Of a stretch of 64,000 bases of DNA, positions 1 through 64,000 are shown piece after piece. The notes under the pieces were generated by a model. It saw only the letters and a list, made by a program, of their open reading frames with translations. It had not been told where the DNA came from and made no database searches. Within the stretch, counting starts at the first letter, position 1; each line of letters starts with the position of its first letter. A program made the position numbers and the translations under genes. The stretch covers positions 928,001 through 992,000 of the forward strand of contig CAWKNZ010000002.1 in NCBI GenBank assembly GCA_963851265.1. Reading direction: 5' to 3'. This DNA is from an uncultured Gemmatimonadales bacterium. Lineage in GTDB: Bacteria > Gemmatimonadota > Gemmatimonadetes > Gemmatimonadales > Gemmatimonadaceae.

Positions 1-552
1 GACGCCGAAGTCGAGCGCGTCGGTCGCGACCGCGGCCGCGAGCTCGTCGCGCGAGCCGTACTCGACGATGCCGGCGCCGCTGCCTCCGACGTTGGCCTTG
101 ACGAGCACCGGGTAGCGCAGCGCGTCGGCGGCCGCGAGGGCGGCCTCGCCGCTGTTCACGACGCGTGCGCGCGGGTAGCCGAGCCCCAGCGAGGCGAGCA
201 GGTCGAGCTGGCCGGCCTTCGTCAGTTCCATCGCGTACGCGCGCGAGCCGTTGACCACGGGCACCCCGATACGCTCGAGGTGGCGCATCCAGTCGAGCGT
301 GTAATACGTGGTGTTGATGCGGCCGCGCAGGTACGCGGACGGCGACGCGCGGTTGAAGACGGCCGCGTACGGCGCGTCGGTCTCGCCCGGATCGTACGAA
401 TGCGACGCGGCGTCGAGGCGCACGTACGGCGTCCCGCGCCGATCCAGTTCGGCGAAGAGCGGTCGGAACCAGTCCGGGTGCTCGTGAAAGATCGCGATCG
501 GCTTGGGCGAATCGGACGAAGCAGACGCGGACGGCGCGAAAGAGTCGGGCAT
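1..552 (-). CDS. RimK-like ATP-grasp ligase, N-terminal part (runs off the left edge)
   Basis: Hand translation from ATG at 552: MPDSFAPS...IAIFHEHPDWFRPLFAEL...VFNRASPS...VPVVNG...YPVLVKANVGGSGAGI, typical ATP-grasp motifs; absent from the ORF track because it is truncated. Confidence 0.75.
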   Translation of the reverse strand, partial: MPDSFAPSASASSDSPKPIAIFHEHPDWFRPLFAELDRRGTPYVRLDAASHSYDPGETDAPYAAVFNRASPSAYLRGRINTTYYTLDWMRHLERIGVPVVNGSRAYAMELTKAGQLDLLASLGLGYPRARVVNSGEAALAAADALRYPVLVKANVGGSGAGIVEYGSRDELAAAVATDALDFGV

Positions 553-852
553 CGGTCGGCGGGGTGCGGCGCGGGTGTGATGGACGCGGGACGCGACGTA
601 CGCAAGAAGCAAACGCAAATCGCCCGGGCGCCCGGTGGCCACCGGGCGGTTCGGGCGTCGGGTGCGAGGCGTCGACGGCGCGGCACGGCGCCACGCCGAA
701 CGGTCGATAAATCTTAGCTCTGAGAGGAGTGCGCGGTCAACGGCGCCAGCGCGACGGAGCCCGGCTGCGTAAGCGAACCGTCGCGCGCCGTGCGTGCGGA
801 TTCCCACGCCGTCCGGCGCGCCGCCGTCTCACCCGGTTCATCCCCCGCCGCC

Positions 853-3800
853 ATGTCACGCTCCGCCCGGCGCCGTCGCGCCGACCACCTGCGCCTTCTC
901 GCCGCCTTCGCGTCCGCCGTACCCGCCGTGACCGCGCCAGCCGCGACGCGCGCGCAGACGGCGCCGCCACGACCGGCGGCGACGCGTCCGACAGCGCCGC
1001 GGCCGCTCACGCAGGCCGACTACGACCGTTGGGTGACGGTCCAGGGCACGACGCTCGCCAGGGACGGCCGCTGGGTGGCGTACACGCTCGTGCCCGAGGT
1101 CGGCGACGGGCCACTCGTCGTACGCGCGACGCACGGGGCGACGGAGTACCGCGTGCCGCGAGGTTTCGTCGGGCGGCCGCAGCTCACGGTCAACGTCGAT
1201 TCGGGGTTCACGGCCCCGCCGCCCGCGTTCTCTGCGGACGGCCGCATCGCGGCGGCGCTCGCGTACGCGCCGCAAGCGGAGTTCGACCGCGCGCGCCGGG
1301 AGAAGCGGCGCATCCCGCCCGCGCCGTCGCTCGCCGTGGTGTCGCTCGCCGACGGTCGGATCGAAACCATTCCGCGCGTGCGCAGCTTCGCGATGCCGCG
1401 CGACGCGGGCGGGTGGCTCGCCTACCTGCTCGAACCGGCGGACAGCGCCGGGCGGCGCGCAGCCGCCGCGCGCGACAGCGTCGTCCGGCCGAGCGGGGCG
1501 CCGCCGGGCGGCGGCGCGCCGGCGGGTGCCGCGGCCCAGACGCCGGGCGCGACGCCGCGGCCCGTGACCGACACCACCGGGACGCGACGGCGAGAATACG
1601 GATCCACCCTCGTCGTGCGCGACCTCGCGACGGGTGCGGAGACGCGCATCGCGGACGTCGCGTCGTACGTGATCGGCGACAGCGCGCGATGGCTCGCCTA
1701 CGCCGTGTCGTCGCGCACGCCGGGGCGCGACGGCGTCTACGCGCGCGCCCTCGGCCCCGCCGCGTCGTCGGGCGCACTCGGCCCGGAGGTCGCGTTCGCC
1801 ACGGGACGCGGCGAGTACAAGGCGCTCGCGTTCGACCGGGCGGTGCGCCAACTCGCGTTCGTCTCGAACCGCGACGATTCGCTCGCCTCGCGGCCGCGCT
1901 GGTCGCTCTTCCACGCGCGGCTCGACGGGCGCGGCGCCGAGTCGCGCGCGGTGGTCGCAGCCGCGGCCGTCGAGCGCGGACTGGGCGTGCACGACCGCGG
2001 GGTGAGCTTCGTGCGCGACGGGTCGGCCGTCGTGTTCGGCCTCGCGCCGACGCTGGCCGATTCGATTCCGGCCGACTCGCTCGCCGACAAGGCCGTGCTC
2101 GACCTCTGGCACTGGCAGGACGCGCGGCTCCAACCGCAGCAGCGGCTCGAGGCCACGCGCGACCGCGCTCGGGCCTACACGGCCGTGTATACGCCCGCGA
2201 CGGGCCGCTTCGTGCGGCTCGGTTCGGACTCGCTGCCGCAGGTCACCGTCAGCGACGACGGCCGCGTGGCGCTCGCCGTGACCACGCTCCCCTACGCGAT
2301 CGCGCAGATGTGGGGCGAGGGCGGCAGCGACGTGTACCTGCTCGACGCGCGGACCGGCGCGCGCACGACGGTCGCGCGCCGGGTGCCTTTCGGCGCGCAG
2401 CTCTCGCCTGGCGCGCGCTACGTGACGTGGTACGCCGGAGCGGCGCACGGGGGCTGGCAGGCGTACGACGTCGCGGCGCACCACGCCGCGCCGCTCGCCG
2501 CCGACGTTCGCGGCGTGCGCTTCGACGAGGAGACGTGGGACACGCCGAGCGAGCCCGCGCCCTGGGGCCAGGCGGGATGGACCGCGGGCGACCGCGACTT
2601 CCTCGTCTACTCGCGGTACGACGTGTGGGCGCTCGACCCGAGCGGGCGCCGCGCCCCTCGCGTGGTCACGGATTCGGCCGGAGTACGGAACCACGTCGTG
2701 CTGCGCGTGGCGCGGACCGACCGCGACGAGCGATTCCTCGACGCGCGCGCGCCGCTGCTCCTCAGCGCGTTCGACGACGAGACGAAGGCGAGCGGCTTCT
2801 ACCGCGACCGCGTGGACGGCGGCGGCGCGCCCGTGCGGATCGTCATGGCCGACGCGCGCTTCGGTGCGCCGGTGAAGGCGCAGGGCGCCGACGAGTACGC
2901 CGTCACGCGGCAGACCTTCACGGCGGCGCCGGACGTCTACGTGGGCGAGCGGCTGGACGCCCTGACGAAGGTGAGCGACGCCAACCCGCAGCAGGCGCAA
3001 TACGCGTGGGGCACGGCCGAGCTCGTGCACTGGCGGAACACGGACGGCGTACCGCTCAACGGCGTCCTCTACAAGCCGGCGGATTTCGACGCGTCGCGCA
3101 AGTATCCGATGCTCGTCTACTTCTACGAGCAGCTGTCGGACAACCTGTATCAGTACCACCCGCCGGCGGGGCGCAACGTCATCAACCCGACGGTCTACGC
3201 GTCCAACGGCTACCTCGTCTTCTTCCCGGACATCGCGTACACGACCGGCTTTCCGGGGCAGAGCGCGCTCAAGTCGATCCTCCCGGGCGTGCAGGCCATC
3301 GCCGCGCGTGGCTTCGTCGACGAGCAGCGCGTCGGGATCGCGGGGCAGAGCTGGGGCGGGTACCAGAGTGCGTACATCATCACGCAGACCCCCTACTTCC
3401 GAGCCGCGTTCCTCGGCGCGCCGGTCGCGAACATGACCAGCGCGTACGGCGGGATACGATGGGAGACCGGCGTGGCGCGCGCCTTCCAGTACGAGAAAGG
3501 CCAGAGCCGGATCGGGCGCTCGTTGTGGGACGCGCTGCCGCGCTACGTCGAGAACTCGCCGCTCTTCTACGTGGACCGCGTGACGACGCCGTCGCTCATC
3601 ATGAGCAACGACGGCGACGGCGCGGTGCCGTGGTACCAGGGCATCGAGCTGTTCGTCGCGATGCGGCGGTTCGGAAAGGAGGCGTACCTGCTGGACTACA
3701 ACGGCGACGGCCACAACCCGCGCAAGCGCGCCAACCAACTCGACGTCGACCGCCGGATGCAGCAGTTCTTCGCGCACCACCTCAAGGGCGAGCCCGCGCC

Positions 3801-4023
3801 GGACTGGATGCGGGTCGGCGTCCCCTTCCTGCTGAAAGGACGCGACCAATTCACGGCGCCCGCGGTCGCGGCCGAACCGGGGACTGGAGGTCGGCCTTCC
3901 GGCGCCGCGGGCGCGCGGCCGACGAACGGGACGGGGACCGGGACGGGGACCGGGACGGGCGCCGGCAGCGCGACCGCGACGGGCGGCGGAGTCCCCGCGC
4001 CGGCCGGCGGCACGAGCCCGTGA
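853..4023 (+). CDS. Secreted S9 family prolyl oligopeptidase/acylaminoacyl peptidase
   Basis: Signal-peptide-like N-terminus, propeller-like repeats, GQSWGG nucleophile elbow, DGAV Asp and GH His; Gly/Thr-rich C-terminal tail. Confidence 0.9.
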   Translation: MSRSARRRRADHLRLLAAFASAVPAVTAPAATRAQTAPPRPAATRPTAPRPLTQADYDRWVTVQGTTLARDGRWVAYTLVPEVGDGPLVVRATHGATEYRVPRGFVGRPQLTVNVDSGFTAPPPAFSADGRIAAALAYAPQAEFDRARREKRRIPPAPSLAVVSLADGRIETIPRVRSFAMPRDAGGWLAYLLEPADSAGRRAAAARDSVVRPSGAPPGGGAPAGAAAQTPGATPRPVTDTTGTRRREYGSTLVVRDLATGAETRIADVASYVIGDSARWLAYAVSSRTPGRDGVYARALGPAASSGALGPEVAFATGRGEYKALAFDRAVRQLAFVSNRDDSLASRPRWSLFHARLDGRGAESRAVVAAAAVERGLGVHDRGVSFVRDGSAVVFGLAPTLADSIPADSLADKAVLDLWHWQDARLQPQQRLEATRDRARAYTAVYTPATGRFVRLGSDSLPQVTVSDDGRVALAVTTLPYAIAQMWGEGGSDVYLLDARTGARTTVARRVPFGAQLSPGARYVTWYAGAAHGGWQAYDVAAHHAAPLAADVRGVRFDEETWDTPSEPAPWGQAGWTAGDRDFLVYSRYDVWALDPSGRRAPRVVTDSAGVRNHVVLRVARTDRDERFLDARAPLLLSAFDDETKASGFYRDRVDGGGAPVRIVMADARFGAPVKAQGADEYAVTRQTFTAAPDVYVGERLDALTKVSDANPQQAQYAWGTAELVHWRNTDGVPLNGVLYKPADFDASRKYPMLVYFYEQLSDNLYQYHPPAGRNVINPTVYASNGYLVFFPDIAYTTGFPGQSALKSILPGVQAIAARGFVDEQRVGIAGQSWGGYQSAYIITQTPYFRAAFLGAPVANMTSAYGGIRWETGVARAFQYEKGQSRIGRSLWDALPRYVENSPLFYVDRVTTPSLIMSNDGDGAVPWYQGIELFVAMRRFGKEAYLLDYNGDGHNPRKRANQLDVDRRMQQFFAHHLKGEPAPDWMRVGVPFLLKGRDQFTAPAVAAEPGTGGRPSGAAGARPTNGTGTGTGTGTGAGSATATGGGVPAPAGGTSP

Positions 4024-4173
4024 CGCGGAGATCGGCGCGGCGTGCGCCACCGCGGGCGCGACGGTGCGCGCGAGGCGAGCGCGTCCGGGCGGGTCGGGCG
4101 TGCGTGTTCGCGCCGGCACGCCGCTCGCACCGGGGCCTGCGTCCCGCCGGATCGCCCCCGCACCGTCGCACTC

Positions 4174-5112
4174 GTGCACACACGCCGCATCGGATCGCTC
4201 ACCGTCTCGGCGGTCGGCCTCGGCTGTAACAACTTCGGGGCCCGCCTCGACGCGGCCGCGACCGCCGACGTGGTGAACGCGGCGCTGGACGCCGGGGTCA
4301 CGTTGTTCGACACGGCGGACGTGTACGGCGGGACGCGGAGCGAGGAGTTCCTCGGCCGTGCGTTAGGCGCGCGGCGCCGCGACGTGGTCGTGGCGACCAA
4401 GTTCGGCATCAAGCTCGACGATGCGCGCCCGGGCGGCGGGGCGCCCGCGTACGTCCGCCGGGCCGCGGAGGACAGTCTGCGGCGCCTCGGGACCGACGTG
4501 ATCGACCTGTACCAGTTGCACCGCCCGGACCCGGCGGTGCCGATCGGGGACACGATGGGCGCCCTCGGCGATCTCGTGCGCGAGGGGAAGGTGCGCGAGA
4601 TCGGCTGTTCCAACTTCTCGGTCGAGCAGATCCGGGAGTCGAACGCCGCGCAATCCAGCACGACGCGCGACGCCGTGCGTTTCGCGAGCGTTCAGAACGA
4701 GTACAGCCTGTTCCACCGCGAACCGGAGCACGACGGCGTGCTGGCCGAGTGCGAGCGCGAGCGGCTCGGGTTTCTGCCGTACTTCCCGCTCGCGAGCGGG
4801 CTGCTGAGCGGCAAGTACCGCCGCGGTGCGCCGGCGCCGCCCGACACGCGGTTAGGCTCGGGCGGGTGGGGGAGCGACCGGCTGAGCGACGACAATCTCG
4901 CGCGCGTGGAGCGCCTCACGGGCGTGGCCGAAGCGCGCGGGCACAGCGTGCTCGAACTCGCGATCGCGTGGCTGCTCGCGCGGCCTGCGGTGGCGTCGGT
5001 GATCGCGGGTGCGACGCGTGCCGAGCAGGTGCGGGCCAACGCGGAGGCCGCGAACTGGCGGCTGACGGAGCACGACCTGACCGCCGTCGAGCAGGCGCTC
5101 GCCGCATCCTGA
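4174..5112 (+). CDS. Aldo/keto reductase
   Basis: GLGCNNFG, FDTADVYG, ATKFG, IDLYQLHRPD, QNEYSL, PLASGLLSGKY; GTG start chosen at 4174. Confidence 0.93.
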   Translation: MHTRRIGSLTVSAVGLGCNNFGARLDAAATADVVNAALDAGVTLFDTADVYGGTRSEEFLGRALGARRRDVVVATKFGIKLDDARPGGGAPAYVRRAAEDSLRRLGTDVIDLYQLHRPDPAVPIGDTMGALGDLVREGKVREIGCSNFSVEQIRESNAAQSSTTRDAVRFASVQNEYSLFHREPEHDGVLAECERERLGFLPYFPLASGLLSGKYRRGAPAPPDTRLGSGGWGSDRLSDDNLARVERLTGVAEARGHSVLELAIAWLLARPAVASVIAGATRAEQVRANAEAANWRLTEHDLTAVEQALAAS

Positions 5113-5178
5113 TCGGCCGATCCCGTTCACCTCCGATCGGCGACCGACCCAGGCCCCTCGGTTCCCACTTTCCGACCC

Positions 5179-6051
5179 GTGTCCGATCCGACGACCGCCG
5201 GCGCGCAGCCGCCGCAGCCCGAGCAGCAACAGTCCGCGCCGGGCACCGAACGTGAGATGACGCCGACCGCCGATCACGGCGAACACTCGTACCGGGGAAG
5301 CGGCAAACTGACCGGCAAGGTGGCTCTCATCACCGGTGCGGACTCGGGCATCGGCCGCGCAGTCGCGATCGCCTTTGCCCGCGAGGGGGCGGACGTCCTG
5401 ATCTCCTACCTGAACGAGGAGGAGGACGCGGCGGAAACGCGCCGCCTCGTCGAGGCCGAGGGGCGGCGCGCGGTCGCCGTCGCGGGCGACATCGGCGAGG
5501 AGGCGCACTGCAAGGCGCTCGTGCAGCGCTGTGTCGCCGAGCTCGGCGGGATCGACGTGCTCGTGAACAACGCGGCGTTCCAGCGGACGCACGACAGCAT
5601 CACCGAGTTCTCGACCGAGGAGTGGGACCGCACCTACCGGACGAACGTGTACGCGATGTTCTGGCTCTGCCGTGAGGCGGTACCGCGGATGAAGCCGGGC
5701 AGCGCGATCATCAACACGACCTCGGTGCAGGCGTTCACGCCGGTTCCGATGCTGCTCGCCTACGCATCGACGAAGGCCGCGATCCGGAACTTCACGCAGG
5801 GGCTCGCGCAGGGCGTGGCGGACAAGGGGATTCGCGTGAACGCCGTCGCGCCGGGGCCGGTGTGGACGCCGCTCATCCCGGCGACGATGCCGCCGGAGAA
5901 GGTGAAGACGTTCGGCCAGGACGTGCCGCTCAAGCGTGCCGCGCAGCCGCGCGAACTGGCGCCGATCTACGTGCTGCTCGCCTCAGACGAGGGGAGCTAC
6001 ATCACGGGGATGGTCTACGGCGCGACCGGCGGCGACCCGATCGGTGCCTGA
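5179..6051 (+). CDS. SDR oxidoreductase (YghA/YdaD general-stress type)
   Basis: DHGEHSYRGSGKL N-terminus, TGADSGIG, NNAA, YASTK, VAPGPVWTPLIP. Confidence 0.9.
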   Translation: MSDPTTAGAQPPQPEQQQSAPGTEREMTPTADHGEHSYRGSGKLTGKVALITGADSGIGRAVAIAFAREGADVLISYLNEEEDAAETRRLVEAEGRRAVAVAGDIGEEAHCKALVQRCVAELGGIDVLVNNAAFQRTHDSITEFSTEEWDRTYRTNVYAMFWLCREAVPRMKPGSAIINTTSVQAFTPVPMLLAYASTKAAIRNFTQGLAQGVADKGIRVNAVAPGPVWTPLIPATMPPEKVKTFGQDVPLKRAAQPRELAPIYVLLASDEGSYITGMVYGATGGDPIGA

Positions 6052-6085
6052 CCGGCCCGCCGCTCACGCCTAACACTTCTCCGCC

Positions 6086-6286
6086 GTGCCCCCGTACCAG
6101 ACGCTCGCAGAGCTGCCGGAAGCGCAGGTCGCCCGCTACGACCACCACGAGAAGCGCGCGTTCCTCGAGGCGTTCAACCACGCGTACGAGGAGTACGGCC
6201 ACGACGAGCATCGGGCCTTCGCCGTCGCGCACGCGGCCGCGCAGCGGGCGGGTGCGAAAGCGCGCGAGGATGCGGACGCCCCGTAA
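6086..6286 (+). CDS. ChaB family protein
   Basis: 66 aa with PY..LAELP...AFLEAFNHAYEEY..DE.RAFAVAHAA pattern. Confidence 0.75.
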   Translation: MPPYQTLAELPEAQVARYDHHEKRAFLEAFNHAYEEYGHDEHRAFAVAHAAAQRAGAKAREDADAP

Positions 6287-6351
6287 CGCGCCGCGCCGAG
6301 CTGCCGGGCCGAGCATCAGCGCGTCCGGCAGCGCGCGGCGCAGCGCGCCGC

Positions 6352-6837
6352 TCAGTTTGCGGTGAGATCCCGCCGGAAGACGACCAGATCGCGGACCTCG
6401 ATGCCGTTCTCGTAGATCGGGGTGCGGTGGTAGCGGAAGTAGTCGTGGCGAACGTGGTCGAAGCGGAACCCGCACTTCTGGTAGAACGCGAGGTTGCCGA
6501 TGCTCGCGTTGCCGGTGCCGACCTCGATGGTGCGCTTGCGACGACGCAGCGCCTCCGCACATAGCGCGTGCACGATCGCGCGGCCGACGCCGCGGCCGTG
6601 AAGCGACTCGACCACGCCGAGCTCGACGATCTCGCACGGGTCGCCGCTCCAGCGCATCGTCGCCGCGCCGGCGAGTCGGCCGCCGACGGTCGCGCGGTAG
6701 ACGGCGTCGCTGAGGTGACCGAGGCTCCACCGCAGCGCGCGTTCGCTCGGTTCGGCGAGCAGGAGAATCGGGACGAGCGCCTCGATGTCGGCGCCCGTGA
6801 CTTCGGCGACTTCGACGGGCGACGCGGCGCCGCTCAC
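6352..6837 (-). CDS. GNAT N-acetyltransferase
   Basis: HGRGVGR acetyl-CoA motif, GTGNASIGNLAFYQKCGFR; GTG overlaps upstream stop (GTGA). Confidence 0.88.
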   Translation of the reverse strand: MSGAASPVEVAEVTGADIEALVPILLLAEPSERALRWSLGHLSDAVYRATVGGRLAGAATMRWSGDPCEIVELGVVESLHGRGVGRAIVHALCAEALRRRKRTIEVGTGNASIGNLAFYQKCGFRFDHVRHDYFRYHRTPIYENGIEVRDLVVFRRDLTAN

Positions 6838-7511
6838 TCGTCCCGGATCGACGCCGTGACGTCGCGGAGCCACTCGCCTAGGTCGGCATCGAGCGCGTCG
6901 CGGCAGCCGTCGAGACCGTGGCGGCAGTCGGGGTAGAGGATGATGCGCTTCGGCTCGCTGGCGCGCGCGTAGATGTCACGCGAGCACTGGAACGGCAGCA
7001 CTTCGTCGGCGACGCCGTGCGCCAGGAGGAGCGGGCGGGGCGCGAGGCGCGGGACGCCGCCGGTCCCGGCCGTCTGGCTGCTGAGCGCGGCGACCGCGAT
7101 CACGGCGTCGCTCGCCGCCCCGGCGGTGATGACCACCGCGCCGCCGAACGAATGTCCGACGAGCACGACGCGCGTGCGTCCGCGCTCGACGAGGTAGCCG
7201 ACACCGACCAGCGTGTCGAGCACGCACTCGAGCAGGTCCGCCGGCCGGCGATACGCGACCTGGAGCGAGGTGACACCCTGCGGCGTGAGTGCCGCGCCGA
7301 GCCGATCGTAGAGGCCGCCGGCCGGACCATGGAAGCCTCCGCCCGCGCCGAACACCCAGACGACGGCCGCGTCGCCCGGGGCACCGGATTGCAGGCGGCA
7401 TGCGATCACTCCCCGGTCGGTGACCAGGTCGACGTGCTCGGTGCCGGCGTCGCCCGGCGCATGTCGGACGTCGAGCAGCGACAGTTCGTGCGGCGTTTCG
7501 GTGGGCGGCAT
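6834..7511 (-). CDS. Alpha/beta hydrolase
   Basis: GHSFGG, HGVADEV Asp, RHGL His. Confidence 0.85.
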   Translation of the reverse strand: MPPTETPHELSLLDVRHAPGDAGTEHVDLVTDRGVIACRLQSGAPGDAAVVWVFGAGGGFHGPAGGLYDRLGAALTPQGVTSLQVAYRRPADLLECVLDTLVGVGYLVERGRTRVVLVGHSFGGAVVITAGAASDAVIAVAALSSQTAGTGGVPRLAPRPLLLAHGVADEVLPFQCSRDIYARASEPKRIILYPDCRHGLDGCRDALDADLGEWLRDVTASIRDE

Positions 7512-7678
7512 GGTGGCGTGGCGGGCAATGGGCATTCCGGCGTCGGGCGTCGGTCCCGGGTTTGCGACGCGTGCGGGCAAGCGCCGCGCCCGCGCCGGGC
7601 AGCGGCCGACCGGTCGAGTGCGCCGTCGACGACCGTCGACGATCCGCACAGATTACACGCCCACCACGCACCGCCCTC

Positions 7679-8107
7679 ATGGAACGCCGCAACCTCGATC
7701 TCGAAGTGCCCCTCACGCGCGAGCAGTGGCAGCAACTCGGCGAATCCGCCAACCTTCGCGAGGACATGGGCGTCCTGCGCTGGGCGATCGCGGACTTCGA
7801 CGTCATTCGGGTCTCGATGCACGATGACGACGCCCCGGCGGGGTGGGAGGGCGTCGCGACGCGCACGAATTTCGCCGCCGACGACCGGGAGGTCGCGCGG
7901 TTCGTGTACAACGACGGTCGCCCGTACGCGCAGCTCGAAACGCCCGCGGCGCCGGCGCCGCCGGCGATCACCGGCGCGCAGGACCGCGCGCTCGACGTGG
8001 CGCTCGAGCGCTGGGTGCGGGACAAGTGGCGCGGGCTGATGCGTGATTCCGGGCTGCACGACGACGCGGGCGCGCTGCCGGTCGACGAGCCGAATCCGCC
8101 GCGATGA
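7679..8107 (+). CDS. Hypothetical protein (about 142 aa)
   Basis: Codon usage and composition look genuine (MERRNLDLEVPLTREQW...); no family recognised. Confidence 0.6.
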   Translation: MERRNLDLEVPLTREQWQQLGESANLREDMGVLRWAIADFDVIRVSMHDDDAPAGWEGVATRTNFAADDREVARFVYNDGRPYAQLETPAAPAPPAITGAQDRALDVALERWVRDKWRGLMRDSGLHDDAGALPVDEPNPPR

Positions 8108-8120
8108 CGACTCGCGCACG

Positions 8121-9194
8121 ATGACGGCGCCGGGACGCGCCGCGGGAGATCCGGTGCCGTCGATCACGACGCGCGGCCTGCGGAAGGTGTACGCCGCCCC
8201 GCCGGCCACGCGCCGCGGCGGGCGGGGTCCCGGAGGTCCGCGGCCGTTCGGACCGCCGCCCGTCGGCGGGTCGCCTCCCCGCGGCCCGGCCGGCCCCGGC
8301 GGCGACGTCGTCGCGCTCGCCGGCCTCGACCTCGACGTGGCCGCCGGCGAGTGCTTCGGCCTGTTGGGGCCTAACGGGGCGGGGAAGACGACGACGATCG
8401 GCATTCTCACGACGCGCGTGCTCCCGACCGCGGGGGAGGCGCGCGTCGCCGGCGCCGACGTGGTGCGCGAGTCGGTGCTCGCGCGGCTCCGGCTCGGCGT
8501 CGTCCCGCAGCGCCCCAATCCCGACCGTGCGCTGACGGTCGAGGAGAACCTCCTGTTCCACGCGGCCTACTACGGGCTGGACGCGGCCGCCGCGCGGCGG
8601 CGGGCGGCCGCGCTCCTCGAGCAGTTCGGGATTGCGGACAAGGCGGCCAACAAGGTCGACGCGCTCTCGGGCGGGCAGCAGCAGCGGCTGATGATCGCGC
8701 GCGCGCTGATCCACGAGCCCGACGTGCTCTTCCTCGACGAGCCGACGGTCGGCCTCGACCCGCAGGCGCGACTCGCGCTCTGGGACGTGCTTCGCGAGCT
8801 GCGCCGCGGCGGGCGTACGGTCGTGCTGACCACGCACTACATGGAAGAGGCCGACCAGCTCTGCGACCGGCTCGCGATCGTCGATCGGGGGACGCTGCTG
8901 GCGCTCGACACGCCCGGCGCGCTCAAGGCGCGCGCGCCGGGCGGCACGCTGCTCGAGCTGACGCTCGACGGCGACGCGTCCGATGCGGCGGATCGTGCGC
9001 GCAGCGTCGGCGGGGTCCTGCGGAGCGAGGCGGCGGGCGCCATGTTGCGCGTGTATGCCGAGCACGGCGGCGCGGCACTGCCGCCGCTGCTCGAGATCGC
9101 CGAGGCGAGCGGGCGGAGCGTCCGCGACATCCGCCTCGTCCCGCCGAGCCTCGAATCGCTGTTCGTGTCGCTCACCGGGCGCGCGCTGACCTGA
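8121..9194 (+). CDS. ABC exporter ATP-binding subunit (DrrA-like)
   Basis: GPNGAGKTT, LSGGQ, FLDEPTVGLDP, TTHYMEEA. Confidence 0.93.
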   Translation: MTAPGRAAGDPVPSITTRGLRKVYAAPPATRRGGRGPGGPRPFGPPPVGGSPPRGPAGPGGDVVALAGLDLDVAAGECFGLLGPNGAGKTTTIGILTTRVLPTAGEARVAGADVVRESVLARLRLGVVPQRPNPDRALTVEENLLFHAAYYGLDAAAARRRAAALLEQFGIADKAANKVDALSGGQQQRLMIARALIHEPDVLFLDEPTVGLDPQARLALWDVLRELRRGGRTVVLTTHYMEEADQLCDRLAIVDRGTLLALDTPGALKARAPGGTLLELTLDGDASDAADRARSVGGVLRSEAAGAMLRVYAEHGGAALPPLLEIAEASGRSVRDIRLVPPSLESLFVSLTGRALT

Positions 9195-9226
9195 CTCCCG
9201 ACCGCCTCCTCCGCGATGCTCCTGCA

Positions 9227-10063
9227 ATGACTGCCGCGACGCTGCCCGCCCCCACCGCCGTCGATGGGGGCACCGTGCCCGCGCTGGCGCCCGCGCGCGC
9301 AATGGTGTTCGCCGCGCTGATGCGCCGCGATCTGCGCGCACTCCGGCGCGAACTCCCGTTCTTCCTCCTGCGCACGATCCTGCAGCCACTGCTGTTCGTG
9401 ATCGTGTTCGGCGCGCTGATGCCGCGGATGGGGCTCGTGAGCAGCCGCTACGGCGCCGCGATGCTGCCCGGGGTGCTCGCGCTCACGCTCGGCCTCGCGG
9501 CCGTGCAGAGCGTCGCGCTGCCGCTGGTCCAGGATTTCGGCTGGACGCGCGAGATCGAGGATCGCCTCCTGGCGCCGATTCCGATGGGGCTGCTCGTCTC
9601 GCAGAAGATCGCGAGCGGCGCGCTCCAGGCGCTCGTCAGCGCGTGCGCGGTGCTGCCGATCGCACGCCTCGTCATGGGCCCGATTCCGGGGCTCTCGCCG
9701 ACCAATCTCGGCGTGGTGGCGCTCGTGGCCGTCCTCGGCGCGCTCACGTTCTCCGCGGCCGGCCTCGTGCTCGGGACGGCGATCAGCCCGCAGCAGATCG
9801 GGTTGCTGTTCAGCGCGATCCTCACGCCCACGATCTTCTTCGGGTGCGCCTACTACCCGTGGCGCGGACTCGACGCGGTGCCGTTCGTGAAGTACCTCGT
9901 GCTCGTCAATCCGCTCACGTACGTGAGTGAGGGCATGCGCGCGGTGCTGACGCCCGGGATGCCGCACATGCCGCTAGGCGCGGTGCTGTGCGCACTCGTC
10001 GTGCTCGGGACGGCGTTCTCGGTGCTCGGGATGCGGGGCTTCCGGAAGCGCGCCTTCGGCTGA
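9227..10063 (+). CDS. ABC-2 type exporter permease
   Basis: About 6 TM segments, NPLTYVSEGMR motif, next to the ATPase. Confidence 0.9.
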   Translation: MTAATLPAPTAVDGGTVPALAPARAMVFAALMRRDLRALRRELPFFLLRTILQPLLFVIVFGALMPRMGLVSSRYGAAMLPGVLALTLGLAAVQSVALPLVQDFGWTREIEDRLLAPIPMGLLVSQKIASGALQALVSACAVLPIARLVMGPIPGLSPTNLGVVALVAVLGALTFSAAGLVLGTAISPQQIGLLFSAILTPTIFFGCAYYPWRGLDAVPFVKYLVLVNPLTYVSEGMRAVLTPGMPHMPLGAVLCALVVLGTAFSVLGMRGFRKRAFG

Positions 10064-10276
10064 CGCGGCGGCACCGCGCCGCGTGCACCTGGATTCGAGG
10101 GGGCGCGTGCACCGACCGGCGCGATCGGGGTACGAGGACGGGACGGTGTGGGTCGTGAACGCGCGTGCCCGCGTTTGCCCGCGCGTTGCAGGGTTCACGT
10201 CGTCCGTCGCACTCGTTACGCAGCCCCACGCGCCGCGCGGCGGTCCGCGCTGGCGGCGCTCACTACTTTTTATCGC

Positions 10277-12313
10277 ATGGCGACTCACCTCGATCCCGAG
10301 CCGGCGACGTTGCCCGGCCGTTCGCCCGCCCTGCCGGCGGAGCACGACCTCTCAGCGATCGTCGTCGGTGGCGCGCCCGAAGCGGACGCGTGGACGATCG
10401 AGGACGCGCGCGCCCTCTACAACGTGGAAGGGTGGGGCGCGGGCTATTTCGACGTGAACGAACGCGGACGCGTGGTCGTGCGGCCGGACCGCGACCGGCC
10501 GGAGCTCGAACTCGACCTGCTCGACTTCGCGCGCGACCTCGAGGAGCAGGGCGTCGCGCTTCCGGTCCTGCTTCGGTTCAGCGACATCCTCCGCTCGCGC
10601 ATCTCGCAGCTCAGCGAGCGCTTTCAGGCCGCGATGCGGGAGTACGAGTACGACGGCGGCTACACGACGGTCTACCCGGTCAAGGTGAACCAGCAGCGGC
10701 ACGTGGTCGAGGAGATCCTCGAGCACGGGCGCCCGTACGGCGTCGGGCTCGAGTGCGGCTCCAAGCCCGAGTTGCAGGCCGTCCTCGCCGTCTCGGAGGA
10801 CGCGGACCACCTCATCGTCTGCAACGGGTACAAGGACCACGAGTTCATGCGCCTCGCGCTCATGGGGCAGAAGGTCGGACACGAGGTGTTCCTCGTGATC
10901 GAGCAGCTCTCCGAGCTGGACGTGCTGCTCGAGGTCGCGGCGGAGCTGGACGTGCGACCGACGGTGGGCGTGCGCGTGAAGCTCGCGACCGAGAGCGCGG
11001 GGCGTTGGGCGCAGAGCGCTGGCGAGAAGAGCAAGTTCGGGCTCAACCCCTCGCAGCTCGTCAAGCTCATCGACCGCCTGCGTGACGCCGGGCAGCTCGA
11101 CATCCTCAAGCTCGTTCACTTCCACCTCGGCTCGCAGATCCCCGACATCCGGTTCATCAAGTCCGGGCTGCAGGAGGTCGCGCGCTTCTACGTCGAACTG
11201 CGCAAGATGGGCGTGGAGCTGTCGCACGTCGACGTGGGTGGCGGGCTCGGCGTTGACTACGACGGGACCGGTTCCTCGCAGAGCAACGCGAGCGTGAACT
11301 ACTCGCTGCAGGAATACGCGAACGACGTCGTGTACACGATGGCGGAGGCGTGCCGCGAGGCGGAGGTGCCGATGCCGCACCTGATCTCGGAGAGCGGGCG
11401 CGCGCTGACGGCCCACCACGCGATGCTGCTGCTCAAGGTGATCGACGTGGAAAGCCAGGCCGAGCCGCCGGTGCCCACGCTCACCGACGACGATCACGGC
11501 ATCCTGCACGAGATGATCGACGACTTCGCGCTGCTGCGTGGGGAGGGCGGCGGGCGCCCGCTGACGCCGCACAAGGTCATGGCGATCTACCACGACGCGA
11601 GCTTCGCGAAGGACCGCTCGCGCCAGCTCTTCAACAGCGGCGTGCTCGACCTGCGCGGTCTCGCGCTGGCCGAGCAGATCTACTTCGCCGTGATCAACCG
11701 CATCGCGGCGATCGTGAACGCCGACCCCGAGGAGTACGAGGAGATCCACAAGGAGCTCGACGCGACGCTCGTGGACCGCTACTTCTGCAACTTCTCGCTC
11801 TTCCAGTCGCTGCCCGACAACTGGGCGATCGACCAGCTCTTCCCGATCATGCCGGTGCACCGGCTCGACGAGCGTCCGACGCGGTTAGGCACACTGCAGG
11901 ACGTGACGTGCGATTCGGACGGCAAGATCGACCGATTCGTCGGTGACCGCACCGGCCGTCCGTCGCTCGAACTGCACGAATTCCGCGACGACGAGGAGTA
12001 CGTCCTGGGCATCTTCCTCACCGGGGCCTACCAGGAGATCCTCGGCGACCTGCACAACCTCTTCGGCGACACCAACGCGGTGCACGTCAAGCTGACCGAG
12101 CGCGGCGCCGAGATCACGGACCTCGTACACGGCGACACCGTGACCGAGGTGCTCAACTACGTACAGTTCCACGCGCCCTCGCTCCTCACGACGTGGCGTC
12201 GGAAGGTGACCGCGGCCAAGTCGCTCTCGCGCAGCGAGGCCAACCAGTTCGTCGCGGATTACGTGGCCGGCCTCGACGGGTACACCTACCTCGAAGGCGA
12301 GGCCGCGCGGTGA
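10277..12313 (+). CDS. speA: Biosynthetic arginine decarboxylase
   Basis: YPVKVNQ (PLP Lys), GLECGSKPEL, HFHLGSQI, DVGGGLGVDYDG, NFSLFQSLPD, TCDSDG, GAYQEILGDLHNLFG. Confidence 0.95.
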   Translation: MATHLDPEPATLPGRSPALPAEHDLSAIVVGGAPEADAWTIEDARALYNVEGWGAGYFDVNERGRVVVRPDRDRPELELDLLDFARDLEEQGVALPVLLRFSDILRSRISQLSERFQAAMREYEYDGGYTTVYPVKVNQQRHVVEEILEHGRPYGVGLECGSKPELQAVLAVSEDADHLIVCNGYKDHEFMRLALMGQKVGHEVFLVIEQLSELDVLLEVAAELDVRPTVGVRVKLATESAGRWAQSAGEKSKFGLNPSQLVKLIDRLRDAGQLDILKLVHFHLGSQIPDIRFIKSGLQEVARFYVELRKMGVELSHVDVGGGLGVDYDGTGSSQSNASVNYSLQEYANDVVYTMAEACREAEVPMPHLISESGRALTAHHAMLLLKVIDVESQAEPPVPTLTDDDHGILHEMIDDFALLRGEGGGRPLTPHKVMAIYHDASFAKDRSRQLFNSGVLDLRGLALAEQIYFAVINRIAAIVNADPEEYEEIHKELDATLVDRYFCNFSLFQSLPDNWAIDQLFPIMPVHRLDERPTRLGTLQDVTCDSDGKIDRFVGDRTGRPSLELHEFRDDEEYVLGIFLTGAYQEILGDLHNLFGDTNAVHVKLTERGAEITDLVHGDTVTEVLNYVQFHAPSLLTTWRRKVTAAKSLSRSEANQFVADYVAGLDGYTYLEGEAAR

Positions 12314-13065
12314 GCGAACAGACGGCGCCGGCCGCGCAGGCGAGCGCCGGCCCGGCCGCGCTCTGGGAGGACTTCATCGACGTGTTCGCGAGCCCGTCCG
12401 AGGTGTTCGAGCGGCGGCGCGGCGGCGCGTACGCGGGCGGCCTCACGCTGTACGGTGTCGTCGCGGCGCTGATCTTCGTCGCGTCGCGTTCGTTCTGGCA
12501 ACCGTACTTCGCACACCAGATGGAGTTGAGCCTCGCGGCGCAACAGGCCGCGGGGAAGCTGACGGCCGCCCAGGTCGAGCAGGCACGCGGGGCCTTCGCG
12601 GGGTTCGCCGGCGTCTTCACCTGGATCGTCGGCACGCTCGGTACGCCCTTCATCGTCATGTTCGTCGCCGTCCTGGTCCTCGGCGCCGCGCGCGTGATCG
12701 GGGTGCGCCTCTCGTACGGACAGTCGCTCGTCGTCGCGACGCTGGCGTACGTGCCGCGGCTGCTCGGGACCATCGCTGGCGCGGGCGTGCTGGCGGTCAA
12801 GGACCCCGCGACGCTCGCCCCGGGTGCGCTGCCGTCGAGCCCCGCCGCCCTGCTCGGCCCCGACGCGTCACAGGTTCTCGCTGCCCTGCTGGGTCGCCTC
12901 GACCCGTTCGTTCTCTGGGGTACGTTCCTGATCGCGATCGGCGTGGCCGTGCTCGGGCGCGCGCCGCGGAGCAAGGGCTTCACGGCCGCCGCACTCGTCT
13001 GGGGCGTCGCGACGCTGGGCGCGGTGCTGAGCGCGCTGCGTGCCGCGGCTGCCGCCAACCCGTAG
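12310..13065 (+). CDS. Yip1-domain membrane protein
   Basis: DVFASPSEVFE N-terminal motif, about 5 TM segments, LDPFVLW; GTGA overlap with speA. Confidence 0.7.
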   Translation: MSEQTAPAAQASAGPAALWEDFIDVFASPSEVFERRRGGAYAGGLTLYGVVAALIFVASRSFWQPYFAHQMELSLAAQQAAGKLTAAQVEQARGAFAGFAGVFTWIVGTLGTPFIVMFVAVLVLGAARVIGVRLSYGQSLVVATLAYVPRLLGTIAGAGVLAVKDPATLAPGALPSSPAALLGPDASQVLAALLGRLDPFVLWGTFLIAIGVAVLGRAPRSKGFTAAALVWGVATLGAVLSALRAAAAANP

Positions 13066-13084
13066 CGCGTTCGAGGCACCGGCG

Positions 13085-13142
13085 CGGTGAAGCGCGAAGC
13101 GGGGCGGCCGGATACCCGGCCGCCCCGCTTCGCGCTTCACCG
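13085..13142. terminator. Perfect 27-bp inverted repeat between convergent genes, probable bidirectional terminator
   Basis: CGGTGAAGCGCGAAGCGGGGCGGCCGG-ATAC-CCGGCCGCCCCGCTTCGCGCTTCACCG; no U-tract. Confidence 0.7.
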
Positions 13143-13162
13143 TTCGATGTGCCGGGCTCGGG

Positions 13163-13777
13163 TCAGGCCTGGCCGTAGCGCTTCGCGACCTCGCCCCAGT
13201 TGACCGTGTTCCACCACGCGTCGATGTAGTCGGGGCGGCGGTTCTGGTACTTCAGGTAATAGCTGTGCTCCCACACATCGAGGCCGAGCAGGACGGCGCT
13301 GGGACTCATACCATCCATCAGGGGGTTGTCCTGGTTAGGCGTGCTCGTGATGGCGAGCTTGTCACCCTGACGGACCAGCCACGCCCACCCCGAGCCGAAG
13401 CGCCCGACCGCGGCCGCCTTGAACTGATCGCGGAACGTGCCGAAATCGCCGAAGCTCGACCTGATGGCCGACCCGATCCCGTCGGCCGGTTCGCCGCCCG
13501 CGTTGGGGCCCATCAGCTGCCAGAACAGCGAGTGGTTCCAGTGGCCGCCGCCGTTGTTCCGGATCGGTCCGCGGACCGCCTCCGGGGCGGTGTTGAGGTT
13601 CGCGAGTAGTTGCTCGATCGACTGACCCGCCAGCTCGGGCGCCTTCTCGATCGCGGCGTTCAGGTTGGTGACGTACGCCTGGTGGTGCTTGTCGTGGTGG
13701 ATCGACATCGTCTGCGCGTCGATGTGCGGCTCGAGCGCGTCGGGCGAATAGGGAAGCGGCGGCAGCGTGAAGGCCAT
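13163..13777 (-). CDS. sodA: Mn/Fe superoxide dismutase (Mn-type signature)
   Basis: [34 protein letters not shown]. Confidence 0.93.
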
Positions 13778-13823
13778 CGTAGCGATTCTCCGGAAGGGCG
13801 AAGGACAGTAGATCAGGTCGGTC

Positions 13824-14474
13824 TCAGCTCACTGTCGAGACGCGAGTTGCGCGCCGCGCGCGCCACCAACTCACGATGGCCGGGCTGACGGAGAGCAGAA
13901 CGATCGCGATGATGAGCAACTCCAGGTGCTTCGTCAGTGCCGGGAATCGCGAGCCGAGCACGTAGCCGGCGGCCAGCATGCCCCAGATCCACGCCACCCC
14001 GCCGATGACGCTGAAGGTCAGGAACGTGGGATACCGCATCCCGGCGCCGCCGGCCACGAGCGGCGCGAAGGTCCGGATGATCGGCATGAAACGCGCAAGC
14101 ACGACCGTCTTCGCGCCGTGGGTGGCGTAGAAGTCCGCCGCGCGCTGCAGGTGCTTCTTCTTGAACAGGAGTGAGTCGTCCCGGTTGAAGATGCGCGGAC
14201 CCGAAAGTCGCCCGATCCAGTAGTTGGTGTTGTCGCCGAGAATCGCCGCGGCGCTCAACGCCAGCCCCATCGTCGTGATGTCGAGGGGCAGGTGTTGCGG
14301 GCCGGGCGCGGCCAACAGGCCGGCGGTCACGAGCAGCGAGTCACCGGGGAGAAAGAACCCGAAGAACAGACCGGTTTCGGTGAAAATGATCGTGAAGAGC
14401 CCGACGTAGCCCGCCCATTGCACGAGGGCGGGAAGGTCACGGAGCCGGTCGAAGAAGTCGCCGAGGGAGGGCAT
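13824..14474 (-). CDS. DedA/VTT family membrane protein
   Basis: [30 protein letters not shown]. Confidence 0.92.
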
Positions 14475-14591
14475 GACGGAGATCAGAGACGGTCGGAACA
14501 GGGACGGCGGGGTGCAACCTCGCCCGCGCCGGACGACGGCGCAATCGGCGCGTCGTACGTCCGGCGCCCCGCGCGCCGCGGAGCCGGTCAC

Positions 14592-15767
14592 GTGACGGCG
14601 CCGGCAGCGCCGAACGGCCGCGCGTCGTCGGGCGCGGCGTCGGTGCACGACGCGGTCGTCGCGCTCGAGCAGCTGTTCCGGCCGCCGCCACGCCTTGCAG
14701 GGGGCCTGTTCGGGGCCGGGCTGTCAGCGCGCGGCGAACGCTGGTTCGAGCGTGTGGCGTATGCGGTGGTCGTGCTGTTCGCGCTCGCGTGGGCGTGGAG
14801 CATCGCGGAGGCGCGCGGTCGCCGCCTGCGGAGCGGAACGCACGATGTCGCGACCGTGGTCACGCCGGCCACGGCGAGCGTGACCGCGGCGCTGACGCAT
14901 GCCGACCGGCCGTCGACGGCGTACCTCACCGACGCGCTCATGAATCGACTGGCCACGTTGCGAGGTGCGAGTGGGAAGGTTCGCGTCGTCGTCCACGCGC
15001 CCGGCGAGCCGGTCGACGCGACCGCGCCGGCGGTGACCACTGCCGACGGAACGCCGTCGTCGGCGGTCGAACGTCTCGCACTGCGGATCGGCAACGCGAT
15101 CCGGCCAGTGGCCGACATCAACGTGTTGACGCTGACCCCGCTCAGTGCGCGGCGGCACGGGCGGATCGGGCTGTACTTCGTGGGAGCCTGGCCGACCGAG
15201 CGCGGCGCGTCGGCCGCGCGCGGCAACTACGCCCCACCGCGCGGGCTCTTGCAGGTCACGCCCGAGACGCAGGACACGCAGCTGTCCGACCACCTACGCC
15301 TGCGCGACTTCCTGACCCACGATCAGGCCGCCGTGTGGCCCAAGTACGTGGTCGTCGACCCGCGCATCATCGACAAGGACGAACTCGTCCTCGCCGACCT
15401 CGCCGCGCGCGGCATCCCGGCCCGTGGTCTGCACGTGTTGAGTGGCTTTCGGACGCCGCAGTACAACGCGGCCGGTGGTGATCCCACCGGGCGTGCGGGC
15501 CTGAGCCGCCACATGTACGGCGACGCGACCGACATCTGGATCGACAATACGGGGGGCGGGCAGATGGACGACCTCAACCACGACGGGCGCCGGACCGTCG
15601 CCGACGCGCAGGTGATCTGCGACGCCGTCGAGCGGGTCGAGCAGGCGCACCCCGAACTCGTGGGCGGCTGTGGCGTCTATCCCGGTAACGGTGCGCACGG
15701 CCCCTTCACTCACATCGACGCCCGCGGGTACCGTGCCCGCTGGACCGGCTCAGGAGACGGCGGATGA
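14592..15767 (+). CDS. Membrane-anchored peptidase M15A/YcbK-like Zn peptidase
   Basis: N-terminal TM helix; SGFRTPQYN, SRHMYGDATD and FTHIDARG give the H-D-H zinc ligands; start uncertain. Confidence 0.72.
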   Translation: MTAPAAPNGRASSGAASVHDAVVALEQLFRPPPRLAGGLFGAGLSARGERWFERVAYAVVVLFALAWAWSIAEARGRRLRSGTHDVATVVTPATASVTAALTHADRPSTAYLTDALMNRLATLRGASGKVRVVVHAPGEPVDATAPAVTTADGTPSSAVERLALRIGNAIRPVADINVLTLTPLSARRHGRIGLYFVGAWPTERGASAARGNYAPPRGLLQVTPETQDTQLSDHLRLRDFLTHDQAAVWPKYVVVDPRIIDKDELVLADLAARGIPARGLHVLSGFRTPQYNAAGGDPTGRAGLSRHMYGDATDIWIDNTGGGQMDDLNHDGRRTVADAQVICDAVERVEQAHPELVGGCGVYPGNGAHGPFTHIDARGYRARWTGSGDGG

Positions 15768-16363
15768 CCGAGATCACGACTGCCCCCACGACCGAGCGCT
15801 CGGGCGCGCGCGGCGAGGCGCCCGACGCGCTGCCCACGGCCGATATGGGCGCGGACGACGCGCGCGGGTCCGGCCGCGACCCGCGCGGCCGCGACGCGTC
15901 CGGCCGCGACGCGACCGGCCGTGACGCCGCAGCCCGCGATGCCCAGCGCCGCGGCCTCGACCCGTTGTTCGGCGTTCGCACTGCCGACATCGAGCCGTAC
16001 ACGGGCCTGCGCTACCTCTCGAAGCTGTTCCGGATGATCGCGGTCGTGCTCGTCCTGCTGCTGATCGCCGAGGTGGTGACCGGGCTGATCACGCAGGGCA
16101 CCGATTCGATCTCGACTCTGCTCGCCGAGGTGAGCCGGCTCATCGTGCTCGCGGGCGCCCTCTGGGGCGTCGGCGACCTGGCGATCCTGCTCATCGACGT
16201 GGGGCACGACGTGCGTGCCGCCCGCATCCTGATCGGCCGACAGACGGCGCACCTGTCGCACCACCCGCACGAGGGGCAGGTCGCAGGTCCGCTGGCCACC
16301 GCTCCGGTCACGATGCCGGTCGCCGTGCCGGTGCGCGAGCCGCGCGTCACGCCGCGCACCTGA
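15764..16363 (+). CDS. Hypothetical two-TM membrane protein
   Basis: ATGA overlap with the peptidase; two hydrophobic helices then LLIDVGHDVRAARI. Confidence 0.7.
   Translation: MTEITTAPTTERSGARGEAPDALPTADMGADDARGSGRDPRGRDASGRDATGRDAAARDAQRRGLDPLFGVRTADIEPYTGLRYLSKLFRMIAVVLVLLLIAEVVTGLITQGTDSISTLLAEVSRLIVLAGALWGVGDLAILLIDVGHDVRAARILIGRQTAHLSHHPHEGQVAGPLATAPVTMPVAVPVREPRVTPRT
15870..15942 (+). repeat. Degenerate 15-bp in-frame tandem repeat
   Basis: About 5 units around GGCCGCGAC, encoding GRDPR-GRDAS-GRDAT-GRDAA-ARDA. Confidence 0.75.
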
Positions 16364-16400
16364 CGCGCGCGCCGCGGGCGTGTTGGTGTTAGGCGCGGGC

Positions 16401-19247
16401 GTGCCGCCTCCGCCGGACGTCCTCGTTCTGCCGCATACGCACTGGGACCGCGAGTGGTACCACCTGGCGGGCCGCTTTCGGCAGCGCCTCGTCGCGCTCG
16501 TCGACGAGGCGCTCGACCCGTCGGAGGGCGACTCGCCTCGGAACGACGCCGCGACGGGCGAGCCCGCGACGCGCGACACCGCTGACGACGCAGGAGCCGG
16601 CGCGCCGTTCCTGCTCGACGGACAGAGCGTCGTACTCGACGACTACCTCGCCGTCCGACCAGAGCGACGCGACGTGCTGGCCCGGGCCCTGGCCGCCGGG
16701 CGCGTCGAGGCAGGGCCGTGGTACGTCCTCGCGGACGGCTTGATCCCCGGCGGCGAGTCCCACGTCCGGAACCTGCTCGCGGGGCGGCGCACCATCGCCC
16801 GACTCGGCGCGACGCCGCCGCCGGTGCTCTACGCGCCCGACGCGTTCGGACACCCGGCCGCGTTCCCGACGCTCGCCCGCGGATTCGGCTTCGACGTCGC
16901 GATCGTCTGGCGCGGTTACGGCGGCGCGCGCTGGCCGGCCGGTGACGCCGCGTGGTGGATGGGCGACGACGGCAGCCGGGTGCTGTTGTATCACCTACCG
17001 CCGGACGGGTACGAAGTCGGCTCGCGACTCCCGCCCACGCTCCCGGCGGCGCGCGAACGGTGGGCCGCGCTCGCCGCGACCCTGGTTCCCCGGGCCCGTC
17101 TCGGTGTCGTGCTCGTGCCGAACGGCGCGGACCACCACGCGCGGCAGGAACGGTGGGGCGAGGCGGTCGATGCGCTCAGGCGCGCGGCCGAGCCGGCGCG
17201 CGTCGACGTGGTGTCGTTGCGAACGTTCGCGGCGCGTGTGCGCGAGGCCGCGGACGCGCGACCGCTCGCGACGGTCGCGGGCGAGTTGCGCGATTCGTAC
17301 GGGTACACGTGGACTCTGCAGGGCACGTTCGGCACGCGCGCGGCGCAGAAGCGCCGGGCGGCATCGGGCGAGCGCGCGCTCGTACGCGACGTCGAGCCGT
17401 GGATGGCACTCGCCACACTGGGGCGCCCGACCGCGGTGGACGGCGCGGACGGCACCCGCCGCGCGTTACTCGACGCGGCGTGGCGCGACCTTCTGCTGTG
17501 CCAACCGCACGACACGCTTTGTGGCTGCTCCATCGACGGCGTGGCGCGCGCGATGGACGGGCGCCTCGCCGAGGTCGCGTCGCAGGGCGACGGTCTCCGC
17601 CGCGAAGCGCTCGACACGCTCGTCGGCCACGACGTCGTCCGCGCGCGTGGCCTGCGCACGCTCTGGCGCCCGCACGTGCTCGTCCGGAATCGCACGCCGC
17701 GGGCGCGCGGCGGCGTCGCGGAATTGAGCGTCGCGACCCTCGTCCGCGACGTGGGGGTCGGGCCCGGCTCGGCCGGCACGTGGCGCACCGTCCGCGCACC
17801 CGGCGCGCCGGTCGCGCTGACGCTAGGTATCGGCGGCGCGCCCGTCGCACTCCAGGTGCTCGGTCGCACGCTCGCGCACGAACGGGTCGAGTCGCCGCGG
17901 CACTATCCTGACGACGACCTCGTCGAGATCGCGCGCGCGCTCGCGTGGGTGCCGCCGGTCCCAGGGTACGGAATCGCCGCCCTCGCGGCTACGCCCCCAC
18001 GGGCCGGCGATTCCGCCGAGCGTCGGCCCGAGGCGCGAGACGCCGGCCCTCCGACGCCGGTGCGCACCGCCGACGGCCGGCTCGACAACGGACGCGTGCA
18101 GATCGGCGTCGACGCGCGCGGTCGCGTGTCGCTGCACGACATCGCGACCGGACACACGATCGATGACGTGATCGGCTTCGAGGATGTGGGCGATGCGGGC
18201 GACCTCTACACGCACAGCCCAATCGGCAACGTGCTCACGTTCGCGCGGTGCGTCGGCGTGCAGACGGTCGCGCGCGGCCCGCTGCGCGCGACCGTCGAGG
18301 TGCGCTTCGAGTTTCGCGTGCCCGAGGGACTCGCGCCCGATCCCGACGACGTGCTCTCGCGTCCGACACGCCGCGGCGGCCGCGCCGTGAACGTTCCGCT
18401 CACCCTAAGCCTCAGCCTCGACGCCGGCGCGCCATTCGTGCGCGTGCGCGTCACGGGGAACAATCGCGCGCGTGACCACCGGCTGCGCCTCACGATTCGC
18501 ACCGGGCTGGCCGACGCCCGCGTCGTGGCCGACGCGGCCTTCGGGCCCGTCACGCGCGCGCCGCTCGACGTTCCACCCGCCGACCGTGTGGCGGAGCGAC
18601 CCACCCCGACCGCGCCGTTGCACCGATACGTCTCGCTCTACTCGGGCGCGTGCGGCGCGACCGTGGTGGCCGATGGACTTGCCGAGTACGAGGCCACCGA
18701 GGACGGGGTGGTGGCCGTGACGCTCGTTCGCGCCGTGGGCGAGCTCTCACGTCCCGATCTTCCCGAACGGCCCGGGCACGCGGGGTGGCCCGCGCACACG
18801 CCCGAGGCGCAGTGCGCCGGTCCGTTCGAGGCCACGTTCGGCGTCGCGCTCCACGGGCCCGATTCCGACGACGCGCGCGCGCACGTCGAGCGCCTCGTCG
18901 ACGACGTCCTGCTGCCGCTCGCGGGCGAGACGATCCGCTCCGCGCTGCACCCGCCGGTGAGCGAGGCCGCCTTGGAGTTGTGTGGCGACGCGTTCGCGTT
19001 CGGCGCGGCCAAACCCGCGGAATGCGGCGATGGGTGGATCGCGCTGCGGGCGATCAACGTCACCGCCGCGGCACAGCGCGGCGCGTGGCGCATCACGGCG
19101 TCCGACGGAAGGCGCGTGCGTGAGGCGCTGCGCGCGCGCCTCGACGAAACGCCCGCCGACGCGCTCGCCGTCGCGCGCGACGGCGACGTGGCAGTGATCG
19201 AGTTCGACGCCGGACCGCGCGAGGCGGTGACGATCGTCGTGCGCTGA
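16401..19247 (+). CDS. Glycoside hydrolase family 38 (alpha-mannosidase/MngB-like)
   Basis: PHTHWDREWY, FLLDGQ, GPWYVLAD, PDAFGH, NGADH, QPHDTLCGCSID; alternative GTG start at 16380. Confidence 0.9.
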   Translation: MPPPPDVLVLPHTHWDREWYHLAGRFRQRLVALVDEALDPSEGDSPRNDAATGEPATRDTADDAGAGAPFLLDGQSVVLDDYLAVRPERRDVLARALAAGRVEAGPWYVLADGLIPGGESHVRNLLAGRRTIARLGATPPPVLYAPDAFGHPAAFPTLARGFGFDVAIVWRGYGGARWPAGDAAWWMGDDGSRVLLYHLPPDGYEVGSRLPPTLPAARERWAALAATLVPRARLGVVLVPNGADHHARQERWGEAVDALRRAAEPARVDVVSLRTFAARVREAADARPLATVAGELRDSYGYTWTLQGTFGTRAAQKRRAASGERALVRDVEPWMALATLGRPTAVDGADGTRRALLDAAWRDLLLCQPHDTLCGCSIDGVARAMDGRLAEVASQGDGLRREALDTLVGHDVVRARGLRTLWRPHVLVRNRTPRARGGVAELSVATLVRDVGVGPGSAGTWRTVRAPGAPVALTLGIGGAPVALQVLGRTLAHERVESPRHYPDDDLVEIARALAWVPPVPGYGIAALAATPPRAGDSAERRPEARDAGPPTPVRTADGRLDNGRVQIGVDARGRVSLHDIATGHTIDDVIGFEDVGDAGDLYTHSPIGNVLTFARCVGVQTVARGPLRATVEVRFEFRVPEGLAPDPDDVLSRPTRRGGRAVNVPLTLSLSLDAGAPFVRVRVTGNNRARDHRLRLTIRTGLADARVVADAAFGPVTRAPLDVPPADRVAERPTPTAPLHRYVSLYSGACGATVVADGLAEYEATEDGVVAVTLVRAVGELSRPDLPERPGHAGWPAHTPEAQCAGPFEATFGVALHGPDSDDARAHVERLVDDVLLPLAGETIRSALHPPVSEAALELCGDAFAFGAAKPAECGDGWIALRAINVTAAAQRGAWRITASDGRRVREALRARLDETPADALAVARDGDVAVIEFDAGPREAVTIVVR

Positions 19248-19253
19248 GCGACC

Positions 19254-20123
19254 TCACGAGTCGCGACGGTGCTCCTGCAGCACGTCGCCGATCTGCGTAC
19301 ACGCGAGAACCGTCACGACGAGCAGCAGGCCGGGTACCAACGACACCCACGGCGCGACGATCAGCAGGTCGCGCCCGCCGGCGATGAGGTTGCCCCAACT
19401 CGGCGCCGGCGGCTGCACGCCGAGCCCGAGGAACGAGAGCCCGCTTTCGAGCAGCACCGCGTTGCCCACGCCGAGCGCCGTCGCGACCACCGCGGCGCCA
19501 AGCGCGTTCGGCACCACATGCCGCCAGAGGACGCGCGCCGGTGCCGCGCCGAGCGCGGCCGCGGCGGTCACGTACTCGGCGCGCACCACGCCGAGCGCCT
19601 CGGCGCGCACGAGCCGCGCGACGCCCATCCACCCGGTGAGCGCGAGCACCGCGACGGTCGTTCGGACCCCGGGGCCCCAGAGCGCGGCCACGACGAGCAG
19701 GAGCACGATGCGCGGGACGGCGAGTAGCACGTCCGCGACGGCGGTCACGGCGCGATCCGCCACGCCGCCGCGCCACGCCGCCGCGGCGCCTAACACCGTG
19801 CCCAACACCCCGGACAAGACCGACCCGCCGACGCCCACCGCGAGCGACAGCCGCGCCGCGGCGAGCGCCCTCACGAGGAGGTCGCGGCCGAACGCGTCGG
19901 TGCCGAGCGGGTGCCAGAGCCCGAGCGCGTCACGCGCGCCGGGCGGCACGAGTCGGCGCGCGAGCACGTCCCCGATCCCCTGCGCGTCGGCCGGGGCGAG
20001 CACCGGTACGACGAGCGCGGCCGCCGCGAGCACGCCGAGTGCGGTGGCCGGCCACGCGATCGCCCGGATCCGACGCGTCCGCACGCGCGGTTCCGCCCCC
20101 GCGCGGCCGTCATCGACGCGCAT
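19254..20123 (-). CDS. Peptide/nickel-type ABC permease (OppC/DppC-like)
   Basis: HPLGTDAFGRD, EYVTAAAALGA loop, LSFLGLGVQPPAPSWG. Confidence 0.9.
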   Translation of the reverse strand: MRVDDGRAGAEPRVRTRRIRAIAWPATALGVLAAAALVVPVLAPADAQGIGDVLARRLVPPGARDALGLWHPLGTDAFGRDLLVRALAAARLSLAVGVGGSVLSGVLGTVLGAAAAWRGGVADRAVTAVADVLLAVPRIVLLLVVAALWGPGVRTTVAVLALTGWMGVARLVRAEALGVVRAEYVTAAAALGAAPARVLWRHVVPNALGAAVVATALGVGNAVLLESGLSFLGLGVQPPAPSWGNLIAGGRDLLIVAPWVSLVPGLLLVVTVLACTQIGDVLQEHRRDS

Positions 20124-21162
20124 CGCCCCGTCGGCGCGGGTCTACCCACGGCAGCACGACGTCCGCGGCGAGGTTCGCGAGCACGGTCGCGACCGCGTAC
20201 AGGAGCGCGGCGCCGAGCACGACCGGATAGTCACGCGCGGCGATCGCCTGCACGACCACGCGTCCCACGCCCGGCCACGCGAACACCGTTTCGACAAACA
20301 CCGAGCCGGCGACCACGCCCGGCAGCGCAAGGGCGAACAACACGATCAGCGGCGGCAGGGCTGCGCGGAGCGCGTGGAGCCCGTACGTGCGGGCCGGCCC
20401 GAGTCCCTTCGCCCGCGCGGTGCGCACGAAGTCTCCTGCCAGTACTTCGCCGACCGCGCCACGCGTGTACCGCGCGACGCCGGCCGCTCCGACCGCGCTG
20501 AGCACCGCGAGCGGGAGTACCGCGTGCCGCACGCGGTCGCCGACGGCGGCCCACCCGCGCACGAGCCCCGACGGATCGCTCGCGCCGAAGCTCGGCAACC
20601 GCCACGCCGGCGGCACTCCCCAGCGCGCCGCGCCGACTGTCGCCGCCGCGATCAGGCCCAACCCGAGCCAGTAGCTCGGCGCCGCGTACGCGACGGTCGT
20701 GAGCGCGGTCAGCGCGGCGTCGGCGCGCTGCCCACCGCGATCGCCGCGTGCGCGCAGCGTCGCCTGCCAGGTACCGACGCCGACGCCTATCAGGTAGCTC
20801 AGCACCAGCGAGCCGAGTCCGAGCGCCACCGACGCGGGCAGCGCGTCGGCGATCACCCGCGCCGCGGGCCGTCGTTGGGCGAAGCTCTCGCCGAGGTCGC
20901 CGCGCAGCGCGCGCGTCGTCCACCGGACATATTGATCGGCGATGGGACGATCGATGCCGAGCTCCGAGCGAAGGCGGGCGACGTCGGCCGCGCTCGCGCC
21001 GGGCGGTACGAGGAACGCGGCGGGATCGCCTGGTGCGGCGTGCACGAGCACGAACAACAACGTCGCCACGGCCCAGATCAGCACGCCGGCGGCGGCGACT
21101 TCGCGCGCGAGCCGCGCGAATGGCGCGGGGGCAGGCGGGGTCGAACGCTCGGACGCGGGCAC
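20110..21162 (-). CDS. Peptide/nickel-type ABC permease (OppB/DppB-like)
   Basis: APGDPA, GDLGESF, DFVRTARAKGL, ETVFAWPGVG, ARDYPVV; start uncertain. Confidence 0.88.
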   Translation of the reverse strand: MPASERSTPPAPAPFARLAREVAAAGVLIWAVATLLFVLVHAAPGDPAAFLVPPGASAADVARLRSELGIDRPIADQYVRWTTRALRGDLGESFAQRRPAARVIADALPASVALGLGSLVLSYLIGVGVGTWQATLRARGDRGGQRADAALTALTTVAYAAPSYWLGLGLIAAATVGAARWGVPPAWRLPSFGASDPSGLVRGWAAVGDRVRHAVLPLAVLSAVGAAGVARYTRGAVGEVLAGDFVRTARAKGLGPARTYGLHALRAALPPLIVLFALALPGVVAGSVFVETVFAWPGVGRVVVQAIAARDYPVVLGAALLYAVATVLANLAADVVLPWVDPRRRGDARR

Positions 21163-21168
21163 GGCCGC

Positions 21169-22791
21169 ATGATGCGCGCGCACGCGGGGAAGGGAAGGGC
21201 CGTACTCCTCGCCCGTCGGTCGTCCGCGGTACGCGTCGGCTCGCTGGGCATCGGCCTGGCGTGCGTCGACGCCGCGTGTGCCGCACCCCCGCGGCCGGCC
21301 GACGTCGCGGTCATCGCATCGGGCAGCGACCTGGAATCGCCCGACCCGCTCGTGACCGTGCACCCGATGTCGCGCCAGGTACAGCGACACGTGCTGCTCG
21401 TGACGCTCGCGCGCTACGACGAGCGGTTCGCCCCGATCCCGTACTATGCGCGCCGATGGCGTTGGTCGCGCGACCGGCGCACGGTCACGTTCGCGCTCGA
21501 GCCATCGCTCCGCTGGCACGACGGGGTGCGCACGACCGCGCGCGACGCGGTCTTCACGTTCGCCCTCGCGCGCGATTCCGCGCTCGGCTCGCCCCGGCGC
21601 GGCGAACTTACCGCCGTCGACGCGGCCACGGCGCCGGACGACACCACGCTCGTGCTGCGGTTCGCGTCCGCGCAGCCCTCGCTTCCGCGCTTCGTCTGTG
21701 AGCTGCCGATCGTCCCGGAGCACCTGCTCCGCGCCGCAAGTAGCGGCGCGCTTCGGCGGACGCGATTCGAGCACGTCCCGGTCGGGAACGGGCCGTTTCG
21801 GTTCGTCGAACACGTGCCGGGCGCGCGCTGGGTGTTCGCCCGGAACGGTGGCTTCCCCGCGGCGATGGGCGGGCCGCCGCGACTTGCGCGCCTCGTCGTC
21901 GCGGTAGTCGACGAGCCGACGACCAAGTTCGCCGGCCTGGTCACGGGCGAGCTCGACGCCGCCGGCATCGCGCCGACGAGTGCCGCCCGGCTCGCGGGCG
22001 ACCGCGTAGCGCGCGTCGTTTCGTACCCGGTCGCGTTCTCGACGGGCCTCGTGTTCAACACCCGGCGGCCGCCGTTCGACGACGTGCGCGTCCGTCGCGC
22101 CGTGAACGCGTCGCTCGACCGCCGGCGGATCGTCGACGTCGCCCTCGCGGGGTTCGGCACGCCGTCGGCGGCGTCGGTCCCGCCAGGCTTCCCCAATGCC
22201 GTCGCAGTCGCCGACCCGCGCGACGCTCGCGCGGCTGATTCGCTCCTCGACGCCGCCGGGTGGATGCGCGGGGTGGACGGCGTGCGCCGCCGCGCCGGTC
22301 GGCCGCTCGCGGTCGATCTGCTCACCGTCGGCTCGGGCGACAACGCGGTCGAGCAGCTCGTGCAGGCGGACCTCGCCGCACGCGGGATCCGCCTGTCGAT
22401 TCAGCCCCGCGAATTCGGCGCGTTCCTCACCGCCGCCCGCGCGCCGCGCAAGACGTTCGACGTCCTGCTCACGGGCGTGCCCGGCGATCTCGATCTCACG
22501 CACCTCGTCGCGATGTTCGCGTCGAGCGCCGCCGGAGGCACCCTCGACTACGCAGGTTACCACCGCGCGGTCCTCGACTCGGCCTTTGCCCGCGTCGCGG
22601 TCGCGCCCGACTCGGCCGCGCGCGCCGCCGCCTGGGCCGCGGCCCAGCACACGCTCGCCGATTCGGTCCCGGTGGCGTGGCTGTACCACGCGCGCGGCGT
22701 GCAGGGCGTGGCGCGGCGGCTGACCGGTGTCGTGATGGACCTGCGCGGCGAGCTGGCGACCGTGCACGACTGGCTCGGCGAGCGCCCGTGA
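21169..22791 (+). CDS. ABC substrate-binding protein, family 5 (probable lipoprotein)
   Basis: LRWHDGVRTTARDAVFT, PVGNGPF, PPFDDVRVRRA, LLDAAGW; Cys after hydrophobic stretch; start uncertain. Confidence 0.88.
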   Translation: MMRAHAGKGRAVLLARRSSAVRVGSLGIGLACVDAACAAPPRPADVAVIASGSDLESPDPLVTVHPMSRQVQRHVLLVTLARYDERFAPIPYYARRWRWSRDRRTVTFALEPSLRWHDGVRTTARDAVFTFALARDSALGSPRRGELTAVDAATAPDDTTLVLRFASAQPSLPRFVCELPIVPEHLLRAASSGALRRTRFEHVPVGNGPFRFVEHVPGARWVFARNGGFPAAMGGPPRLARLVVAVVDEPTTKFAGLVTGELDAAGIAPTSAARLAGDRVARVVSYPVAFSTGLVFNTRRPPFDDVRVRRAVNASLDRRRIVDVALAGFGTPSAASVPPGFPNAVAVADPRDARAADSLLDAAGWMRGVDGVRRRAGRPLAVDLLTVGSGDNAVEQLVQADLAARGIRLSIQPREFGAFLTAARAPRKTFDVLLTGVPGDLDLTHLVAMFASSAAGGTLDYAGYHRAVLDSAFARVAVAPDSAARAAAWAAAQHTLADSVPVAWLYHARGVQGVARRLTGVVMDLRGELATVHDWLGERP

Positions 22792-25715
22792 GCACGTTGT
22801 ATCTCTCGCCGTCCGACGTGGCCGCCCGACGAGCCGTTGTCGCCCGACCGGATGCAACCCTCGGTCTGCTGGCCGAATCGCTCGCCCGGGAACTCGCGCC
22901 GGTGGTCGCGCGCTCCGTCTCGCTGCCGCCCAACAAGGCCCGGATGACGCGTCGCGGCGGCATCTGTCCACGAGACGGCGCCCGCCTCGCGTTCGACCCG
23001 TTCGCCCCGCGTGCGCATCGATGCGACGCGTGCGGCACGGTGTACGACCGAGACGAGGATTACGAGTGGTGGACGTTCGGGTATCAGCTCTGGCTCGCCG
23101 AGCGGTCCGTCCACGCCGCGGCCCTCGCGCTCGTCGCCGGCCGCGACGCGGGTACGCCGGGTGGCGCGTTAGGCGTCCCCGAGCTGGCCGCCTTCGCCGC
23201 GCGCGTGCTCGACGCGCAGGCCGACGCCTATCTCACGTATCCGAACCGCGACAACGTCCTCGGCCCCACGCGCCCCTTCTTCAGCACGTACCTCGAGTCG
23301 CTCTGGCTCGTGCACGTCTGTACCGCGCTGGACCTGCTGCGGGCCGCGGTGCCGCGCGCGTACGACGCACTCGCCGCCCGCGTGATCGATCGAGTGGTCG
23401 AGCCGAGCCGCGTCCTGATCGCGGGTTTCCCGGAGGGGACTTCGAACCGCCAGGTCTGGCATGCCGCGGCGCGACTCGCCGTTGCGCGCGTGGTCGGCGA
23501 TGGGCGAGCGGCGGCGGACGCCGTATACGGCCCATCCGGGATCGCCGACCTGCTGCGCAGCGCCCTGCTCCAGGACGGGAGTTGGTACGAGGGCGACAAC
23601 TACCACCAGTTCGCACACCGCGGTTTCTGGTACGCCCTGCGTTTCGCCGAACGCGCCGGCCTCGAGATCGCCCCGGAACTCCTCGATCGGTTCCGAGCCG
23701 GTTATGCCGTCCCATTCCGCGTCGCGCTCCCCGATGAAACGCTCCCGGCGCGACGCGATTCGCAGTACGCCGTCTCGCTCCGGCAATGGCGTTGGGCCGA
23801 GTGGTGCGAGCTTGGCCTGGGCGAGCACGTCGGCCCGCCACTTCGCGGTGCGCTCGCGAAGCTGTACCGCCCGACCGACCCGCCGCTCCCATCCGCGACG
23901 GGCCGTTGGCGAAGCACGGGTGAGAGTGAGCGGAACGAGCCCGCGAGCGCGCTCTCGCGTGCCGACCTCGGCTGGAAGTCACTGCTCTTTGCATTGCCCG
24001 AGCTGCCGCCGGCGCAGGCCGACGCCATGCCCCGCTCGGTGCTGCTCGCGGCGCAGGGATACGCGGTGCTCCGCCCGGCAGGCGGCCGCGTCTACGCCTC
24101 GCTCGATTTCGGCGGCGGCGGCGGTGGGCACGGGCATCCAGACCGGCTGAACGTCCTCGTCCAGGACGGCGTCTCCCGGTGGCTCGACGACCCAGGTACG
24201 GGGACGTATGTGGAGCGCACGCTGCACTGGTACCGGAGCACCCTCGCGCACGCGGCGCCGCTCGTCGACGGCCGTTCGCAGCAGCCGGGGCGAGGCACGC
24301 TCGAAGCGTTCGACCCCGGTCCCGACCAACCCGACGCACTCGAACGCATCGTCCCGCGCTTCGCCGGCGTTGCGGCGTGGACGGCGGTCGACGGCGTCGT
24401 CGCGCGCCGAGCCGTCGTCGCGACGGACGCGTACGTCGTCGACCGGTTTGCCTGGCGCGCGCCGCGTTCGCGGCTCGTCGACCTGCCCCTGCACGTCGAC
24501 GGCACCATCGACGGGTCGGCGTCGGAATGGTTGCCGTTCGAGCCGGGCGGCGCGGGCGGGCTCGAGGACGGTTTCGATTTCGTGCGGGCCGCCGAAGCGA
24601 CCGTGCCCGACAATTCGCCGGTCCGCCTGCGCCTCGTGAGCCGCGGTGGGCGCGCTGAGCGGCCGCCCGCGCTCTGGCTCGCGTCGCCGGAGATGACGCT
24701 CTGGCGCGGGATCGCCCCGGGGCCGCCCGGATTCGGCGAACGGCGGTTTCACGCCGTCCGCATGCGGGGCGCGCGTGGGACGGTCGTCGCGATCTGGGAT
24801 CTGAGAGGCGCGATCCAGAACGTCACGGTGGAACCGGACGCAATCACGATCGTGCTCGCCGACGGCACCGTCGATCGCCACGCTCCTCCACCGCGGTGGC
24901 GCGCCGGCGGCGCGCCGACCGCGGCGGGCGCGCCGGCCGGAGGGCGCTCGTGGCGCGTCGAACGGACGCGAACGGACGGCATGCGGGCCGAGCGGCAACT
25001 CGTGCTCGCGCGCTCCGCCGCTCCGCGGCGAACGCGCGCGGGCGACCGCACAATCGTCGACGCGCTCGCCGTCGCGCTCGCCGGGGCCACCTACACGCTC
25101 GCCGACGGAGAGGCCGCGCTCACCTTCCGACTCGGCGCATCGCACTACCTGCGCTCCGAGCCGTCGTGGGAGGATGCGGGCAGGCCGACGGCCACCGTCC
25201 GCGTCCGCGTCGTCGGCTCGGCCCTGACGATCGACGTCGACGTCGGACTCGGTCGCGCGCCTTCGTTCGCGGCCGCCGGGTCGGAAAACCCCCTCGACAA
25301 CGAGCGTGCAGACGTGAACAGTGACGGACTGCAGCTACTCGTCAGTCCCGCTGCAGCCCCATCGAGGAGCGCTGCGTGGCTCCTCGTTCCCGACGTGCGC
25401 GCGCCGGACGTGCGCGTGACGCCGACCGCGGGCCACCCCGCCGGCGACGCGCGCGCGGTCCGACTCGACGCACGGTGGAACCCGCGCGCGGACGGGTGGA
25501 GCATGCACTGTAGCGTCCCGCGCGACGCCATCGACGGCGATCTGGTCGCGGTGGACCTCGCGATCAACGAGAAGCCTCCCGATCGAGACCGCCGCCGCGG
25601 GCAGCTCACCCTCGGCGAACCGGACGGCGCGTTCGTGTATCTTCGGGGAGACCGCATGAGCGCCGCCCGCGCGCTGCGGTTCGTGCTCCCGCCGGCGTCC
25701 GCGCCCGCGGTGTAA
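22788..25715 (+). CDS. Heparinase II/III-like polysaccharide lyase
   Basis: WYEGDNYH, GGHGHPDRLN, DPGTGTY, WYRSTLAH; GTGA overlap with the binding-protein gene. Confidence 0.78.
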   Translation: MSTLYLSPSDVAARRAVVARPDATLGLLAESLARELAPVVARSVSLPPNKARMTRRGGICPRDGARLAFDPFAPRAHRCDACGTVYDRDEDYEWWTFGYQLWLAERSVHAAALALVAGRDAGTPGGALGVPELAAFAARVLDAQADAYLTYPNRDNVLGPTRPFFSTYLESLWLVHVCTALDLLRAAVPRAYDALAARVIDRVVEPSRVLIAGFPEGTSNRQVWHAAARLAVARVVGDGRAAADAVYGPSGIADLLRSALLQDGSWYEGDNYHQFAHRGFWYALRFAERAGLEIAPELLDRFRAGYAVPFRVALPDETLPARRDSQYAVSLRQWRWAEWCELGLGEHVGPPLRGALAKLYRPTDPPLPSATGRWRSTGESERNEPASALSRADLGWKSLLFALPELPPAQADAMPRSVLLAAQGYAVLRPAGGRVYASLDFGGGGGGHGHPDRLNVLVQDGVSRWLDDPGTGTYVERTLHWYRSTLAHAAPLVDGRSQQPGRGTLEAFDPGPDQPDALERIVPRFAGVAAWTAVDGVVARRAVVATDAYVVDRFAWRAPRSRLVDLPLHVDGTIDGSASEWLPFEPGGAGGLEDGFDFVRAAEATVPDNSPVRLRLVSRGGRAERPPALWLASPEMTLWRGIAPGPPGFGERRFHAVRMRGARGTVVAIWDLRGAIQNVTVEPDAITIVLADGTVDRHAPPPRWRAGGAPTAAGAPAGGRSWRVERTRTDGMRAERQLVLARSAAPRRTRAGDRTIVDALAVALAGATYTLADGEAALTFRLGASHYLRSEPSWEDAGRPTATVRVRVVGSALTIDVDVGLGRAPSFAAAGSENPLDNERADVNSDGLQLLVSPAAAPSRSAAWLLVPDVRAPDVRVTPTAGHPAGDARAVRLDARWNPRADGWSMHCSVPRDAIDGDLVAVDLAINEKPPDRDRRRGQLTLGEPDGAFVYLRGDRMSAARALRFVLPPASAPAV

Positions 25716-25753
25716 TTCCGGGCGCGGGCGACCGCGCCGCATCCGCCGTCCGC

Positions 25754-26587
25754 ATGCCGTCGCTGCTCGACCAGGTCCGCGTCGTTCTCTACGAACCGCA
25801 GAAGCCCATCAACATCGCGGCGACCGTGCGCGCGATGAAGAACATGGGCGTCGGCGAGTTGCGCCTGGTCCGGCCCTGCGCGTACGACGCCAACTACATC
25901 GAGGTGATCGCGCACCACACGCGCGACATCGCCGACCGCATCGCGCACTTCGACTCGCTCGAGGCCGCGCTCGCTGACTGCGTGCGCGTGGCGGCGTTCA
26001 CCGGACGCCGCCGGGCCGCCAAGTGGCCGATCGCCACGCCGCGCGCCGCGGCCGCCGACCTCGCCGGGTACGCGACGGACGGTCCCGTCGCCGTCCTGTT
26101 CGGGCGCGAGGACGACGGGCTCCCGGCCGACGCGATCGACCGCGCGCACTTCGGCGTCACGATTCCGACCACCGCGCACGCGTCGCTGAACGTCGCCCAG
26201 GCGGTGCTCGTCGCACTCTACGAGCTGCACCTCGTCGCGGACGACGCGACCGTGCCGTTAGGCCGTCCGCGTCGCCACGCCGGCCCGCCCACCACCGCGC
26301 AGCTCGAGGAGTTCTTCGGCGACACGCAGCGCGCGCTCGCCGCCCTCGACTTCTTCCGGACGCGCAGCATCGAGCACGTGATGCGCGGCATCCGCTCCCT
26401 CGTCTTCCGCGCCTCGCCCGACGAGCGCGAACTGGGCCTCACGCGCGCGATGGCCTTCGAGGTGATCCGGACGATCGAGCGCGAGCGGACGCGGGCGTAC
26501 GCCGCCGGCTTCGACGCGGCGCGCGCCGAGCGCGCGGCCGCCGCGCCCGACGACGGCGCGCGCGACGCCGCCGTCCACTCTCCGTGA
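25754..26587 (+). CDS. SPOUT RNA methyltransferase, TrmJ/LasT-like
   Basis: NIAATVRAMKNMG, LFGREDDGL, SLNVAQAV. Confidence 0.9.
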   Translation: MPSLLDQVRVVLYEPQKPINIAATVRAMKNMGVGELRLVRPCAYDANYIEVIAHHTRDIADRIAHFDSLEAALADCVRVAAFTGRRRAAKWPIATPRAAAADLAGYATDGPVAVLFGREDDGLPADAIDRAHFGVTIPTTAHASLNVAQAVLVALYELHLVADDATVPLGRPRRHAGPPTTAQLEEFFGDTQRALAALDFFRTRSIEHVMRGIRSLVFRASPDERELGLTRAMAFEVIRTIERERTRAYAAGFDAARAERAAAAPDDGARDAAVHSP

Positions 26588-27819
26588 CCCCGGCGTCGGC
26601 GAATTGGCGAGCGCGCGCCGCGGACGCCGTGGCGGCCGACGCGAGCACCGGGAGCAAGCGCCCGGCCGCGCTCTACGGCGCGTCCGACGCGCCCGATGCG
26701 CCGCTGCACTACATCCGCGCCGAGGGCTGTCGCGTCGTCACCGCCGACGGCCGAACGCTGGTGGACTGCACGAGCGCGCTCGGCGCGGTCGCGCTCGGCT
26801 ACGCCGACCCCGACGTCACCCGCGCCGTGTGCGACGCGGCGCGCGCGGGCCCCGTGAGCGGGCTGACGTCGACGCTCGAACCCGCGCTCGCCGAGCGGCT
26901 CGCGGCGACCGTGCCGTGCGCCGAGCGCGCGCTCTTCCTCAAGAGCGGCGCCGAGGCGACCAGCGCGGCCGTGCGCGTCGCGCGCGCGGCCACGGGGCGC
27001 GACGTGGTGCTCGCGAGCGGCTACTTCGGTTGGCACGACTGGGCGAGCGACGCCGACACGCGCGGCGTCCCGGCGGCCGCGCGGGACGCGGTCGTGCGCC
27101 TAACGCGCGACGACGTCCCCGCGCTCGCGCGAGCGGTCGACGCGGTCGGCGCGTCGCGCGTCGCGGCGATTCTCGTTGAGCCCGTCGTCGAACGGTTCCC
27201 CGACACCGCGTGGCTGCACGCGCTGCGCGACACGGCGCGGCGCATCGGCGCGGTGCTGATATTCGACGAGGTCAAGACGGCGTTCCGCCTCGCGCCCGGC
27301 GGGTATCAGCAGCTCGCGGGCGTTTGGCCCGACCTCGCGGTGATCGGCAAGGCGCTCGCCAACGGCTACCCGCTCGCAGCCATCGTCGGACGGCGCGACG
27401 TGATGGACGCGGCGCGCCGCACGTGGATCTCGTCGACGCTCGCGAGCGAAGCCACCGCCCTCGCGGCCGCGCACGCCGTACTCGACCGGCACGCCGCGGC
27501 CGACGTGTGCGGCGCGGTCGCCGCGCGCGGATGCGCATTCCGCGCCGCGGCGTCGCGCGCCCTCGCAGACGTGGCCGCGTGTGAGGTCCTCGGCCTCGAC
27601 GCGATGTGGTTCGTGCGCTTCGGCCCATCGGCGCAGGCAACCGGCGGCGCGCGCGAGGGCGCGTTCCTGCGCGCGGCGCGCGACCGCGGCGTGCTGTTCA
27701 AGCGTGGCGCGTACCAATATGCGATGCTCGCGCACGACGCGGCGGCGCTCGCCGCCGTCGCCGCGTCAGCCGATGCCGGCGCCGCGGCCGTGCGCGCGCT
27801 CGACGAGGGCGGCGCGTGA
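26584..27819 (+). CDS. Class III PLP aminotransferase (glutamate-1-semialdehyde aminomutase-like)
   Basis: KSGAEAT, YFGWHDW, IFDEVKTAFR, GKALANGYP, SSTL. Confidence 0.85.
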   Translation: MTPASANWRARAADAVAADASTGSKRPAALYGASDAPDAPLHYIRAEGCRVVTADGRTLVDCTSALGAVALGYADPDVTRAVCDAARAGPVSGLTSTLEPALAERLAATVPCAERALFLKSGAEATSAAVRVARAATGRDVVLASGYFGWHDWASDADTRGVPAAARDAVVRLTRDDVPALARAVDAVGASRVAAILVEPVVERFPDTAWLHALRDTARRIGAVLIFDEVKTAFRLAPGGYQQLAGVWPDLAVIGKALANGYPLAAIVGRRDVMDAARRTWISSTLASEATALAAAHAVLDRHAAADVCGAVAARGCAFRAAASRALADVAACEVLGLDAMWFVRFGPSAQATGGAREGAFLRAARDRGVLFKRGAYQYAMLAHDAAALAAVAASADAGAAAVRALDEGGA

Positions 27820-28745
27820 ACGCGACGGCCATGTCGGCGGCCGCGGCGGCCGCGGCCGGGCTAGCCGACGCGAGAGCCGACGCGAGAGCCGACGCGGCGG
27901 GCGCGGCACCGCTGGCCGGGCCGGCGCCGCTCATCGACGTGCACGCGCACTGGTACCACGCCCGCACCCCGCGCGGCGACTGGGCCGCGGTGAACGCCGC
28001 CCGGCTGCGCGCGGGCGAACGCATCGGCATCACCTGGCACGTCGCCTCGGTGCTCGGCACGTGGGGCCAGACGTCGCCCACGTACTTCGCCTCGCCGGCG
28101 GACGTCGCGCTTGGCAACGACGTCGCGTACGCCGTCGCCGACGCGTGCCCCGACCGTGTGCGCGCCTACGTGCACGTGAGCCCGAACGCGCCCGGGCAGG
28201 CGCTCGACGAAATCGCGAGGGGCGTCGACGCGGGCGCGATCGGTGTGAAGCTCGCGGCCGCCCGGCGCGCCGACGACCCGCTGCTCGACGCCATCGCGGC
28301 GCAGGCCGGCGCACGCGGGCTCCCGATCCTGCACCACGTTTGGCAGTGGCGGCGTCGCGACTGGCCATCCCAGGAAGCGAGCGACGGCGTCGAACTCGGG
28401 CGTCTCGCCGCGCGCCATCCGCGCACGCAGTTCATCCTCGCACACATCGGCGGCGGCGGCGAGTACCGGCACACCTTCCACGCCGTCGCCGACCTGCCCA
28501 ACGTGCATCTCGACCTTTCGGGCAGCGGCATCGACCGCGGTATGCTCGACGACGCGCTCGCCGCCGTCGGCGCGCGACGCCTGCTCTGGGCGTGCGACGT
28601 GACGATCTGCACCGGCCTCGCCAAGTTGCGTGCGCTCGAACACGTCGGCCTCGACGCGGACGGGCTCGCGGACGTGCGATGGCGTAACGCCGTGCGGCTG
28701 TTTCCGGCCGGGAGCTTCCCCGGTTTGCCGTCCGTGCCGGCATGA
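27816..28745 (+). CDS. Amidohydrolase_2 family metallo-hydrolase
   Basis: IDVHAH, ILHH, LAHIGGG, LWACD. Confidence 0.85.
   Translation: MNATAMSAAAAAAAGLADARADARADAAGAAPLAGPAPLIDVHAHWYHARTPRGDWAAVNAARLRAGERIGITWHVASVLGTWGQTSPTYFASPADVALGNDVAYAVADACPDRVRAYVHVSPNAPGQALDEIARGVDAGAIGVKLAAARRADDPLLDAIAAQAGARGLPILHHVWQWRRRDWPSQEASDGVELGRLAARHPRTQFILAHIGGGGEYRHTFHAVADLPNVHLDLSGSGIDRGMLDDALAAVGARRLLWACDVTICTGLAKLRALEHVGLDADGLADVRWRNAVRLFPAGSFPGLPSVPA
27863..27896 (+). repeat. 12-bp tandem repeat, 2.8 copies
   Basis: AGCCGACGCGAG x2 then AGCCGACGCG, encoding ADARADARADA. Confidence 0.8.
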
Positions 28746-29575
28746 TCGCCGCCGACACGGTCCCGTTGGACGTGAACGCGATGATCGGCGCCTATCCCTG
28801 GCGTCCGGTCCCGCACCCGGAGCCGGCGGTACTCGCCGGCGTCCTCGAGCGTGAGGGAATCGCGGCCGCGTGGGTCGGGCACTTGCCGTCGGCGTTCTGG
28901 CGCGATCCGGTGCCGGGCAATGCCGAGCTCTATGCGGCGCTCGAGCCGTTCCGCCAGCTCCACCCGGCGCCGACCATCCGTCCCGATTGGCCCGGGTGGG
29001 AACGCGCCCTCCGCGACGCCGTGGACCTCGGCGCGCCCGCGATCCGTGTCTATCCCACGCTCTGGGGCTTGGGAGCCGGCGACCACGCGCTCGCGTCGCT
29101 CGCGGAGGCGTGCGCGGAGGCGCGGCGCGCGGTGCTTCTCACGGTGCGGTTCGAGGACTCGCGCCAGCGCCACCCGCTCGACGTCGCCCCCGACCTCACC
29201 CCGGCGTACGTGCGGGCCCTCGCCCGCGCCACGCGGGCCTCGCTCGTCGTCGTGAACGCCGGGCGCGAATTCATCGAGGAGGTAGCCTGGGCGCTCACCG
29301 ACGCCGAGCGCGCGCGCGTGTGGTTCGACTTCTCGTGGGTGTGGGGGCCACCCGAGGACCACTTCGCCGCACTGCTGCGCTCGCTCGGCCCCCGGCGCTT
29401 CGTCTACGGCACGGGGTGGCCGCTGCGGCTCGCGCAGAACGCGCGCGCGAACCTCGACCTCCTCCCAGCGGACCTTCGCAGCGCGCTTCGGGATGGTGGG
29501 TTGGCCACGGCCGCCCACATGTTCGCGGTGGAACGACCGCACGGCGGCGTCGCGCCGGAACACCGCGGCGCGTAG
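28742..29575 (+). CDS. Amidohydrolase-fold protein with degenerate metal site
   Basis: LDVNAMIG, AIRVYP, RFVYGTGWP; ATGA overlap with the preceding amidohydrolase. Confidence 0.7.
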   Translation: MIAADTVPLDVNAMIGAYPWRPVPHPEPAVLAGVLEREGIAAAWVGHLPSAFWRDPVPGNAELYAALEPFRQLHPAPTIRPDWPGWERALRDAVDLGAPAIRVYPTLWGLGAGDHALASLAEACAEARRAVLLTVRFEDSRQRHPLDVAPDLTPAYVRALARATRASLVVVNAGREFIEEVAWALTDAERARVWFDFSWVWGPPEDHFAALLRSLGPRRFVYGTGWPLRLAQNARANLDLLPADLRSALRDGGLATAAHMFAVERPHGGVAPEHRGA

Positions 29576-29623
29576 TGTGCGTTCGCCGCGTTGGAACTAT
29601 TCCCGACTCCGTAGTCTTGCGTC

Positions 29624-29642
29624 CGTTGCATCCCTTGCAACG
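29624..29642. promoter_or_regulatory. Palindromic candidate operator upstream of actA
   Basis: CGTTGCA-TCCCT-TGCAACG in a relatively AT-rich intergenic region. Confidence 0.4.
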
Positions 29643-29821
29643 CCTCTAGTCGGGGACCATCTTACGCCCGCCTCGCGGCCAGGCACGCACGCGCGTTCTC
29701 CTCGTTCGGTGACGACGGTGTCGTCCCGAGCATGTTCGTTTCGGGTGTCTCGTGGTCCACGCGCGCACTCGATCGGTGTCCTTACCGGACGCTTCTACAT
29801 CTCACGCCACAGGTCGCAGCG

Positions 29822-30460
29822 ATGACGATGAGACGAAAGTGGCAGGCCATCCCGGGCTTCCTCGCCCTGGCGGCCGCCGCCACCGTGGTCTCGGCGTACA
29901 GCGGCGCATCGTCGTCGCAGTACCGCTCTCCCGAACAGCCCATCCACTTCCCGCACCCGCGACATGCCGGCGCGGTGAACCTGAAAGACCCCAACCACAG
30001 CGGATTGGGGATGAACTGCTTGTATTGCCATTACGCGTCCAACAAGTCGCCCGACGCGGGCATGCCGGCGGTCGGTACGTGCATGGGCTGTCACACGGTC
30101 GTGCTCGGCAAGGCGGATAGCTCCAAGAAGCAGATTGCGAAGCTCACGGCGTATTGGAACCGCCGGCAGCCCGTCGCGTGGGTCCGCATTCACAAGGTGC
30201 CGGACTACGTGAACTTCCCGCACATGCGCCACGTCAACGCGGGCGTGACCTGCCAGACGTGCCACGGCAAGATCCAGGGCCAGTGGCAGGTGCAGCAGGC
30301 CGCCTCGCTCAACATGGGGTGGTGCATCAACTGTCACGTGAACGGCTACCGGCCGGGCGAGGGCGCTCGCCTCGCCGGCGCGCCCGACTCCGTGATCCAA
30401 GCCGCCGACAAGCTGCCGGTCCACAAGGCCCGGTACGACTGCTCGTCGTGTCACTACTGA
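29822..30460 (+). CDS. actA: Alternative complex III pentaheme cytochrome c
   Basis: Five CxxCH motifs (CLYCH, CMGCH, CQTCH, CINCH, CSSCH), PEQPIHFPH, N-terminal TM. Confidence 0.9.
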   Translation: MTMRRKWQAIPGFLALAAAATVVSAYSGASSSQYRSPEQPIHFPHPRHAGAVNLKDPNHSGLGMNCLYCHYASNKSPDAGMPAVGTCMGCHTVVLGKADSSKKQIAKLTAYWNRRQPVAWVRIHKVPDYVNFPHMRHVNAGVTCQTCHGKIQGQWQVQQAASLNMGWCINCHVNGYRPGEGARLAGAPDSVIQAADKLPVHKARYDCSSCHY

Positions 30461-30471
30461 ACCGGCCCCGC

Positions 30472-33400
30472 ATGACCACCGAAGCTGGGACCGCGCGCAG
30501 CGCTGAAAGCGGCGTCAAGCGCCGCGACTTCCTCAAGATTGTCGGCGCCGGCACGGCCGCCACGGCCGCCGTCGGATGCACCTCCGAAAACGTCGGCCGC
30601 CTCCTGCCGTACGTCGCACAGCCCGACCAGACGGTCTCGGGCGTCACCAACTACTACGCCACGGTGTGCCGCGAGGGCGGCGGTGCCGCCGGCGTGTACG
30701 CCGCCGTTCGTGACGGCCGCGTCTACAAGCTCGAGGGGAACCCCTCGCATCCGGCCAACCGCGGTGCGATCTCCGCGCGCTCGCAGGCCGCGCTGCAGGG
30801 CGTGTACAATCCCGACCGGTACCGCGCGCCGTTGATCCGCCAGGAAGGCCAGCTCCGGCAGACCACCTGGGACCGCGCGCTCAGCGTGCTCGCGCAGCAG
30901 TTAGGCACGCTCCGCAGCCGCGGCCAGGCCGGCAACGCGGTGTTCATCAACCAGGCCGAGCTCGGGTCGTTCCCCGGCTTCCTCGATCAGTGGCTGGCAG
31001 CCTTCGGTATGCCGGCGCACCTGAGCTACGACGCGGAGGCGCCGCTCGCGGTGATGGCGGCCAACCGCGCGTCCTACGGCGGCGTGGCGTGGCCGCGCCT
31101 CGACTTCAACGCGTCGCGGCTCATCGTCTCGTTTTCGGCCGACTTCCTCGACCACTGGGGGAACGTCGTTCCGCAGCAGCTCGACTGGGCCGACGCGCGG
31201 GCGAAGCTCGAAGGCGCGCCACGCATGATCTACGTCGGCCCGCGCCGCTCGCTCACCGGACTCAACGCCGACGAGTGGATCCCCGCGCGCGCGGGCAGCG
31301 AGCTCGCGATCGTCGGCCTGCTCCGCGGCCAGCTCGGCGCCGCGGCCGCGGCGCAGCAGAGCGGTGTGTCGCAGGCCGTGCTCGAACGGCTCGCGCAGGA
31401 AGTCACGGCCGCGGGCAACGGCTTCGTCGGCCTCGCGGGCTCGACGGCGAGCAACGCGGGCGAGCTCGCGACCGCGGTCAATGCGCTCAACGCGAGTGCG
31501 GGTGCCGTCGGGCGCGCCGTCCGCCCCGACCAGGCGCATCCCGCGTACGCCCGCGTCGCGTCGCACGCCGAAGTGCGTGCCCTCGTCGACCGCATGAACG
31601 CGGGCCAGGTCCCGCTGGTCATGGTGCGCGGCGCCAACCCGGCGTACTCGACGCCCGCGCAGCTGCAGTTCGCGGCGGCGTTCAAGAAGGTGCCGTTCAA
31701 GGTCTCGTTCTCGAGCTACCCGGACGAGACGAGCGAGCTGGCCGATCTCGTGCTGCCCGACCACCACCCGCTCGAGGCGTGGGGTGACGCGGAGGCCGGG
31801 CCCGGCCAGGTCGCGATCCAGCAGCCCACGATGGACCCGGTGTTCGACACGCGTCAGACGGCGGATGCCCTGCTGGCGCTGGCGCACTCGGACCAGACGA
31901 CGGCCGCGCGGTTCCCGCAGGCGAGCTACCGCGCGTTCCTCATGAGCCGCTTCCCCGGCGGTGTCACGGGGTGGACGGCCGCGTCGCCGAAAGGCGTGGT
32001 CGCGGGCACGGTGCTCGCGGCGAGCGCGGCGACGAGCCCGGCACGACCGGCCGCGCGCCCCGCGCCCGCCCTCGCCAGCACCCAAGGGGACTACGACCTC
32101 GTCGTCTACCCGCACAGCCTGTTCGGTGACGGGCGTGGGGCGAACAAGCCGTGGCTGCAGGAGCTGCCCGACCCGGTCAGCAAGATCTGCTGGCAGAGCT
32201 GGGTCGAGGTCCACCCGACCACCGCGAAGAAGCTCGGCGTCGAGTCCGGCGACGTCCTCCGCGTCGAGACGGCCGCGGGCCGCATCGAAGCGCCGGCGTA
32301 CGTCTACATGGGCGTCCGCCCCGACACCGTCGCGATCGCGTTAGGCCAGGGCCACACGGCGTACGGTCGCTACGCGAAGGACATCGGGACGAACGCGTAC
32401 GCGCTGCTCGGCTCCGTGGACGACGCGGCCGGCGGTCTCGTGCTCACCTCGAGCCGGGCGCGCGTGACGAAGACCGGCGACCACCACGACCTCGTCACGA
32501 CCGAGGGATCGGCGCGCCAGCACGGGCGCGGTATCGGTCAGGCGCTGCTCGTCGGCGACGTCGGCAAGCTGCAGGAAGCGCGCGGCGGGGAGAACGCGGG
32601 TGGCCTCACGCCCGAAGGCGGCGGCCCCAACACGACGAGCGCCGGAACCGGCGTCGGCGCGAACGGCGGCGGCCCCACCACCGGCTCGACCGGCCCCGGC
32701 GGGCAGGGGATGACGGGCACCGCGCCCGGCTCGTCCGCCCAGCCGGCGAAGCGCGAGCCGAACGGCGAACCCGCGGGGGGCCGTCGCGAAGCCGGGAACG
32801 AGGAGCACATCCCCGGCGAGGCGAAGACCACGTTCCTCCCCGGCCTCCGCTCGCCGGTCGCGAACGACGCGCAGGGCAACTACGGCGACCCGTCGTCGAA
32901 GGACCGCGGCCTCTACGATCCCAAGAACTCGCTCGGCGCCGCGAAGCGCCGCTGGGCGATGACAATCGACCTCGCGCGCTGCACGGGTTGCTCCGCGTGT
33001 GTGACCGCCTGCTACGCGGAGAACAACCTCCCGACCGTCGGCGCGCCGTGGCAGGGCCGCGCGCTCGCCCCGGGCGTCTGGGACACGAACCCGGGTGCCA
33101 ACATCATCAAGGGGCGCGAGATGAGCTGGATTCGTCTCGAGCGCTACTACGAAGGCGCGATGGACTCCGAGAACGCGTTCGACCCCGCGTTCGACGTGCG
33201 CTTCGTCCCGATGATGTGCCAGCACTGCGGCAACGCGCCGTGCGAGCCGGTGTGCCCCGTGTACGCGACGTACCACTCGCCGGACGGGCTGAACGTGCAG
33301 GTCTACAATCGGTGCGTCGGCACGCGGTACTGCAGTAACAACTGTCCCTACAAGGTTCGCTACTTCAACTGGTTCGGATACGGCGAGCCCGACCGTCGCC

Positions 33401-33756
33401 AGTACGCCTGGCCCGAGCCGATGAACTGGCAGCTCAACCCCGACGTGACGGTGCGCGGCAAGGGCGTCATGGAGAAGTGCACGTTCTGCGTGCACCGCAT
33501 CCGCGAGGCCGAGCATCGGGCCAAGCTCGAAGGGCGTGAGTTGCAGGCGGACGAGTTCACGACGGCGTGCTCGCAGGCGTGTCCGTCGCGCGCGATCACG
33601 TTCGGCGACGCGGCCGACCGCGAGTGGACGGTCGCACAGCTCGCGTACGACCGCCGCGCCTACCACGTGTTCGAAGAGCTCAACACCTATACGGCCGTGG
33701 TCTATCTGAAGAAGGTCATCCACCCGGCGCCGGGCACTGCCCCGGCCGTCGCCTGA
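30472..33756 (+). CDS. actB: Alternative complex III ActB (molybdopterin-oxidoreductase-like domain fused to Fe-S domain)
   Basis: Tat signal KRRDFLK, KLEGNPSHP, WLQELPDP, CTGCSAC, CQHCGNAPCEPVCP, CVGTRYCSNNCP, GVMEKCTFC. Confidence 0.92.
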   Translation: MTTEAGTARSAESGVKRRDFLKIVGAGTAATAAVGCTSENVGRLLPYVAQPDQTVSGVTNYYATVCREGGGAAGVYAAVRDGRVYKLEGNPSHPANRGAISARSQAALQGVYNPDRYRAPLIRQEGQLRQTTWDRALSVLAQQLGTLRSRGQAGNAVFINQAELGSFPGFLDQWLAAFGMPAHLSYDAEAPLAVMAANRASYGGVAWPRLDFNASRLIVSFSADFLDHWGNVVPQQLDWADARAKLEGAPRMIYVGPRRSLTGLNADEWIPARAGSELAIVGLLRGQLGAAAAAQQSGVSQAVLERLAQEVTAAGNGFVGLAGSTASNAGELATAVNALNASAGAVGRAVRPDQAHPAYARVASHAEVRALVDRMNAGQVPLVMVRGANPAYSTPAQLQFAAAFKKVPFKVSFSSYPDETSELADLVLPDHHPLEAWGDAEAGPGQVAIQQPTMDPVFDTRQTADALLALAHSDQTTAARFPQASYRAFLMSRFPGGVTGWTAASPKGVVAGTVLAASAATSPARPAARPAPALASTQGDYDLVVYPHSLFGDGRGANKPWLQELPDPVSKICWQSWVEVHPTTAKKLGVESGDVLRVETAAGRIEAPAYVYMGVRPDTVAIALGQGHTAYGRYAKDIGTNAYALLGSVDDAAGGLVLTSSRARVTKTGDHHDLVTTEGSARQHGRGIGQALLVGDVGKLQEARGGENAGGLTPEGGGPNTTSAGTGVGANGGGPTTGSTGPGGQGMTGTAPGSSAQPAKREPNGEPAGGRREAGNEEHIPGEAKTTFLPGLRSPVANDAQGNYGDPSSKDRGLYDPKNSLGAAKRRWAMTIDLARCTGCSACVTACYAENNLPTVGAPWQGRALAPGVWDTNPGANIIKGREMSWIRLERYYEGAMDSENAFDPAFDVRFVPMMCQHCGNAPCEPVCPVYATYHSPDGLNVQVYNRCVGTRYCSNNCPYKVRYFNWFGYGEPDRRQYAWPEPMNWQLNPDVTVRGKGVMEKCTFCVHRIREAEHRAKLEGRELQADEFTTACSQACPSRAITFGDAADREWTVAQLAYDRRAYHVFEELNTYTAVVYLKKVIHPAPGTAPAVA

Positions 33757-33775
33757 CGCGGAGGACGTAGTACCT

Positions 33776-35262
<1,487 letters not shown>

Positions 35263-35263
<1 letters not shown>

Positions 35264-35757
35264 TGCAGGGCGTCGTCGCCTCGTTCAAGGAACTCGACTC
35301 GACCGTGCACGCGGTCGAGGAGCTGCGGAAGGCTCGGCTGGGCGAGATCACGGTCTACACGCCCACGCCGCGCCACGAACTCGAAGACGCGCTCGGCGCG
35401 CCGAACTCGCCCGTGCGCCGCTTCACCCTCGTCGGCGGCCTCCTCGGCGTCACGTTCGGCTACTGGATCGCGATCTGGACGTCGACGTACTGGCCGCTCG
35501 TGACCGGCGGAAAGGCCATCGCGAGCTGGATCCCGTACACGATCATCGGCTTCGAGGTGATGGTCCTGATCGGCGCACTCTCGACGGTGTTCGGCATGTT
35601 CTACGTGAGCCGCATTCCGCGACTCACGATGACCGTCGGGTACGACCCGCGGTTCAGCCACGGCAGCTACGGCGTGTTCGTCGCGACCGACCAGACCGGG
35701 CGCGCGGAGCAGCTGTTGCTGCAGCACGGCGCGTCCGACGTCCGCGGGGAGCGCTGA
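35263..35757 (+). CDS. actD: Alternative complex III ActD (DUF3341-like)
   Basis: YTPTP, two TM segments, GGK, FEVMVL, YDPRFS; position in operon. Confidence 0.88.
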
Positions 35758-35761
35758 GCCC

Positions 35762-36736
35762 ATGCCGTCTCGCATCTTCATGACGCGCTCTTCGCTTCGC
35801 CTCGCGGCGGCGGTCGCCCTCCTGCCCACGCTCGGGGCCTGCGACTGGTTCACCGACTTCAAGAACCAGCCGAAGATCGAGCCGTGGGAGCCCGTGTCGC
35901 AGCTCGACAGCGACACGACCCACGCGCCGCGGCCGCAGCCGCAGAACTCGGTGCCCGTCTCGGGCACCTTCCTCGCCGCGTACCAGATCTCGTACAACCC
36001 GGTCCCTGGCGTCATCGACTCGATCGCCAATGCGGTCACGAACCCGACGCCCGTGAGCCAGGCGTCGCTGACGAACGGGCGGAAGTACTTCCAGATCAAC
36101 TGCGCGGTGTGCCACGGCGACCTCGCCCAGGGCAACGGCCCCGCGACGCTGTATGGCATGCCGGGCATCTCGCTCGTCAACGAGCGGGTGCGCGGGTTCA
36201 AGGACGGCTACATCTATGGCATGATGCGCAACGGGCGTGGGCTCATGCCCACGTACAACCGCATCGAGGAGATGGATCGCTGGGACGTGGTCAACTACGT
36301 CCGCGCGCTGCAGGGCATCGTGCCGAACACCGCGGGCACGGGTCCGGTCGGGTACCCCGGTCAGAATGGCGCCACCGTGCCGGGTTACTCGGCCACTGCG
36401 CCCAGCCTTCCCGCGCCGATGTGGCGTGAGCCGCGCGGCGCGGCGAGCGGTACGAACGTCGCGAACCACTTCAACGGTGGGGCGGGCGAGGTCCGGTCCC
36501 CGGCCATGGTGCTCGGCGAGCTCGGTCGCCCGATGCCGGCCGGCGTCAACGATTCCGGACCGGCCGCGCGTCGCACCGCCAACACCGCCCCGGTTCGCCC
36601 CGTTCCGCAGGCGCCGGCCGCCGCAGAGGCGACGCCAAGCCTGACTCACTCGACGCCCGGCACCGCGGTGCCGAGCAACGGCCGTCCGACGGGTACCGTC
36701 CGCGGCATCCAGACCACCCCGGGAGGCCGCCCGTGA
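35762..36736 (+). CDS. actE: Alternative complex III monoheme cytochrome c lipoprotein
   Basis: LGAC lipobox, CAVCH, GLMP, DRWDVVNYVRALQ. Confidence 0.88.
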   Translation: MPSRIFMTRSSLRLAAAVALLPTLGACDWFTDFKNQPKIEPWEPVSQLDSDTTHAPRPQPQNSVPVSGTFLAAYQISYNPVPGVIDSIANAVTNPTPVSQASLTNGRKYFQINCAVCHGDLAQGNGPATLYGMPGISLVNERVRGFKDGYIYGMMRNGRGLMPTYNRIEEMDRWDVVNYVRALQGIVPNTAGTGPVGYPGQNGATVPGYSATAPSLPAPMWREPRGAASGTNVANHFNGGAGEVRSPAMVLGELGRPMPAGVNDSGPAARRTANTAPVRPVPQAPAAAEATPSLTHSTPGTAVPSNGRPTGTVRGIQTTPGGRP

Positions 36737-38061
36737 GCGCGCATGCCGCACCCGCGCTCACGCGCGAGGAACTCGTCCGCGTCATCGCGAACAAGCCGGT
36801 CAACCCCGCGCTCAAGCTCGCCGCGCTCGCGATCGGCGTGCTCGGGACGGTGCTGTTCGTCGTCGGCGCCGTGACGGGCAACGACCGCGCCTGGCTCGCG
36901 CTGCACTTCAACTGGCTCTTCTTTACGATTACCTCCTCCGCGGCCGTGACGTTCGCCGCGGTGCAGCGCCTCACGACGGCGCGCTGGTCGCGCTCGATCG
37001 TACGTATGCTCGAGGGGTTCGTAGCGTGGCTGCCGGTCGCGTTCATCATCCTGCTCGCCATCCTGTTCCCAGGCGCGTCGCACATCTTTGCGTGGGCCAA
37101 GGAGACGGTGCACGTGCACCAGAAGGCGATCTACCTCGATCCGACCTTCTTCCGGCTTCGCGGAATCCTGCTGTTCGGCGCGATGACGCTCGTCTCGCTC
37201 TGGTTCGTTTATTCGTCCGTCCGGCTCGACGTCGGGCTCGTGCCCGACGAGGGCGCGGGGTGGGCGGCCGGAATCCGCGCCGGCATGCGCCGTGGCTTCC
37301 AGGCGGAGCGCCGCGAGCTACACAGCACGCATTCGCTGCTCGGTAAGCTCGCCGTCGCCCTCTGCATGCTCTACGGCTACGGGTGGGTGATCCTCTCGTG
37401 GGATTACTCGATGTCGCTGTCGCTGCACTTCCAGAGCACGATGTACGGCTGGCAGGTGTTCATGGGCGCGTGGGTGGTCATGCTCATGGTGCTGTCGGTG
37501 CTGATGCGTCTGTGGCGGTCGCACCTGGGCGCGCAGTCGCTCATCACCGACAACCACTACCACGACGTCGGGAAGCTCTGCTTCGCGTTCACCGCGTTCT
37601 GGGGCTACGTCACGTTCAGCCAGTACCTCGTCATCTGGTACGGCAACCTTCCCGAGGAGACGCACTTCTTCCGGCTCCGGCTCATGAACCCGTGGGGATT
37701 CCTGACCACGGCGGCGTTCGTGATGATGTTCGTCGTTCCCTTCTTCACGCTCCTGAGCAAGTCGGCCAAGCTGTTCTCGCCCGTGATGGCGACGGTGGCG
37801 TTCACGTCGATCCTCGGTCTCTGGATCCACCGGTACATCGAGGTCTACCCGTCGGTGTTCGGCGAAGTGGCGAACATGCCGTTCGGCTTCTACGAGGTCG
37901 GCGTCGGCCTCGGGATGCTCGGCCTCTGGGGATTCTGCTACATGAGCTTCATGGATGCGTTTCCAAAGATGCGCGTGGCGTTCATGACCTCGCCGTACCG
38001 CGACGAGGTGCAGGTGCCCGTCGACGCGCGCACGATGGAACCGCTCCCCGCGCACGAGTAG
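36733..38061 (+). CDS. actF: Alternative complex III ActF membrane subunit
   Basis: About 10 TM segments, WDYSMSL, STMYG, HDVGKL, SQYLVIWYGNLPEE. Confidence 0.9.
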   Translation: MSAHAAPALTREELVRVIANKPVNPALKLAALAIGVLGTVLFVVGAVTGNDRAWLALHFNWLFFTITSSAAVTFAAVQRLTTARWSRSIVRMLEGFVAWLPVAFIILLAILFPGASHIFAWAKETVHVHQKAIYLDPTFFRLRGILLFGAMTLVSLWFVYSSVRLDVGLVPDEGAGWAAGIRAGMRRGFQAERRELHSTHSLLGKLAVALCMLYGYGWVILSWDYSMSLSLHFQSTMYGWQVFMGAWVVMLMVLSVLMRLWRSHLGAQSLITDNHYHDVGKLCFAFTAFWGYVTFSQYLVIWYGNLPEETHFFRLRLMNPWGFLTTAAFVMMFVVPFFTLLSKSAKLFSPVMATVAFTSILGLWIHRYIEVYPSVFGEVANMPFGFYEVGVGLGMLGLWGFCYMSFMDAFPKMRVAFMTSPYRDEVQVPVDARTMEPLPAHE

Positions 38062-38082
38062 CACGGCCGCAACCCCGGCGGA

Positions 38083-38088
38083 TATATT
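38083..38088 (+). promoter_or_regulatory. Candidate -10 box for tRNA-Ala
   Basis: TATATT, 9 nt before the tRNA 5' end in otherwise GC-rich DNA. Confidence 0.45.
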
Positions 38089-38097
38089 GCGCCCGCC

Positions 38098-38170
38098 GGG
38101 GCGTTAGCTCAGCTGGGAGAGCACCTGCTTTGCAAGCAGGGGGTCAGGGGTTCGAGCCCCCTACGCTCCA
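38098..38170 (+). tRNA. tRNA-Ala (anticodon TGC), CCA not encoded
   Basis: Cloverleaf: GGGGCGT/ACGCTCC acceptor with G3:U70, CCTGC-TTTGCAA-GCAGG anticodon arm, GGTTCGAG T-loop. Confidence 0.97.
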
Positions 38171-38181
38171 TGTACGAACAG

Positions 38182-38212
38182 GCCCGCAAGCACCACCGCT
38201 TGCGGGCTTTAT
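38182..38212 (+). terminator. Intrinsic terminator after tRNA-Ala
   Basis: GCCCGCAAGC-ACCACC-GCTTGCGGGC then TTTAT. Confidence 0.75.
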
Positions 38213-38276
38213 GCGTCGGGCCCGAGCCCTCGGGTCGCACGCCGACCAACGCGTTCCCTTCCACCCCCGCCGCGCC

Positions 38277-38756
38277 ATGGCCACCTCCGTCCCGCCGGCT
38301 ACGACGCCCGCCGTGGGAACCCCCGCCCCGGACTTCACGCTGTCGAGCACGAGCGGTGAGCCGGTCACGCTTTCGGCGCTGAGGGGGCAACGCGTGCTGA
38401 TCGCGTTCTTCCCGCTCGCGTTCACGAGCACGTGCACGGCCGAGATGTGCGCCTTCAGCGACGATTACGACGCGTTCGCACAAGAGGGGGTGACCGTGCT
38501 CCCCATCAGCGTCGACTCGATCCCGACGCTGACGGAGTTCCGGGCGAAGCACGGCCTCAAGTCGGCATTCCTGAGCGATTTCCGGCGCGACGTCTCGCGC
38601 GCGTACGGCGTCCTCCTGGAGCACACCTTCTTCTCGACGCGGGCGTACTTTCTCGTCGACGCGGACGGGCTGATCCGCTGGTCGCACGTCGAAGAGAACC
38701 CCGGGCTCCGTCGGGACGACGCGGAGTTGCTTGCCGCGATCCGAGCGAACGCGTGA
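38277..38756 (+). CDS. Peroxiredoxin (AhpC/TSA; AhpE/BCP-like)
   Basis: APDFTL, FFPLAFTSTCTAEMC (PxxxTxxC), ISVDS, LSDF. Confidence 0.9.
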   Translation: MATSVPPATTPAVGTPAPDFTLSSTSGEPVTLSALRGQRVLIAFFPLAFTSTCTAEMCAFSDDYDAFAQEGVTVLPISVDSIPTLTEFRAKHGLKSAFLSDFRRDVSRAYGVLLEHTFFSTRAYFLVDADGLIRWSHVEENPGLRRDDAELLAAIRANA

Positions 38757-38902
38757 GCAGCACGGCGGCCCGGGCGGGCCGGTAGCGTCTGTGCGACTCG
38801 CGCGGCCGCTTGCTTCGCGTGACCAGGCCCGTCGCGGTGCGTCGTGGGTGAGCGCAACCAGGTCCGCCCCTGCGCTGCGCCTCACCGCCTTCACCGCCTG
38901 AC

Positions 38903-40489
38903 GTGAACCCCGCCGCCGTCTCAAGCTCCTACCGCGCCATTGAGGCGCGGGCCGACGCGCTCCTCGCGCGAGTGGCCGCAGCCATCGCCGCGGCGCCCGA
39001 CCCGGATGACTTCGGGCCGGCCGTGCTCGACGCCATCGCCGATGCGGCCGGAGCCGTCGGCGCTGCCATTCTCGACGTGGGTGCGGGCGCGCCCCTCGCT
39101 CGCTGGCGCGTGACCCGCGAGGGAGCGCCGGAGGCGCCGCCCGCGGGCGGCTGCCTCCGTCCGGCGCGGTATGCGATAGGACACGCCGGGCCCGGAACGG
39201 CGCGGTGCGAGTTGGAGCTGATGTCGGCGGCCGAGTCGATCGACGAGGACGATCTGCGCCCGGCGCTCGCCCTCCTCGGGGCCGTGCTCGGCCCATCGGA
39301 TCGTGCGCGGGCCCTCGATGCCGACATGGAAGCGCACGCACGCGCGGCCGCGGACGAGCGCGACTTCGCGGCCGCCGTGATCGACGCACTTCCAGTCGGT
39401 GTCTACGTCACCGACCGCGAGCACCGCGTACGGCTCTGGAACCGAAAGCGCGAGGTCGACACCCTCGGCGTCGCGCGCGAGGCGGCGATCGGCCGCACGG
39501 TATTCGACGTGCTGCCGCGGCAGGACGCCGGGCTCGTCCGGCGCGAACTCGATGACGTGCTCGCGAACGGCGTCGTGCGACAGATCGACACCGAGAGCAC
39601 GGCTTCCGGCGAGGCTCGCATATACCGACTTTCCAAGATCCCCATGGCGTTCGGGGACGCGGAGCCGACTCACGTCATCACCCTCGGCGAGGACGTCACG
39701 GAATGGCGGTCCGCACTCGAGCGGTCTGCGCAATCCGAGAAGCTGGCTGCGGTCGGGCAGCTGGCTGCCGGTGTGATGCACGAGATCAACAACCCGCTCG
39801 GCACGATCGCGGCGTGCGCCGAAACGATGACGCTCGGCCTCAGCGAGTTGCCGCGCGAGCAGCAGCCGGCGGGCTTCGCCGAGTACCTTCGGATCGTCGA
39901 CCACGAGGTGCACCGGTGCCGCCGGATCGTCGACGGCCTCCTCAACTTCAGCCGCGCCCGCGAACTGCGGCGCGCGCGCGTGTCGCTCGATACCGTCGTC
40001 GAGCAGACACTCGGATTGCTGCGCCACCACGCGCGCTTCAAGCGGTGCTCGGTGCGCCTCGATCTCGCCGGATCGAGCGGCCCGCAGGCCGCCCCCGACG
40101 TGCTCGGCGATCCCGACCAGCTGACCCAGATCGCGATGGCCCTGCTGCTCAATGCTGCCGACGCCGTTGCTGAGGCGGAACGGGCCGACCACGGCGATCC
40201 CGAGCGTGCGGGGGCGCGGCGCGGCATTACGATCCGCACGCGCGCCGGGAACGTCGACGATGAACTCGCCGCGGCCGTCCTCGAGATCATCGACGAGGGA
40301 ACCGGGATGTCGCGCGACGTGGTCGCCCGCGTGTTCGATCCGTTCTTCACCACCAAGGCGCCCGGCGACGGCACCGGGCTCGGCCTCGCCATCTGCTACG
40401 GGCTCGTTCGCGACCTCAACGGCCGGATCGAGATCGACAGCTCGCCGGGCAACGGGTCGACCTTCCGCGTCGTCATACCTGCGGGGTAA
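38903..40489 (+). CDS. PAS-domain sensor histidine kinase (NtrB-like, soluble)
   Basis: SEKLAAVGQLAAGVMHEINNPL, DEGTGM, FDPFFTTK, GTGLGL. Confidence 0.92.
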   Translation: MNPAAVSSSYRAIEARADALLARVAAAIAAAPDPDDFGPAVLDAIADAAGAVGAAILDVGAGAPLARWRVTREGAPEAPPAGGCLRPARYAIGHAGPGTARCELELMSAAESIDEDDLRPALALLGAVLGPSDRARALDADMEAHARAAADERDFAAAVIDALPVGVYVTDREHRVRLWNRKREVDTLGVAREAAIGRTVFDVLPRQDAGLVRRELDDVLANGVVRQIDTESTASGEARIYRLSKIPMAFGDAEPTHVITLGEDVTEWRSALERSAQSEKLAAVGQLAAGVMHEINNPLGTIAACAETMTLGLSELPREQQPAGFAEYLRIVDHEVHRCRRIVDGLLNFSRARELRRARVSLDTVVEQTLGLLRHHARFKRCSVRLDLAGSSGPQAAPDVLGDPDQLTQIAMALLLNAADAVAEAERADHGDPERAGARRGITIRTRAGNVDDELAAAVLEIIDEGTGMSRDVVARVFDPFFTTKAPGDGTGLGLAICYGLVRDLNGRIEIDSSPGNGSTFRVVIPAG

Positions 40490-40516
40490 GATCTACTGCA
40501 TGCCGGGCGCTCATCA

Positions 40517-41032
40517 GTGACGGTCGCCGATTCGCAGGCTCACGCGCCCGGCCGTGTGCTCGTGGCCGAGGACGAGGAGCACCTCGGGGCGCTCCTCGCG
40601 CAATTTCTGCGCGGACGCGGGCTGGACGTGACCCTCGTCCGCGATGGCGCGGAAGCGGTGGCCGCGTTATCCAACGGCGCGTTCGACGCCGCGGTGATCG
40701 ACGTCCAGATGCCGGGCGCGGACGGGTTCGCGGTACTGGCCGCTTCGGCCGCGCTGGCTCGACCCGCCGAGGTCGTCATCGCGAGCGGCAACGGGACGCG
40801 CGAGACCGCGCTCGCCGCGCTGCGCGGCGGCGCGTACGGAACCGTGGCGAAGCCGTATCGGATGGCCGAGGTCGAACTCCTGGTGCAGCGCGCCATCGAG
40901 ACGCGACGACTGCGCGACGCGGTCGGCCGACTCGAACGCGAGTGCGCGTGGTTGCGCGCGAGTCTGCGGTCGGCACCCGTGACGCACGCGGGGCACGAAG
41001 GAACGATCGATGCGCGCGACGAGCCGGCATGA
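40517..41032 (+). CDS. Receiver-only response regulator
   Basis: VAEDE, DVQMPG, KPY, short helical tail with no output domain. Confidence 0.82.
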   Translation: MTVADSQAHAPGRVLVAEDEEHLGALLAQFLRGRGLDVTLVRDGAEAVAALSNGAFDAAVIDVQMPGADGFAVLAASAALARPAEVVIASGNGTRETALAALRGGAYGTVAKPYRMAEVELLVQRAIETRRLRDAVGRLERECAWLRASLRSAPVTHAGHEGTIDARDEPA

Positions 41033-41697
41033 AGCTGCTCGTGATCGAGGACGATCCCACCGTCGGGCAGTTCGTGAAGCGCGGGCTCGAGGAGCAGCGC
41101 TGGGGGGTGGAACTCGCCACGGACGGTGAGGCCGGCGAACGGCTCGCCGCCAGCGGCGCGTACGACCTCGTGATTCTCGACATGCGGCTGCCGGGCAAGT
41201 CCGGGCTCGACGTGCTCACCGCGTTACGCGCGCGCGGGTTCGAGCGGCCCGTCCTCGTCCTCACCGCGCAGGACGCCGTGGACGCGAAGGTGACCGCGCT
41301 GCGCGCCGGTGCCGACGACTACGTCACGAAGCCGTTCGCGTTCGAGGAGTTGTTGGCGCGGGTCGAGGCGCTCGCGCGGAGGCCGCGCGCGCTCGCGTCT
41401 CCGGTGCTTCGGGTCGCGGACCTCGAACTCGACCAGGCCACACGCGAGGTGACGCGGTCGGGCGAGCGGATCGACCTGACGCCGAAAGAGTACGCCGTCC
41501 TCGAGTACCTCATGCGGCACGCGGGCCGGGTTATGAGCCGCACGCTGATCACGGAGTACGCCTGGGGGTATCATTTCGACCCCGGCACGAACATCGTCGA
41601 CGTCGTGATCACCCATCTTCGGAAGAAGGTCGACGCGCGGCACGCGCGGAAGCTGATCCAGACGGTGCGCGGCGTCGGGTACACGCTCAAGACCTGA
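41029..41697 (+). CDS. OmpR/PhoB family response regulator (CusR-like)
   Basis: LDMRLPG, GADDYVTKPF, LTPKEY, TNIVDVVITHLRKK, TVRGVGY. Confidence 0.95.
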   Translation: MKLLVIEDDPTVGQFVKRGLEEQRWGVELATDGEAGERLAASGAYDLVILDMRLPGKSGLDVLTALRARGFERPVLVLTAQDAVDAKVTALRAGADDYVTKPFAFEELLARVEALARRPRALASPVLRVADLELDQATREVTRSGERIDLTPKEYAVLEYLMRHAGRVMSRTLITEYAWGYHFDPGTNIVDVVITHLRKKVDARHARKLIQTVRGVGYTLKT

Positions 41698-41721
41698 CCC
41701 GATCTTCAAGGCTCGCACCTC

Positions 41722-43344
41722 GTGGCCACCGTTCGCGCACGACTCGCTTCGGCGTACGCCCTCGCCCTCGGTGGAACGATCGTCGTACTCGCCGGCACGC
41801 TGTGGACCGCGCGTGGGGCCGCCGGTGACCGCGAGTTGCAGCGGTACGTGACGGAAGAGGCTGAGGTCGCGACGCGGCTGCTCCGGCAGGCCGCGGGGCC
41901 GGGGCTGCCGCTGACCGAGGTGACGGACCGGCCGATCGGCCCGCAGGTGGTGTCGCGCGTCGCGCTGCTGCTGGACGCGTTGCCCAACATCGTGATCGTC
42001 CTCGACAGCGCCGACCGGATGGTGTACCGATCGACCGACGCGCGGCTCTTGGACGTCGGCGAAGCGGACCGGATCGTCGACGCGTCGACGCTCCTGAGTC
42101 CCACCGTGTCGGGGAAACTGGACGTCGAGCGGGACACGACGGGCGCCGCGGGCGCGTACCTGCGCGCGCGCGGTCTGCCCGCACAGGAGGAAGTGCTCGT
42201 CGTGCGTCGTGACGCGCCGCGCGACCTCACGCCGATCCGGCGCATCGTGGTCGGCACGCCCACGCGCTCGGCCATCGACGCGCGGCGCGAGCTCTTCACG
42301 TCGATGCTCGCGGTCATGCCGCTCGTTCTCGTCGCGTCCGGGGGCGTCGGCTGGTGGCTCGCGGGCCGCGGCGTCCGCCCGCTCGAGCGCGTGATCGACG
42401 AGATGGAGGCGATCACGGACGGGCGCAGTCTGCACCGCCGCCTCGCCGCGGGCGAGGCGGCGCCCGAGGATGGCGACGAACTGACGCGCCTAACGACGAC
42501 GCTCAACGCCATGATCGGGCGCCTCGAGTCGTCGTTCGGCGCGCTGCGGCGGTTCACGGCCGACGCGAGCCACGAACTCAAGACGCCGCTGACGGTGCTG
42601 CGGGCGACCGTCGAGCGCGCCATGAGCGCACCGCCGCAGTCGAGCGAGCAGATGGTCGCCTTGGAGGAGGCGCTGCAGGAGGTCACGCGCATGGCGGCGC
42701 TCGTCGACAGCCTGCTCACGCTGGCGCGGTTCGACGAAGGGCGGTTCGACCTGCACCGCGAACCGGTCGCGCTCGAGCCGCTCGTCCACGACGTGCTGGA
42801 GACGGCAACGATCCTCGGCGAGGACGCGGGCCTGACGATCGAGCTGGCCGCGCTCGAGCCGGCGACGGTGCTCGGCGACGCGACGCGGCTCCGCCAGCTG
42901 TTCCTGAACCTGATCACCAACGCGATCAAGTACACGCCGCGCGGCGGGCTCGTGGAGTTGGCGCTGCGCCGCGGGGCCGGGCTGGCGAACGGCGCGGAGG
43001 GCGTGCAGCTCACGGTGCGCGACACCGGAATCGGCATCGCCGCGGCCGACCTGCCGTACATCTTCGACCGTTTCTGGCGGGCGGATCGCGCGCGGTCGCG
43101 GCGGAGTGCGCTGGGGACCGCGCTCGGCGCGACCGAGCGGGGCGGGTTCGGCCTCGGGCTCGCGATCAGTCAGTGGATCGCGCAGGCGCACGGCGGAACG
43201 ATCGCCGTCACGTCGCGGCTCACGCGCGGCACCACGTTCACCGTGACGCTGCCGACCGTCGTGGCCTCGGTCGATGCCGTCCGCGACCCGACGTTGGGCG
43301 ATGCCGAGCGCCCGGCCGGCGAACTGCGACCGGTGACGGCCTGA
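41722..43344 (+). CDS. Membrane HAMP sensor histidine kinase (CusS-like)
   Basis: Two TM segments, HAMP, FTADASHELKTPL, NAIKYT, DTGIGI, GFGLGL. Confidence 0.93.
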   Translation: MATVRARLASAYALALGGTIVVLAGTLWTARGAAGDRELQRYVTEEAEVATRLLRQAAGPGLPLTEVTDRPIGPQVVSRVALLLDALPNIVIVLDSADRMVYRSTDARLLDVGEADRIVDASTLLSPTVSGKLDVERDTTGAAGAYLRARGLPAQEEVLVVRRDAPRDLTPIRRIVVGTPTRSAIDARRELFTSMLAVMPLVLVASGGVGWWLAGRGVRPLERVIDEMEAITDGRSLHRRLAAGEAAPEDGDELTRLTTTLNAMIGRLESSFGALRRFTADASHELKTPLTVLRATVERAMSAPPQSSEQMVALEEALQEVTRMAALVDSLLTLARFDEGRFDLHREPVALEPLVHDVLETATILGEDAGLTIELAALEPATVLGDATRLRQLFLNLITNAIKYTPRGGLVELALRRGAGLANGAEGVQLTVRDTGIGIAAADLPYIFDRFWRADRARSRRSALGTALGATERGGFGLGLAISQWIAQAHGGTIAVTSRLTRGTTFTVTLPTVVASVDAVRDPTLGDAERPAGELRPVTA

Positions 43345-43439
43345 GCGGTACGACCGCGCGGCCGGCTCCGATGTGACGCCGCGATGGTGACGTGCGTCCG
43401 CGCGCGTAATGGAATCCTAATCCGGTGTCCATCCCGCGT

Positions 43440-43470
43440 TCACGAACCTTGCGTAACATTGCGTTCGTGA
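43440..43470. promoter_or_regulatory. Candidate operator/promoter upstream of tonB
   Basis: TCACGAAC-N15-GTTCGTGA inverted repeat overlapping a TTGCGT direct repeat of 10-nt period and TAACAT. Confidence 0.45.
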
Positions 43471-43548
43471 CGACCGGGCAACCGGCCGTTTCGTCGGGCC
43501 GTGAGTCGTCACGGTCCGCGCCCCAATCGCCGCTCGCCCCGCCGCCTC

Positions 43549-44271
43549 ATGTTCAACAACCTGATCGAGTCGAAGGCGAAGAGACAGCGCAGCCCGGCCG
43601 GCACGGCCATGAGCGTCATCATTCACGCGGCCCTGATCAGCGGGGCGGTCTACGCGACCGCGCACGCGACGATCGCCGCGGAGAAGCCGAAGGAAGAGAA
43701 GGTGACGCTCGTCGAGATGAAGAAGAACGATCCGCCGCCGCCGAAGGAGCCGCCGCCTCCGCCGCCCAAGAACGTCGTCGTCGCGCCCCCGGTCGCGAAG
43801 GGCTTCCAGGTCCTCACGCCGCCGATCAACATCCCGGACATCATCCCGAAGGTCGACCTCTCGAAGCGTGTCACGAGCGAGTCGGACTTCTCGGGTAAGG
43901 GTGTGGCCGGTGGTCGGGCCAACGGCGACCCGAACGTGAAGTCGGCGCCCACGATCCAAACGGACCAGCCGTACTTCGAGTTCCAGGTCGAGAAGCAGGC
44001 GGCCACGGTGCCGGGCTCGCTCACGGCGCAGTACCCGGAGGCACTCCGCTCGAGCGGTGGCGGCGACGGCAAGGTCACGGCGCAGTTCGTGGTCGACACC
44101 ACGGGGCGCGCAGATATGGGCACCTGGAAGATCCTCGAGTCGACGAACGACCTGTTCGCCTCGGCGGCCAAGGACGCCACACGCAAGGCGCGGTTTTACG
44201 CGGCCGAGATCGGCGGGCACAAGGTGAAGCAGCTCGTGCAGCTCCCCTTCTCGTTCAGCCTGACCAAGTAG
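43549..44271 (+). CDS. tonB: TonB family energy transducer
   Basis: TM with SVIIH, Pro-rich linker, QYPEAL, QFVVDTTG C-terminal domain. Confidence 0.88.
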   Translation: MFNNLIESKAKRQRSPAGTAMSVIIHAALISGAVYATAHATIAAEKPKEEKVTLVEMKKNDPPPPKEPPPPPPKNVVVAPPVAKGFQVLTPPINIPDIIPKVDLSKRVTSESDFSGKGVAGGRANGDPNVKSAPTIQTDQPYFEFQVEKQAATVPGSLTAQYPEALRSSGGGDGKVTAQFVVDTTGRADMGTWKILESTNDLFASAAKDATRKARFYAAEIGGHKVKQLVQLPFSFSLTK

Positions 44272-44371
44272 TTCCGGCCACCGCCGGATCCGGGATTACC
44301 CGCGCCTTCGGGCGCATCCTCCGCGTCGCGCGTGTGCCGGCGCCTTCCACCCCTGCGGGAGATTGTAAGCG

Positions 44372-45103
44372 ATGAACATGGACCTGTTGAACCTGTGGTC
44401 GACGATGGGCGCCTTCGCCAAGTTCATCGTCATCACGCTCGCGATCATGTCGATCTGGTCGCTGACGATCATGTTCCAGAAGTTCTTCCAGATCCGCGCG
44501 GCGCAGGCCGAGACGCGCCGCTTCGCGCCGGAGTTCAGCCAGTTCCTCGACGAGGACAACCTCTCCGAGGCGATCAACCTCGCGCAGAACTACAAGAAGT
44601 CGCACGTCGCCCGCGTCCTCGGCAACTCGCTCGAAGACGTGAAGCCGCTCATCTCGGACGGCTCGGTCACGGTCGCCGACATCAACTCGGCCGAGCGCGC
44701 CGTCGAGCGTGAGATGCTGATGACGATCGTCGACCAGAAGCGCGGCCTCGGCGTGCTGGCGACGGTGGGCGCGACGGCCCCGTTCGTCGGGCTGCTGGGC
44801 ACCACGATGGGCATCGTGAACGCGTTCACCGGTATGGCCGCGTCGGGCTCCGGCGGTCTGTCGGCGATCTCGGCCGGTATCGCCGAGGCGCTCATCACGA
44901 CGGCGTTCGGCCTCATGGTCGCGATCCCGGCGGTGTGGATGTTCAACTACTTCTCGACCAAGATCGACAACCTCACGGCCGAGATGACGTACACGTCCAA
45001 GGAAATGATCGACTACCTGATCAAGGGCGTCTCGGGCGAGTTCGGCCGCTCGCGCTTCACGCGCGAGTTCAGCACCGGGTCGTCGGGCACGATCTCGCAG
45101 TAA
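44372..45103 (+). CDS. exbB: ExbB/TolQ/MotA proton channel
   Basis: APFVGLLGT, GIAEALITTAFGLMVAIPA. Confidence 0.9.
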   Translation: MNMDLLNLWSTMGAFAKFIVITLAIMSIWSLTIMFQKFFQIRAAQAETRRFAPEFSQFLDEDNLSEAINLAQNYKKSHVARVLGNSLEDVKPLISDGSVTVADINSAERAVEREMLMTIVDQKRGLGVLATVGATAPFVGLLGTTMGIVNAFTGMAASGSGGLSAISAGIAEALITTAFGLMVAIPAVWMFNYFSTKIDNLTAEMTYTSKEMIDYLIKGVSGEFGRSRFTREFSTGSSGTISQ

Positions 45104-45242
45104 TCGCGGCCCGGCGCGCGACGCCGGCCGGGATTACACCCGGCCGGCGGTCGCCTCGGGCGCGACGGCATGGCCACGGCGAGTCGCGCCGCGATCCGCG
45201 TCGGCAGTCGATCACTCGTTCACGGACACTAGGAGGGAGCAG

Positions 45243-45725
45243 ATGGCGATTTCCACCGGAGGCGGGGGCGGCGTAAAGGCCGAGCCCAACGTGACGCCGC
45301 TCGTCGACGTCATGCTCGTCCTCCTCATCATCTTCATGGTGATCATCCCGACGCTGACGTCGGGGTTGAACGCCACGCCGCCGCAGGGGATCAACCTCAA
45401 GAAGCACCCCGAGGAGAACGGCGACCAGTTGCTCGGCATCGACCGCAAGGGGCAGTACTACCTCAACCGGCAGCCGATCCCGAACAACAATCTCGAAGCG
45501 CAGCTGCGCAACATCTACGATAAGCGCACCGAGGACAAAATCCTCTACGTGCGCGCCGACCGGAACCTCGAGTACTCCAAGGTGCAGGACGCCGTCGACA
45601 TCGCCGGCAAGGCCGGCGTGCGCGTGACCGGCCTCATCTCGGAGCAGACGCCGGGATCGGAAGGCAAGTCGATCGACGCGGCTAGCGACTCCAAGGTCGG
45701 CAACGTGGGCGGAGGAAAGCAGTAA
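45243..45725 (+). CDS. exbD: ExbD/TolR family protein
   Basis: NVTPLVDVMLVLLIIFMV; SD AGGAGG upstream. Confidence 0.9.
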   Translation: MAISTGGGGGVKAEPNVTPLVDVMLVLLIIFMVIIPTLTSGLNATPPQGINLKKHPEENGDQLLGIDRKGQYYLNRQPIPNNNLEAQLRNIYDKRTEDKILYVRADRNLEYSKVQDAVDIAGKAGVRVTGLISEQTPGSEGKSIDAASDSKVGNVGGGKQ

Positions 45726-46141
45726 TGGCCATGTCTTCAGGCGGTGGGAGCGGCGGCCTCACGAACGAGCCGAACGTGACCCCGATGATCGACGTGCTCA
45801 TGGTGCTCCTGATCATCTTCATGGTGATCGTGCCCTCGAGCCGCAAGGCGATCGACGTACAGGTCCCCGACCCCAACCCGCCGCAGCAGACGACGCAGCA
45901 GGACAACACGTCGATCGTGCTCACGGTGCAGAAGGGCGGGAAGTACCTGATCAACAAGGAAGCGGCTGACCTCAACTCGCTCGGGCCCCGCCTCAAGTCG
46001 ATCTACGAACCGCGTCCCGACAAGGTCATCTTCATCAAGGGCGACCCGACCGCGACGTACCAGGACGTGATCCACGCGATGGACGTCGCGCGCGGCTCGG
46101 GCGTCAAGGTGATCGGCTTCACGCCGAAGGGCGCCACCTAA
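45725..46141 (+). CDS. exbD: Second ExbD/TolR family protein
   Basis: NVTPMIDVLMVLLIIFMV, IKGD. Confidence 0.9.
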   Translation: MAMSSGGGSGGLTNEPNVTPMIDVLMVLLIIFMVIVPSSRKAIDVQVPDPNPPQQTTQQDNTSIVLTVQKGGKYLINKEAADLNSLGPRLKSIYEPRPDKVIFIKGDPTATYQDVIHAMDVARGSGVKVIGFTPKGAT

Positions 46142-46313
46142 CCGGCGTTCGCTTTACACCGCTGCCGGCGTCATCGCCCCGGTGCGCGTGACGGCGGACG
46201 GGCCCTCGTGGCTCGTCCGCCGCTGTGTTGTGTACCACCGGTGTGTCTGACCGTCGCCGGCGCGCGCCGTCGCGCGCCATGCGCCCACGCTGCCGTCCCA
46301 CGCGCTACCCCGG

Positions 46314-47162
46314 ATGTCGTACGAGTCGCCCCCCGTTCCCGAACGGCCGAAGCTCCGGCCGCCCGTCGGCATCCCCGTCCCGGCTACGCCGCGCGTCCGA
46401 AGCGTGCTCGCGTCAGTCGGGATTCACGCGCTCATCATCGCGCTGCTCGTCGTCCCGTTCGCGGCTCCCGAGGTGATCCGCGTGATCACCGGGTCTGGCG
46501 GTCCGACGCCGGCCGGCGGTGGCGGCGGCGGCCTACGCGGGTCTGGAGGCGACCGCGGCGGGCCGCCGATCGTCGAGCGCTTGCGGTACGTCCAACTCGC
46601 CGCACCGCCGGTTCCGCCCCCCACCAAGGCGGCGGTCAGCGCGCCGGTCGTTACACCACCGCCGGTCGTGAAACCGCCGGTCGCACCGCCGGTCACGCCC
46701 CCCGTGTCGAAGCCCGCGCCTGCCGCGACCACGACGCCCGCCCCGGCGACGTCGAGCGTGACCGCGCCCGGCGCCGGCTCCGGCGGCGGTACGGGAGCGG
46801 ACGGGACGCTCGGATCGGGGCCCGGTACGGGCGGTGGCGTGGGAAGTGGCGCCGGAAGCGGTCGCGGAAGTGGCGTCGGGCCGGCCACTGGCGGCGGCAC
46901 GACGGCCAACCCGGCGCCCACGTTGGTCGAGATGTTCATTCCGCCGCCGGGCACGCCGAAGCGGGACAAGGGGAAAACCATCGTCGCGGTGTTCGACGTC
47001 GACAGCACGGGCCACGTCATCAAGGTCGACTTCACGCAGGTGAGCGACGGGGGCTACAACCGAAAACTGCGGGAAGCGTTCGAGTCGTTCCGGTTTCGGC
47101 CCGCCGTCCGTCCGGACGGCACGCCCATACGCGCCACGGCTTCGGTCGAGTACGTGCTCTGA
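46314..47162 (+). CDS. TonB-like protein with Pro- and Gly-rich linker
   Basis: SVGIH TM motif, PPV repeats, poly-Gly stretch, FDVDSTG...FRFRPA C-terminal domain. Confidence 0.72.
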   Translation: MSYESPPVPERPKLRPPVGIPVPATPRVRSVLASVGIHALIIALLVVPFAAPEVIRVITGSGGPTPAGGGGGGLRGSGGDRGGPPIVERLRYVQLAAPPVPPPTKAAVSAPVVTPPPVVKPPVAPPVTPPVSKPAPAATTTPAPATSSVTAPGAGSGGGTGADGTLGSGPGTGGGVGSGAGSGRGSGVGPATGGGTTANPAPTLVEMFIPPPGTPKRDKGKTIVAVFDVDSTGHVIKVDFTQVSDGGYNRKLREAFESFRFRPAVRPDGTPIRATASVEYVL

Positions 47163-47191
47163 AGCGCCCGCGAAGTTCGCGGGCGCTTTTT
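47162..47191 (+). terminator. Intrinsic terminator
   Basis: AAGCGCCCGCG-AAGTT-CGCGGGCGCTT then TTT. Confidence 0.85.
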
Positions 47192-47337
47192 CGTGATGAC
47201 GCGTGGTGGGGCGCGACGCCGGTTCGGCTGGCACTCGTTCGTACCGGACCCTATGTTGCCGCGCTGTTGCCCGGGCCGAGCGCGCACGCGTCTCAGTCGC
47301 GGTCGCCGCCCTTGACCCCAGCCCCGAGCGAGCGCGC

Positions 47338-48909
47338 ATGTCCAGCGTGGTCGACGCGTCATCCGCGCGCCCGTCCCAGGTCGCTGTGCCACATGCGGAT
47401 GGCGCGGCGGACGACGACGGCTCCGACGAATTCGTCAAGGCGCTGACGCTGACCGACGCGACGATGCTCGTGGCCGGCTCGATGATCGGGTCGGGGATCT
47501 TCATCGTTTCGGCCGACATCGCGCGCACCGTCGGCTCGCCCGCCGTCCTCCTCGCGGCGTGGGGACTGACGGGAGTCATCACGTTGCTCGGCGCGCTCGC
47601 GTATGGCGAGCTCGCCGCGATGTATCCGCGGGCCGGCGGCCAGTACGTGTTCCTGCGCGAGGCGATGGGCCCGGTGATGGGCTTCCTCTACGGCTGGACA
47701 CTCTTCGTCGTGATCCAGACCGGCACGATCGCCGCGGTCGCGGTCGCGTTCGGCAAGTTCCTCGGCGTACTCGTGCCGTCGATCACCGCGGATCGGTACG
47801 CGTGGTTCCCGCGGGCCGATGTCTGCGTGGCGTTTCTCGGTTGTCGCGACGCGTCGACGCAGGCGATTCAGCTCGGGCTCACGCCGCAGCGCCTCGTCGG
47901 GCTGGCGAGCGTCTGGGTGCTCACGCTCGTGAACCTTCGGGGGGTGCGCGAGGGCAAGCTCGTCCAAACGACACTCACCGTGCTCAAGGCCGGCGCGCTC
48001 GCCGTGCTCATACTGCTCGGGCTCACGTTAGGCCGAAACGCGACGGCGCTCGCGGCGAACTTCGGCCCCGGGCGGTTTTCCCACCCGGTCGAGTACGCGG
48101 CCCCGTTCGCGCTCGTGTTCGGCTCCGCGCTGGTCGGCTCGCTGTTCTCGAGCGACGCGTGGAACAACGTCACGTTCGCGGCCGCCGAGGTGCGCAACCC
48201 GCGTCGGAATCTGCCGCTCGCGCTCGTGCTCGGCACCGGCCTCGTCACCCTGCTGTACGTGCTCGCGAACGTCGCCTACCTCAACGTGCTGCCGATGTCG
48301 GGCGTAGCCGAGGGCGCGACGGCGCTCGCGCGCGGCGTGTCGCACGCCACGCAGGACCGCGTCGCGACGGCGGTGGCGGAGGTGATCTTCGGCACGGCGG
48401 GCGTGACGATCATGGCGGTCGCGATCCTCGTGTCCACCTTCGGCTGCAACAACGGCCTCGTCCTCGCCGGGGCGCGCGTCTACTGGGCGATGGCGCGCGA
48501 CGGCGTGTTCTTTCGCAAGGCGGGCGAGTTGAACGCGAAGGGCGTTCCCGCGTTCGCCCTGTTCGCGCAAGCGGTGTGGACGACGCTGCTCTGCCTGACC
48601 GGCACGTACGGGCAGCTACTGGATTACGTGATCTTCGCGGCGCTCGTGTTCTACGCGTTCACGACCATCGGGCTGTTCGTGCTCCGCCGCACCCGCGCGG
48701 ACGCGGAGCGGCCGTACCGCGCGATCGGCTACCCGTTCCTGCCGGCGCTCTACATCTGTCTGAGCGCCGGCGTGGCGGTGTTACTCCTCCTCGCCGAGAA
48801 GACGCGCACGCAGGCCGTGTCGGGTCTCGTGCTCGTGCTCATCGGCCTGCCTGTGTACTGGCTCTGGCGCGCCCGCGGCGGCACGCCGGACCGCATCGCG
48901 GCCCGCTGA
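47338..48909 (+). CDS. APC family amino acid permease (LAT-like)
   Basis: GSMIGSGIF, YGELAAMYPRAGG, EVRNPRRNLP, MARDG. Confidence 0.92.
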   Translation: MSSVVDASSARPSQVAVPHADGAADDDGSDEFVKALTLTDATMLVAGSMIGSGIFIVSADIARTVGSPAVLLAAWGLTGVITLLGALAYGELAAMYPRAGGQYVFLREAMGPVMGFLYGWTLFVVIQTGTIAAVAVAFGKFLGVLVPSITADRYAWFPRADVCVAFLGCRDASTQAIQLGLTPQRLVGLASVWVLTLVNLRGVREGKLVQTTLTVLKAGALAVLILLGLTLGRNATALAANFGPGRFSHPVEYAAPFALVFGSALVGSLFSSDAWNNVTFAAAEVRNPRRNLPLALVLGTGLVTLLYVLANVAYLNVLPMSGVAEGATALARGVSHATQDRVATAVAEVIFGTAGVTIMAVAILVSTFGCNNGLVLAGARVYWAMARDGVFFRKAGELNAKGVPAFALFAQAVWTTLLCLTGTYGQLLDYVIFAALVFYAFTTIGLFVLRRTRADAERPYRAIGYPFLPALYICLSAGVAVLLLLAEKTRTQAVSGLVLVLIGLPVYWLWRARGGTPDRIAAR

Positions 48910-48972
48910 TCGACGATCCTCCCGTCGTCAGGTCGGACCGCGCGTCGTCCCATCACCCCAGCCGCCTCGTAC

Positions 48973-51144
48973 ATGGATCCCTCGCAGTCCACGCTCGTCG
49001 TTCTCGTCCTCGCCGCGAGCGGCATCGCGCTCGTCGCGGCGGTGTTGCTCGCCCGTTGGGTGCTCGCCCTCAGCCGGGGCGAGCCCGCGATGCAGCGGAT
49101 CTCGAACGCGATCCAGGAGGGCGCCGAAGCGTACCTCGCGCGGCAGTACAAGACGATCGGCGTGCTGTCCGTCGTCGTCGCGGCACTCATATACATCGGC
49201 TACGCGTTCTTCCGCCCGGCCGAGACCGGCGCGAACGCGCTCTCGGCCGGCACGCTGGCCGGCTACACCACGATCTCGTTCCTGTTAGGCGCGGTGTGTT
49301 CGGGGATCGCGGGCTACATGGGGATGTGGGTCTCGATCCGCACGAACATCCGCGTCGCGGCGGCGGCGCGGACCTCGCTCAACGCCGCGCTCCAGGCGGC
49401 GCTGCGGGGCGGGGCAGTGTCGGGGCTCTTCACCGTGGCGATGTCGCTGATCGGCGTGTCGGGGCTCTTCGCGGCGTTGCACGCGATCGCCCCGGCGGGC
49501 GTGTCGTCCGACGAGTGGACGCGGCGCATCCCGTTTCTGATCGTTGGATTCGGCTTCGGGGCGTCGTTCGTGGCGCTGTTCGCGCAACTCGGTGGCGGCA
49601 TCTACACCAAGGCCGCCGACGTCGGCGCCGACTTGGTCGGTAAGGTCGAGGCCGGCATCCCGGAGGACGATCCGCGCAACCCCGCGGTGATCGCCGACCT
49701 GGTCGGCGACAACGTCGGCGACTGCGCCGGCCGCGGCGCGGACCTGTTCGAGTCGACCGCCGCCGAGAACATCGGCGCGATGATCCTCGGGGTGCTGCTC
49801 TATCCGTTCTTCGGCGTCCGGGGCGTGTTGTTTCCGCTCGTCGTCGGCGCCGTCGGGTTGCTCGCGTCGATCGTCGGCGTGGTGGTCGTGCGCACGAGCG
49901 GCGACGAGGACCCGATGAGCGCGCTCAACCGCGGCTTCTACGTGACGTCCGCGATCGTCGCGGTCGCGCTGTTCTTCCTCTGCCGCGGCCTGCTCGGGAC
50001 GTCGAGCGCGCCCGACGCGTGGTGGCACTACTTCGCCTGCGGGATGGTCGGCCTCGCGACGGCGTTCGCGTTCGTCTACATCACGCAGTACTACACCGAG
50101 TACCGCTACCGCCCGGTACTGTCGATCGCCGAGGCGAGCCAGACCGGCCCGGCCACCAACATCATCGCCGGCCTCGCGGTCGGGATGGAGTCGACCGTGC
50201 TGCCGGTGATCACGGTCGCCATTGCGATCGTGGCGAGCTACTACCTCGGGCGCACGAGCGGGCTCGTCGACGGCTCGGGGCAGCCCGTCGGCGGGCTGTT
50301 CGGCACGGCGGTCGCGACGATGGGCATGCTCGGGACCGCCGGATACATCCTCGCGATGGACGTGTTCGGACCGATCACCGACAACGCGGGCGGCATCGTC
50401 GAGATGAGCGAGCAGCCGGAGTCGATCCGCGACAAGACGGACCGGCTGGACGCGGTCGGCAACACGACGAAGGCGCTCACGAAGGGGTACGCGATCGGGT
50501 CGGCGTCGCTCGCGGCGTTCCTGCTCTTCTCGGCGTACCTCGACGAGGTGCGCGGGCTGACCGGGCAGGAGCTGTCGGTGAACCTCGCGAAGCCGCAGGT
50601 CTTCGTCGCGGGGCTGCTCGGCGCGATGCTCGTGTTCTGGTTCTCATCGCTCGCGATGACCGCGGTGCGGAAGGCGGCGCAGAGCGTGATCACCGAGGTG
50701 CGGCGCCAGTTCCAGGAAATGCCTGGAATCATGCAGGGCACGCAGCAGCCGGACTACGGACGGTGCGTGGACATCGTCACGCTCGGGGCGCTCAAGGCGA
50801 TGGTCGTGCCGGGTGCGCTCGTGGTGTTCTTCCCGATCGTCGTCGGCCTGCTGTTCAAACTCGTCGGGCTGGGCGCTGAGGCGGTGGGCGCGTTCCTGAT
50901 GGTGGCGACCATCACCGGCATCCTCATGGCCGTGTTTCTCAACAACGGCGGCGGCGCGTGGGACAACGCCAAGAAGTACATCGAAACCGGCCACTACGGC
51001 GGGAAGCGGTCGGAGGCGCACAAGGCGGCGGTCGTCGGCGACACCGTGGGTGATCCGTTCAAGGACACGGCCGGCCCCTCGCTGCACGTGCTGATCAAGC
51101 TGCTCGCGACCATCACGCTGGTGCTCGCGCCGCTGTTCATCTGA
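48973..51144 (+). CDS. hppA: Membrane pyrophosphatase, K+-independent H+-pumping type
   Basis: GGGIYTKAADVGADLVGKVE, DNVGDCAG, GPITDNAGG, GNTTKA, GGAWDNAKK, GDPFKDTAGP. Confidence 0.95.
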   Translation: MDPSQSTLVVLVLAASGIALVAAVLLARWVLALSRGEPAMQRISNAIQEGAEAYLARQYKTIGVLSVVVAALIYIGYAFFRPAETGANALSAGTLAGYTTISFLLGAVCSGIAGYMGMWVSIRTNIRVAAAARTSLNAALQAALRGGAVSGLFTVAMSLIGVSGLFAALHAIAPAGVSSDEWTRRIPFLIVGFGFGASFVALFAQLGGGIYTKAADVGADLVGKVEAGIPEDDPRNPAVIADLVGDNVGDCAGRGADLFESTAAENIGAMILGVLLYPFFGVRGVLFPLVVGAVGLLASIVGVVVVRTSGDEDPMSALNRGFYVTSAIVAVALFFLCRGLLGTSSAPDAWWHYFACGMVGLATAFAFVYITQYYTEYRYRPVLSIAEASQTGPATNIIAGLAVGMESTVLPVITVAIAIVASYYLGRTSGLVDGSGQPVGGLFGTAVATMGMLGTAGYILAMDVFGPITDNAGGIVEMSEQPESIRDKTDRLDAVGNTTKALTKGYAIGSASLAAFLLFSAYLDEVRGLTGQELSVNLAKPQVFVAGLLGAMLVFWFSSLAMTAVRKAAQSVITEVRRQFQEMPGIMQGTQQPDYGRCVDIVTLGALKAMVVPGALVVFFPIVVGLLFKLVGLGAEAVGAFLMVATITGILMAVFLNNGGGAWDNAKKYIETGHYGGKRSEAHKAAVVGDTVGDPFKDTAGPSLHVLIKLLATITLVLAPLFI

Positions 51145-51178
51145 CCTGACGCCATCGCCCCGCCACGTCACGCCTGCC

Positions 51179-52690
51179 GTGCCCTCGCTCTTTTCGCGCA
51201 AGCCGATCGCCGATCACATCACCGACGAGCACGACCCGAACGCGCTCCGGCGCTCGCTCGGGGCGGGCGACCTGATCATGCTCGCGATCGGGGCGGTGAT
51301 CGGGGCGGGGATCTTCGGCTCGATCGGGTCGGCCGCGGCGGGGCAGCTCGACGCGGCCGGGCACGTCGTCCGCGTCGGCGCGGGGCCCGCGCTGGTCCTG
51401 TCGTTTCTGTTGCTCGGGGCCGCGTGCGCGCTGGCGGGACTCTGCTATGCGGAGCTCGCGTCGATGATCCCGCAGGCCGGCAGTGCGTACGCGTACTCGT
51501 ACGCGACGCTCGGCGAGATCGTCGCCTGGATCATCGGGTGGGACCTGATTCTCGAGTACGCGGTCGGGAACGTCGCGGTCGCGATCAGTTGGGGGGACTA
51601 TTTCAAGTCGCTGTTCGGCGGCGCGTTCACGATCCCGGCGTGGCTCAGCACGGGCTACCGGACGGCGCTGCTCTCGAACGACCCCGCGGTGCACGGGCTG
51701 CTCGACAGCGCGCCGCGGCTCTTCGGATTCCCGGTGCTCGTGAACGTCCCCGCGTTCGCGATCGTCGCCGCCATCACGGTCCTCCTGCTGCGCGGCGCGC
51801 GCGAGAGCGCGCGGGCGAACAACGTGATGGTGGTCGTCAAGCTCATCGTGCTCGCGCTGTTCGTCGTGGTCGGCGCGACCCACATCCACCCGCAGAACTA
51901 CCACCCGTTCGCGCCCAACGGCTTCCGCGGCGTCCACCAGGGCGCCGCGATCGTCTTCTTCGCGTACATCGGCTTCGACGCGATCTCGACGGCGGGCGAG
52001 GAGACGCGGAACCCGCAGCGCAACCTCCCGATCGGCATCCTCGGCGGCCTGGCGATCTGCACGGTGATCTACATCATCATCGGCGCGGTGCTCACGGGGA
52101 TGGTGCCGTACACCGAGTTGGGCAAGGCGGCCGACCCGCTCGCCTACGCGCTCAACGTCTCGGGGCTGACGTGGGTCTCGAAGGTCGTCGCACTCGGCGC
52201 GGTGTTCTCGATGGCGGCGGTGCTCCTCGTCTTCCAGTACGGGCAGCCGCGCATCTTCTTCGCGATGGCGCGGGACGGGCTGCTTCCGCAGTGGGCGGCG
52301 AAGGTGCACCCCGTGCACCGCACGCCGTGGGTGACGACGATGCTCACCGGCGCGTTCGTCTCGCTGTGGTCACTGATCGGCGACGCCAACGAGACCTACG
52401 ACCTGACCAACATCGGGACGCTCTTCGCGTTCACGCTCGTGTGCATCGGCGTGATCGTCCTGCGTCACACCGACCCGGACCGGCACCGGCCCTTCCGCGT
52501 GCCTGCGGTGCACTTCGTCGGGATCGCCGGCGCTGCACTCTGCGTGTTCGTGATGCGCGGACTGCCGCCGATGGCGTGGGAGCGGTTCGGCTACTGGCTG
52601 CTGATCGGGCTGGTGCTGTACTTCGTGTACGGATACCGCAACTCGAGGCTGCGCCGCCCCGGCGCGCTCGCCGCGTCCAGCGGTCGCTGA
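51179..52690 (+). CDS. APC family amino acid permease (CAT-like)
   Basis: GAVIGAGIF, CYAELAS, AGSAYAY, FFAYIGFD. Confidence 0.92.
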   Translation: MPSLFSRKPIADHITDEHDPNALRRSLGAGDLIMLAIGAVIGAGIFGSIGSAAAGQLDAAGHVVRVGAGPALVLSFLLLGAACALAGLCYAELASMIPQAGSAYAYSYATLGEIVAWIIGWDLILEYAVGNVAVAISWGDYFKSLFGGAFTIPAWLSTGYRTALLSNDPAVHGLLDSAPRLFGFPVLVNVPAFAIVAAITVLLLRGARESARANNVMVVVKLIVLALFVVVGATHIHPQNYHPFAPNGFRGVHQGAAIVFFAYIGFDAISTAGEETRNPQRNLPIGILGGLAICTVIYIIIGAVLTGMVPYTELGKAADPLAYALNVSGLTWVSKVVALGAVFSMAAVLLVFQYGQPRIFFAMARDGLLPQWAAKVHPVHRTPWVTTMLTGAFVSLWSLIGDANETYDLTNIGTLFAFTLVCIGVIVLRHTDPDRHRPFRVPAVHFVGIAGAALCVFVMRGLPPMAWERFGYWLLIGLVLYFVYGYRNSRLRRPGALAASSGR

Positions 52691-52693
52691 CGC

Positions 52694-54043
52694 GTGAACG
52701 AGCGGTCGAACGCACGCGCGACCGCCGGCGCGCCGACGCGGCGCCGTGGGATCGGGCGCGTGACGCTCACGCAGTGGATCGTCGTCAGCATGGTCGTCGG
52801 CGTCCTGATCGGCGTCGTCGCGCCCGCGGCCGCGGTCCAGCTCAAGCCGTTGTCGAACATCTTCCTGCGGATGATCAAGTCGCTGATCGTCCCGCTGCTG
52901 TTCAGCACGCTGGTGATCGGCATCGCAGGACACGGCGACGACATGAAGCGGGTCGGCCGACTGGCGCTGCGCTCGATCATCTACTTCGAGCTCGTGACGA
53001 CTGCGGCGCTCGCCGTCGGGCTCACCGCCGTGAACCTCGTGAAGCCGGGGGTCGGCATCACGCTGCCGGCAGAGGCGGGCAAGGACATCGCCGACCTCGC
53101 GACCAAGCAGCCGACGTTAGGCGGCGTCCTGGAGCACACCGTTCCGCAGAGTTTCTTCGAGGCGGCGGCGAACAACGAGGTGCTCCAGGTCGTCTTCTTC
53201 GCGATCCTCTTCGCGGTCGCGCTCGCGCGCGTGGAGGGGCGGCCGAAGCAGTTCTTCCTGGAGTTCTGCGATTCGCTCTCGCAGATCATGTTCAAGTTCG
53301 TCGGCCTCGTGATGGCGTTCGCGCCCGTCGGGATCGGGGCTGCGATCGCCGTGACGGTCGGGAAGAGCGGAATCGGTGTGCTCAAGAATCTCGCGCTGCT
53401 CGTCGGCACACTGTACGGCGCGCTCGTCGTGTTCCTCGTGTGCGTGCTCGTTCCCGTCGCGCTCGCCTTCCGCATCCCGCTCGCGCGCTTCGTCCGCACC
53501 GTGCGCGAGCCGGCGCTGATCGCGTTCTCGACCGCGAGCTCCGAGGCCGCGCTGCCGCGAGCGATTCAGGCGATGGAGGCGTTCGGCGTTCCGCGGCGGA
53601 TCGTCGCCTTCGTCATCCCGACGGGCTACTCGTTCAACCTTGATGGCAGCACGCTGTATCTCGCGCTCGCCTCCGTGTTCGCGGCGCAGGCGGGTGGGAT
53701 TGCGATGCCGATCGGCACGCAGATCCTCATGATGATCACGCTGATGCTGACGAGTAAGGGCGTCGCTGCCGTGCCGCGCGCGTCGCTCGTCATCCTGAGC
53801 GGTGCGCTGACGCAGTTCGGGCTACCGCTTGGCGCGATCGCCGTGATCCTTGGCGTCGACGCACTGATGGACATGGCGCGCACGTCGGTCAACCTGATCG
53901 GCAACTGCCTGGCGACGGCGGTGATGGCGCGCTGGGAGGGCGAGCTAGGCGCCGAGCCGGCGCTCGCGACTGCGCAGGGCGCTGAGCTGGCGAGGCAGGA
54001 ACGGCCGGCGGCCGATCCGGACCTCCTTACCGCTCGTAGATGA
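52694..54043 (+). CDS. Dicarboxylate/amino acid:cation symporter (GltP/DctA family)
   Basis: FLRMIK, AFSTASSE, PTGYSFNLDG, TSKGVAAVP, DMART. Confidence 0.93.
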   Translation: MNERSNARATAGAPTRRRGIGRVTLTQWIVVSMVVGVLIGVVAPAAAVQLKPLSNIFLRMIKSLIVPLLFSTLVIGIAGHGDDMKRVGRLALRSIIYFELVTTAALAVGLTAVNLVKPGVGITLPAEAGKDIADLATKQPTLGGVLEHTVPQSFFEAAANNEVLQVVFFAILFAVALARVEGRPKQFFLEFCDSLSQIMFKFVGLVMAFAPVGIGAAIAVTVGKSGIGVLKNLALLVGTLYGALVVFLVCVLVPVALAFRIPLARFVRTVREPALIAFSTASSEAALPRAIQAMEAFGVPRRIVAFVIPTGYSFNLDGSTLYLALASVFAAQAGGIAMPIGTQILMMITLMLTSKGVAAVPRASLVILSGALTQFGLPLGAIAVILGVDALMDMARTSVNLIGNCLATAVMARWEGELGAEPALATAQGAELARQERPAADPDLLTARR

Positions 54044-54560
54044 CGATCTCGCGTTCCTTGTACGTGGTGCGCGCGACCGGGCGATAGCCGCACTTGTCGG
54101 CGACGCGGATCGACGCTCCGTTCTCGGGCGTGATGATGCAGGCCGTGCGCGCCGGGCGGGGCAGCCGGTCGTCGCCCCACGCGAGTGCGGCGGCGACGGC
54201 TTCGGTCGCGAACCCGCGCCCGTGCGCGCGAGCGCAGAGCGCCCATCCGACCTCGGGCGTTCCATCGAGCGGTGGCGTGAGGGCCCGCCGGAAGTCGGCG
54301 AACCCGACCTCGCCCACGAACGCGTCGGTCGCGGTCTCCCGCACGATCCAGTACCCGTAGCCGAGGAGCGACCAGAGACCGGCGTACCGGAGGAGACGTG
54401 ACCAGGTCTCCTCTTCGGTCGCGCGATGCCCGCCAATGTGGCGCGTGACGACCGGGTCGGCCCACATCGCGGCCGAGTCGGCCAGATCCTCCGGAACGTG
54501 CGCTCGGAGCGTCAGGCGAGCGGTCTCGATGACGGGGGCACAATCGCGTGAGATGGGCAT
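54027..54560 (-). CDS. GNAT acetyltransferase (RimJ/RimL-like)
   Basis: ETARLTLR, EVGW, HGRGFATEA, NGASIRVADKCG; 17-bp convergent overlap with the symporter. Confidence 0.88.
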   Translation of the reverse strand: MPISRDCAPVIETARLTLRAHVPEDLADSAAMWADPVVTRHIGGHRATEEETWSRLLRYAGLWSLLGYGYWIVRETATDAFVGEVGFADFRRALTPPLDGTPEVGWALCARAHGRGFATEAVAAALAWGDDRLPRPARTACIITPENGASIRVADKCGYRPVARTTYKEREIVIYER

Positions 54561-54692
54561 GAGACCAGGCTAGCGAAGCGCGGCGCGAGCCGGAATGCGC
54601 TGAAGAGTTCGCGAGCACGAGGAGATCCGGGACGGTGGCATCACCCGTGCTCGGTGAGGCGCCGTACACTCCTTCTACGCTCTGAGGATCCC

Positions 54693-55274
54693 ATGGCGAC
54701 TGCCACAATCGACACCGAGTCGAAGTCCGGCTCCAAGCAGGACAACAAGGCTGGAAAGAACGACGCGAACGGCAAGGCGCCGTCCCGCCCGGTCGAGCCG
54801 ACGCGGAACGATCTCCCGGCGGAGACGCGCGGCGAGATGATCCAGCTGTGCAACATGCGCCTGGCTGATTGCATCGACCTACAGACGCAGACGAAGCAGG
54901 CACACTGGAACGTCCGCGGTCCGCACTTCTGGGGCTTGCACAAGCTGTTCGACAAGATCAACGAGGCGGTCGAGGAGTACGTCGACCTGATCGCGGAACG
55001 CGCCGCTCAACTCGGGGGCGAGGTCGAGGGTACCGCGCGTATGGTCGCGTCGCGCTCGACGCTCCCCGAGTTCCCGAAGGGGATCCACGGCGGCATGGAC
55101 AGCGTCAAGGCGCTCTCCACCGCGCTGTCGTCGTTCGGAAAGGTTGCCCGCGAGGCGATCGACACGGCGGACGAGGCGAACGACGCCGACACGTCCGACA
55201 TGTTCACGGAGATCTCGCGCGGCATCGACCAGTGGCTGTGGTTCGTCGAGGCTCACCTGCAGGCCGACAACTGA
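54693..55274 (+). CDS. dps: DNA protection during starvation protein Dps
   Basis: TKQAHWNVRGP, LHKLFD, DLIAER, LWFVEAH; GAGGA SD and TACACT upstream. Confidence 0.95.
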   Translation: MATATIDTESKSGSKQDNKAGKNDANGKAPSRPVEPTRNDLPAETRGEMIQLCNMRLADCIDLQTQTKQAHWNVRGPHFWGLHKLFDKINEAVEEYVDLIAERAAQLGGEVEGTARMVASRSTLPEFPKGIHGGMDSVKALSTALSSFGKVAREAIDTADEANDADTSDMFTEISRGIDQWLWFVEAHLQADN

Positions 55275-55296
55275 CGGCTCGGCCGGCACGCGCGTG

Positions 55297-55329
55297 AACG
55301 GGGCGGCCCCAAAGGGCCGCCCCGTTTTT
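55297..55329 (+). terminator. Intrinsic terminator after dps
   Basis: AACGGGGCGGCCC-CAAA-GGGCCGCCCCGTT then TTT. Confidence 0.88.
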
Positions 55330-55385
55330 GCGAGCTTTGTTCGGCGCGTGACCGTGCCAGGAGCGCGTTGAGGAGCCGCCCGCCA

Positions 55386-56501
55386 CTACGACGGGGCGAG
55401 CTCGATCCCAAGCATCCGGAGCGCGCCCCGGACGGCGCCGCGCGCCGGTTCCACGTCGGCTTGACGCAGCTGCGCACCGGGGACGGCCGTCTTGAGCCGG
55501 TGTTCGAGCCGCCGCCGAAGCGCGCCGCGCACGAGGAGGCCGCCCGCGAACGCGAGCGGGACCGCCGCGCGCTCGTCCACGAACAGTGCGCGCGCGAGCG
55601 TCCGCACGTGGAGGACGAGTTCCTCGACGCCCAGGGCCAGCAGGGCGTTGGCCCGCAGATCTCCGTCGCTCGCGACGCGGACGACCACGGGTGCGAGCGT
55701 CGCGAAGTCGGCCGGCGTCGCGCGCGCCGCCCACGCGATCATCGCGCTCGGGTGGTCGCCGTCGATCGCGCCGAGCAGGGCGGGGACGAGGGCGGTCTCG
55801 GGCTCGCGTCCGTCAGCGGCCGCGGCGGCGATGTTGAGCGCGCGACGACCGAGCCAAGCGCCGCCACCCTCGTCGCCGATGACGGGCCCCCACCCGCCGC
55901 ACCGCTCGAACCGACCGTCCGGCGCGCGGCCGTACGCGATCGAGCCGGTGCCCGCGATGAGGAGGATGCCAGGACCCTCGCCGAACGCGTCGTCCAGCGC
56001 GATCGCCGCGTCGGTCGTGACGTCAACGGCCGCTGCGAGCGCGCGCGCGGTGAGCGCGTCGGCGAGGGCATCGCGTTCCGCCTCGCGCCCGACGCCGGCG
56101 ACACCCACGACTAGCGCGGCAGGGCGCGTGAGTTCGTCTCCGGCGGCGCGAAGCGCGTCGCGCACGCAGGCCGCGATCACGTCGGCTGCGTGCGGCACGC
56201 CGCCCGGACGGACCGCCGAGGCCGGACCGTCCGCCGTACCGAGGACCGTGCCGTCAACGCGCGCGACGACGGCGCACGTCTTCGACCCACCGCCATCCAC
56301 GCCGACCACGATGCGTTCCGCACGCGCCGGTTCGGCCAGCCCCGGTTCGGCGAGCCCCGGTTCGCGCGCTTCGGCGTGCGGCGCGTCTTCAGCAGGGACG
56401 GAGTCGCGCGTGAACTCACGCGGTGCGTTCGGGCCGGAGTCGGACTCGTCGCCCGTGTCGCTGACCGAAGTTTCCGGCGCGATCTCGCGCGGATCGCTCA
56501 T
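55386..56501 (-). CDS. BadF/BadG/BcrA/BcrD family N-acetyl-amino-sugar kinase
   Basis: GVDGGGSKT, IAGTGS, GGWGPVIGDEGGG; acidic N-terminal extension; ATGA overlap with the symporter. Confidence 0.85.
   Translation of the reverse strand: MSDPREIAPETSVSDTGDESDSGPNAPREFTRDSVPAEDAPHAEAREPGLAEPGLAEPARAERIVVGVDGGGSKTCAVVARVDGTVLGTADGPASAVRPGGVPHAADVIAACVRDALRAAGDELTRPAALVVGVAGVGREAERDALADALTARALAAAVDVTTDAAIALDDAFGEGPGILLIAGTGSIAYGRAPDGRFERCGGWGPVIGDEGGGAWLGRRALNIAAAAADGREPETALVPALLGAIDGDHPSAMIAWAARATPADFATLAPVVVRVASDGDLRANALLALGVEELVLHVRTLARALFVDERAAVPLAFAGGLLVRGALRRRLEHRLKTAVPGAQLRQADVEPARGAVRGALRMLGIELAPS
56327..56364 (-). repeat. 15-bp in-frame tandem repeat
   Basis: CCGGTTCGGCCAGCC-CCGGTTCGGCGAGCC-CCGGTTCG, encoding EPGLAEPGLAEP. 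Confidence 0.75.
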
Positions 56502-58039
56502 GCCGGCTGAGGGCGCGCTACGTCCGGCGCCGGGTGCGTGAATGACGACACGACTCCAGTCGTGAGGGTGAGGGCCGTGCCGATCAGCACGAACCACGGC
56601 CAGGCGATGCGCGCGAACGGCGCGAGCGGTTGCGCGAGGGACGGGACTACCGCCCCGATCTGTTTCGCGAACACGATGAACGCCATCGCCGCGATCCCGA
56701 CGCTCATGCCGAGGAGCGCATCGCGCTGCACGGCGCGGGGCCAGAACACGCCGAGGAAGAACCCGCCGAGCAGGCCGCCATAGGTGAACGACGCGATGCC
56801 GAGGGCGACCACCACGACCGGCGTCCCGTTGTCGCGAAACAGCAGCGCACCGGCCGTGAGCGCGACGCCCCACGCGAGCGCGAACAGCTTCCCCGCGCGC
56901 AGCGTCCCGGGATCGTCGGCGCGGCGCCCGGTGAGCGGGAGGTAGAGGTCGTGGGTGGTCGCCGCGGCGAGCGAGTTGATGGCGCCAGAGTGCGTGCTCA
57001 TCGTCGCCGCGACGATCGCCGCGACGATCAAGCCGACGAGGCCGGCCGGCATGTGGTCGACGATGAACGACGGGAAAATCGCATCCGTCGCGGCGAACGC
57101 TCGGCCACGGTAATACGCCCAGAGGCCGAGTCCGATGAAGAGGAACAGCGTGAACTGCGCAAACACCGCGAAGCCGCTGCCCACGACGGCACGTTGCGCG
57201 TCGCGCAGCGAACGCGCGGAGAGCAGTCGCTGCACGATGAGTTGATCGGTGCCGTGCGACGCCATCGCGAGGAATGCGCCGCCGAGCAGACCGGCCCAGA
57301 GAGTCTGCGCGCGGTCGAGACCGGCGTAGGTGTCGATCACCCGCAGCTTTCCCGCGGCGCCGACCGTGTGCACGATCGCGCCCCAGCCGCCGGGCACGGC
57401 GCGACCGAGGAGGACGAGCGCGCACAGGCCCCCGAACACGTACACGGCCGCCTGCACGAGCTCCGTCCACACGACCGCCTTCATGCCGCCCTTGTACGTG
57501 TAGACGACGGTGAGCGCGCCGAGGGCGAGAATCGCCGCGGGCATCACGCGCGACGAATCGCGAACGGTCGGGCTGATGATGAGGGCGATCGGGATCGCCG
57601 TCGCGAACACGCGTACCGAGTCGGCGAGCGCCCGCGTGATCATGAAGACGATCGACGCGAACCGTCGCGTCGCGATCCCGAACCGCCGCTCGAGGAGCGT
57701 GTAGGCCGTGACGAGTTCGCCCTGGAAGTAGCGCGGCAGCAGGACTCGCGCGACCACGACGCGACCGACGATGTAGCCGGCCACGATCTGGAGGAAGCCG
57801 AGGTCGCCCGCGCCGGGCTTGGCGCCGTACGCGAGTCCGGGCGTGCTGATGAAGGTGAGCGCGCTCGTTTCGCTCGCCACGATGGAGAAGAGCACGGCCC
57901 ACCACGGAATCGCACGGTCCGCGACGAAGTAGTCCGTCGCATTCTGCTGCCGCCGACCGAGCCAGATACCGAGTCCCGTGGTGCCCGCGAGGTAGGCCAC
58001 GAGCACGAGCGCATCGAGCGCGGTGAATCGCGTGCTCAC
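56498..58039 (-). CDS. Sodium:solute symporter (SSS)
   Basis: DYFVADRAIPWW, ASETSALTF, YTYKGGMKAVVWT, GTDQLIVQR, AATMST. Confidence 0.92.
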   Translation of the reverse strand: MSTRFTALDALVLVAYLAGTTGLGIWLGRRQQNATDYFVADRAIPWWAVLFSIVASETSALTFISTPGLAYGAKPGAGDLGFLQIVAGYIVGRVVVARVLLPRYFQGELVTAYTLLERRFGIATRRFASIVFMITRALADSVRVFATAIPIALIISPTVRDSSRVMPAAILALGALTVVYTYKGGMKAVVWTELVQAAVYVFGGLCALVLLGRAVPGGWGAIVHTVGAAGKLRVIDTYAGLDRAQTLWAGLLGGAFLAMASHGTDQLIVQRLLSARSLRDAQRAVVGSGFAVFAQFTLFLFIGLGLWAYYRGRAFAATDAIFPSFIVDHMPAGLVGLIVAAIVAATMSTHSGAINSLAAATTHDLYLPLTGRRADDPGTLRAGKLFALAWGVALTAGALLFRDNGTPVVVVALGIASFTYGGLLGGFFLGVFWPRAVQRDALLGMSVGIAAMAFIVFAKQIGAVVPSLAQPLAPFARIAWPWFVLIGTALTLTTGVVSSFTHPAPDVARPQPA

Positions 58040-58079
58040 GCGTCGGGGCGCGCGGTTGGGACTGCGCCGCGCCAAAGCG

Positions 58080-58115
58080 CGAAGGCCCGCGGTCCGAGTG
58101 GACCGCGGGCCTTCG
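58080..58115 (-). terminator. 16-bp perfect hairpin downstream of erpA
   Basis: CGAAGGCCCGCGGTCC-GAGT-GGACCGCGGGCCTTCG; short T run follows on the - strand. Confidence 0.65.
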
Positions 58116-58160
58116 GGTCGAGCGCGGCGCCGGGTGGGGCGCCGGTCGAGCGAGACGCCA

Positions 58161-58517
58161 TCAGGCCGAGAACGAGCTGCCGCAGCCGCAGCCGCCGGTC
58201 GCGTTCGGGTTCTTGAACGTGAAGCCGGAGCCCTGCATCGACGAGACGTAGTCGATCGTCACGCCGCTGATGTACTGCGCGGAGAACGGGTCGATGAAGA
58301 CCTTGAACTCGCCCTGATCGAGCACGAGATCGTCCTCGGCCGGCTGGTCCTCGATGAGGAGTCCGTACTTGAACCCGCTGCACCCGCCGGGCTGAACGCT
58401 CACGCGCAGGCCGCCCTGATCGTAGGCGACGCCCTCGGCGTCCATGAACTTCTTGACCTCAACGCCGGCCGTCGGGGTAACCGATAGGGCCAGCTCGGGC
58501 TGACTTGCAATGCTCAT
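58161..58517 (-). CDS. erpA: A-type Fe-S carrier (ErpA/IscA/HesB family)
   Basis: GGCSGFKY, FKNPNA, CGCGSSF; GGAGG SD; family certain, ortholog name tentative. Confidence 0.88.
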   Translation of the reverse strand: MSIASQPELALSVTPTAGVEVKKFMDAEGVAYDQGGLRVSVQPGGCSGFKYGLLIEDQPAEDDLVLDQGEFKVFIDPFSAQYISGVTIDYVSSMQGSGFTFKNPNATGGCGCGSSFSA

Positions 58518-58626
58518 CCGAACCTCCGGTGAGAGTCGCGCGCGAGCACATCCCGCGCGTGGTAGCTGCCGCGCAATCTACGGGCGGCATTTCTGCAGAG
58601 CTATACCCGCGCCGTGCCCGCCCGGT

Positions 58627-60495
<1,869 letters not shown>

Positions 60496-60497
60496 CG

Positions 60498-61769
60498 TCA
60501 GCGCGCGGTGAGGGGCGTGGGGGAGGACACGGTCGGGGACGCGCCGAGCGCGCGCATGACCGCGTCCGTGAGCGCGACCCGCACGCCCCCGATCTTGGTG
60601 TTCATGCGCGTCGGGTTGACGCGGTTGGTGAGCAGAATGATGTACGTGCGGCGCGCCGGGTCGATCCAAATCGACGTCCCGGTGAATCCGGTGTGCCCGA
60701 ATGCGCGCCGCGAGAGGTAGTGCCCGGCCGAATTGCCGCCGGTCGGCGTCTCCCACCCGATCGCGCGGCGAGAGACGGTGGTGTCCTGCGCGCGGGTGAA
60801 CAGGGCGACCGTCGCCGAATCGAACACGCGGCGGCCGTCGACCGCGCCGCCGTTGAGGTACGCGCGCGCGAGCCGCCCGAGGTCGGCGCCGGTCGAGAAC
60901 AGCCCCGCGTGCCCCGACACGCCGCCTAACGCCGCGGCGTTCTCGTCGTGCACCTCGCCCCGCAACTTGCGCTGGCGCCACGGGTCGAACTCGGTGGGCG
61001 CGATCCGCGCGAGCTCGGCGGCCGGCGGCAGGTAGCGCGTGTCGCGCATGCCGAGCGGGCCGAACACGTGCCGCTGCAGGTACGCGTCGAGCGGCTCGCC
61101 CGTGACCCGGGCGACGAGCGCGCCGAGCGTGATGAAGTTGAGGTCGCTGTAGACGTAGCGGACGCCGGGCCCGGTATCCGGCTTGGTCGCGAGCGCGAGG
61201 GCGAGCGCGGAGGCGGGGTCGGTCGCCTCCTTGTACAGCGGCCGCCACGGCGGCAGCCCCGAGCTGTGCGTCATGAGTTGGCGCACGGTGATTCGCGCCT
61301 TGCCGGGGGCGTCGGAGGGGGCGAACGCGGGGAGGTAGCGGACGACCGGACTGTCGAGCGCGACCCGGCCCGACGCCACGAGTTGCAGCATCGCCGACGT
61401 CGTGCCGACGACCTTCGTCAGCGAGGCGAGGTCCCAGAGCGTCGTCGAGTCCGGCCGCGGCGCCGTCGGGCTCCAGTCGATCCGCCCGGCGCCGAAGCCG
61501 ACCGTCTCACCCTGCGCGTCGCCGACGACCGCGTACGCGCCCGGGAAGGCGCTGTCCGCGACGGCGCGTGCGAGGACGGCGCGCATACTGTCGAGCACCG
61601 CGCCGCGCGTGCGCTCGCTCGCGAGCGCCGGCGTGTGGACCCGCTGCGCGCCCGCCCGCCCGGCGAGAAGCGCTGCCGCCGTCGTGATCGCGGCCGCGAT
61701 CGCCAGCGCGCGTGCGCGCGTCCCGTACGCCGCCCGCGGTCGCGGCCAGCGCGTTCCAGACCGCGTCAT
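60498..61769 (-). CDS. Secreted beta-lactamase-family serine hydrolase (AmiE-like)
   Basis: Signal peptide, SLTK, YSD, GEVHDENA, GHAGLFST, GHTGFTGT. Confidence 0.88.
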   Translation of the reverse strand: MTRSGTRWPRPRAAYGTRARALAIAAAITTAAALLAGRAGAQRVHTPALASERTRGAVLDSMRAVLARAVADSAFPGAYAVVGDAQGETVGFGAGRIDWSPTAPRPDSTTLWDLASLTKVVGTTSAMLQLVASGRVALDSPVVRYLPAFAPSDAPGKARITVRQLMTHSSGLPPWRPLYKEATDPASALALALATKPDTGPGVRYVYSDLNFITLGALVARVTGEPLDAYLQRHVFGPLGMRDTRYLPPAAELARIAPTEFDPWRQRKLRGEVHDENAAALGGVSGHAGLFSTGADLGRLARAYLNGGAVDGRRVFDSATVALFTRAQDTTVSRRAIGWETPTGGNSAGHYLSRRAFGHTGFTGTSIWIDPARRTYIILLTNRVNPTRMNTKIGGVRVALTDAVMRALGASPTVSSPTPLTAR

Positions 61770-63754
61770 TCGCGGGCTCCTCCGGGCGCGGCTGCCGCCG
61801 CCGTGGCCGTCATCGCCTCGCGGGCGATCCCGTCGCCCCGTGCGAAGTACCCGGGCAACGAGACCGGCGCGTGCCCGGTGATCGCCGCACGTCCCAGCAC
61901 GGCCCGCGCGGATGCACGTTCGAGCGCATCGCCGCGCCCGTAGGTCACGAGGTACGTGCCGACGTGCGGAAACTGCCGGATCACGTACGGGTTGCCGCCC
62001 GCGACGACGATGACGCGCCGCGTGGCCTCGGCCTGGCGGTCGATCCACGCCGCCACGTGCGCGGGGATCGCGAGCCGGCCGTTCCCCTCGAACGTCCGCG
62101 TGTAGGTCATCACGACCAGCCGATCCGAGGCGCGCGCCGCCGCGCCGATGCTGTCCAGCGCCGCGGGCGACGAGCGCGGCGAGATCCGGTACGTGCGGAC
62201 GCGCGCCGCGCCGGCTCCGAGTTCGGCGAGGAAGCTCTGTCCGGCCGTGATCTCGTTGTCGGGCGCGTACACGACGGCCGTGATCGCGCGCACTCCCCGG
62301 GCCGGCACGAGTTGCGCCGTGTCGCGCAGGAGCGTGACCGCGCGCGCGGCGATCTCGCGCGCAATCGCCCAGTGCGCCGGCGCTCCCACGACGTCCCGCA
62401 GCGCCTCTAGATCCGTGATCGGCTCCGCGAGCGCGCCGGTGCGCGCCTTCAACGTCAGGAGCCGCCGAAGCGCCGCGTCGATGCGGGCCGGCGCGATCGT
62501 CCCGCGGTCGACGGCGGCGACGACGCCGTCTACGCAGCGCGGGACGTCGGTCGGCATCAGCAGGATATCGTCGCCCGCAGCGACGGCGAGCGCGCACGCG
62601 CGGTCGACCGGGTAGCCCTGTCCGATCCCTTCCATCGTCAGGGCGTCCGTCACCGTGAGGCCGGCGAAGTGCAGCGTATCGCGGAGCAGCCCGGTCATCA
62701 CACGTGGCGAGAGTGTGGCAGGGACGTAATTCAGGCGCCCGGTGTCGCCCTGAACCGCCGGAAGCGCGAGGTGTGCCGTCATCACGCCGGCCACGCCGGC
62801 GGCGATTGCGGCGCGGAAGGGCACGAACTCGACGCTGTCGAGTCGCGCGCGGTCGCTGCGGACGACGGGCAGCGCGACGTGCGAGTCCGCGTCGGTGTCG
62901 CCGTGCCCCGGAAAATGCTTCGCCACGGCCGCGACGCCCTCGCCCTGCAGCCCGCGCACGAATGCGGCCGTCATGCGCGCGACGGCCTGCGGCTCCTCGC
63001 CGAACGCGCGCACGTTGATGACCGGGTTCGCCGGATTGTTGTTCACGTCCGCGTCCGGGGCGAACACCACCTGGACGCCGGCGGCGCGCGCTTCCTTCCC
63101 GATCACGCGCCCGACGGACTCGGCGTCCTCGGGGCGCTCCGTCGCGCCGACGGCCATGTTCGTCGGCAACACGGTCGCCGTACCCGCGCTCCACAGCTGG
63201 GGGGTGAACACGCCGCCTTCGAAGCGGCCGAGTCCCGGTTCGAGGTCGCTCGAGACGAGCAGTGGGATGCGAGACGGGGTCGCGAGCGCCAGGCGCTGCA
63301 TCGCATTCACCTTGGCCGCCACCTCCAGGGGCGACCCGAGCGACATGATGACGCCCCCGACGTGATCCGCGCCGATCCAGCGGCGGATCTGGACGAAGCT
63401 CGGATCGTCGCGGTTCACGTAGTCGCCGAGCACCCAGACCGTGACCAGCTGCGCGACGCGGTCGCGGAGCGGGAGCGCCGCGATCGTACTGTCGACCCAG
63501 CGCGCTTCGGCCGGTGACAACGGACGTGCGAGCGCGCCCCGTGCGGGCCCGCGCCGTCCCGGCGCGCCGGCGAGCGCGCTCGCGGACGGTTGCGGATCGG
63601 CGCCGACCGGCCCGCGCACGGCCGTTACCGGCGCGGGCGGTCGCGCGCCGGCCCCGGACGACGCGCAGGCCGCGCCCGCGAGCGGCGCGGCGAGGGCGGC
63701 AACACGGGCCACGCGGGGCAGCGCCGGGCGCGGCGGACGAGAGGGGAGCGGCAT
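61766..63754 (-). CDS. nagZ: GH3 beta-N-acetylglucosaminidase, probable lipoprotein
   Basis: KHFPGHGDTDADSH, MTAH, TDAL, C-terminal GH3 domain; Cys after hydrophobic stretch (LAGAAC). Confidence 0.88.
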   Translation of the reverse strand: MPLPSRPPRPALPRVARVAALAAPLAGAACASSGAGARPPAPVTAVRGPVGADPQPSASALAGAPGRRGPARGALARPLSPAEARWVDSTIAALPLRDRVAQLVTVWVLGDYVNRDDPSFVQIRRWIGADHVGGVIMSLGSPLEVAAKVNAMQRLALATPSRIPLLVSSDLEPGLGRFEGGVFTPQLWSAGTATVLPTNMAVGATERPEDAESVGRVIGKEARAAGVQVVFAPDADVNNNPANPVINVRAFGEEPQAVARMTAAFVRGLQGEGVAAVAKHFPGHGDTDADSHVALPVVRSDRARLDSVEFVPFRAAIAAGVAGVMTAHLALPAVQGDTGRLNYVPATLSPRVMTGLLRDTLHFAGLTVTDALTMEGIGQGYPVDRACALAVAAGDDILLMPTDVPRCVDGVVAAVDRGTIAPARIDAALRRLLTLKARTGALAEPITDLEALRDVVGAPAHWAIAREIAARAVTLLRDTAQLVPARGVRAITAVVYAPDNEITAGQSFLAELGAGAARVRTYRISPRSSPAALDSIGAAARASDRLVVMTYTRTFEGNGRLAIPAHVAAWIDRQAEATRRVIVVAGGNPYVIRQFPHVGTYLVTYGRGDALERASARAVLGRAAITGHAPVSLPGYFARGDGIAREAMTATAAAAAPGGARE

Positions 63755-63782
63755 GCAGGCGGGGCGAAGAGGTGGGGACGGC

Positions 63783-63811
63783 AGTATACGGGCGGCGCAC
63801 AGCTCTTGCAC
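63783..63811 (-). promoter_or_regulatory. Candidate sigma70-type promoter for nagZ
   Basis: On the - strand GTGCAA-N17-TATACT, with the -10 box 28 nt upstream of the ATG. Confidence 0.5.
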
Positions 63812-64000
63812 CCGCCGCGCTCGCCTCGCGTGACGGCGCGCGCCTGCTCCGGCCCGTCCTTTCGTACGTTCTCTCGCTCGCTTCGATGCCTCTCTTTCGC
63901 TCGCGTCGCGCCGCGACGCTCGTCGGCGCACTCGCCATCGGCGCTGCGGTTCTCCCCGGCACGGCCTGCGCGCCGCGCGCGATCCAAGTGTCGGGCGCGC

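What the first reader, a model, noticed from the sequence alone, without database searches (positions are those of the whole stretch)
4362..60930. Dispersed non-palindromic heptamer GTTAGGC, a candidate undescribed DNA-level signal
Seen: 20 exact copies (13 on +, 7 on -), about one per 3 kb, with no consensus in the flanks. They are 20 of the roughly 25 TTAG/CTAA words I found; the others are at 714, in the tRNA, and near 18405, 43417 and 46138. A zero-order estimate at about 73% GC gives only 5-6 copies, and TTA/TAA/CTA words are otherwise very scarce here, so real enrichment should be larger. The motif sits in unrelated genes (sodA, speA, actB x2, actC, hppA, transporters) and between genes. 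Established: dispersed short words such as DNA uptake sequences, Chi, KOPS, matS and cyanobacterial HIP1 are kept this way through synonymous codon choice, and I do not recognise this word as any of them. Inference: it is a site for a recombination, uptake, chromosome-organisation or modification/repair system. Mixed orientation argues against a strictly polar KOPS-type role.
Basis: partly seen in the sequence, partly recalled or inferred. Interest (0 to 1): 0.88.

Follow-up and report, generated by a model that had tools for sequence, protein, structure and literature searches.

The report
Genome-wide GTTAGGC word, Gemmatimonadaceae
A soil bacterium writes the exact DNA word (C)GTTAGGC into unrelated genes, stop codons and spacers far more often than chance and against its own codon habits, much like the self tags some bacteria use for DNA uptake, and the word equals the integron recombination core.

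Summary
GTTAGGC occurs 20 times in the window, against 2.4 in shuffles. It occurs 1762 times in the 4.6-Mb genome. There it is the top 7-mer outlier (14-18x Markov orders 2-3; about 22x and 9x a synonymous-shuffle null). No single-mismatch variant exceeds 2.2x.

It is a DNA-level signal. It uses every stop-free frame, stop codons and spacers, and 999 of 1289 TTA codons lie in G-TTA-GGC. The sense-strand excess disappears once amino-acid opportunity is counted, and no replichore polarity was found.

The word is the canonical integron attC core. Relatives carry true attC arrays with it, but the dispersed copies are solitary, and integron integrase presence does not follow the trait.

In 301 genomes of the family, 79 carry the word at 3x or more a reversed-word control (21 of 77 genera). 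The trait switches on and off within genera (about 4000 copies against 4-66).

The most likely reading is a DUS/USS-like self-recognition tag (confidence about 0.4). The reader protein is unknown. ComEC and a PilQ-like secretin are family-wide and do not discriminate.

This scan already reported the same word from other windows of this genome and from another genome. New here are the family census, the within-genus contrast, the integrase test, the opportunity normalisation and a 45-kb word-free zone around parAB.

The parts
4362..4368 (+). GTTAGGC, sense xxG-TTA-GGC (Leu-Gly) in aldo/keto reductase gene 4174-5112
4851..4857 (+). GTTAGGC, sense xxG-TTA-GGC in the same aldo/keto reductase gene
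6068..6074 (-). GTTAGGC on the - strand, intergenic by my gene calls
8369..8375 (-). antisense copy read as xxG-CCT-AAC (Pro-Asn) in ABC ATPase gene 8043-9194 (+)
11884..11890 (+). sense xxG-TTA-GGC in arginine decarboxylase (speA-like) gene 10277-12313
13334..13340 (+). antisense copy read as xxG-CCT-AAC in Fe/Mn superoxide dismutase gene 13163-13777 (-)
16388..16394 (+). sense xxG-TTA-GGC near the called start of GH38 gene 16380-19247
19788..19794 (-). sense xxG-TTA-GGC in ABC permease gene 19254-20123 (-)
23168..23174 (+). sense xxG-TTA-GGC in heparinase II/III-like gene 22902-25715
26257..26263 (+). sense xxG-TTA-GGC in SpoU methylase gene 25754-26587
27098..27104 (-). antisense copy read as xGC-CTA-ACx (Leu-Thr) in aminotransferase gene 26584-27819 (+)
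30900..30906 (+). sense xxG-TTA-GGC in molybdopterin/4Fe-4S oxidoreductase (ActB-like) gene 30472-33756
32340..32346 (+). second sense copy in the same ActB-like gene
34432..34438 (+). sense xxG-TTA-GGC in NrfD-family (ActC-like) gene 33776-35263
42488..42494 (-). antisense copy read as xGC-CTA-ACx in histidine kinase gene 41722-43344 (+)
48027..48033 (+). sense xxG-TTA-GGC in amino-acid permease gene 47386-48909
49284..49290 (+). sense xxG-TTA-GGC in H+-pyrophosphatase gene 48973-51144
53116..53122 (+). sense xxG-TTA-GGC in sodium:dicarboxylate symporter gene 52694-54043
60019..60025 (-). sense xxG-TTA-GGC in sodium:solute symporter gene 58627-60495 (-)
60924..60930 (-). sense xxG-TTA-GGC in beta-lactamase-family gene 60498-61769 (-)

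Best explanation
(C/T)GTTAGGC is a strand-neutral 'self' word that a still unidentified protein reads on the DNA. It most likely works like the DNA uptake sequences of Neisseriaceae (DUS) and Pasteurellaceae (USS). On that reading, DNA fragments carrying the word are favoured during DNA exchange (uptake, or a step just after it). Alleles with the word then replace alleles without it, and the word accumulates wherever it costs least. Shown here: the word is selected or driven at the DNA level, it is orientation-neutral, it is retained at orthologous sites, it builds up with residence time, and it can be switched on or off between close relatives.
For: DNA level, not protein or codon level:
- Synonymous shuffling within genes gives 46+-7 sense and 28+-7 antisense copies, against 1023 and 267 observed.
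- 999 of 1289 TTA codons lie in G-TTA-GGC. TTA makes up 17.4% of Leu codons in the G-Leu-GGC context, against 1.0% overall.
- The word also supplies 83 of 749 TAG stops and 124 of 433 TAA stops.
- Spacers hold 282 copies, at 0.51/kb against 0.32/kb in genes. Convergent spacers reach 1.2/kb.

Strand neutrality:
- Use of coding opportunities is 9.2% for X-L-G (sense), 13.6% for X-P-N (antisense), 3.8% for [SCRG]-L-T and 0.7% for V-R-x, the frame that needs two rare codons. The 3:1 sense excess therefore reflects amino-acid supply.
- There is no regional + versus - asymmetry (combined p=0.28 over 29 bins).
- Among the 79 enriched family genomes the totals are 94477 forward and 93774 reverse.

Retention:
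- 71 of 115 G000 copies and 71 of 181 G004 copies are conserved at orthologous positions, at about 82.5% nucleotide identity. Any 7-mer window is conserved 35% of the time.

Accumulation with residence:
- Use of opportunities rises from 5.2% in the lowest codon-score decile to 11.6-12.9% in the upper quartile.

Strength:
- In G012 the word is created by amino-acid changes in RpoB.
- Density reaches 1.3/kb, which is in the range I recall for DUS/USS.

Spacing:
- Close neighbours are depleted: the 5% gap quantile is 324 bp, against 133 bp for an exponential.

Machinery that is necessary but not sufficient:
- ComEC was found in 21 of 21 relatives.
- G000 has DprA, three HHH_3 (ComEA-type) proteins and two secretins.
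- A PilQ-like secretin was found in 292 of 301 family genomes, all matches below the model's curated cut-off.

Literature:
- DUS/USS inside genes also sit in the least costly frames (10.1101/2025.10.24.684340, passages read).
Against: - There is no direct evidence of uptake bias or of natural transformation in this family. Searches for Gemmatimon* with 'DNA uptake' and for Gemmatimonadetes with 'uptake sequence' found nothing on the topic.
- The competence genes tested do not discriminate enriched from non-enriched genomes. No receptor candidate was found.
- About half of DUS/USS lie in terminators, often as inverted pairs. Here only 6 adjacent opposite-strand pairs lie within 50 bp among 1762 copies, and 73% of copies lie wholly inside genes.
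- Non-enriched relatives show no alternative word, so no 'dialect' was found: G009 156 kb, G274 228 kb and G118 98 kb samples.
- In G051 all four contigs carry the word at 0.6-0.95/kb, including a small circular integrase-bearing element. A cell-intrinsic process would explain that at least as well.
- Identity with the integron core would be a coincidence of roughly 1 in 8192 under a pure uptake reading.
Confidence: 0.4

Rival explanations
1. The word is an integron-linked or tyrosine-recombinase-linked genomic site. The dispersed duplex words would be R-box half-sites read by IntI or by a Xer/IntI-type relative. They could act as landing pads for cassettes (attG-like), or as binding sites of a domesticated recombinase.
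For: The word equals the canonical attC R' core, and its complement equals R'' (PMC12901181). The same order carries true attC arrays GCCTAAC...GTTAGGC next to intI. The -1 base preference of the dispersed copies (C 79%, T 14%) matches the two boxes of those attC sites: C before R' and T before the complement of R''. IntI can insert cassettes at non-classical genomic attG sites (Loot 2024, as cited in PMC12901181).
Against: Dispersed copies are solitary: only 8 of 392 adjacent -/+ pairs lie at attC-like spacing of 50-150 bp. The attC covariance model found 1 match in G000, against 82 in G015, but only 150 of about 7000 candidates were scored per genome. IntI over the cut-off does not follow the trait. 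It is found in enriched G003, G004, G060 and G160, is split, degraded or not found in enriched G000, G001, G002, G008 and G012, and is found in non-enriched G005-G007, G009, G010, G013, G014, G018-G020 and G118. Most copies sit in frame inside conserved housekeeping genes and arose by point substitution, not insertion.
Confidence: 0.15
2. The word is an epigenetic self mark. It would be the target of a DNA methyltransferase, and its methylated form would be read by a defence, repair or transformation system, as reported for HIP1 in cyanobacteria.
For: HIP1 is another hyper-abundant octamer. It is recognised by two methylases and is reported to enhance transformation in a methylation-dependent way (PMC13756078, abstract read). 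An on/off trait within genera fits gain or loss of one enzyme. All replicons of G051, including a small integrative element, carry the word at similar density.
Against: No methylation data could be obtained; only assembled contigs of a soil metagenome hold the sequence. No methylase candidate was tested. Known restriction-modification targets are usually avoided in genomes, not enriched (recalled).
Confidence: 0.12
3. The word is a Chi-like recombination signal read by the AddAB/AdnAB-type helicase-nuclease. It would protect and recombine DNA that carries it.
For: The word is a non-palindromic 7-8-mer of a density seen for Chi words (recalled), and it is enriched in native DNA. G000 encodes two adjacent PD-(D/E)XK nuclease ORFs typical of AddAB/AdnAB (C3:244523-248949).
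Against: No orientation bias remains beyond coding opportunity, whereas known Chi words are skewed with replication (recalled). RecC was not found. The enrichment (14-18x) and the rewriting of amino acids exceed what is known for Chi (recalled).
Confidence: 0.1
4. The word is the binding site of a nucleoid or chromosome-organisation protein that is kept away from the partition/origin zone.
For: The longest word-free gap of G000 (45,086 bp, C1:182876-227962) holds mnmG, parA, parB and mnmE. About 17 copies would be expected there at the genome-wide density. It holds 0 of 121 X-L-G opportunities and 0 of 65 exact G-Leu-GGC contexts. A 15-kb gap covers dnaA. G001 and G004 show several 11-18-kb gaps in the same neighbourhood. 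Short-range repulsion of copies was seen.
Against: G012, the densest relative examined, has no depletion around parB (a 948-bp gap). G004 has 13 copies within +-15 kb of parB. Known nucleoid-occlusion and macrodomain sites are palindromic and number tens to about a hundred (recalled).
Confidence: 0.08
5. The word is a by-product of a mutation or repair bias, such as a very-short-patch-like repair or methyl-cytosine decay. No reader with a function would then exist.
For: All replicons of a cell are equally marked. The one-transition neighbour GTTGGGC is mildly enriched at 2.0-2.2x.
Against: The commonest orthologous alternative is GCTCGGC, two substitutions away and including a transversion. 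No variant is depleted enough to be a consumed precursor. Copies are retained above background. The magnitude far exceeds known repair-driven word biases (recalled).
Confidence: 0.04

Closest known systems
DNA uptake sequences: DUS of Neisseriaceae (receptor: minor pilin ComP, recalled) and USS of Pasteurellaceae (minor pilin ComN predicted as receptor; 10.1101/2025.06.16.659825, search listing only)
   Same: An exact short non-palindromic word at about 0.4-1.3 per kb. It is equal on both strands and written into genes in the least costly frames. It is retained between species, lineage-restricted, and poorer in atypical genes.
   Different: The phylum is different (Gemmatimonadota). The word is only 7-8 bp long. 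It is rarely found in inverted pairs or terminators. No uptake bias has been shown and no receptor is known. The trait is on or off within genera, with no replacement dialect found. The word is identical to the integron core.
Integron attC/attI core site (R' GTTRRRY, R'' RYYYAAC) and genomic attG sites
   Same: The 7-mer is the same, and the -1 base preference matches that of the attC sites of the same order. Integrons are common in the order: intI is over the cut-off in 13 of 21 relatives.
   Different: The dispersed copies lack the paired inverse core, the hairpin and the cassette context. They arise by point substitution inside housekeeping genes. IntI presence does not follow the trait.
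HIP1 (GCGATCGC) of cyanobacteria
   Same: A hyper-abundant octamer, conserved at the level of a clade and now linked to transformation (PMC13756078, abstract).
   Different: HIP1 is palindromic and a known methylase target. Here the word is asymmetric, and its methylation state is unknown.
Chi sites of RecBCD/AddAB
   Same: A lineage-specific non-palindromic 5-8-mer, over-represented in native DNA. An AddAB/AdnAB-like operon is present.
   Different: There is no replication-linked polarity, the enrichment is much stronger, and amino acids are changed to make the word.

Membership tests
DNA uptake sequences (DUS/USS) | Exact word hyper-abundant genome-wide, about equal on both strands | tested here: met
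   1762 copies, 885 + and 877 -, at 14-18x expectation. In the enriched family genomes the totals are 94477 forward and 93774 reverse.
DNA uptake sequences (DUS/USS) | Competent cells preferentially take up DNA carrying the word | not testable with these tools
   This needs an uptake or transformation competition assay in a cultured enriched strain.
DNA uptake sequences (DUS/USS) | A dedicated receptor (a minor type IV pilin in the known cases) | not tested
   No pilin candidate was examined. A PilQ-like secretin was found in 292 of 301 genomes and ComEC in 21 of 21, both regardless of the trait.
DNA uptake sequences (DUS/USS) | Core competence machinery encoded | tested here: met
   ComEC, DprA, three HHH_3 proteins and two secretins were found in G000. 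These are widespread genes, so this is a weak test.
DNA uptake sequences (DUS/USS) | Frequent placement in terminators, often as inverted pairs | tested here: not met
   6 adjacent opposite-strand pairs lie within 50 bp among 1762 copies, and 73% of copies lie inside genes. Only a 2-4-fold excess in convergent spacers was seen.
DNA uptake sequences (DUS/USS) | Related lineages carry dialects of the word | tested here: inconclusive
   The emphasis shifts between CGTTAGG and GTTAGGC in G008 and G012 versus genus g1. No other word was found in the G009, G274 or G118 samples.
Integron attC site | R' core GTTRRRY | tested here: met
   Word identity. The consensus was read in PMC12901181.
Integron attC site | Paired inverse core R'' with an imperfect hairpin, about 57-141 bp | tested here: not met
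   8 of 392 adjacent -/+ pairs lie at 50-150 bp, and 5 of these fold like attC. The covariance model found 1 match in G000, with 150 of 7003 candidates scored.
Integron attC site | Lies in a cassette array next to intI/attI, and co-occurs with IntI | tested here: not met
   The copies are spread over all 12 contigs, inside housekeeping genes. IntI presence is unrelated to the trait.
Chi | Orientation skew with replication direction | tested here: not met
   No regional strand asymmetry was found after controlling for coding opportunity. The replichores of this draft genome are not known, so the test is indirect.
Chi | Read by RecBCD or AddAB | tested here: inconclusive
   RecC was not found in a 94% complete genome. 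Two adjacent PDDEXK_1 ORFs are present.
KOPS/SRS | Strong ori-to-ter polarity | tested here: not met
   In G004:C1 1-400 kb the counts are 103 + and 155 -.
HIP1-type methylase word | Palindromic methylase target | tested here: not met
   The word is not a palindrome. Its methylation could not be tested.

The most novel reading that the evidence does not exclude
The identity with the integron core is functional. These Gemmatimonadaceae would have tuned a DNA-exchange specificity (an uptake receptor, or a Xer/IntI-derived reader) to the universal attC core. Their own chromosomes would then be marked as 'self', and integron cassette arrays from any neighbour would be preferentially imported. That would couple natural transformation to cassette capture genome-wide.
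Probability: 0.12. Interest if true: 0.92.

Novelty: new variant of a known kind. Interest (0 to 1): 0.78.

Why it matters
Uptake-type self words are established in only two proteobacterial families, with HIP1 in cyanobacteria now proposed as a third. A comparable word in Gemmatimonadota would be a further, independent case.

- It is present in about a quarter of 301 family genomes sampled.
- It is strong enough to rewrite RpoB residues.
- It switches on and off between species whose RpoB proteins are 89-93% identical.

It also offers a natural experiment on how such words arise and decay. The identity with the integron core raises a testable link between DNA exchange and cassette capture.

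On the practical side, the word distorts codon statistics. It accounts for 77% of TTA codons, 11% of TAG stops and 29% of TAA stops in this genome.

Tried and rejected
- **Part of a longer repeat?** Rejected. There is no flank consensus, and the most frequent 47-mer occurs 3 times.
- **attC origin of the dispersed copies.** Rejected.
- **Transcription-strand or RNA-level signal.** Rejected by opportunity normalisation, and by spacer copies showing no orientation relative to neighbouring genes: 40 vs 35 in '>>' spacers and 45 vs 40 in '<<' spacers.
- **Replichore polarity.** Not found.
- **Dialect search.** Nothing found in the G009, G274 and G118 samples. The only outlier in G118 and G274 was a tandem heptamer array.
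- **IntI, ComEC and PilQ-like secretin as correlates of the trait.** None discriminates.
- **parS search.** A recalled 16-mer consensus gave no site at <=2 mismatches and two unrelated sites at 3. A scan for repeated palindromes found only GC-rich words. This was a dead end.
- **Deamination or precursor models.** They do not fit the variant counts.
- **CTG-to-TTG-to-TTA path.** Dropped, because CTG is equally scarce in the word-free zone.
- **Sequencing runs.** Only Logan contigs of one soil-metagenome study hold part of the stretch, and no RNA holder is listed. No raw reads were available, so read laying was not used and nothing can be said on nicks, ends or expression.
- **Rfam on the split intI region.** No match.
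- **Literature.** The bare word returns primer noise. No paper on this word or on uptake sequences in Gemmatimonadota was found.
- **Not used.** Structure prediction, fold search, complex prediction, the protein-atlas search, the search for homologous proteins and the search of protein representatives, because no candidate reader protein emerged.


Full report
**Observation.** GTTAGGC occurs 20 times in the window at the coordinates given, 13 on + and 7 on -. Dinucleotide-preserving shuffles give a mean of 2.38 and a maximum of 8, and 0 of 100 reach 20. The window holds 25 TTAG/CTAA words. The window is G000:C2:928001-992000 of a 4.6-Mb, 12-contig, 73% G+C genome. The best relatives of its ParB are Gemmatimonadaceae and Gemmatimonadales MAGs.

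**Genome-wide statistics.** The genome holds 1762 copies, 885 + and 877 -. Markov expectations are 396, 160, 96 and 126 for orders 0-3. The word ranks first by z-score under orders 1-3. It also ranks first by ratio among 4735 7-mers with at least 100 copies. Orders 4-5 'explain' it only because its sub-words are nearly private to it: 1762 of 1794 TTAGGC are preceded by G. The 21 single-mismatch variants have observed/expected ratios of 0.15-2.21, and only GTTGGGC is mildly raised. The flanks add C (79%) or T (14%) at -1 and G (54%) at +1. There is no longer consensus, and the most frequent 47-mer occurs three times.

**Where the copies lie.** I made my own gene calls from a codon-usage log-odds score (3729 genes, 88% coding). 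These are approximate. They give 999 sense copies as xxG-TTA-GGC, 195 antisense as xxG-CCT-AAC, 71 antisense as xGC-CTA-ACx and 24 sense as GTT-AGG-C. A further 191 straddle a gene end and 282 lie in spacers.
- The word holds 999 of 1289 TTA codons.
- It supplies 83 of 749 TAG stops (GT-TAG-GC).
- It supplies 124 of 433 TAA stops (GCC-TAA-C).
- Shuffling synonymous codons within each gene keeps the TTA count, so it is a conservative null. It gives 46+-7 sense and 28+-7 antisense copies, against 1023 and 267 observed.
- Spacer density is 0.51/kb against 0.32/kb in genes. It is highest in convergent spacers (1.2/kb) and lowest in divergent ones (0.33/kb).

**Orientation.** Word orientation follows gene orientation along the contigs, but this reflects amino-acid supply. 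Use of available contexts is 9.2% of 10786 for X-L-G, 13.6% of 1423 for X-P-N, 3.8% of 1870 for [SCRG]-L-T and 0.7% of 3400 for V-R-x. The last is the frame that needs two rare codons. Spacer copies show no orientation relative to their neighbours. I compared use in + and - genes within 150-kb bins and found no regional asymmetry (Fisher combined p=0.28 over 29 bins). The replichores of this draft genome are unknown, so this test is indirect. The word is thus strand-neutral, which speaks against KOPS-type and classical Chi-type polarity.

**Spacing and gene class.** Gaps between copies are near-exponential (CV 1.07), but close neighbours are depleted: the 5% quantile is 324 bp, against 133 bp expected. 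Use of opportunities rises with native codon usage, from 5.2% in the lowest decile to 11.6-12.9% in the upper quartile. This happens although TTA is the least native Leu codon. The pattern fits accumulation with residence time. One caveat is that low-scoring calls include false genes.

**Identity of the word.** In the non-enriched relatives G015, G013 and G017 the word occurs as GCCTAAC...GTTAGGC pairs. The pairs are 83-140 bp apart, recur every 500-650 bp, and have conserved inner arms.
- Twenty-nine of the 37 pairs were aligned into a hairpin model.
- The model finds 82, 28 and 14 matches in those three genomes, counting both strands.
- A degraded intI abuts one array (G015:C80).

These are integron attC sites, and the word is the canonical R' core (GTTRRRY) with inverse core R'' (RYYYAAC) (PMC12901181, passages read). 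Integron integrase (TIGR02249) is over its cut-off in 13 of 21 relatives.

**The dispersed copies are not attC sites.** Only 8 of 392 adjacent -/+ pairs lie at 50-150 bp, and five of these fold like attC. The five lie at C6:1592 (next to a split intI) and at four places in C10:188.9-203.8 kb. The model found one weak match in G000, although only 150 of 7003 candidates were scored. IntI does not follow the trait.
- It is intact in enriched G003, G004, G060 and G160.
- It is split, fragmentary, degraded or not found in enriched G000, G001, G002, G008 and G012.
- It is present in many non-enriched genomes, including G118.

**Distribution.** Among 21 relatives, the 8-mer CGTTAGGC is abundant in all five genomes of the genus (727-2415 copies), in G008 (605) and in G012 (6360). 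It is rare (6-65 copies) in the other 14. In 301 genomes of the family (77 genera), 79 genomes carry it at 3x or more a reversed-word control. By genus, 21 have a median of 3x or more and 8 more lie at 1.5-3x. The distribution is bimodal. The control word is imperfect, because the motif contains stop-codon triplets.

Seven unpublished genomes (G011, G045, G046, G144, G259, G277, G305) count only in the denominators. None reaches 3x. G011 is also a row in the rpoB tree.

An rpoB tree of 18 genomes places G012 outside a clade of non-enriched G009 plus the genus. Two changes are needed, and a single origin is not excluded. G008 and G002 lacked rpoB, and the G005 fragment was dropped.

**Within-genus contrast.** Genus g54 holds five genomes with 3244-4141 copies and three with 4-66.
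- RpoB is 96.1% identical between the enriched pair G060 and G160.
- RpoB is 89-93% identical between enriched and non-enriched members.
- rpoB carries 10 and 9 copies in G060 and G160, and none in G274, G297 or the G118 fragment.
- The counterpart codons are CTC or CTG.

Samples of G009 (156 kb), G274 (228 kb) and G118 (98 kb) show no replacement word. In G008 and G012 the emphasis shifts slightly, with CGTTAGG at least as frequent as GTTAGGC. In G012, several RpoB residues differ from all relatives in ways that create the word, for example LPDG to LPNG and RLAG to RLGG.

**Retention.** G000 and G004 align at about 82.5% identity. Of 115 G000 copies in aligned DNA, 71 are conserved in G004. 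Of 181 G004 copies, 71 are conserved in G000. Any 7-mer window is conserved 35% of the time. That control is generous, because the word spans several synonymous positions. The commonest alternative is GCTCGGC, which is two changes away, followed by GTTGGGC. One rpoB site (A-L-G) carries the word in G000, G001, G004 and G012.

**Machinery.**
- ComEC was found in 21 of 21 relatives.
- G000 has DprA, three HHH_3 proteins and two secretins.
- A PilQ-like secretin was found in 292 of 301 family genomes, all matches below the model's curated cut-off.

None of these separates on from off genomes. RecC was not found, but an AddAB/AdnAB-like pair of nuclease ORFs is present.

**Replicons.** In G051 (4 contigs, 100% complete), samples of the 5.3-, 1.1- and 1.0-Mb contigs and of the 21-kb contig hold 0.62, 0.79, 0.61 and 0.95 copies per kb. 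The 21-kb contig repeats its first 6 kb at an offset of 14,997 bp. It is therefore a circular element of about 15 kb, and it encodes an Arm-type tyrosine integrase and a DUF5906 protein.

**Reading.** The data show a word that something reads on duplex or single-stranded DNA without regard to strand. It spreads by substitution wherever it costs least, persists between species, and can appear or vanish between close relatives. The nearest known behaviour is that of DUS/USS. These are also placed in the cheapest frames (10.1101/2025.10.24.684340), and their spread is explained by biased uptake plus recombination (recalled). I give that reading about 0.4.

It differs from DUS/USS in several ways.
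- It has almost no inverted pairs or terminator use.
- It has no dialects.
- Its competence genes do not discriminate on from off genomes.
- All replicons are marked equally.

The exact identity with the integron core is unlikely by chance, at roughly 1 in 8192 for a given 7-mer. It keeps a recombinase-linked or cassette-linked reading alive, although IntI itself fails as a correlate. Methylation-dependent recognition as in HIP1 (PMC13756078, abstract), a Chi-like role and a chromosome-organisation role remain possible.

**Prior work in this scan and in print.** Earlier follow-ups reported the same word from at least eight other windows of this genome and from another genome. They reached the same DUS/USS-like reading, and several noted the integron-core identity. 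I found the attC identity independently before reading those notes. My literature searches found no paper on this word or on uptake sequences in this phylum. Subscription journals are not covered.

Noticed in passing
G000:C1:182876-227962 (outside the window); also C1:2107-17073: The longest word-free gap of the genome (45,086 bp, against about 19.5 kb expected for the longest gap of a random process) holds mnmG, parA, parB and mnmE. It contains 0 of 121 X-L-G opportunities. A 15-kb gap covers dnaA. G001 and G004 have several 11-18-kb gaps nearby, but G012 has none. No canonical parS was found. The cause is unexplained.
   Followed up: partly
G000:C6:2954-7469 (locus L059): The integron integrase gene of G000 is split. 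The N-terminal SAM-like domain and most of the catalytic domain end near 5205. The last catalytic segment lies in a 123-aa ORF at 2954-3322. About 1.9 kb lies between them, with a 529-aa ORF that has no Pfam match. Rfam found no intron. An attC-like site lies at C6:1592-1708.
   Followed up: partly
G000:C10:188936-203792: There are four attC-like hairpins (GCCTAAC...GTTAGGC, 97-121 bp) within 15 kb and no integrase match beside them. This is a possible cluster of attC sites without an integrase.
   Followed up: partly
G118 loci L142 (612-700, 5693-5815) and L143 (13099-13283); G274 loci L127, L130, L132, L133: Short tandem arrays of a heptamer (AGCAGAA/GAAAGCA)n occur as inverted pairs 50-100 bp apart, in the two non-enriched g54 genomes sampled. 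G000 has only 7 copies of the 8-mer AGAAAGCA.
   Followed up: no
G051:C4 (loci L241, L242): The 20,952-bp contig is a circular element of about 15.0 kb assembled with a 6-kb overlap. It encodes an Arm-type tyrosine integrase and a DUF5906 protein, and it carries the host word at about 0.95/kb.
   Followed up: partly
G000 genome-wide, G-Leu-GGC contexts: CTG makes up only 8.6% of Leu codons between a G-ending codon and GGC, against 33.7% overall. The same holds in the word-free zone (7 of 65). This is therefore a context bias independent of the word.
   Followed up: no
window 38098-38170: A tRNA gene, the only Rfam match in the window. It holds one of the five TTAG words outside the motif.
   Followed up: no
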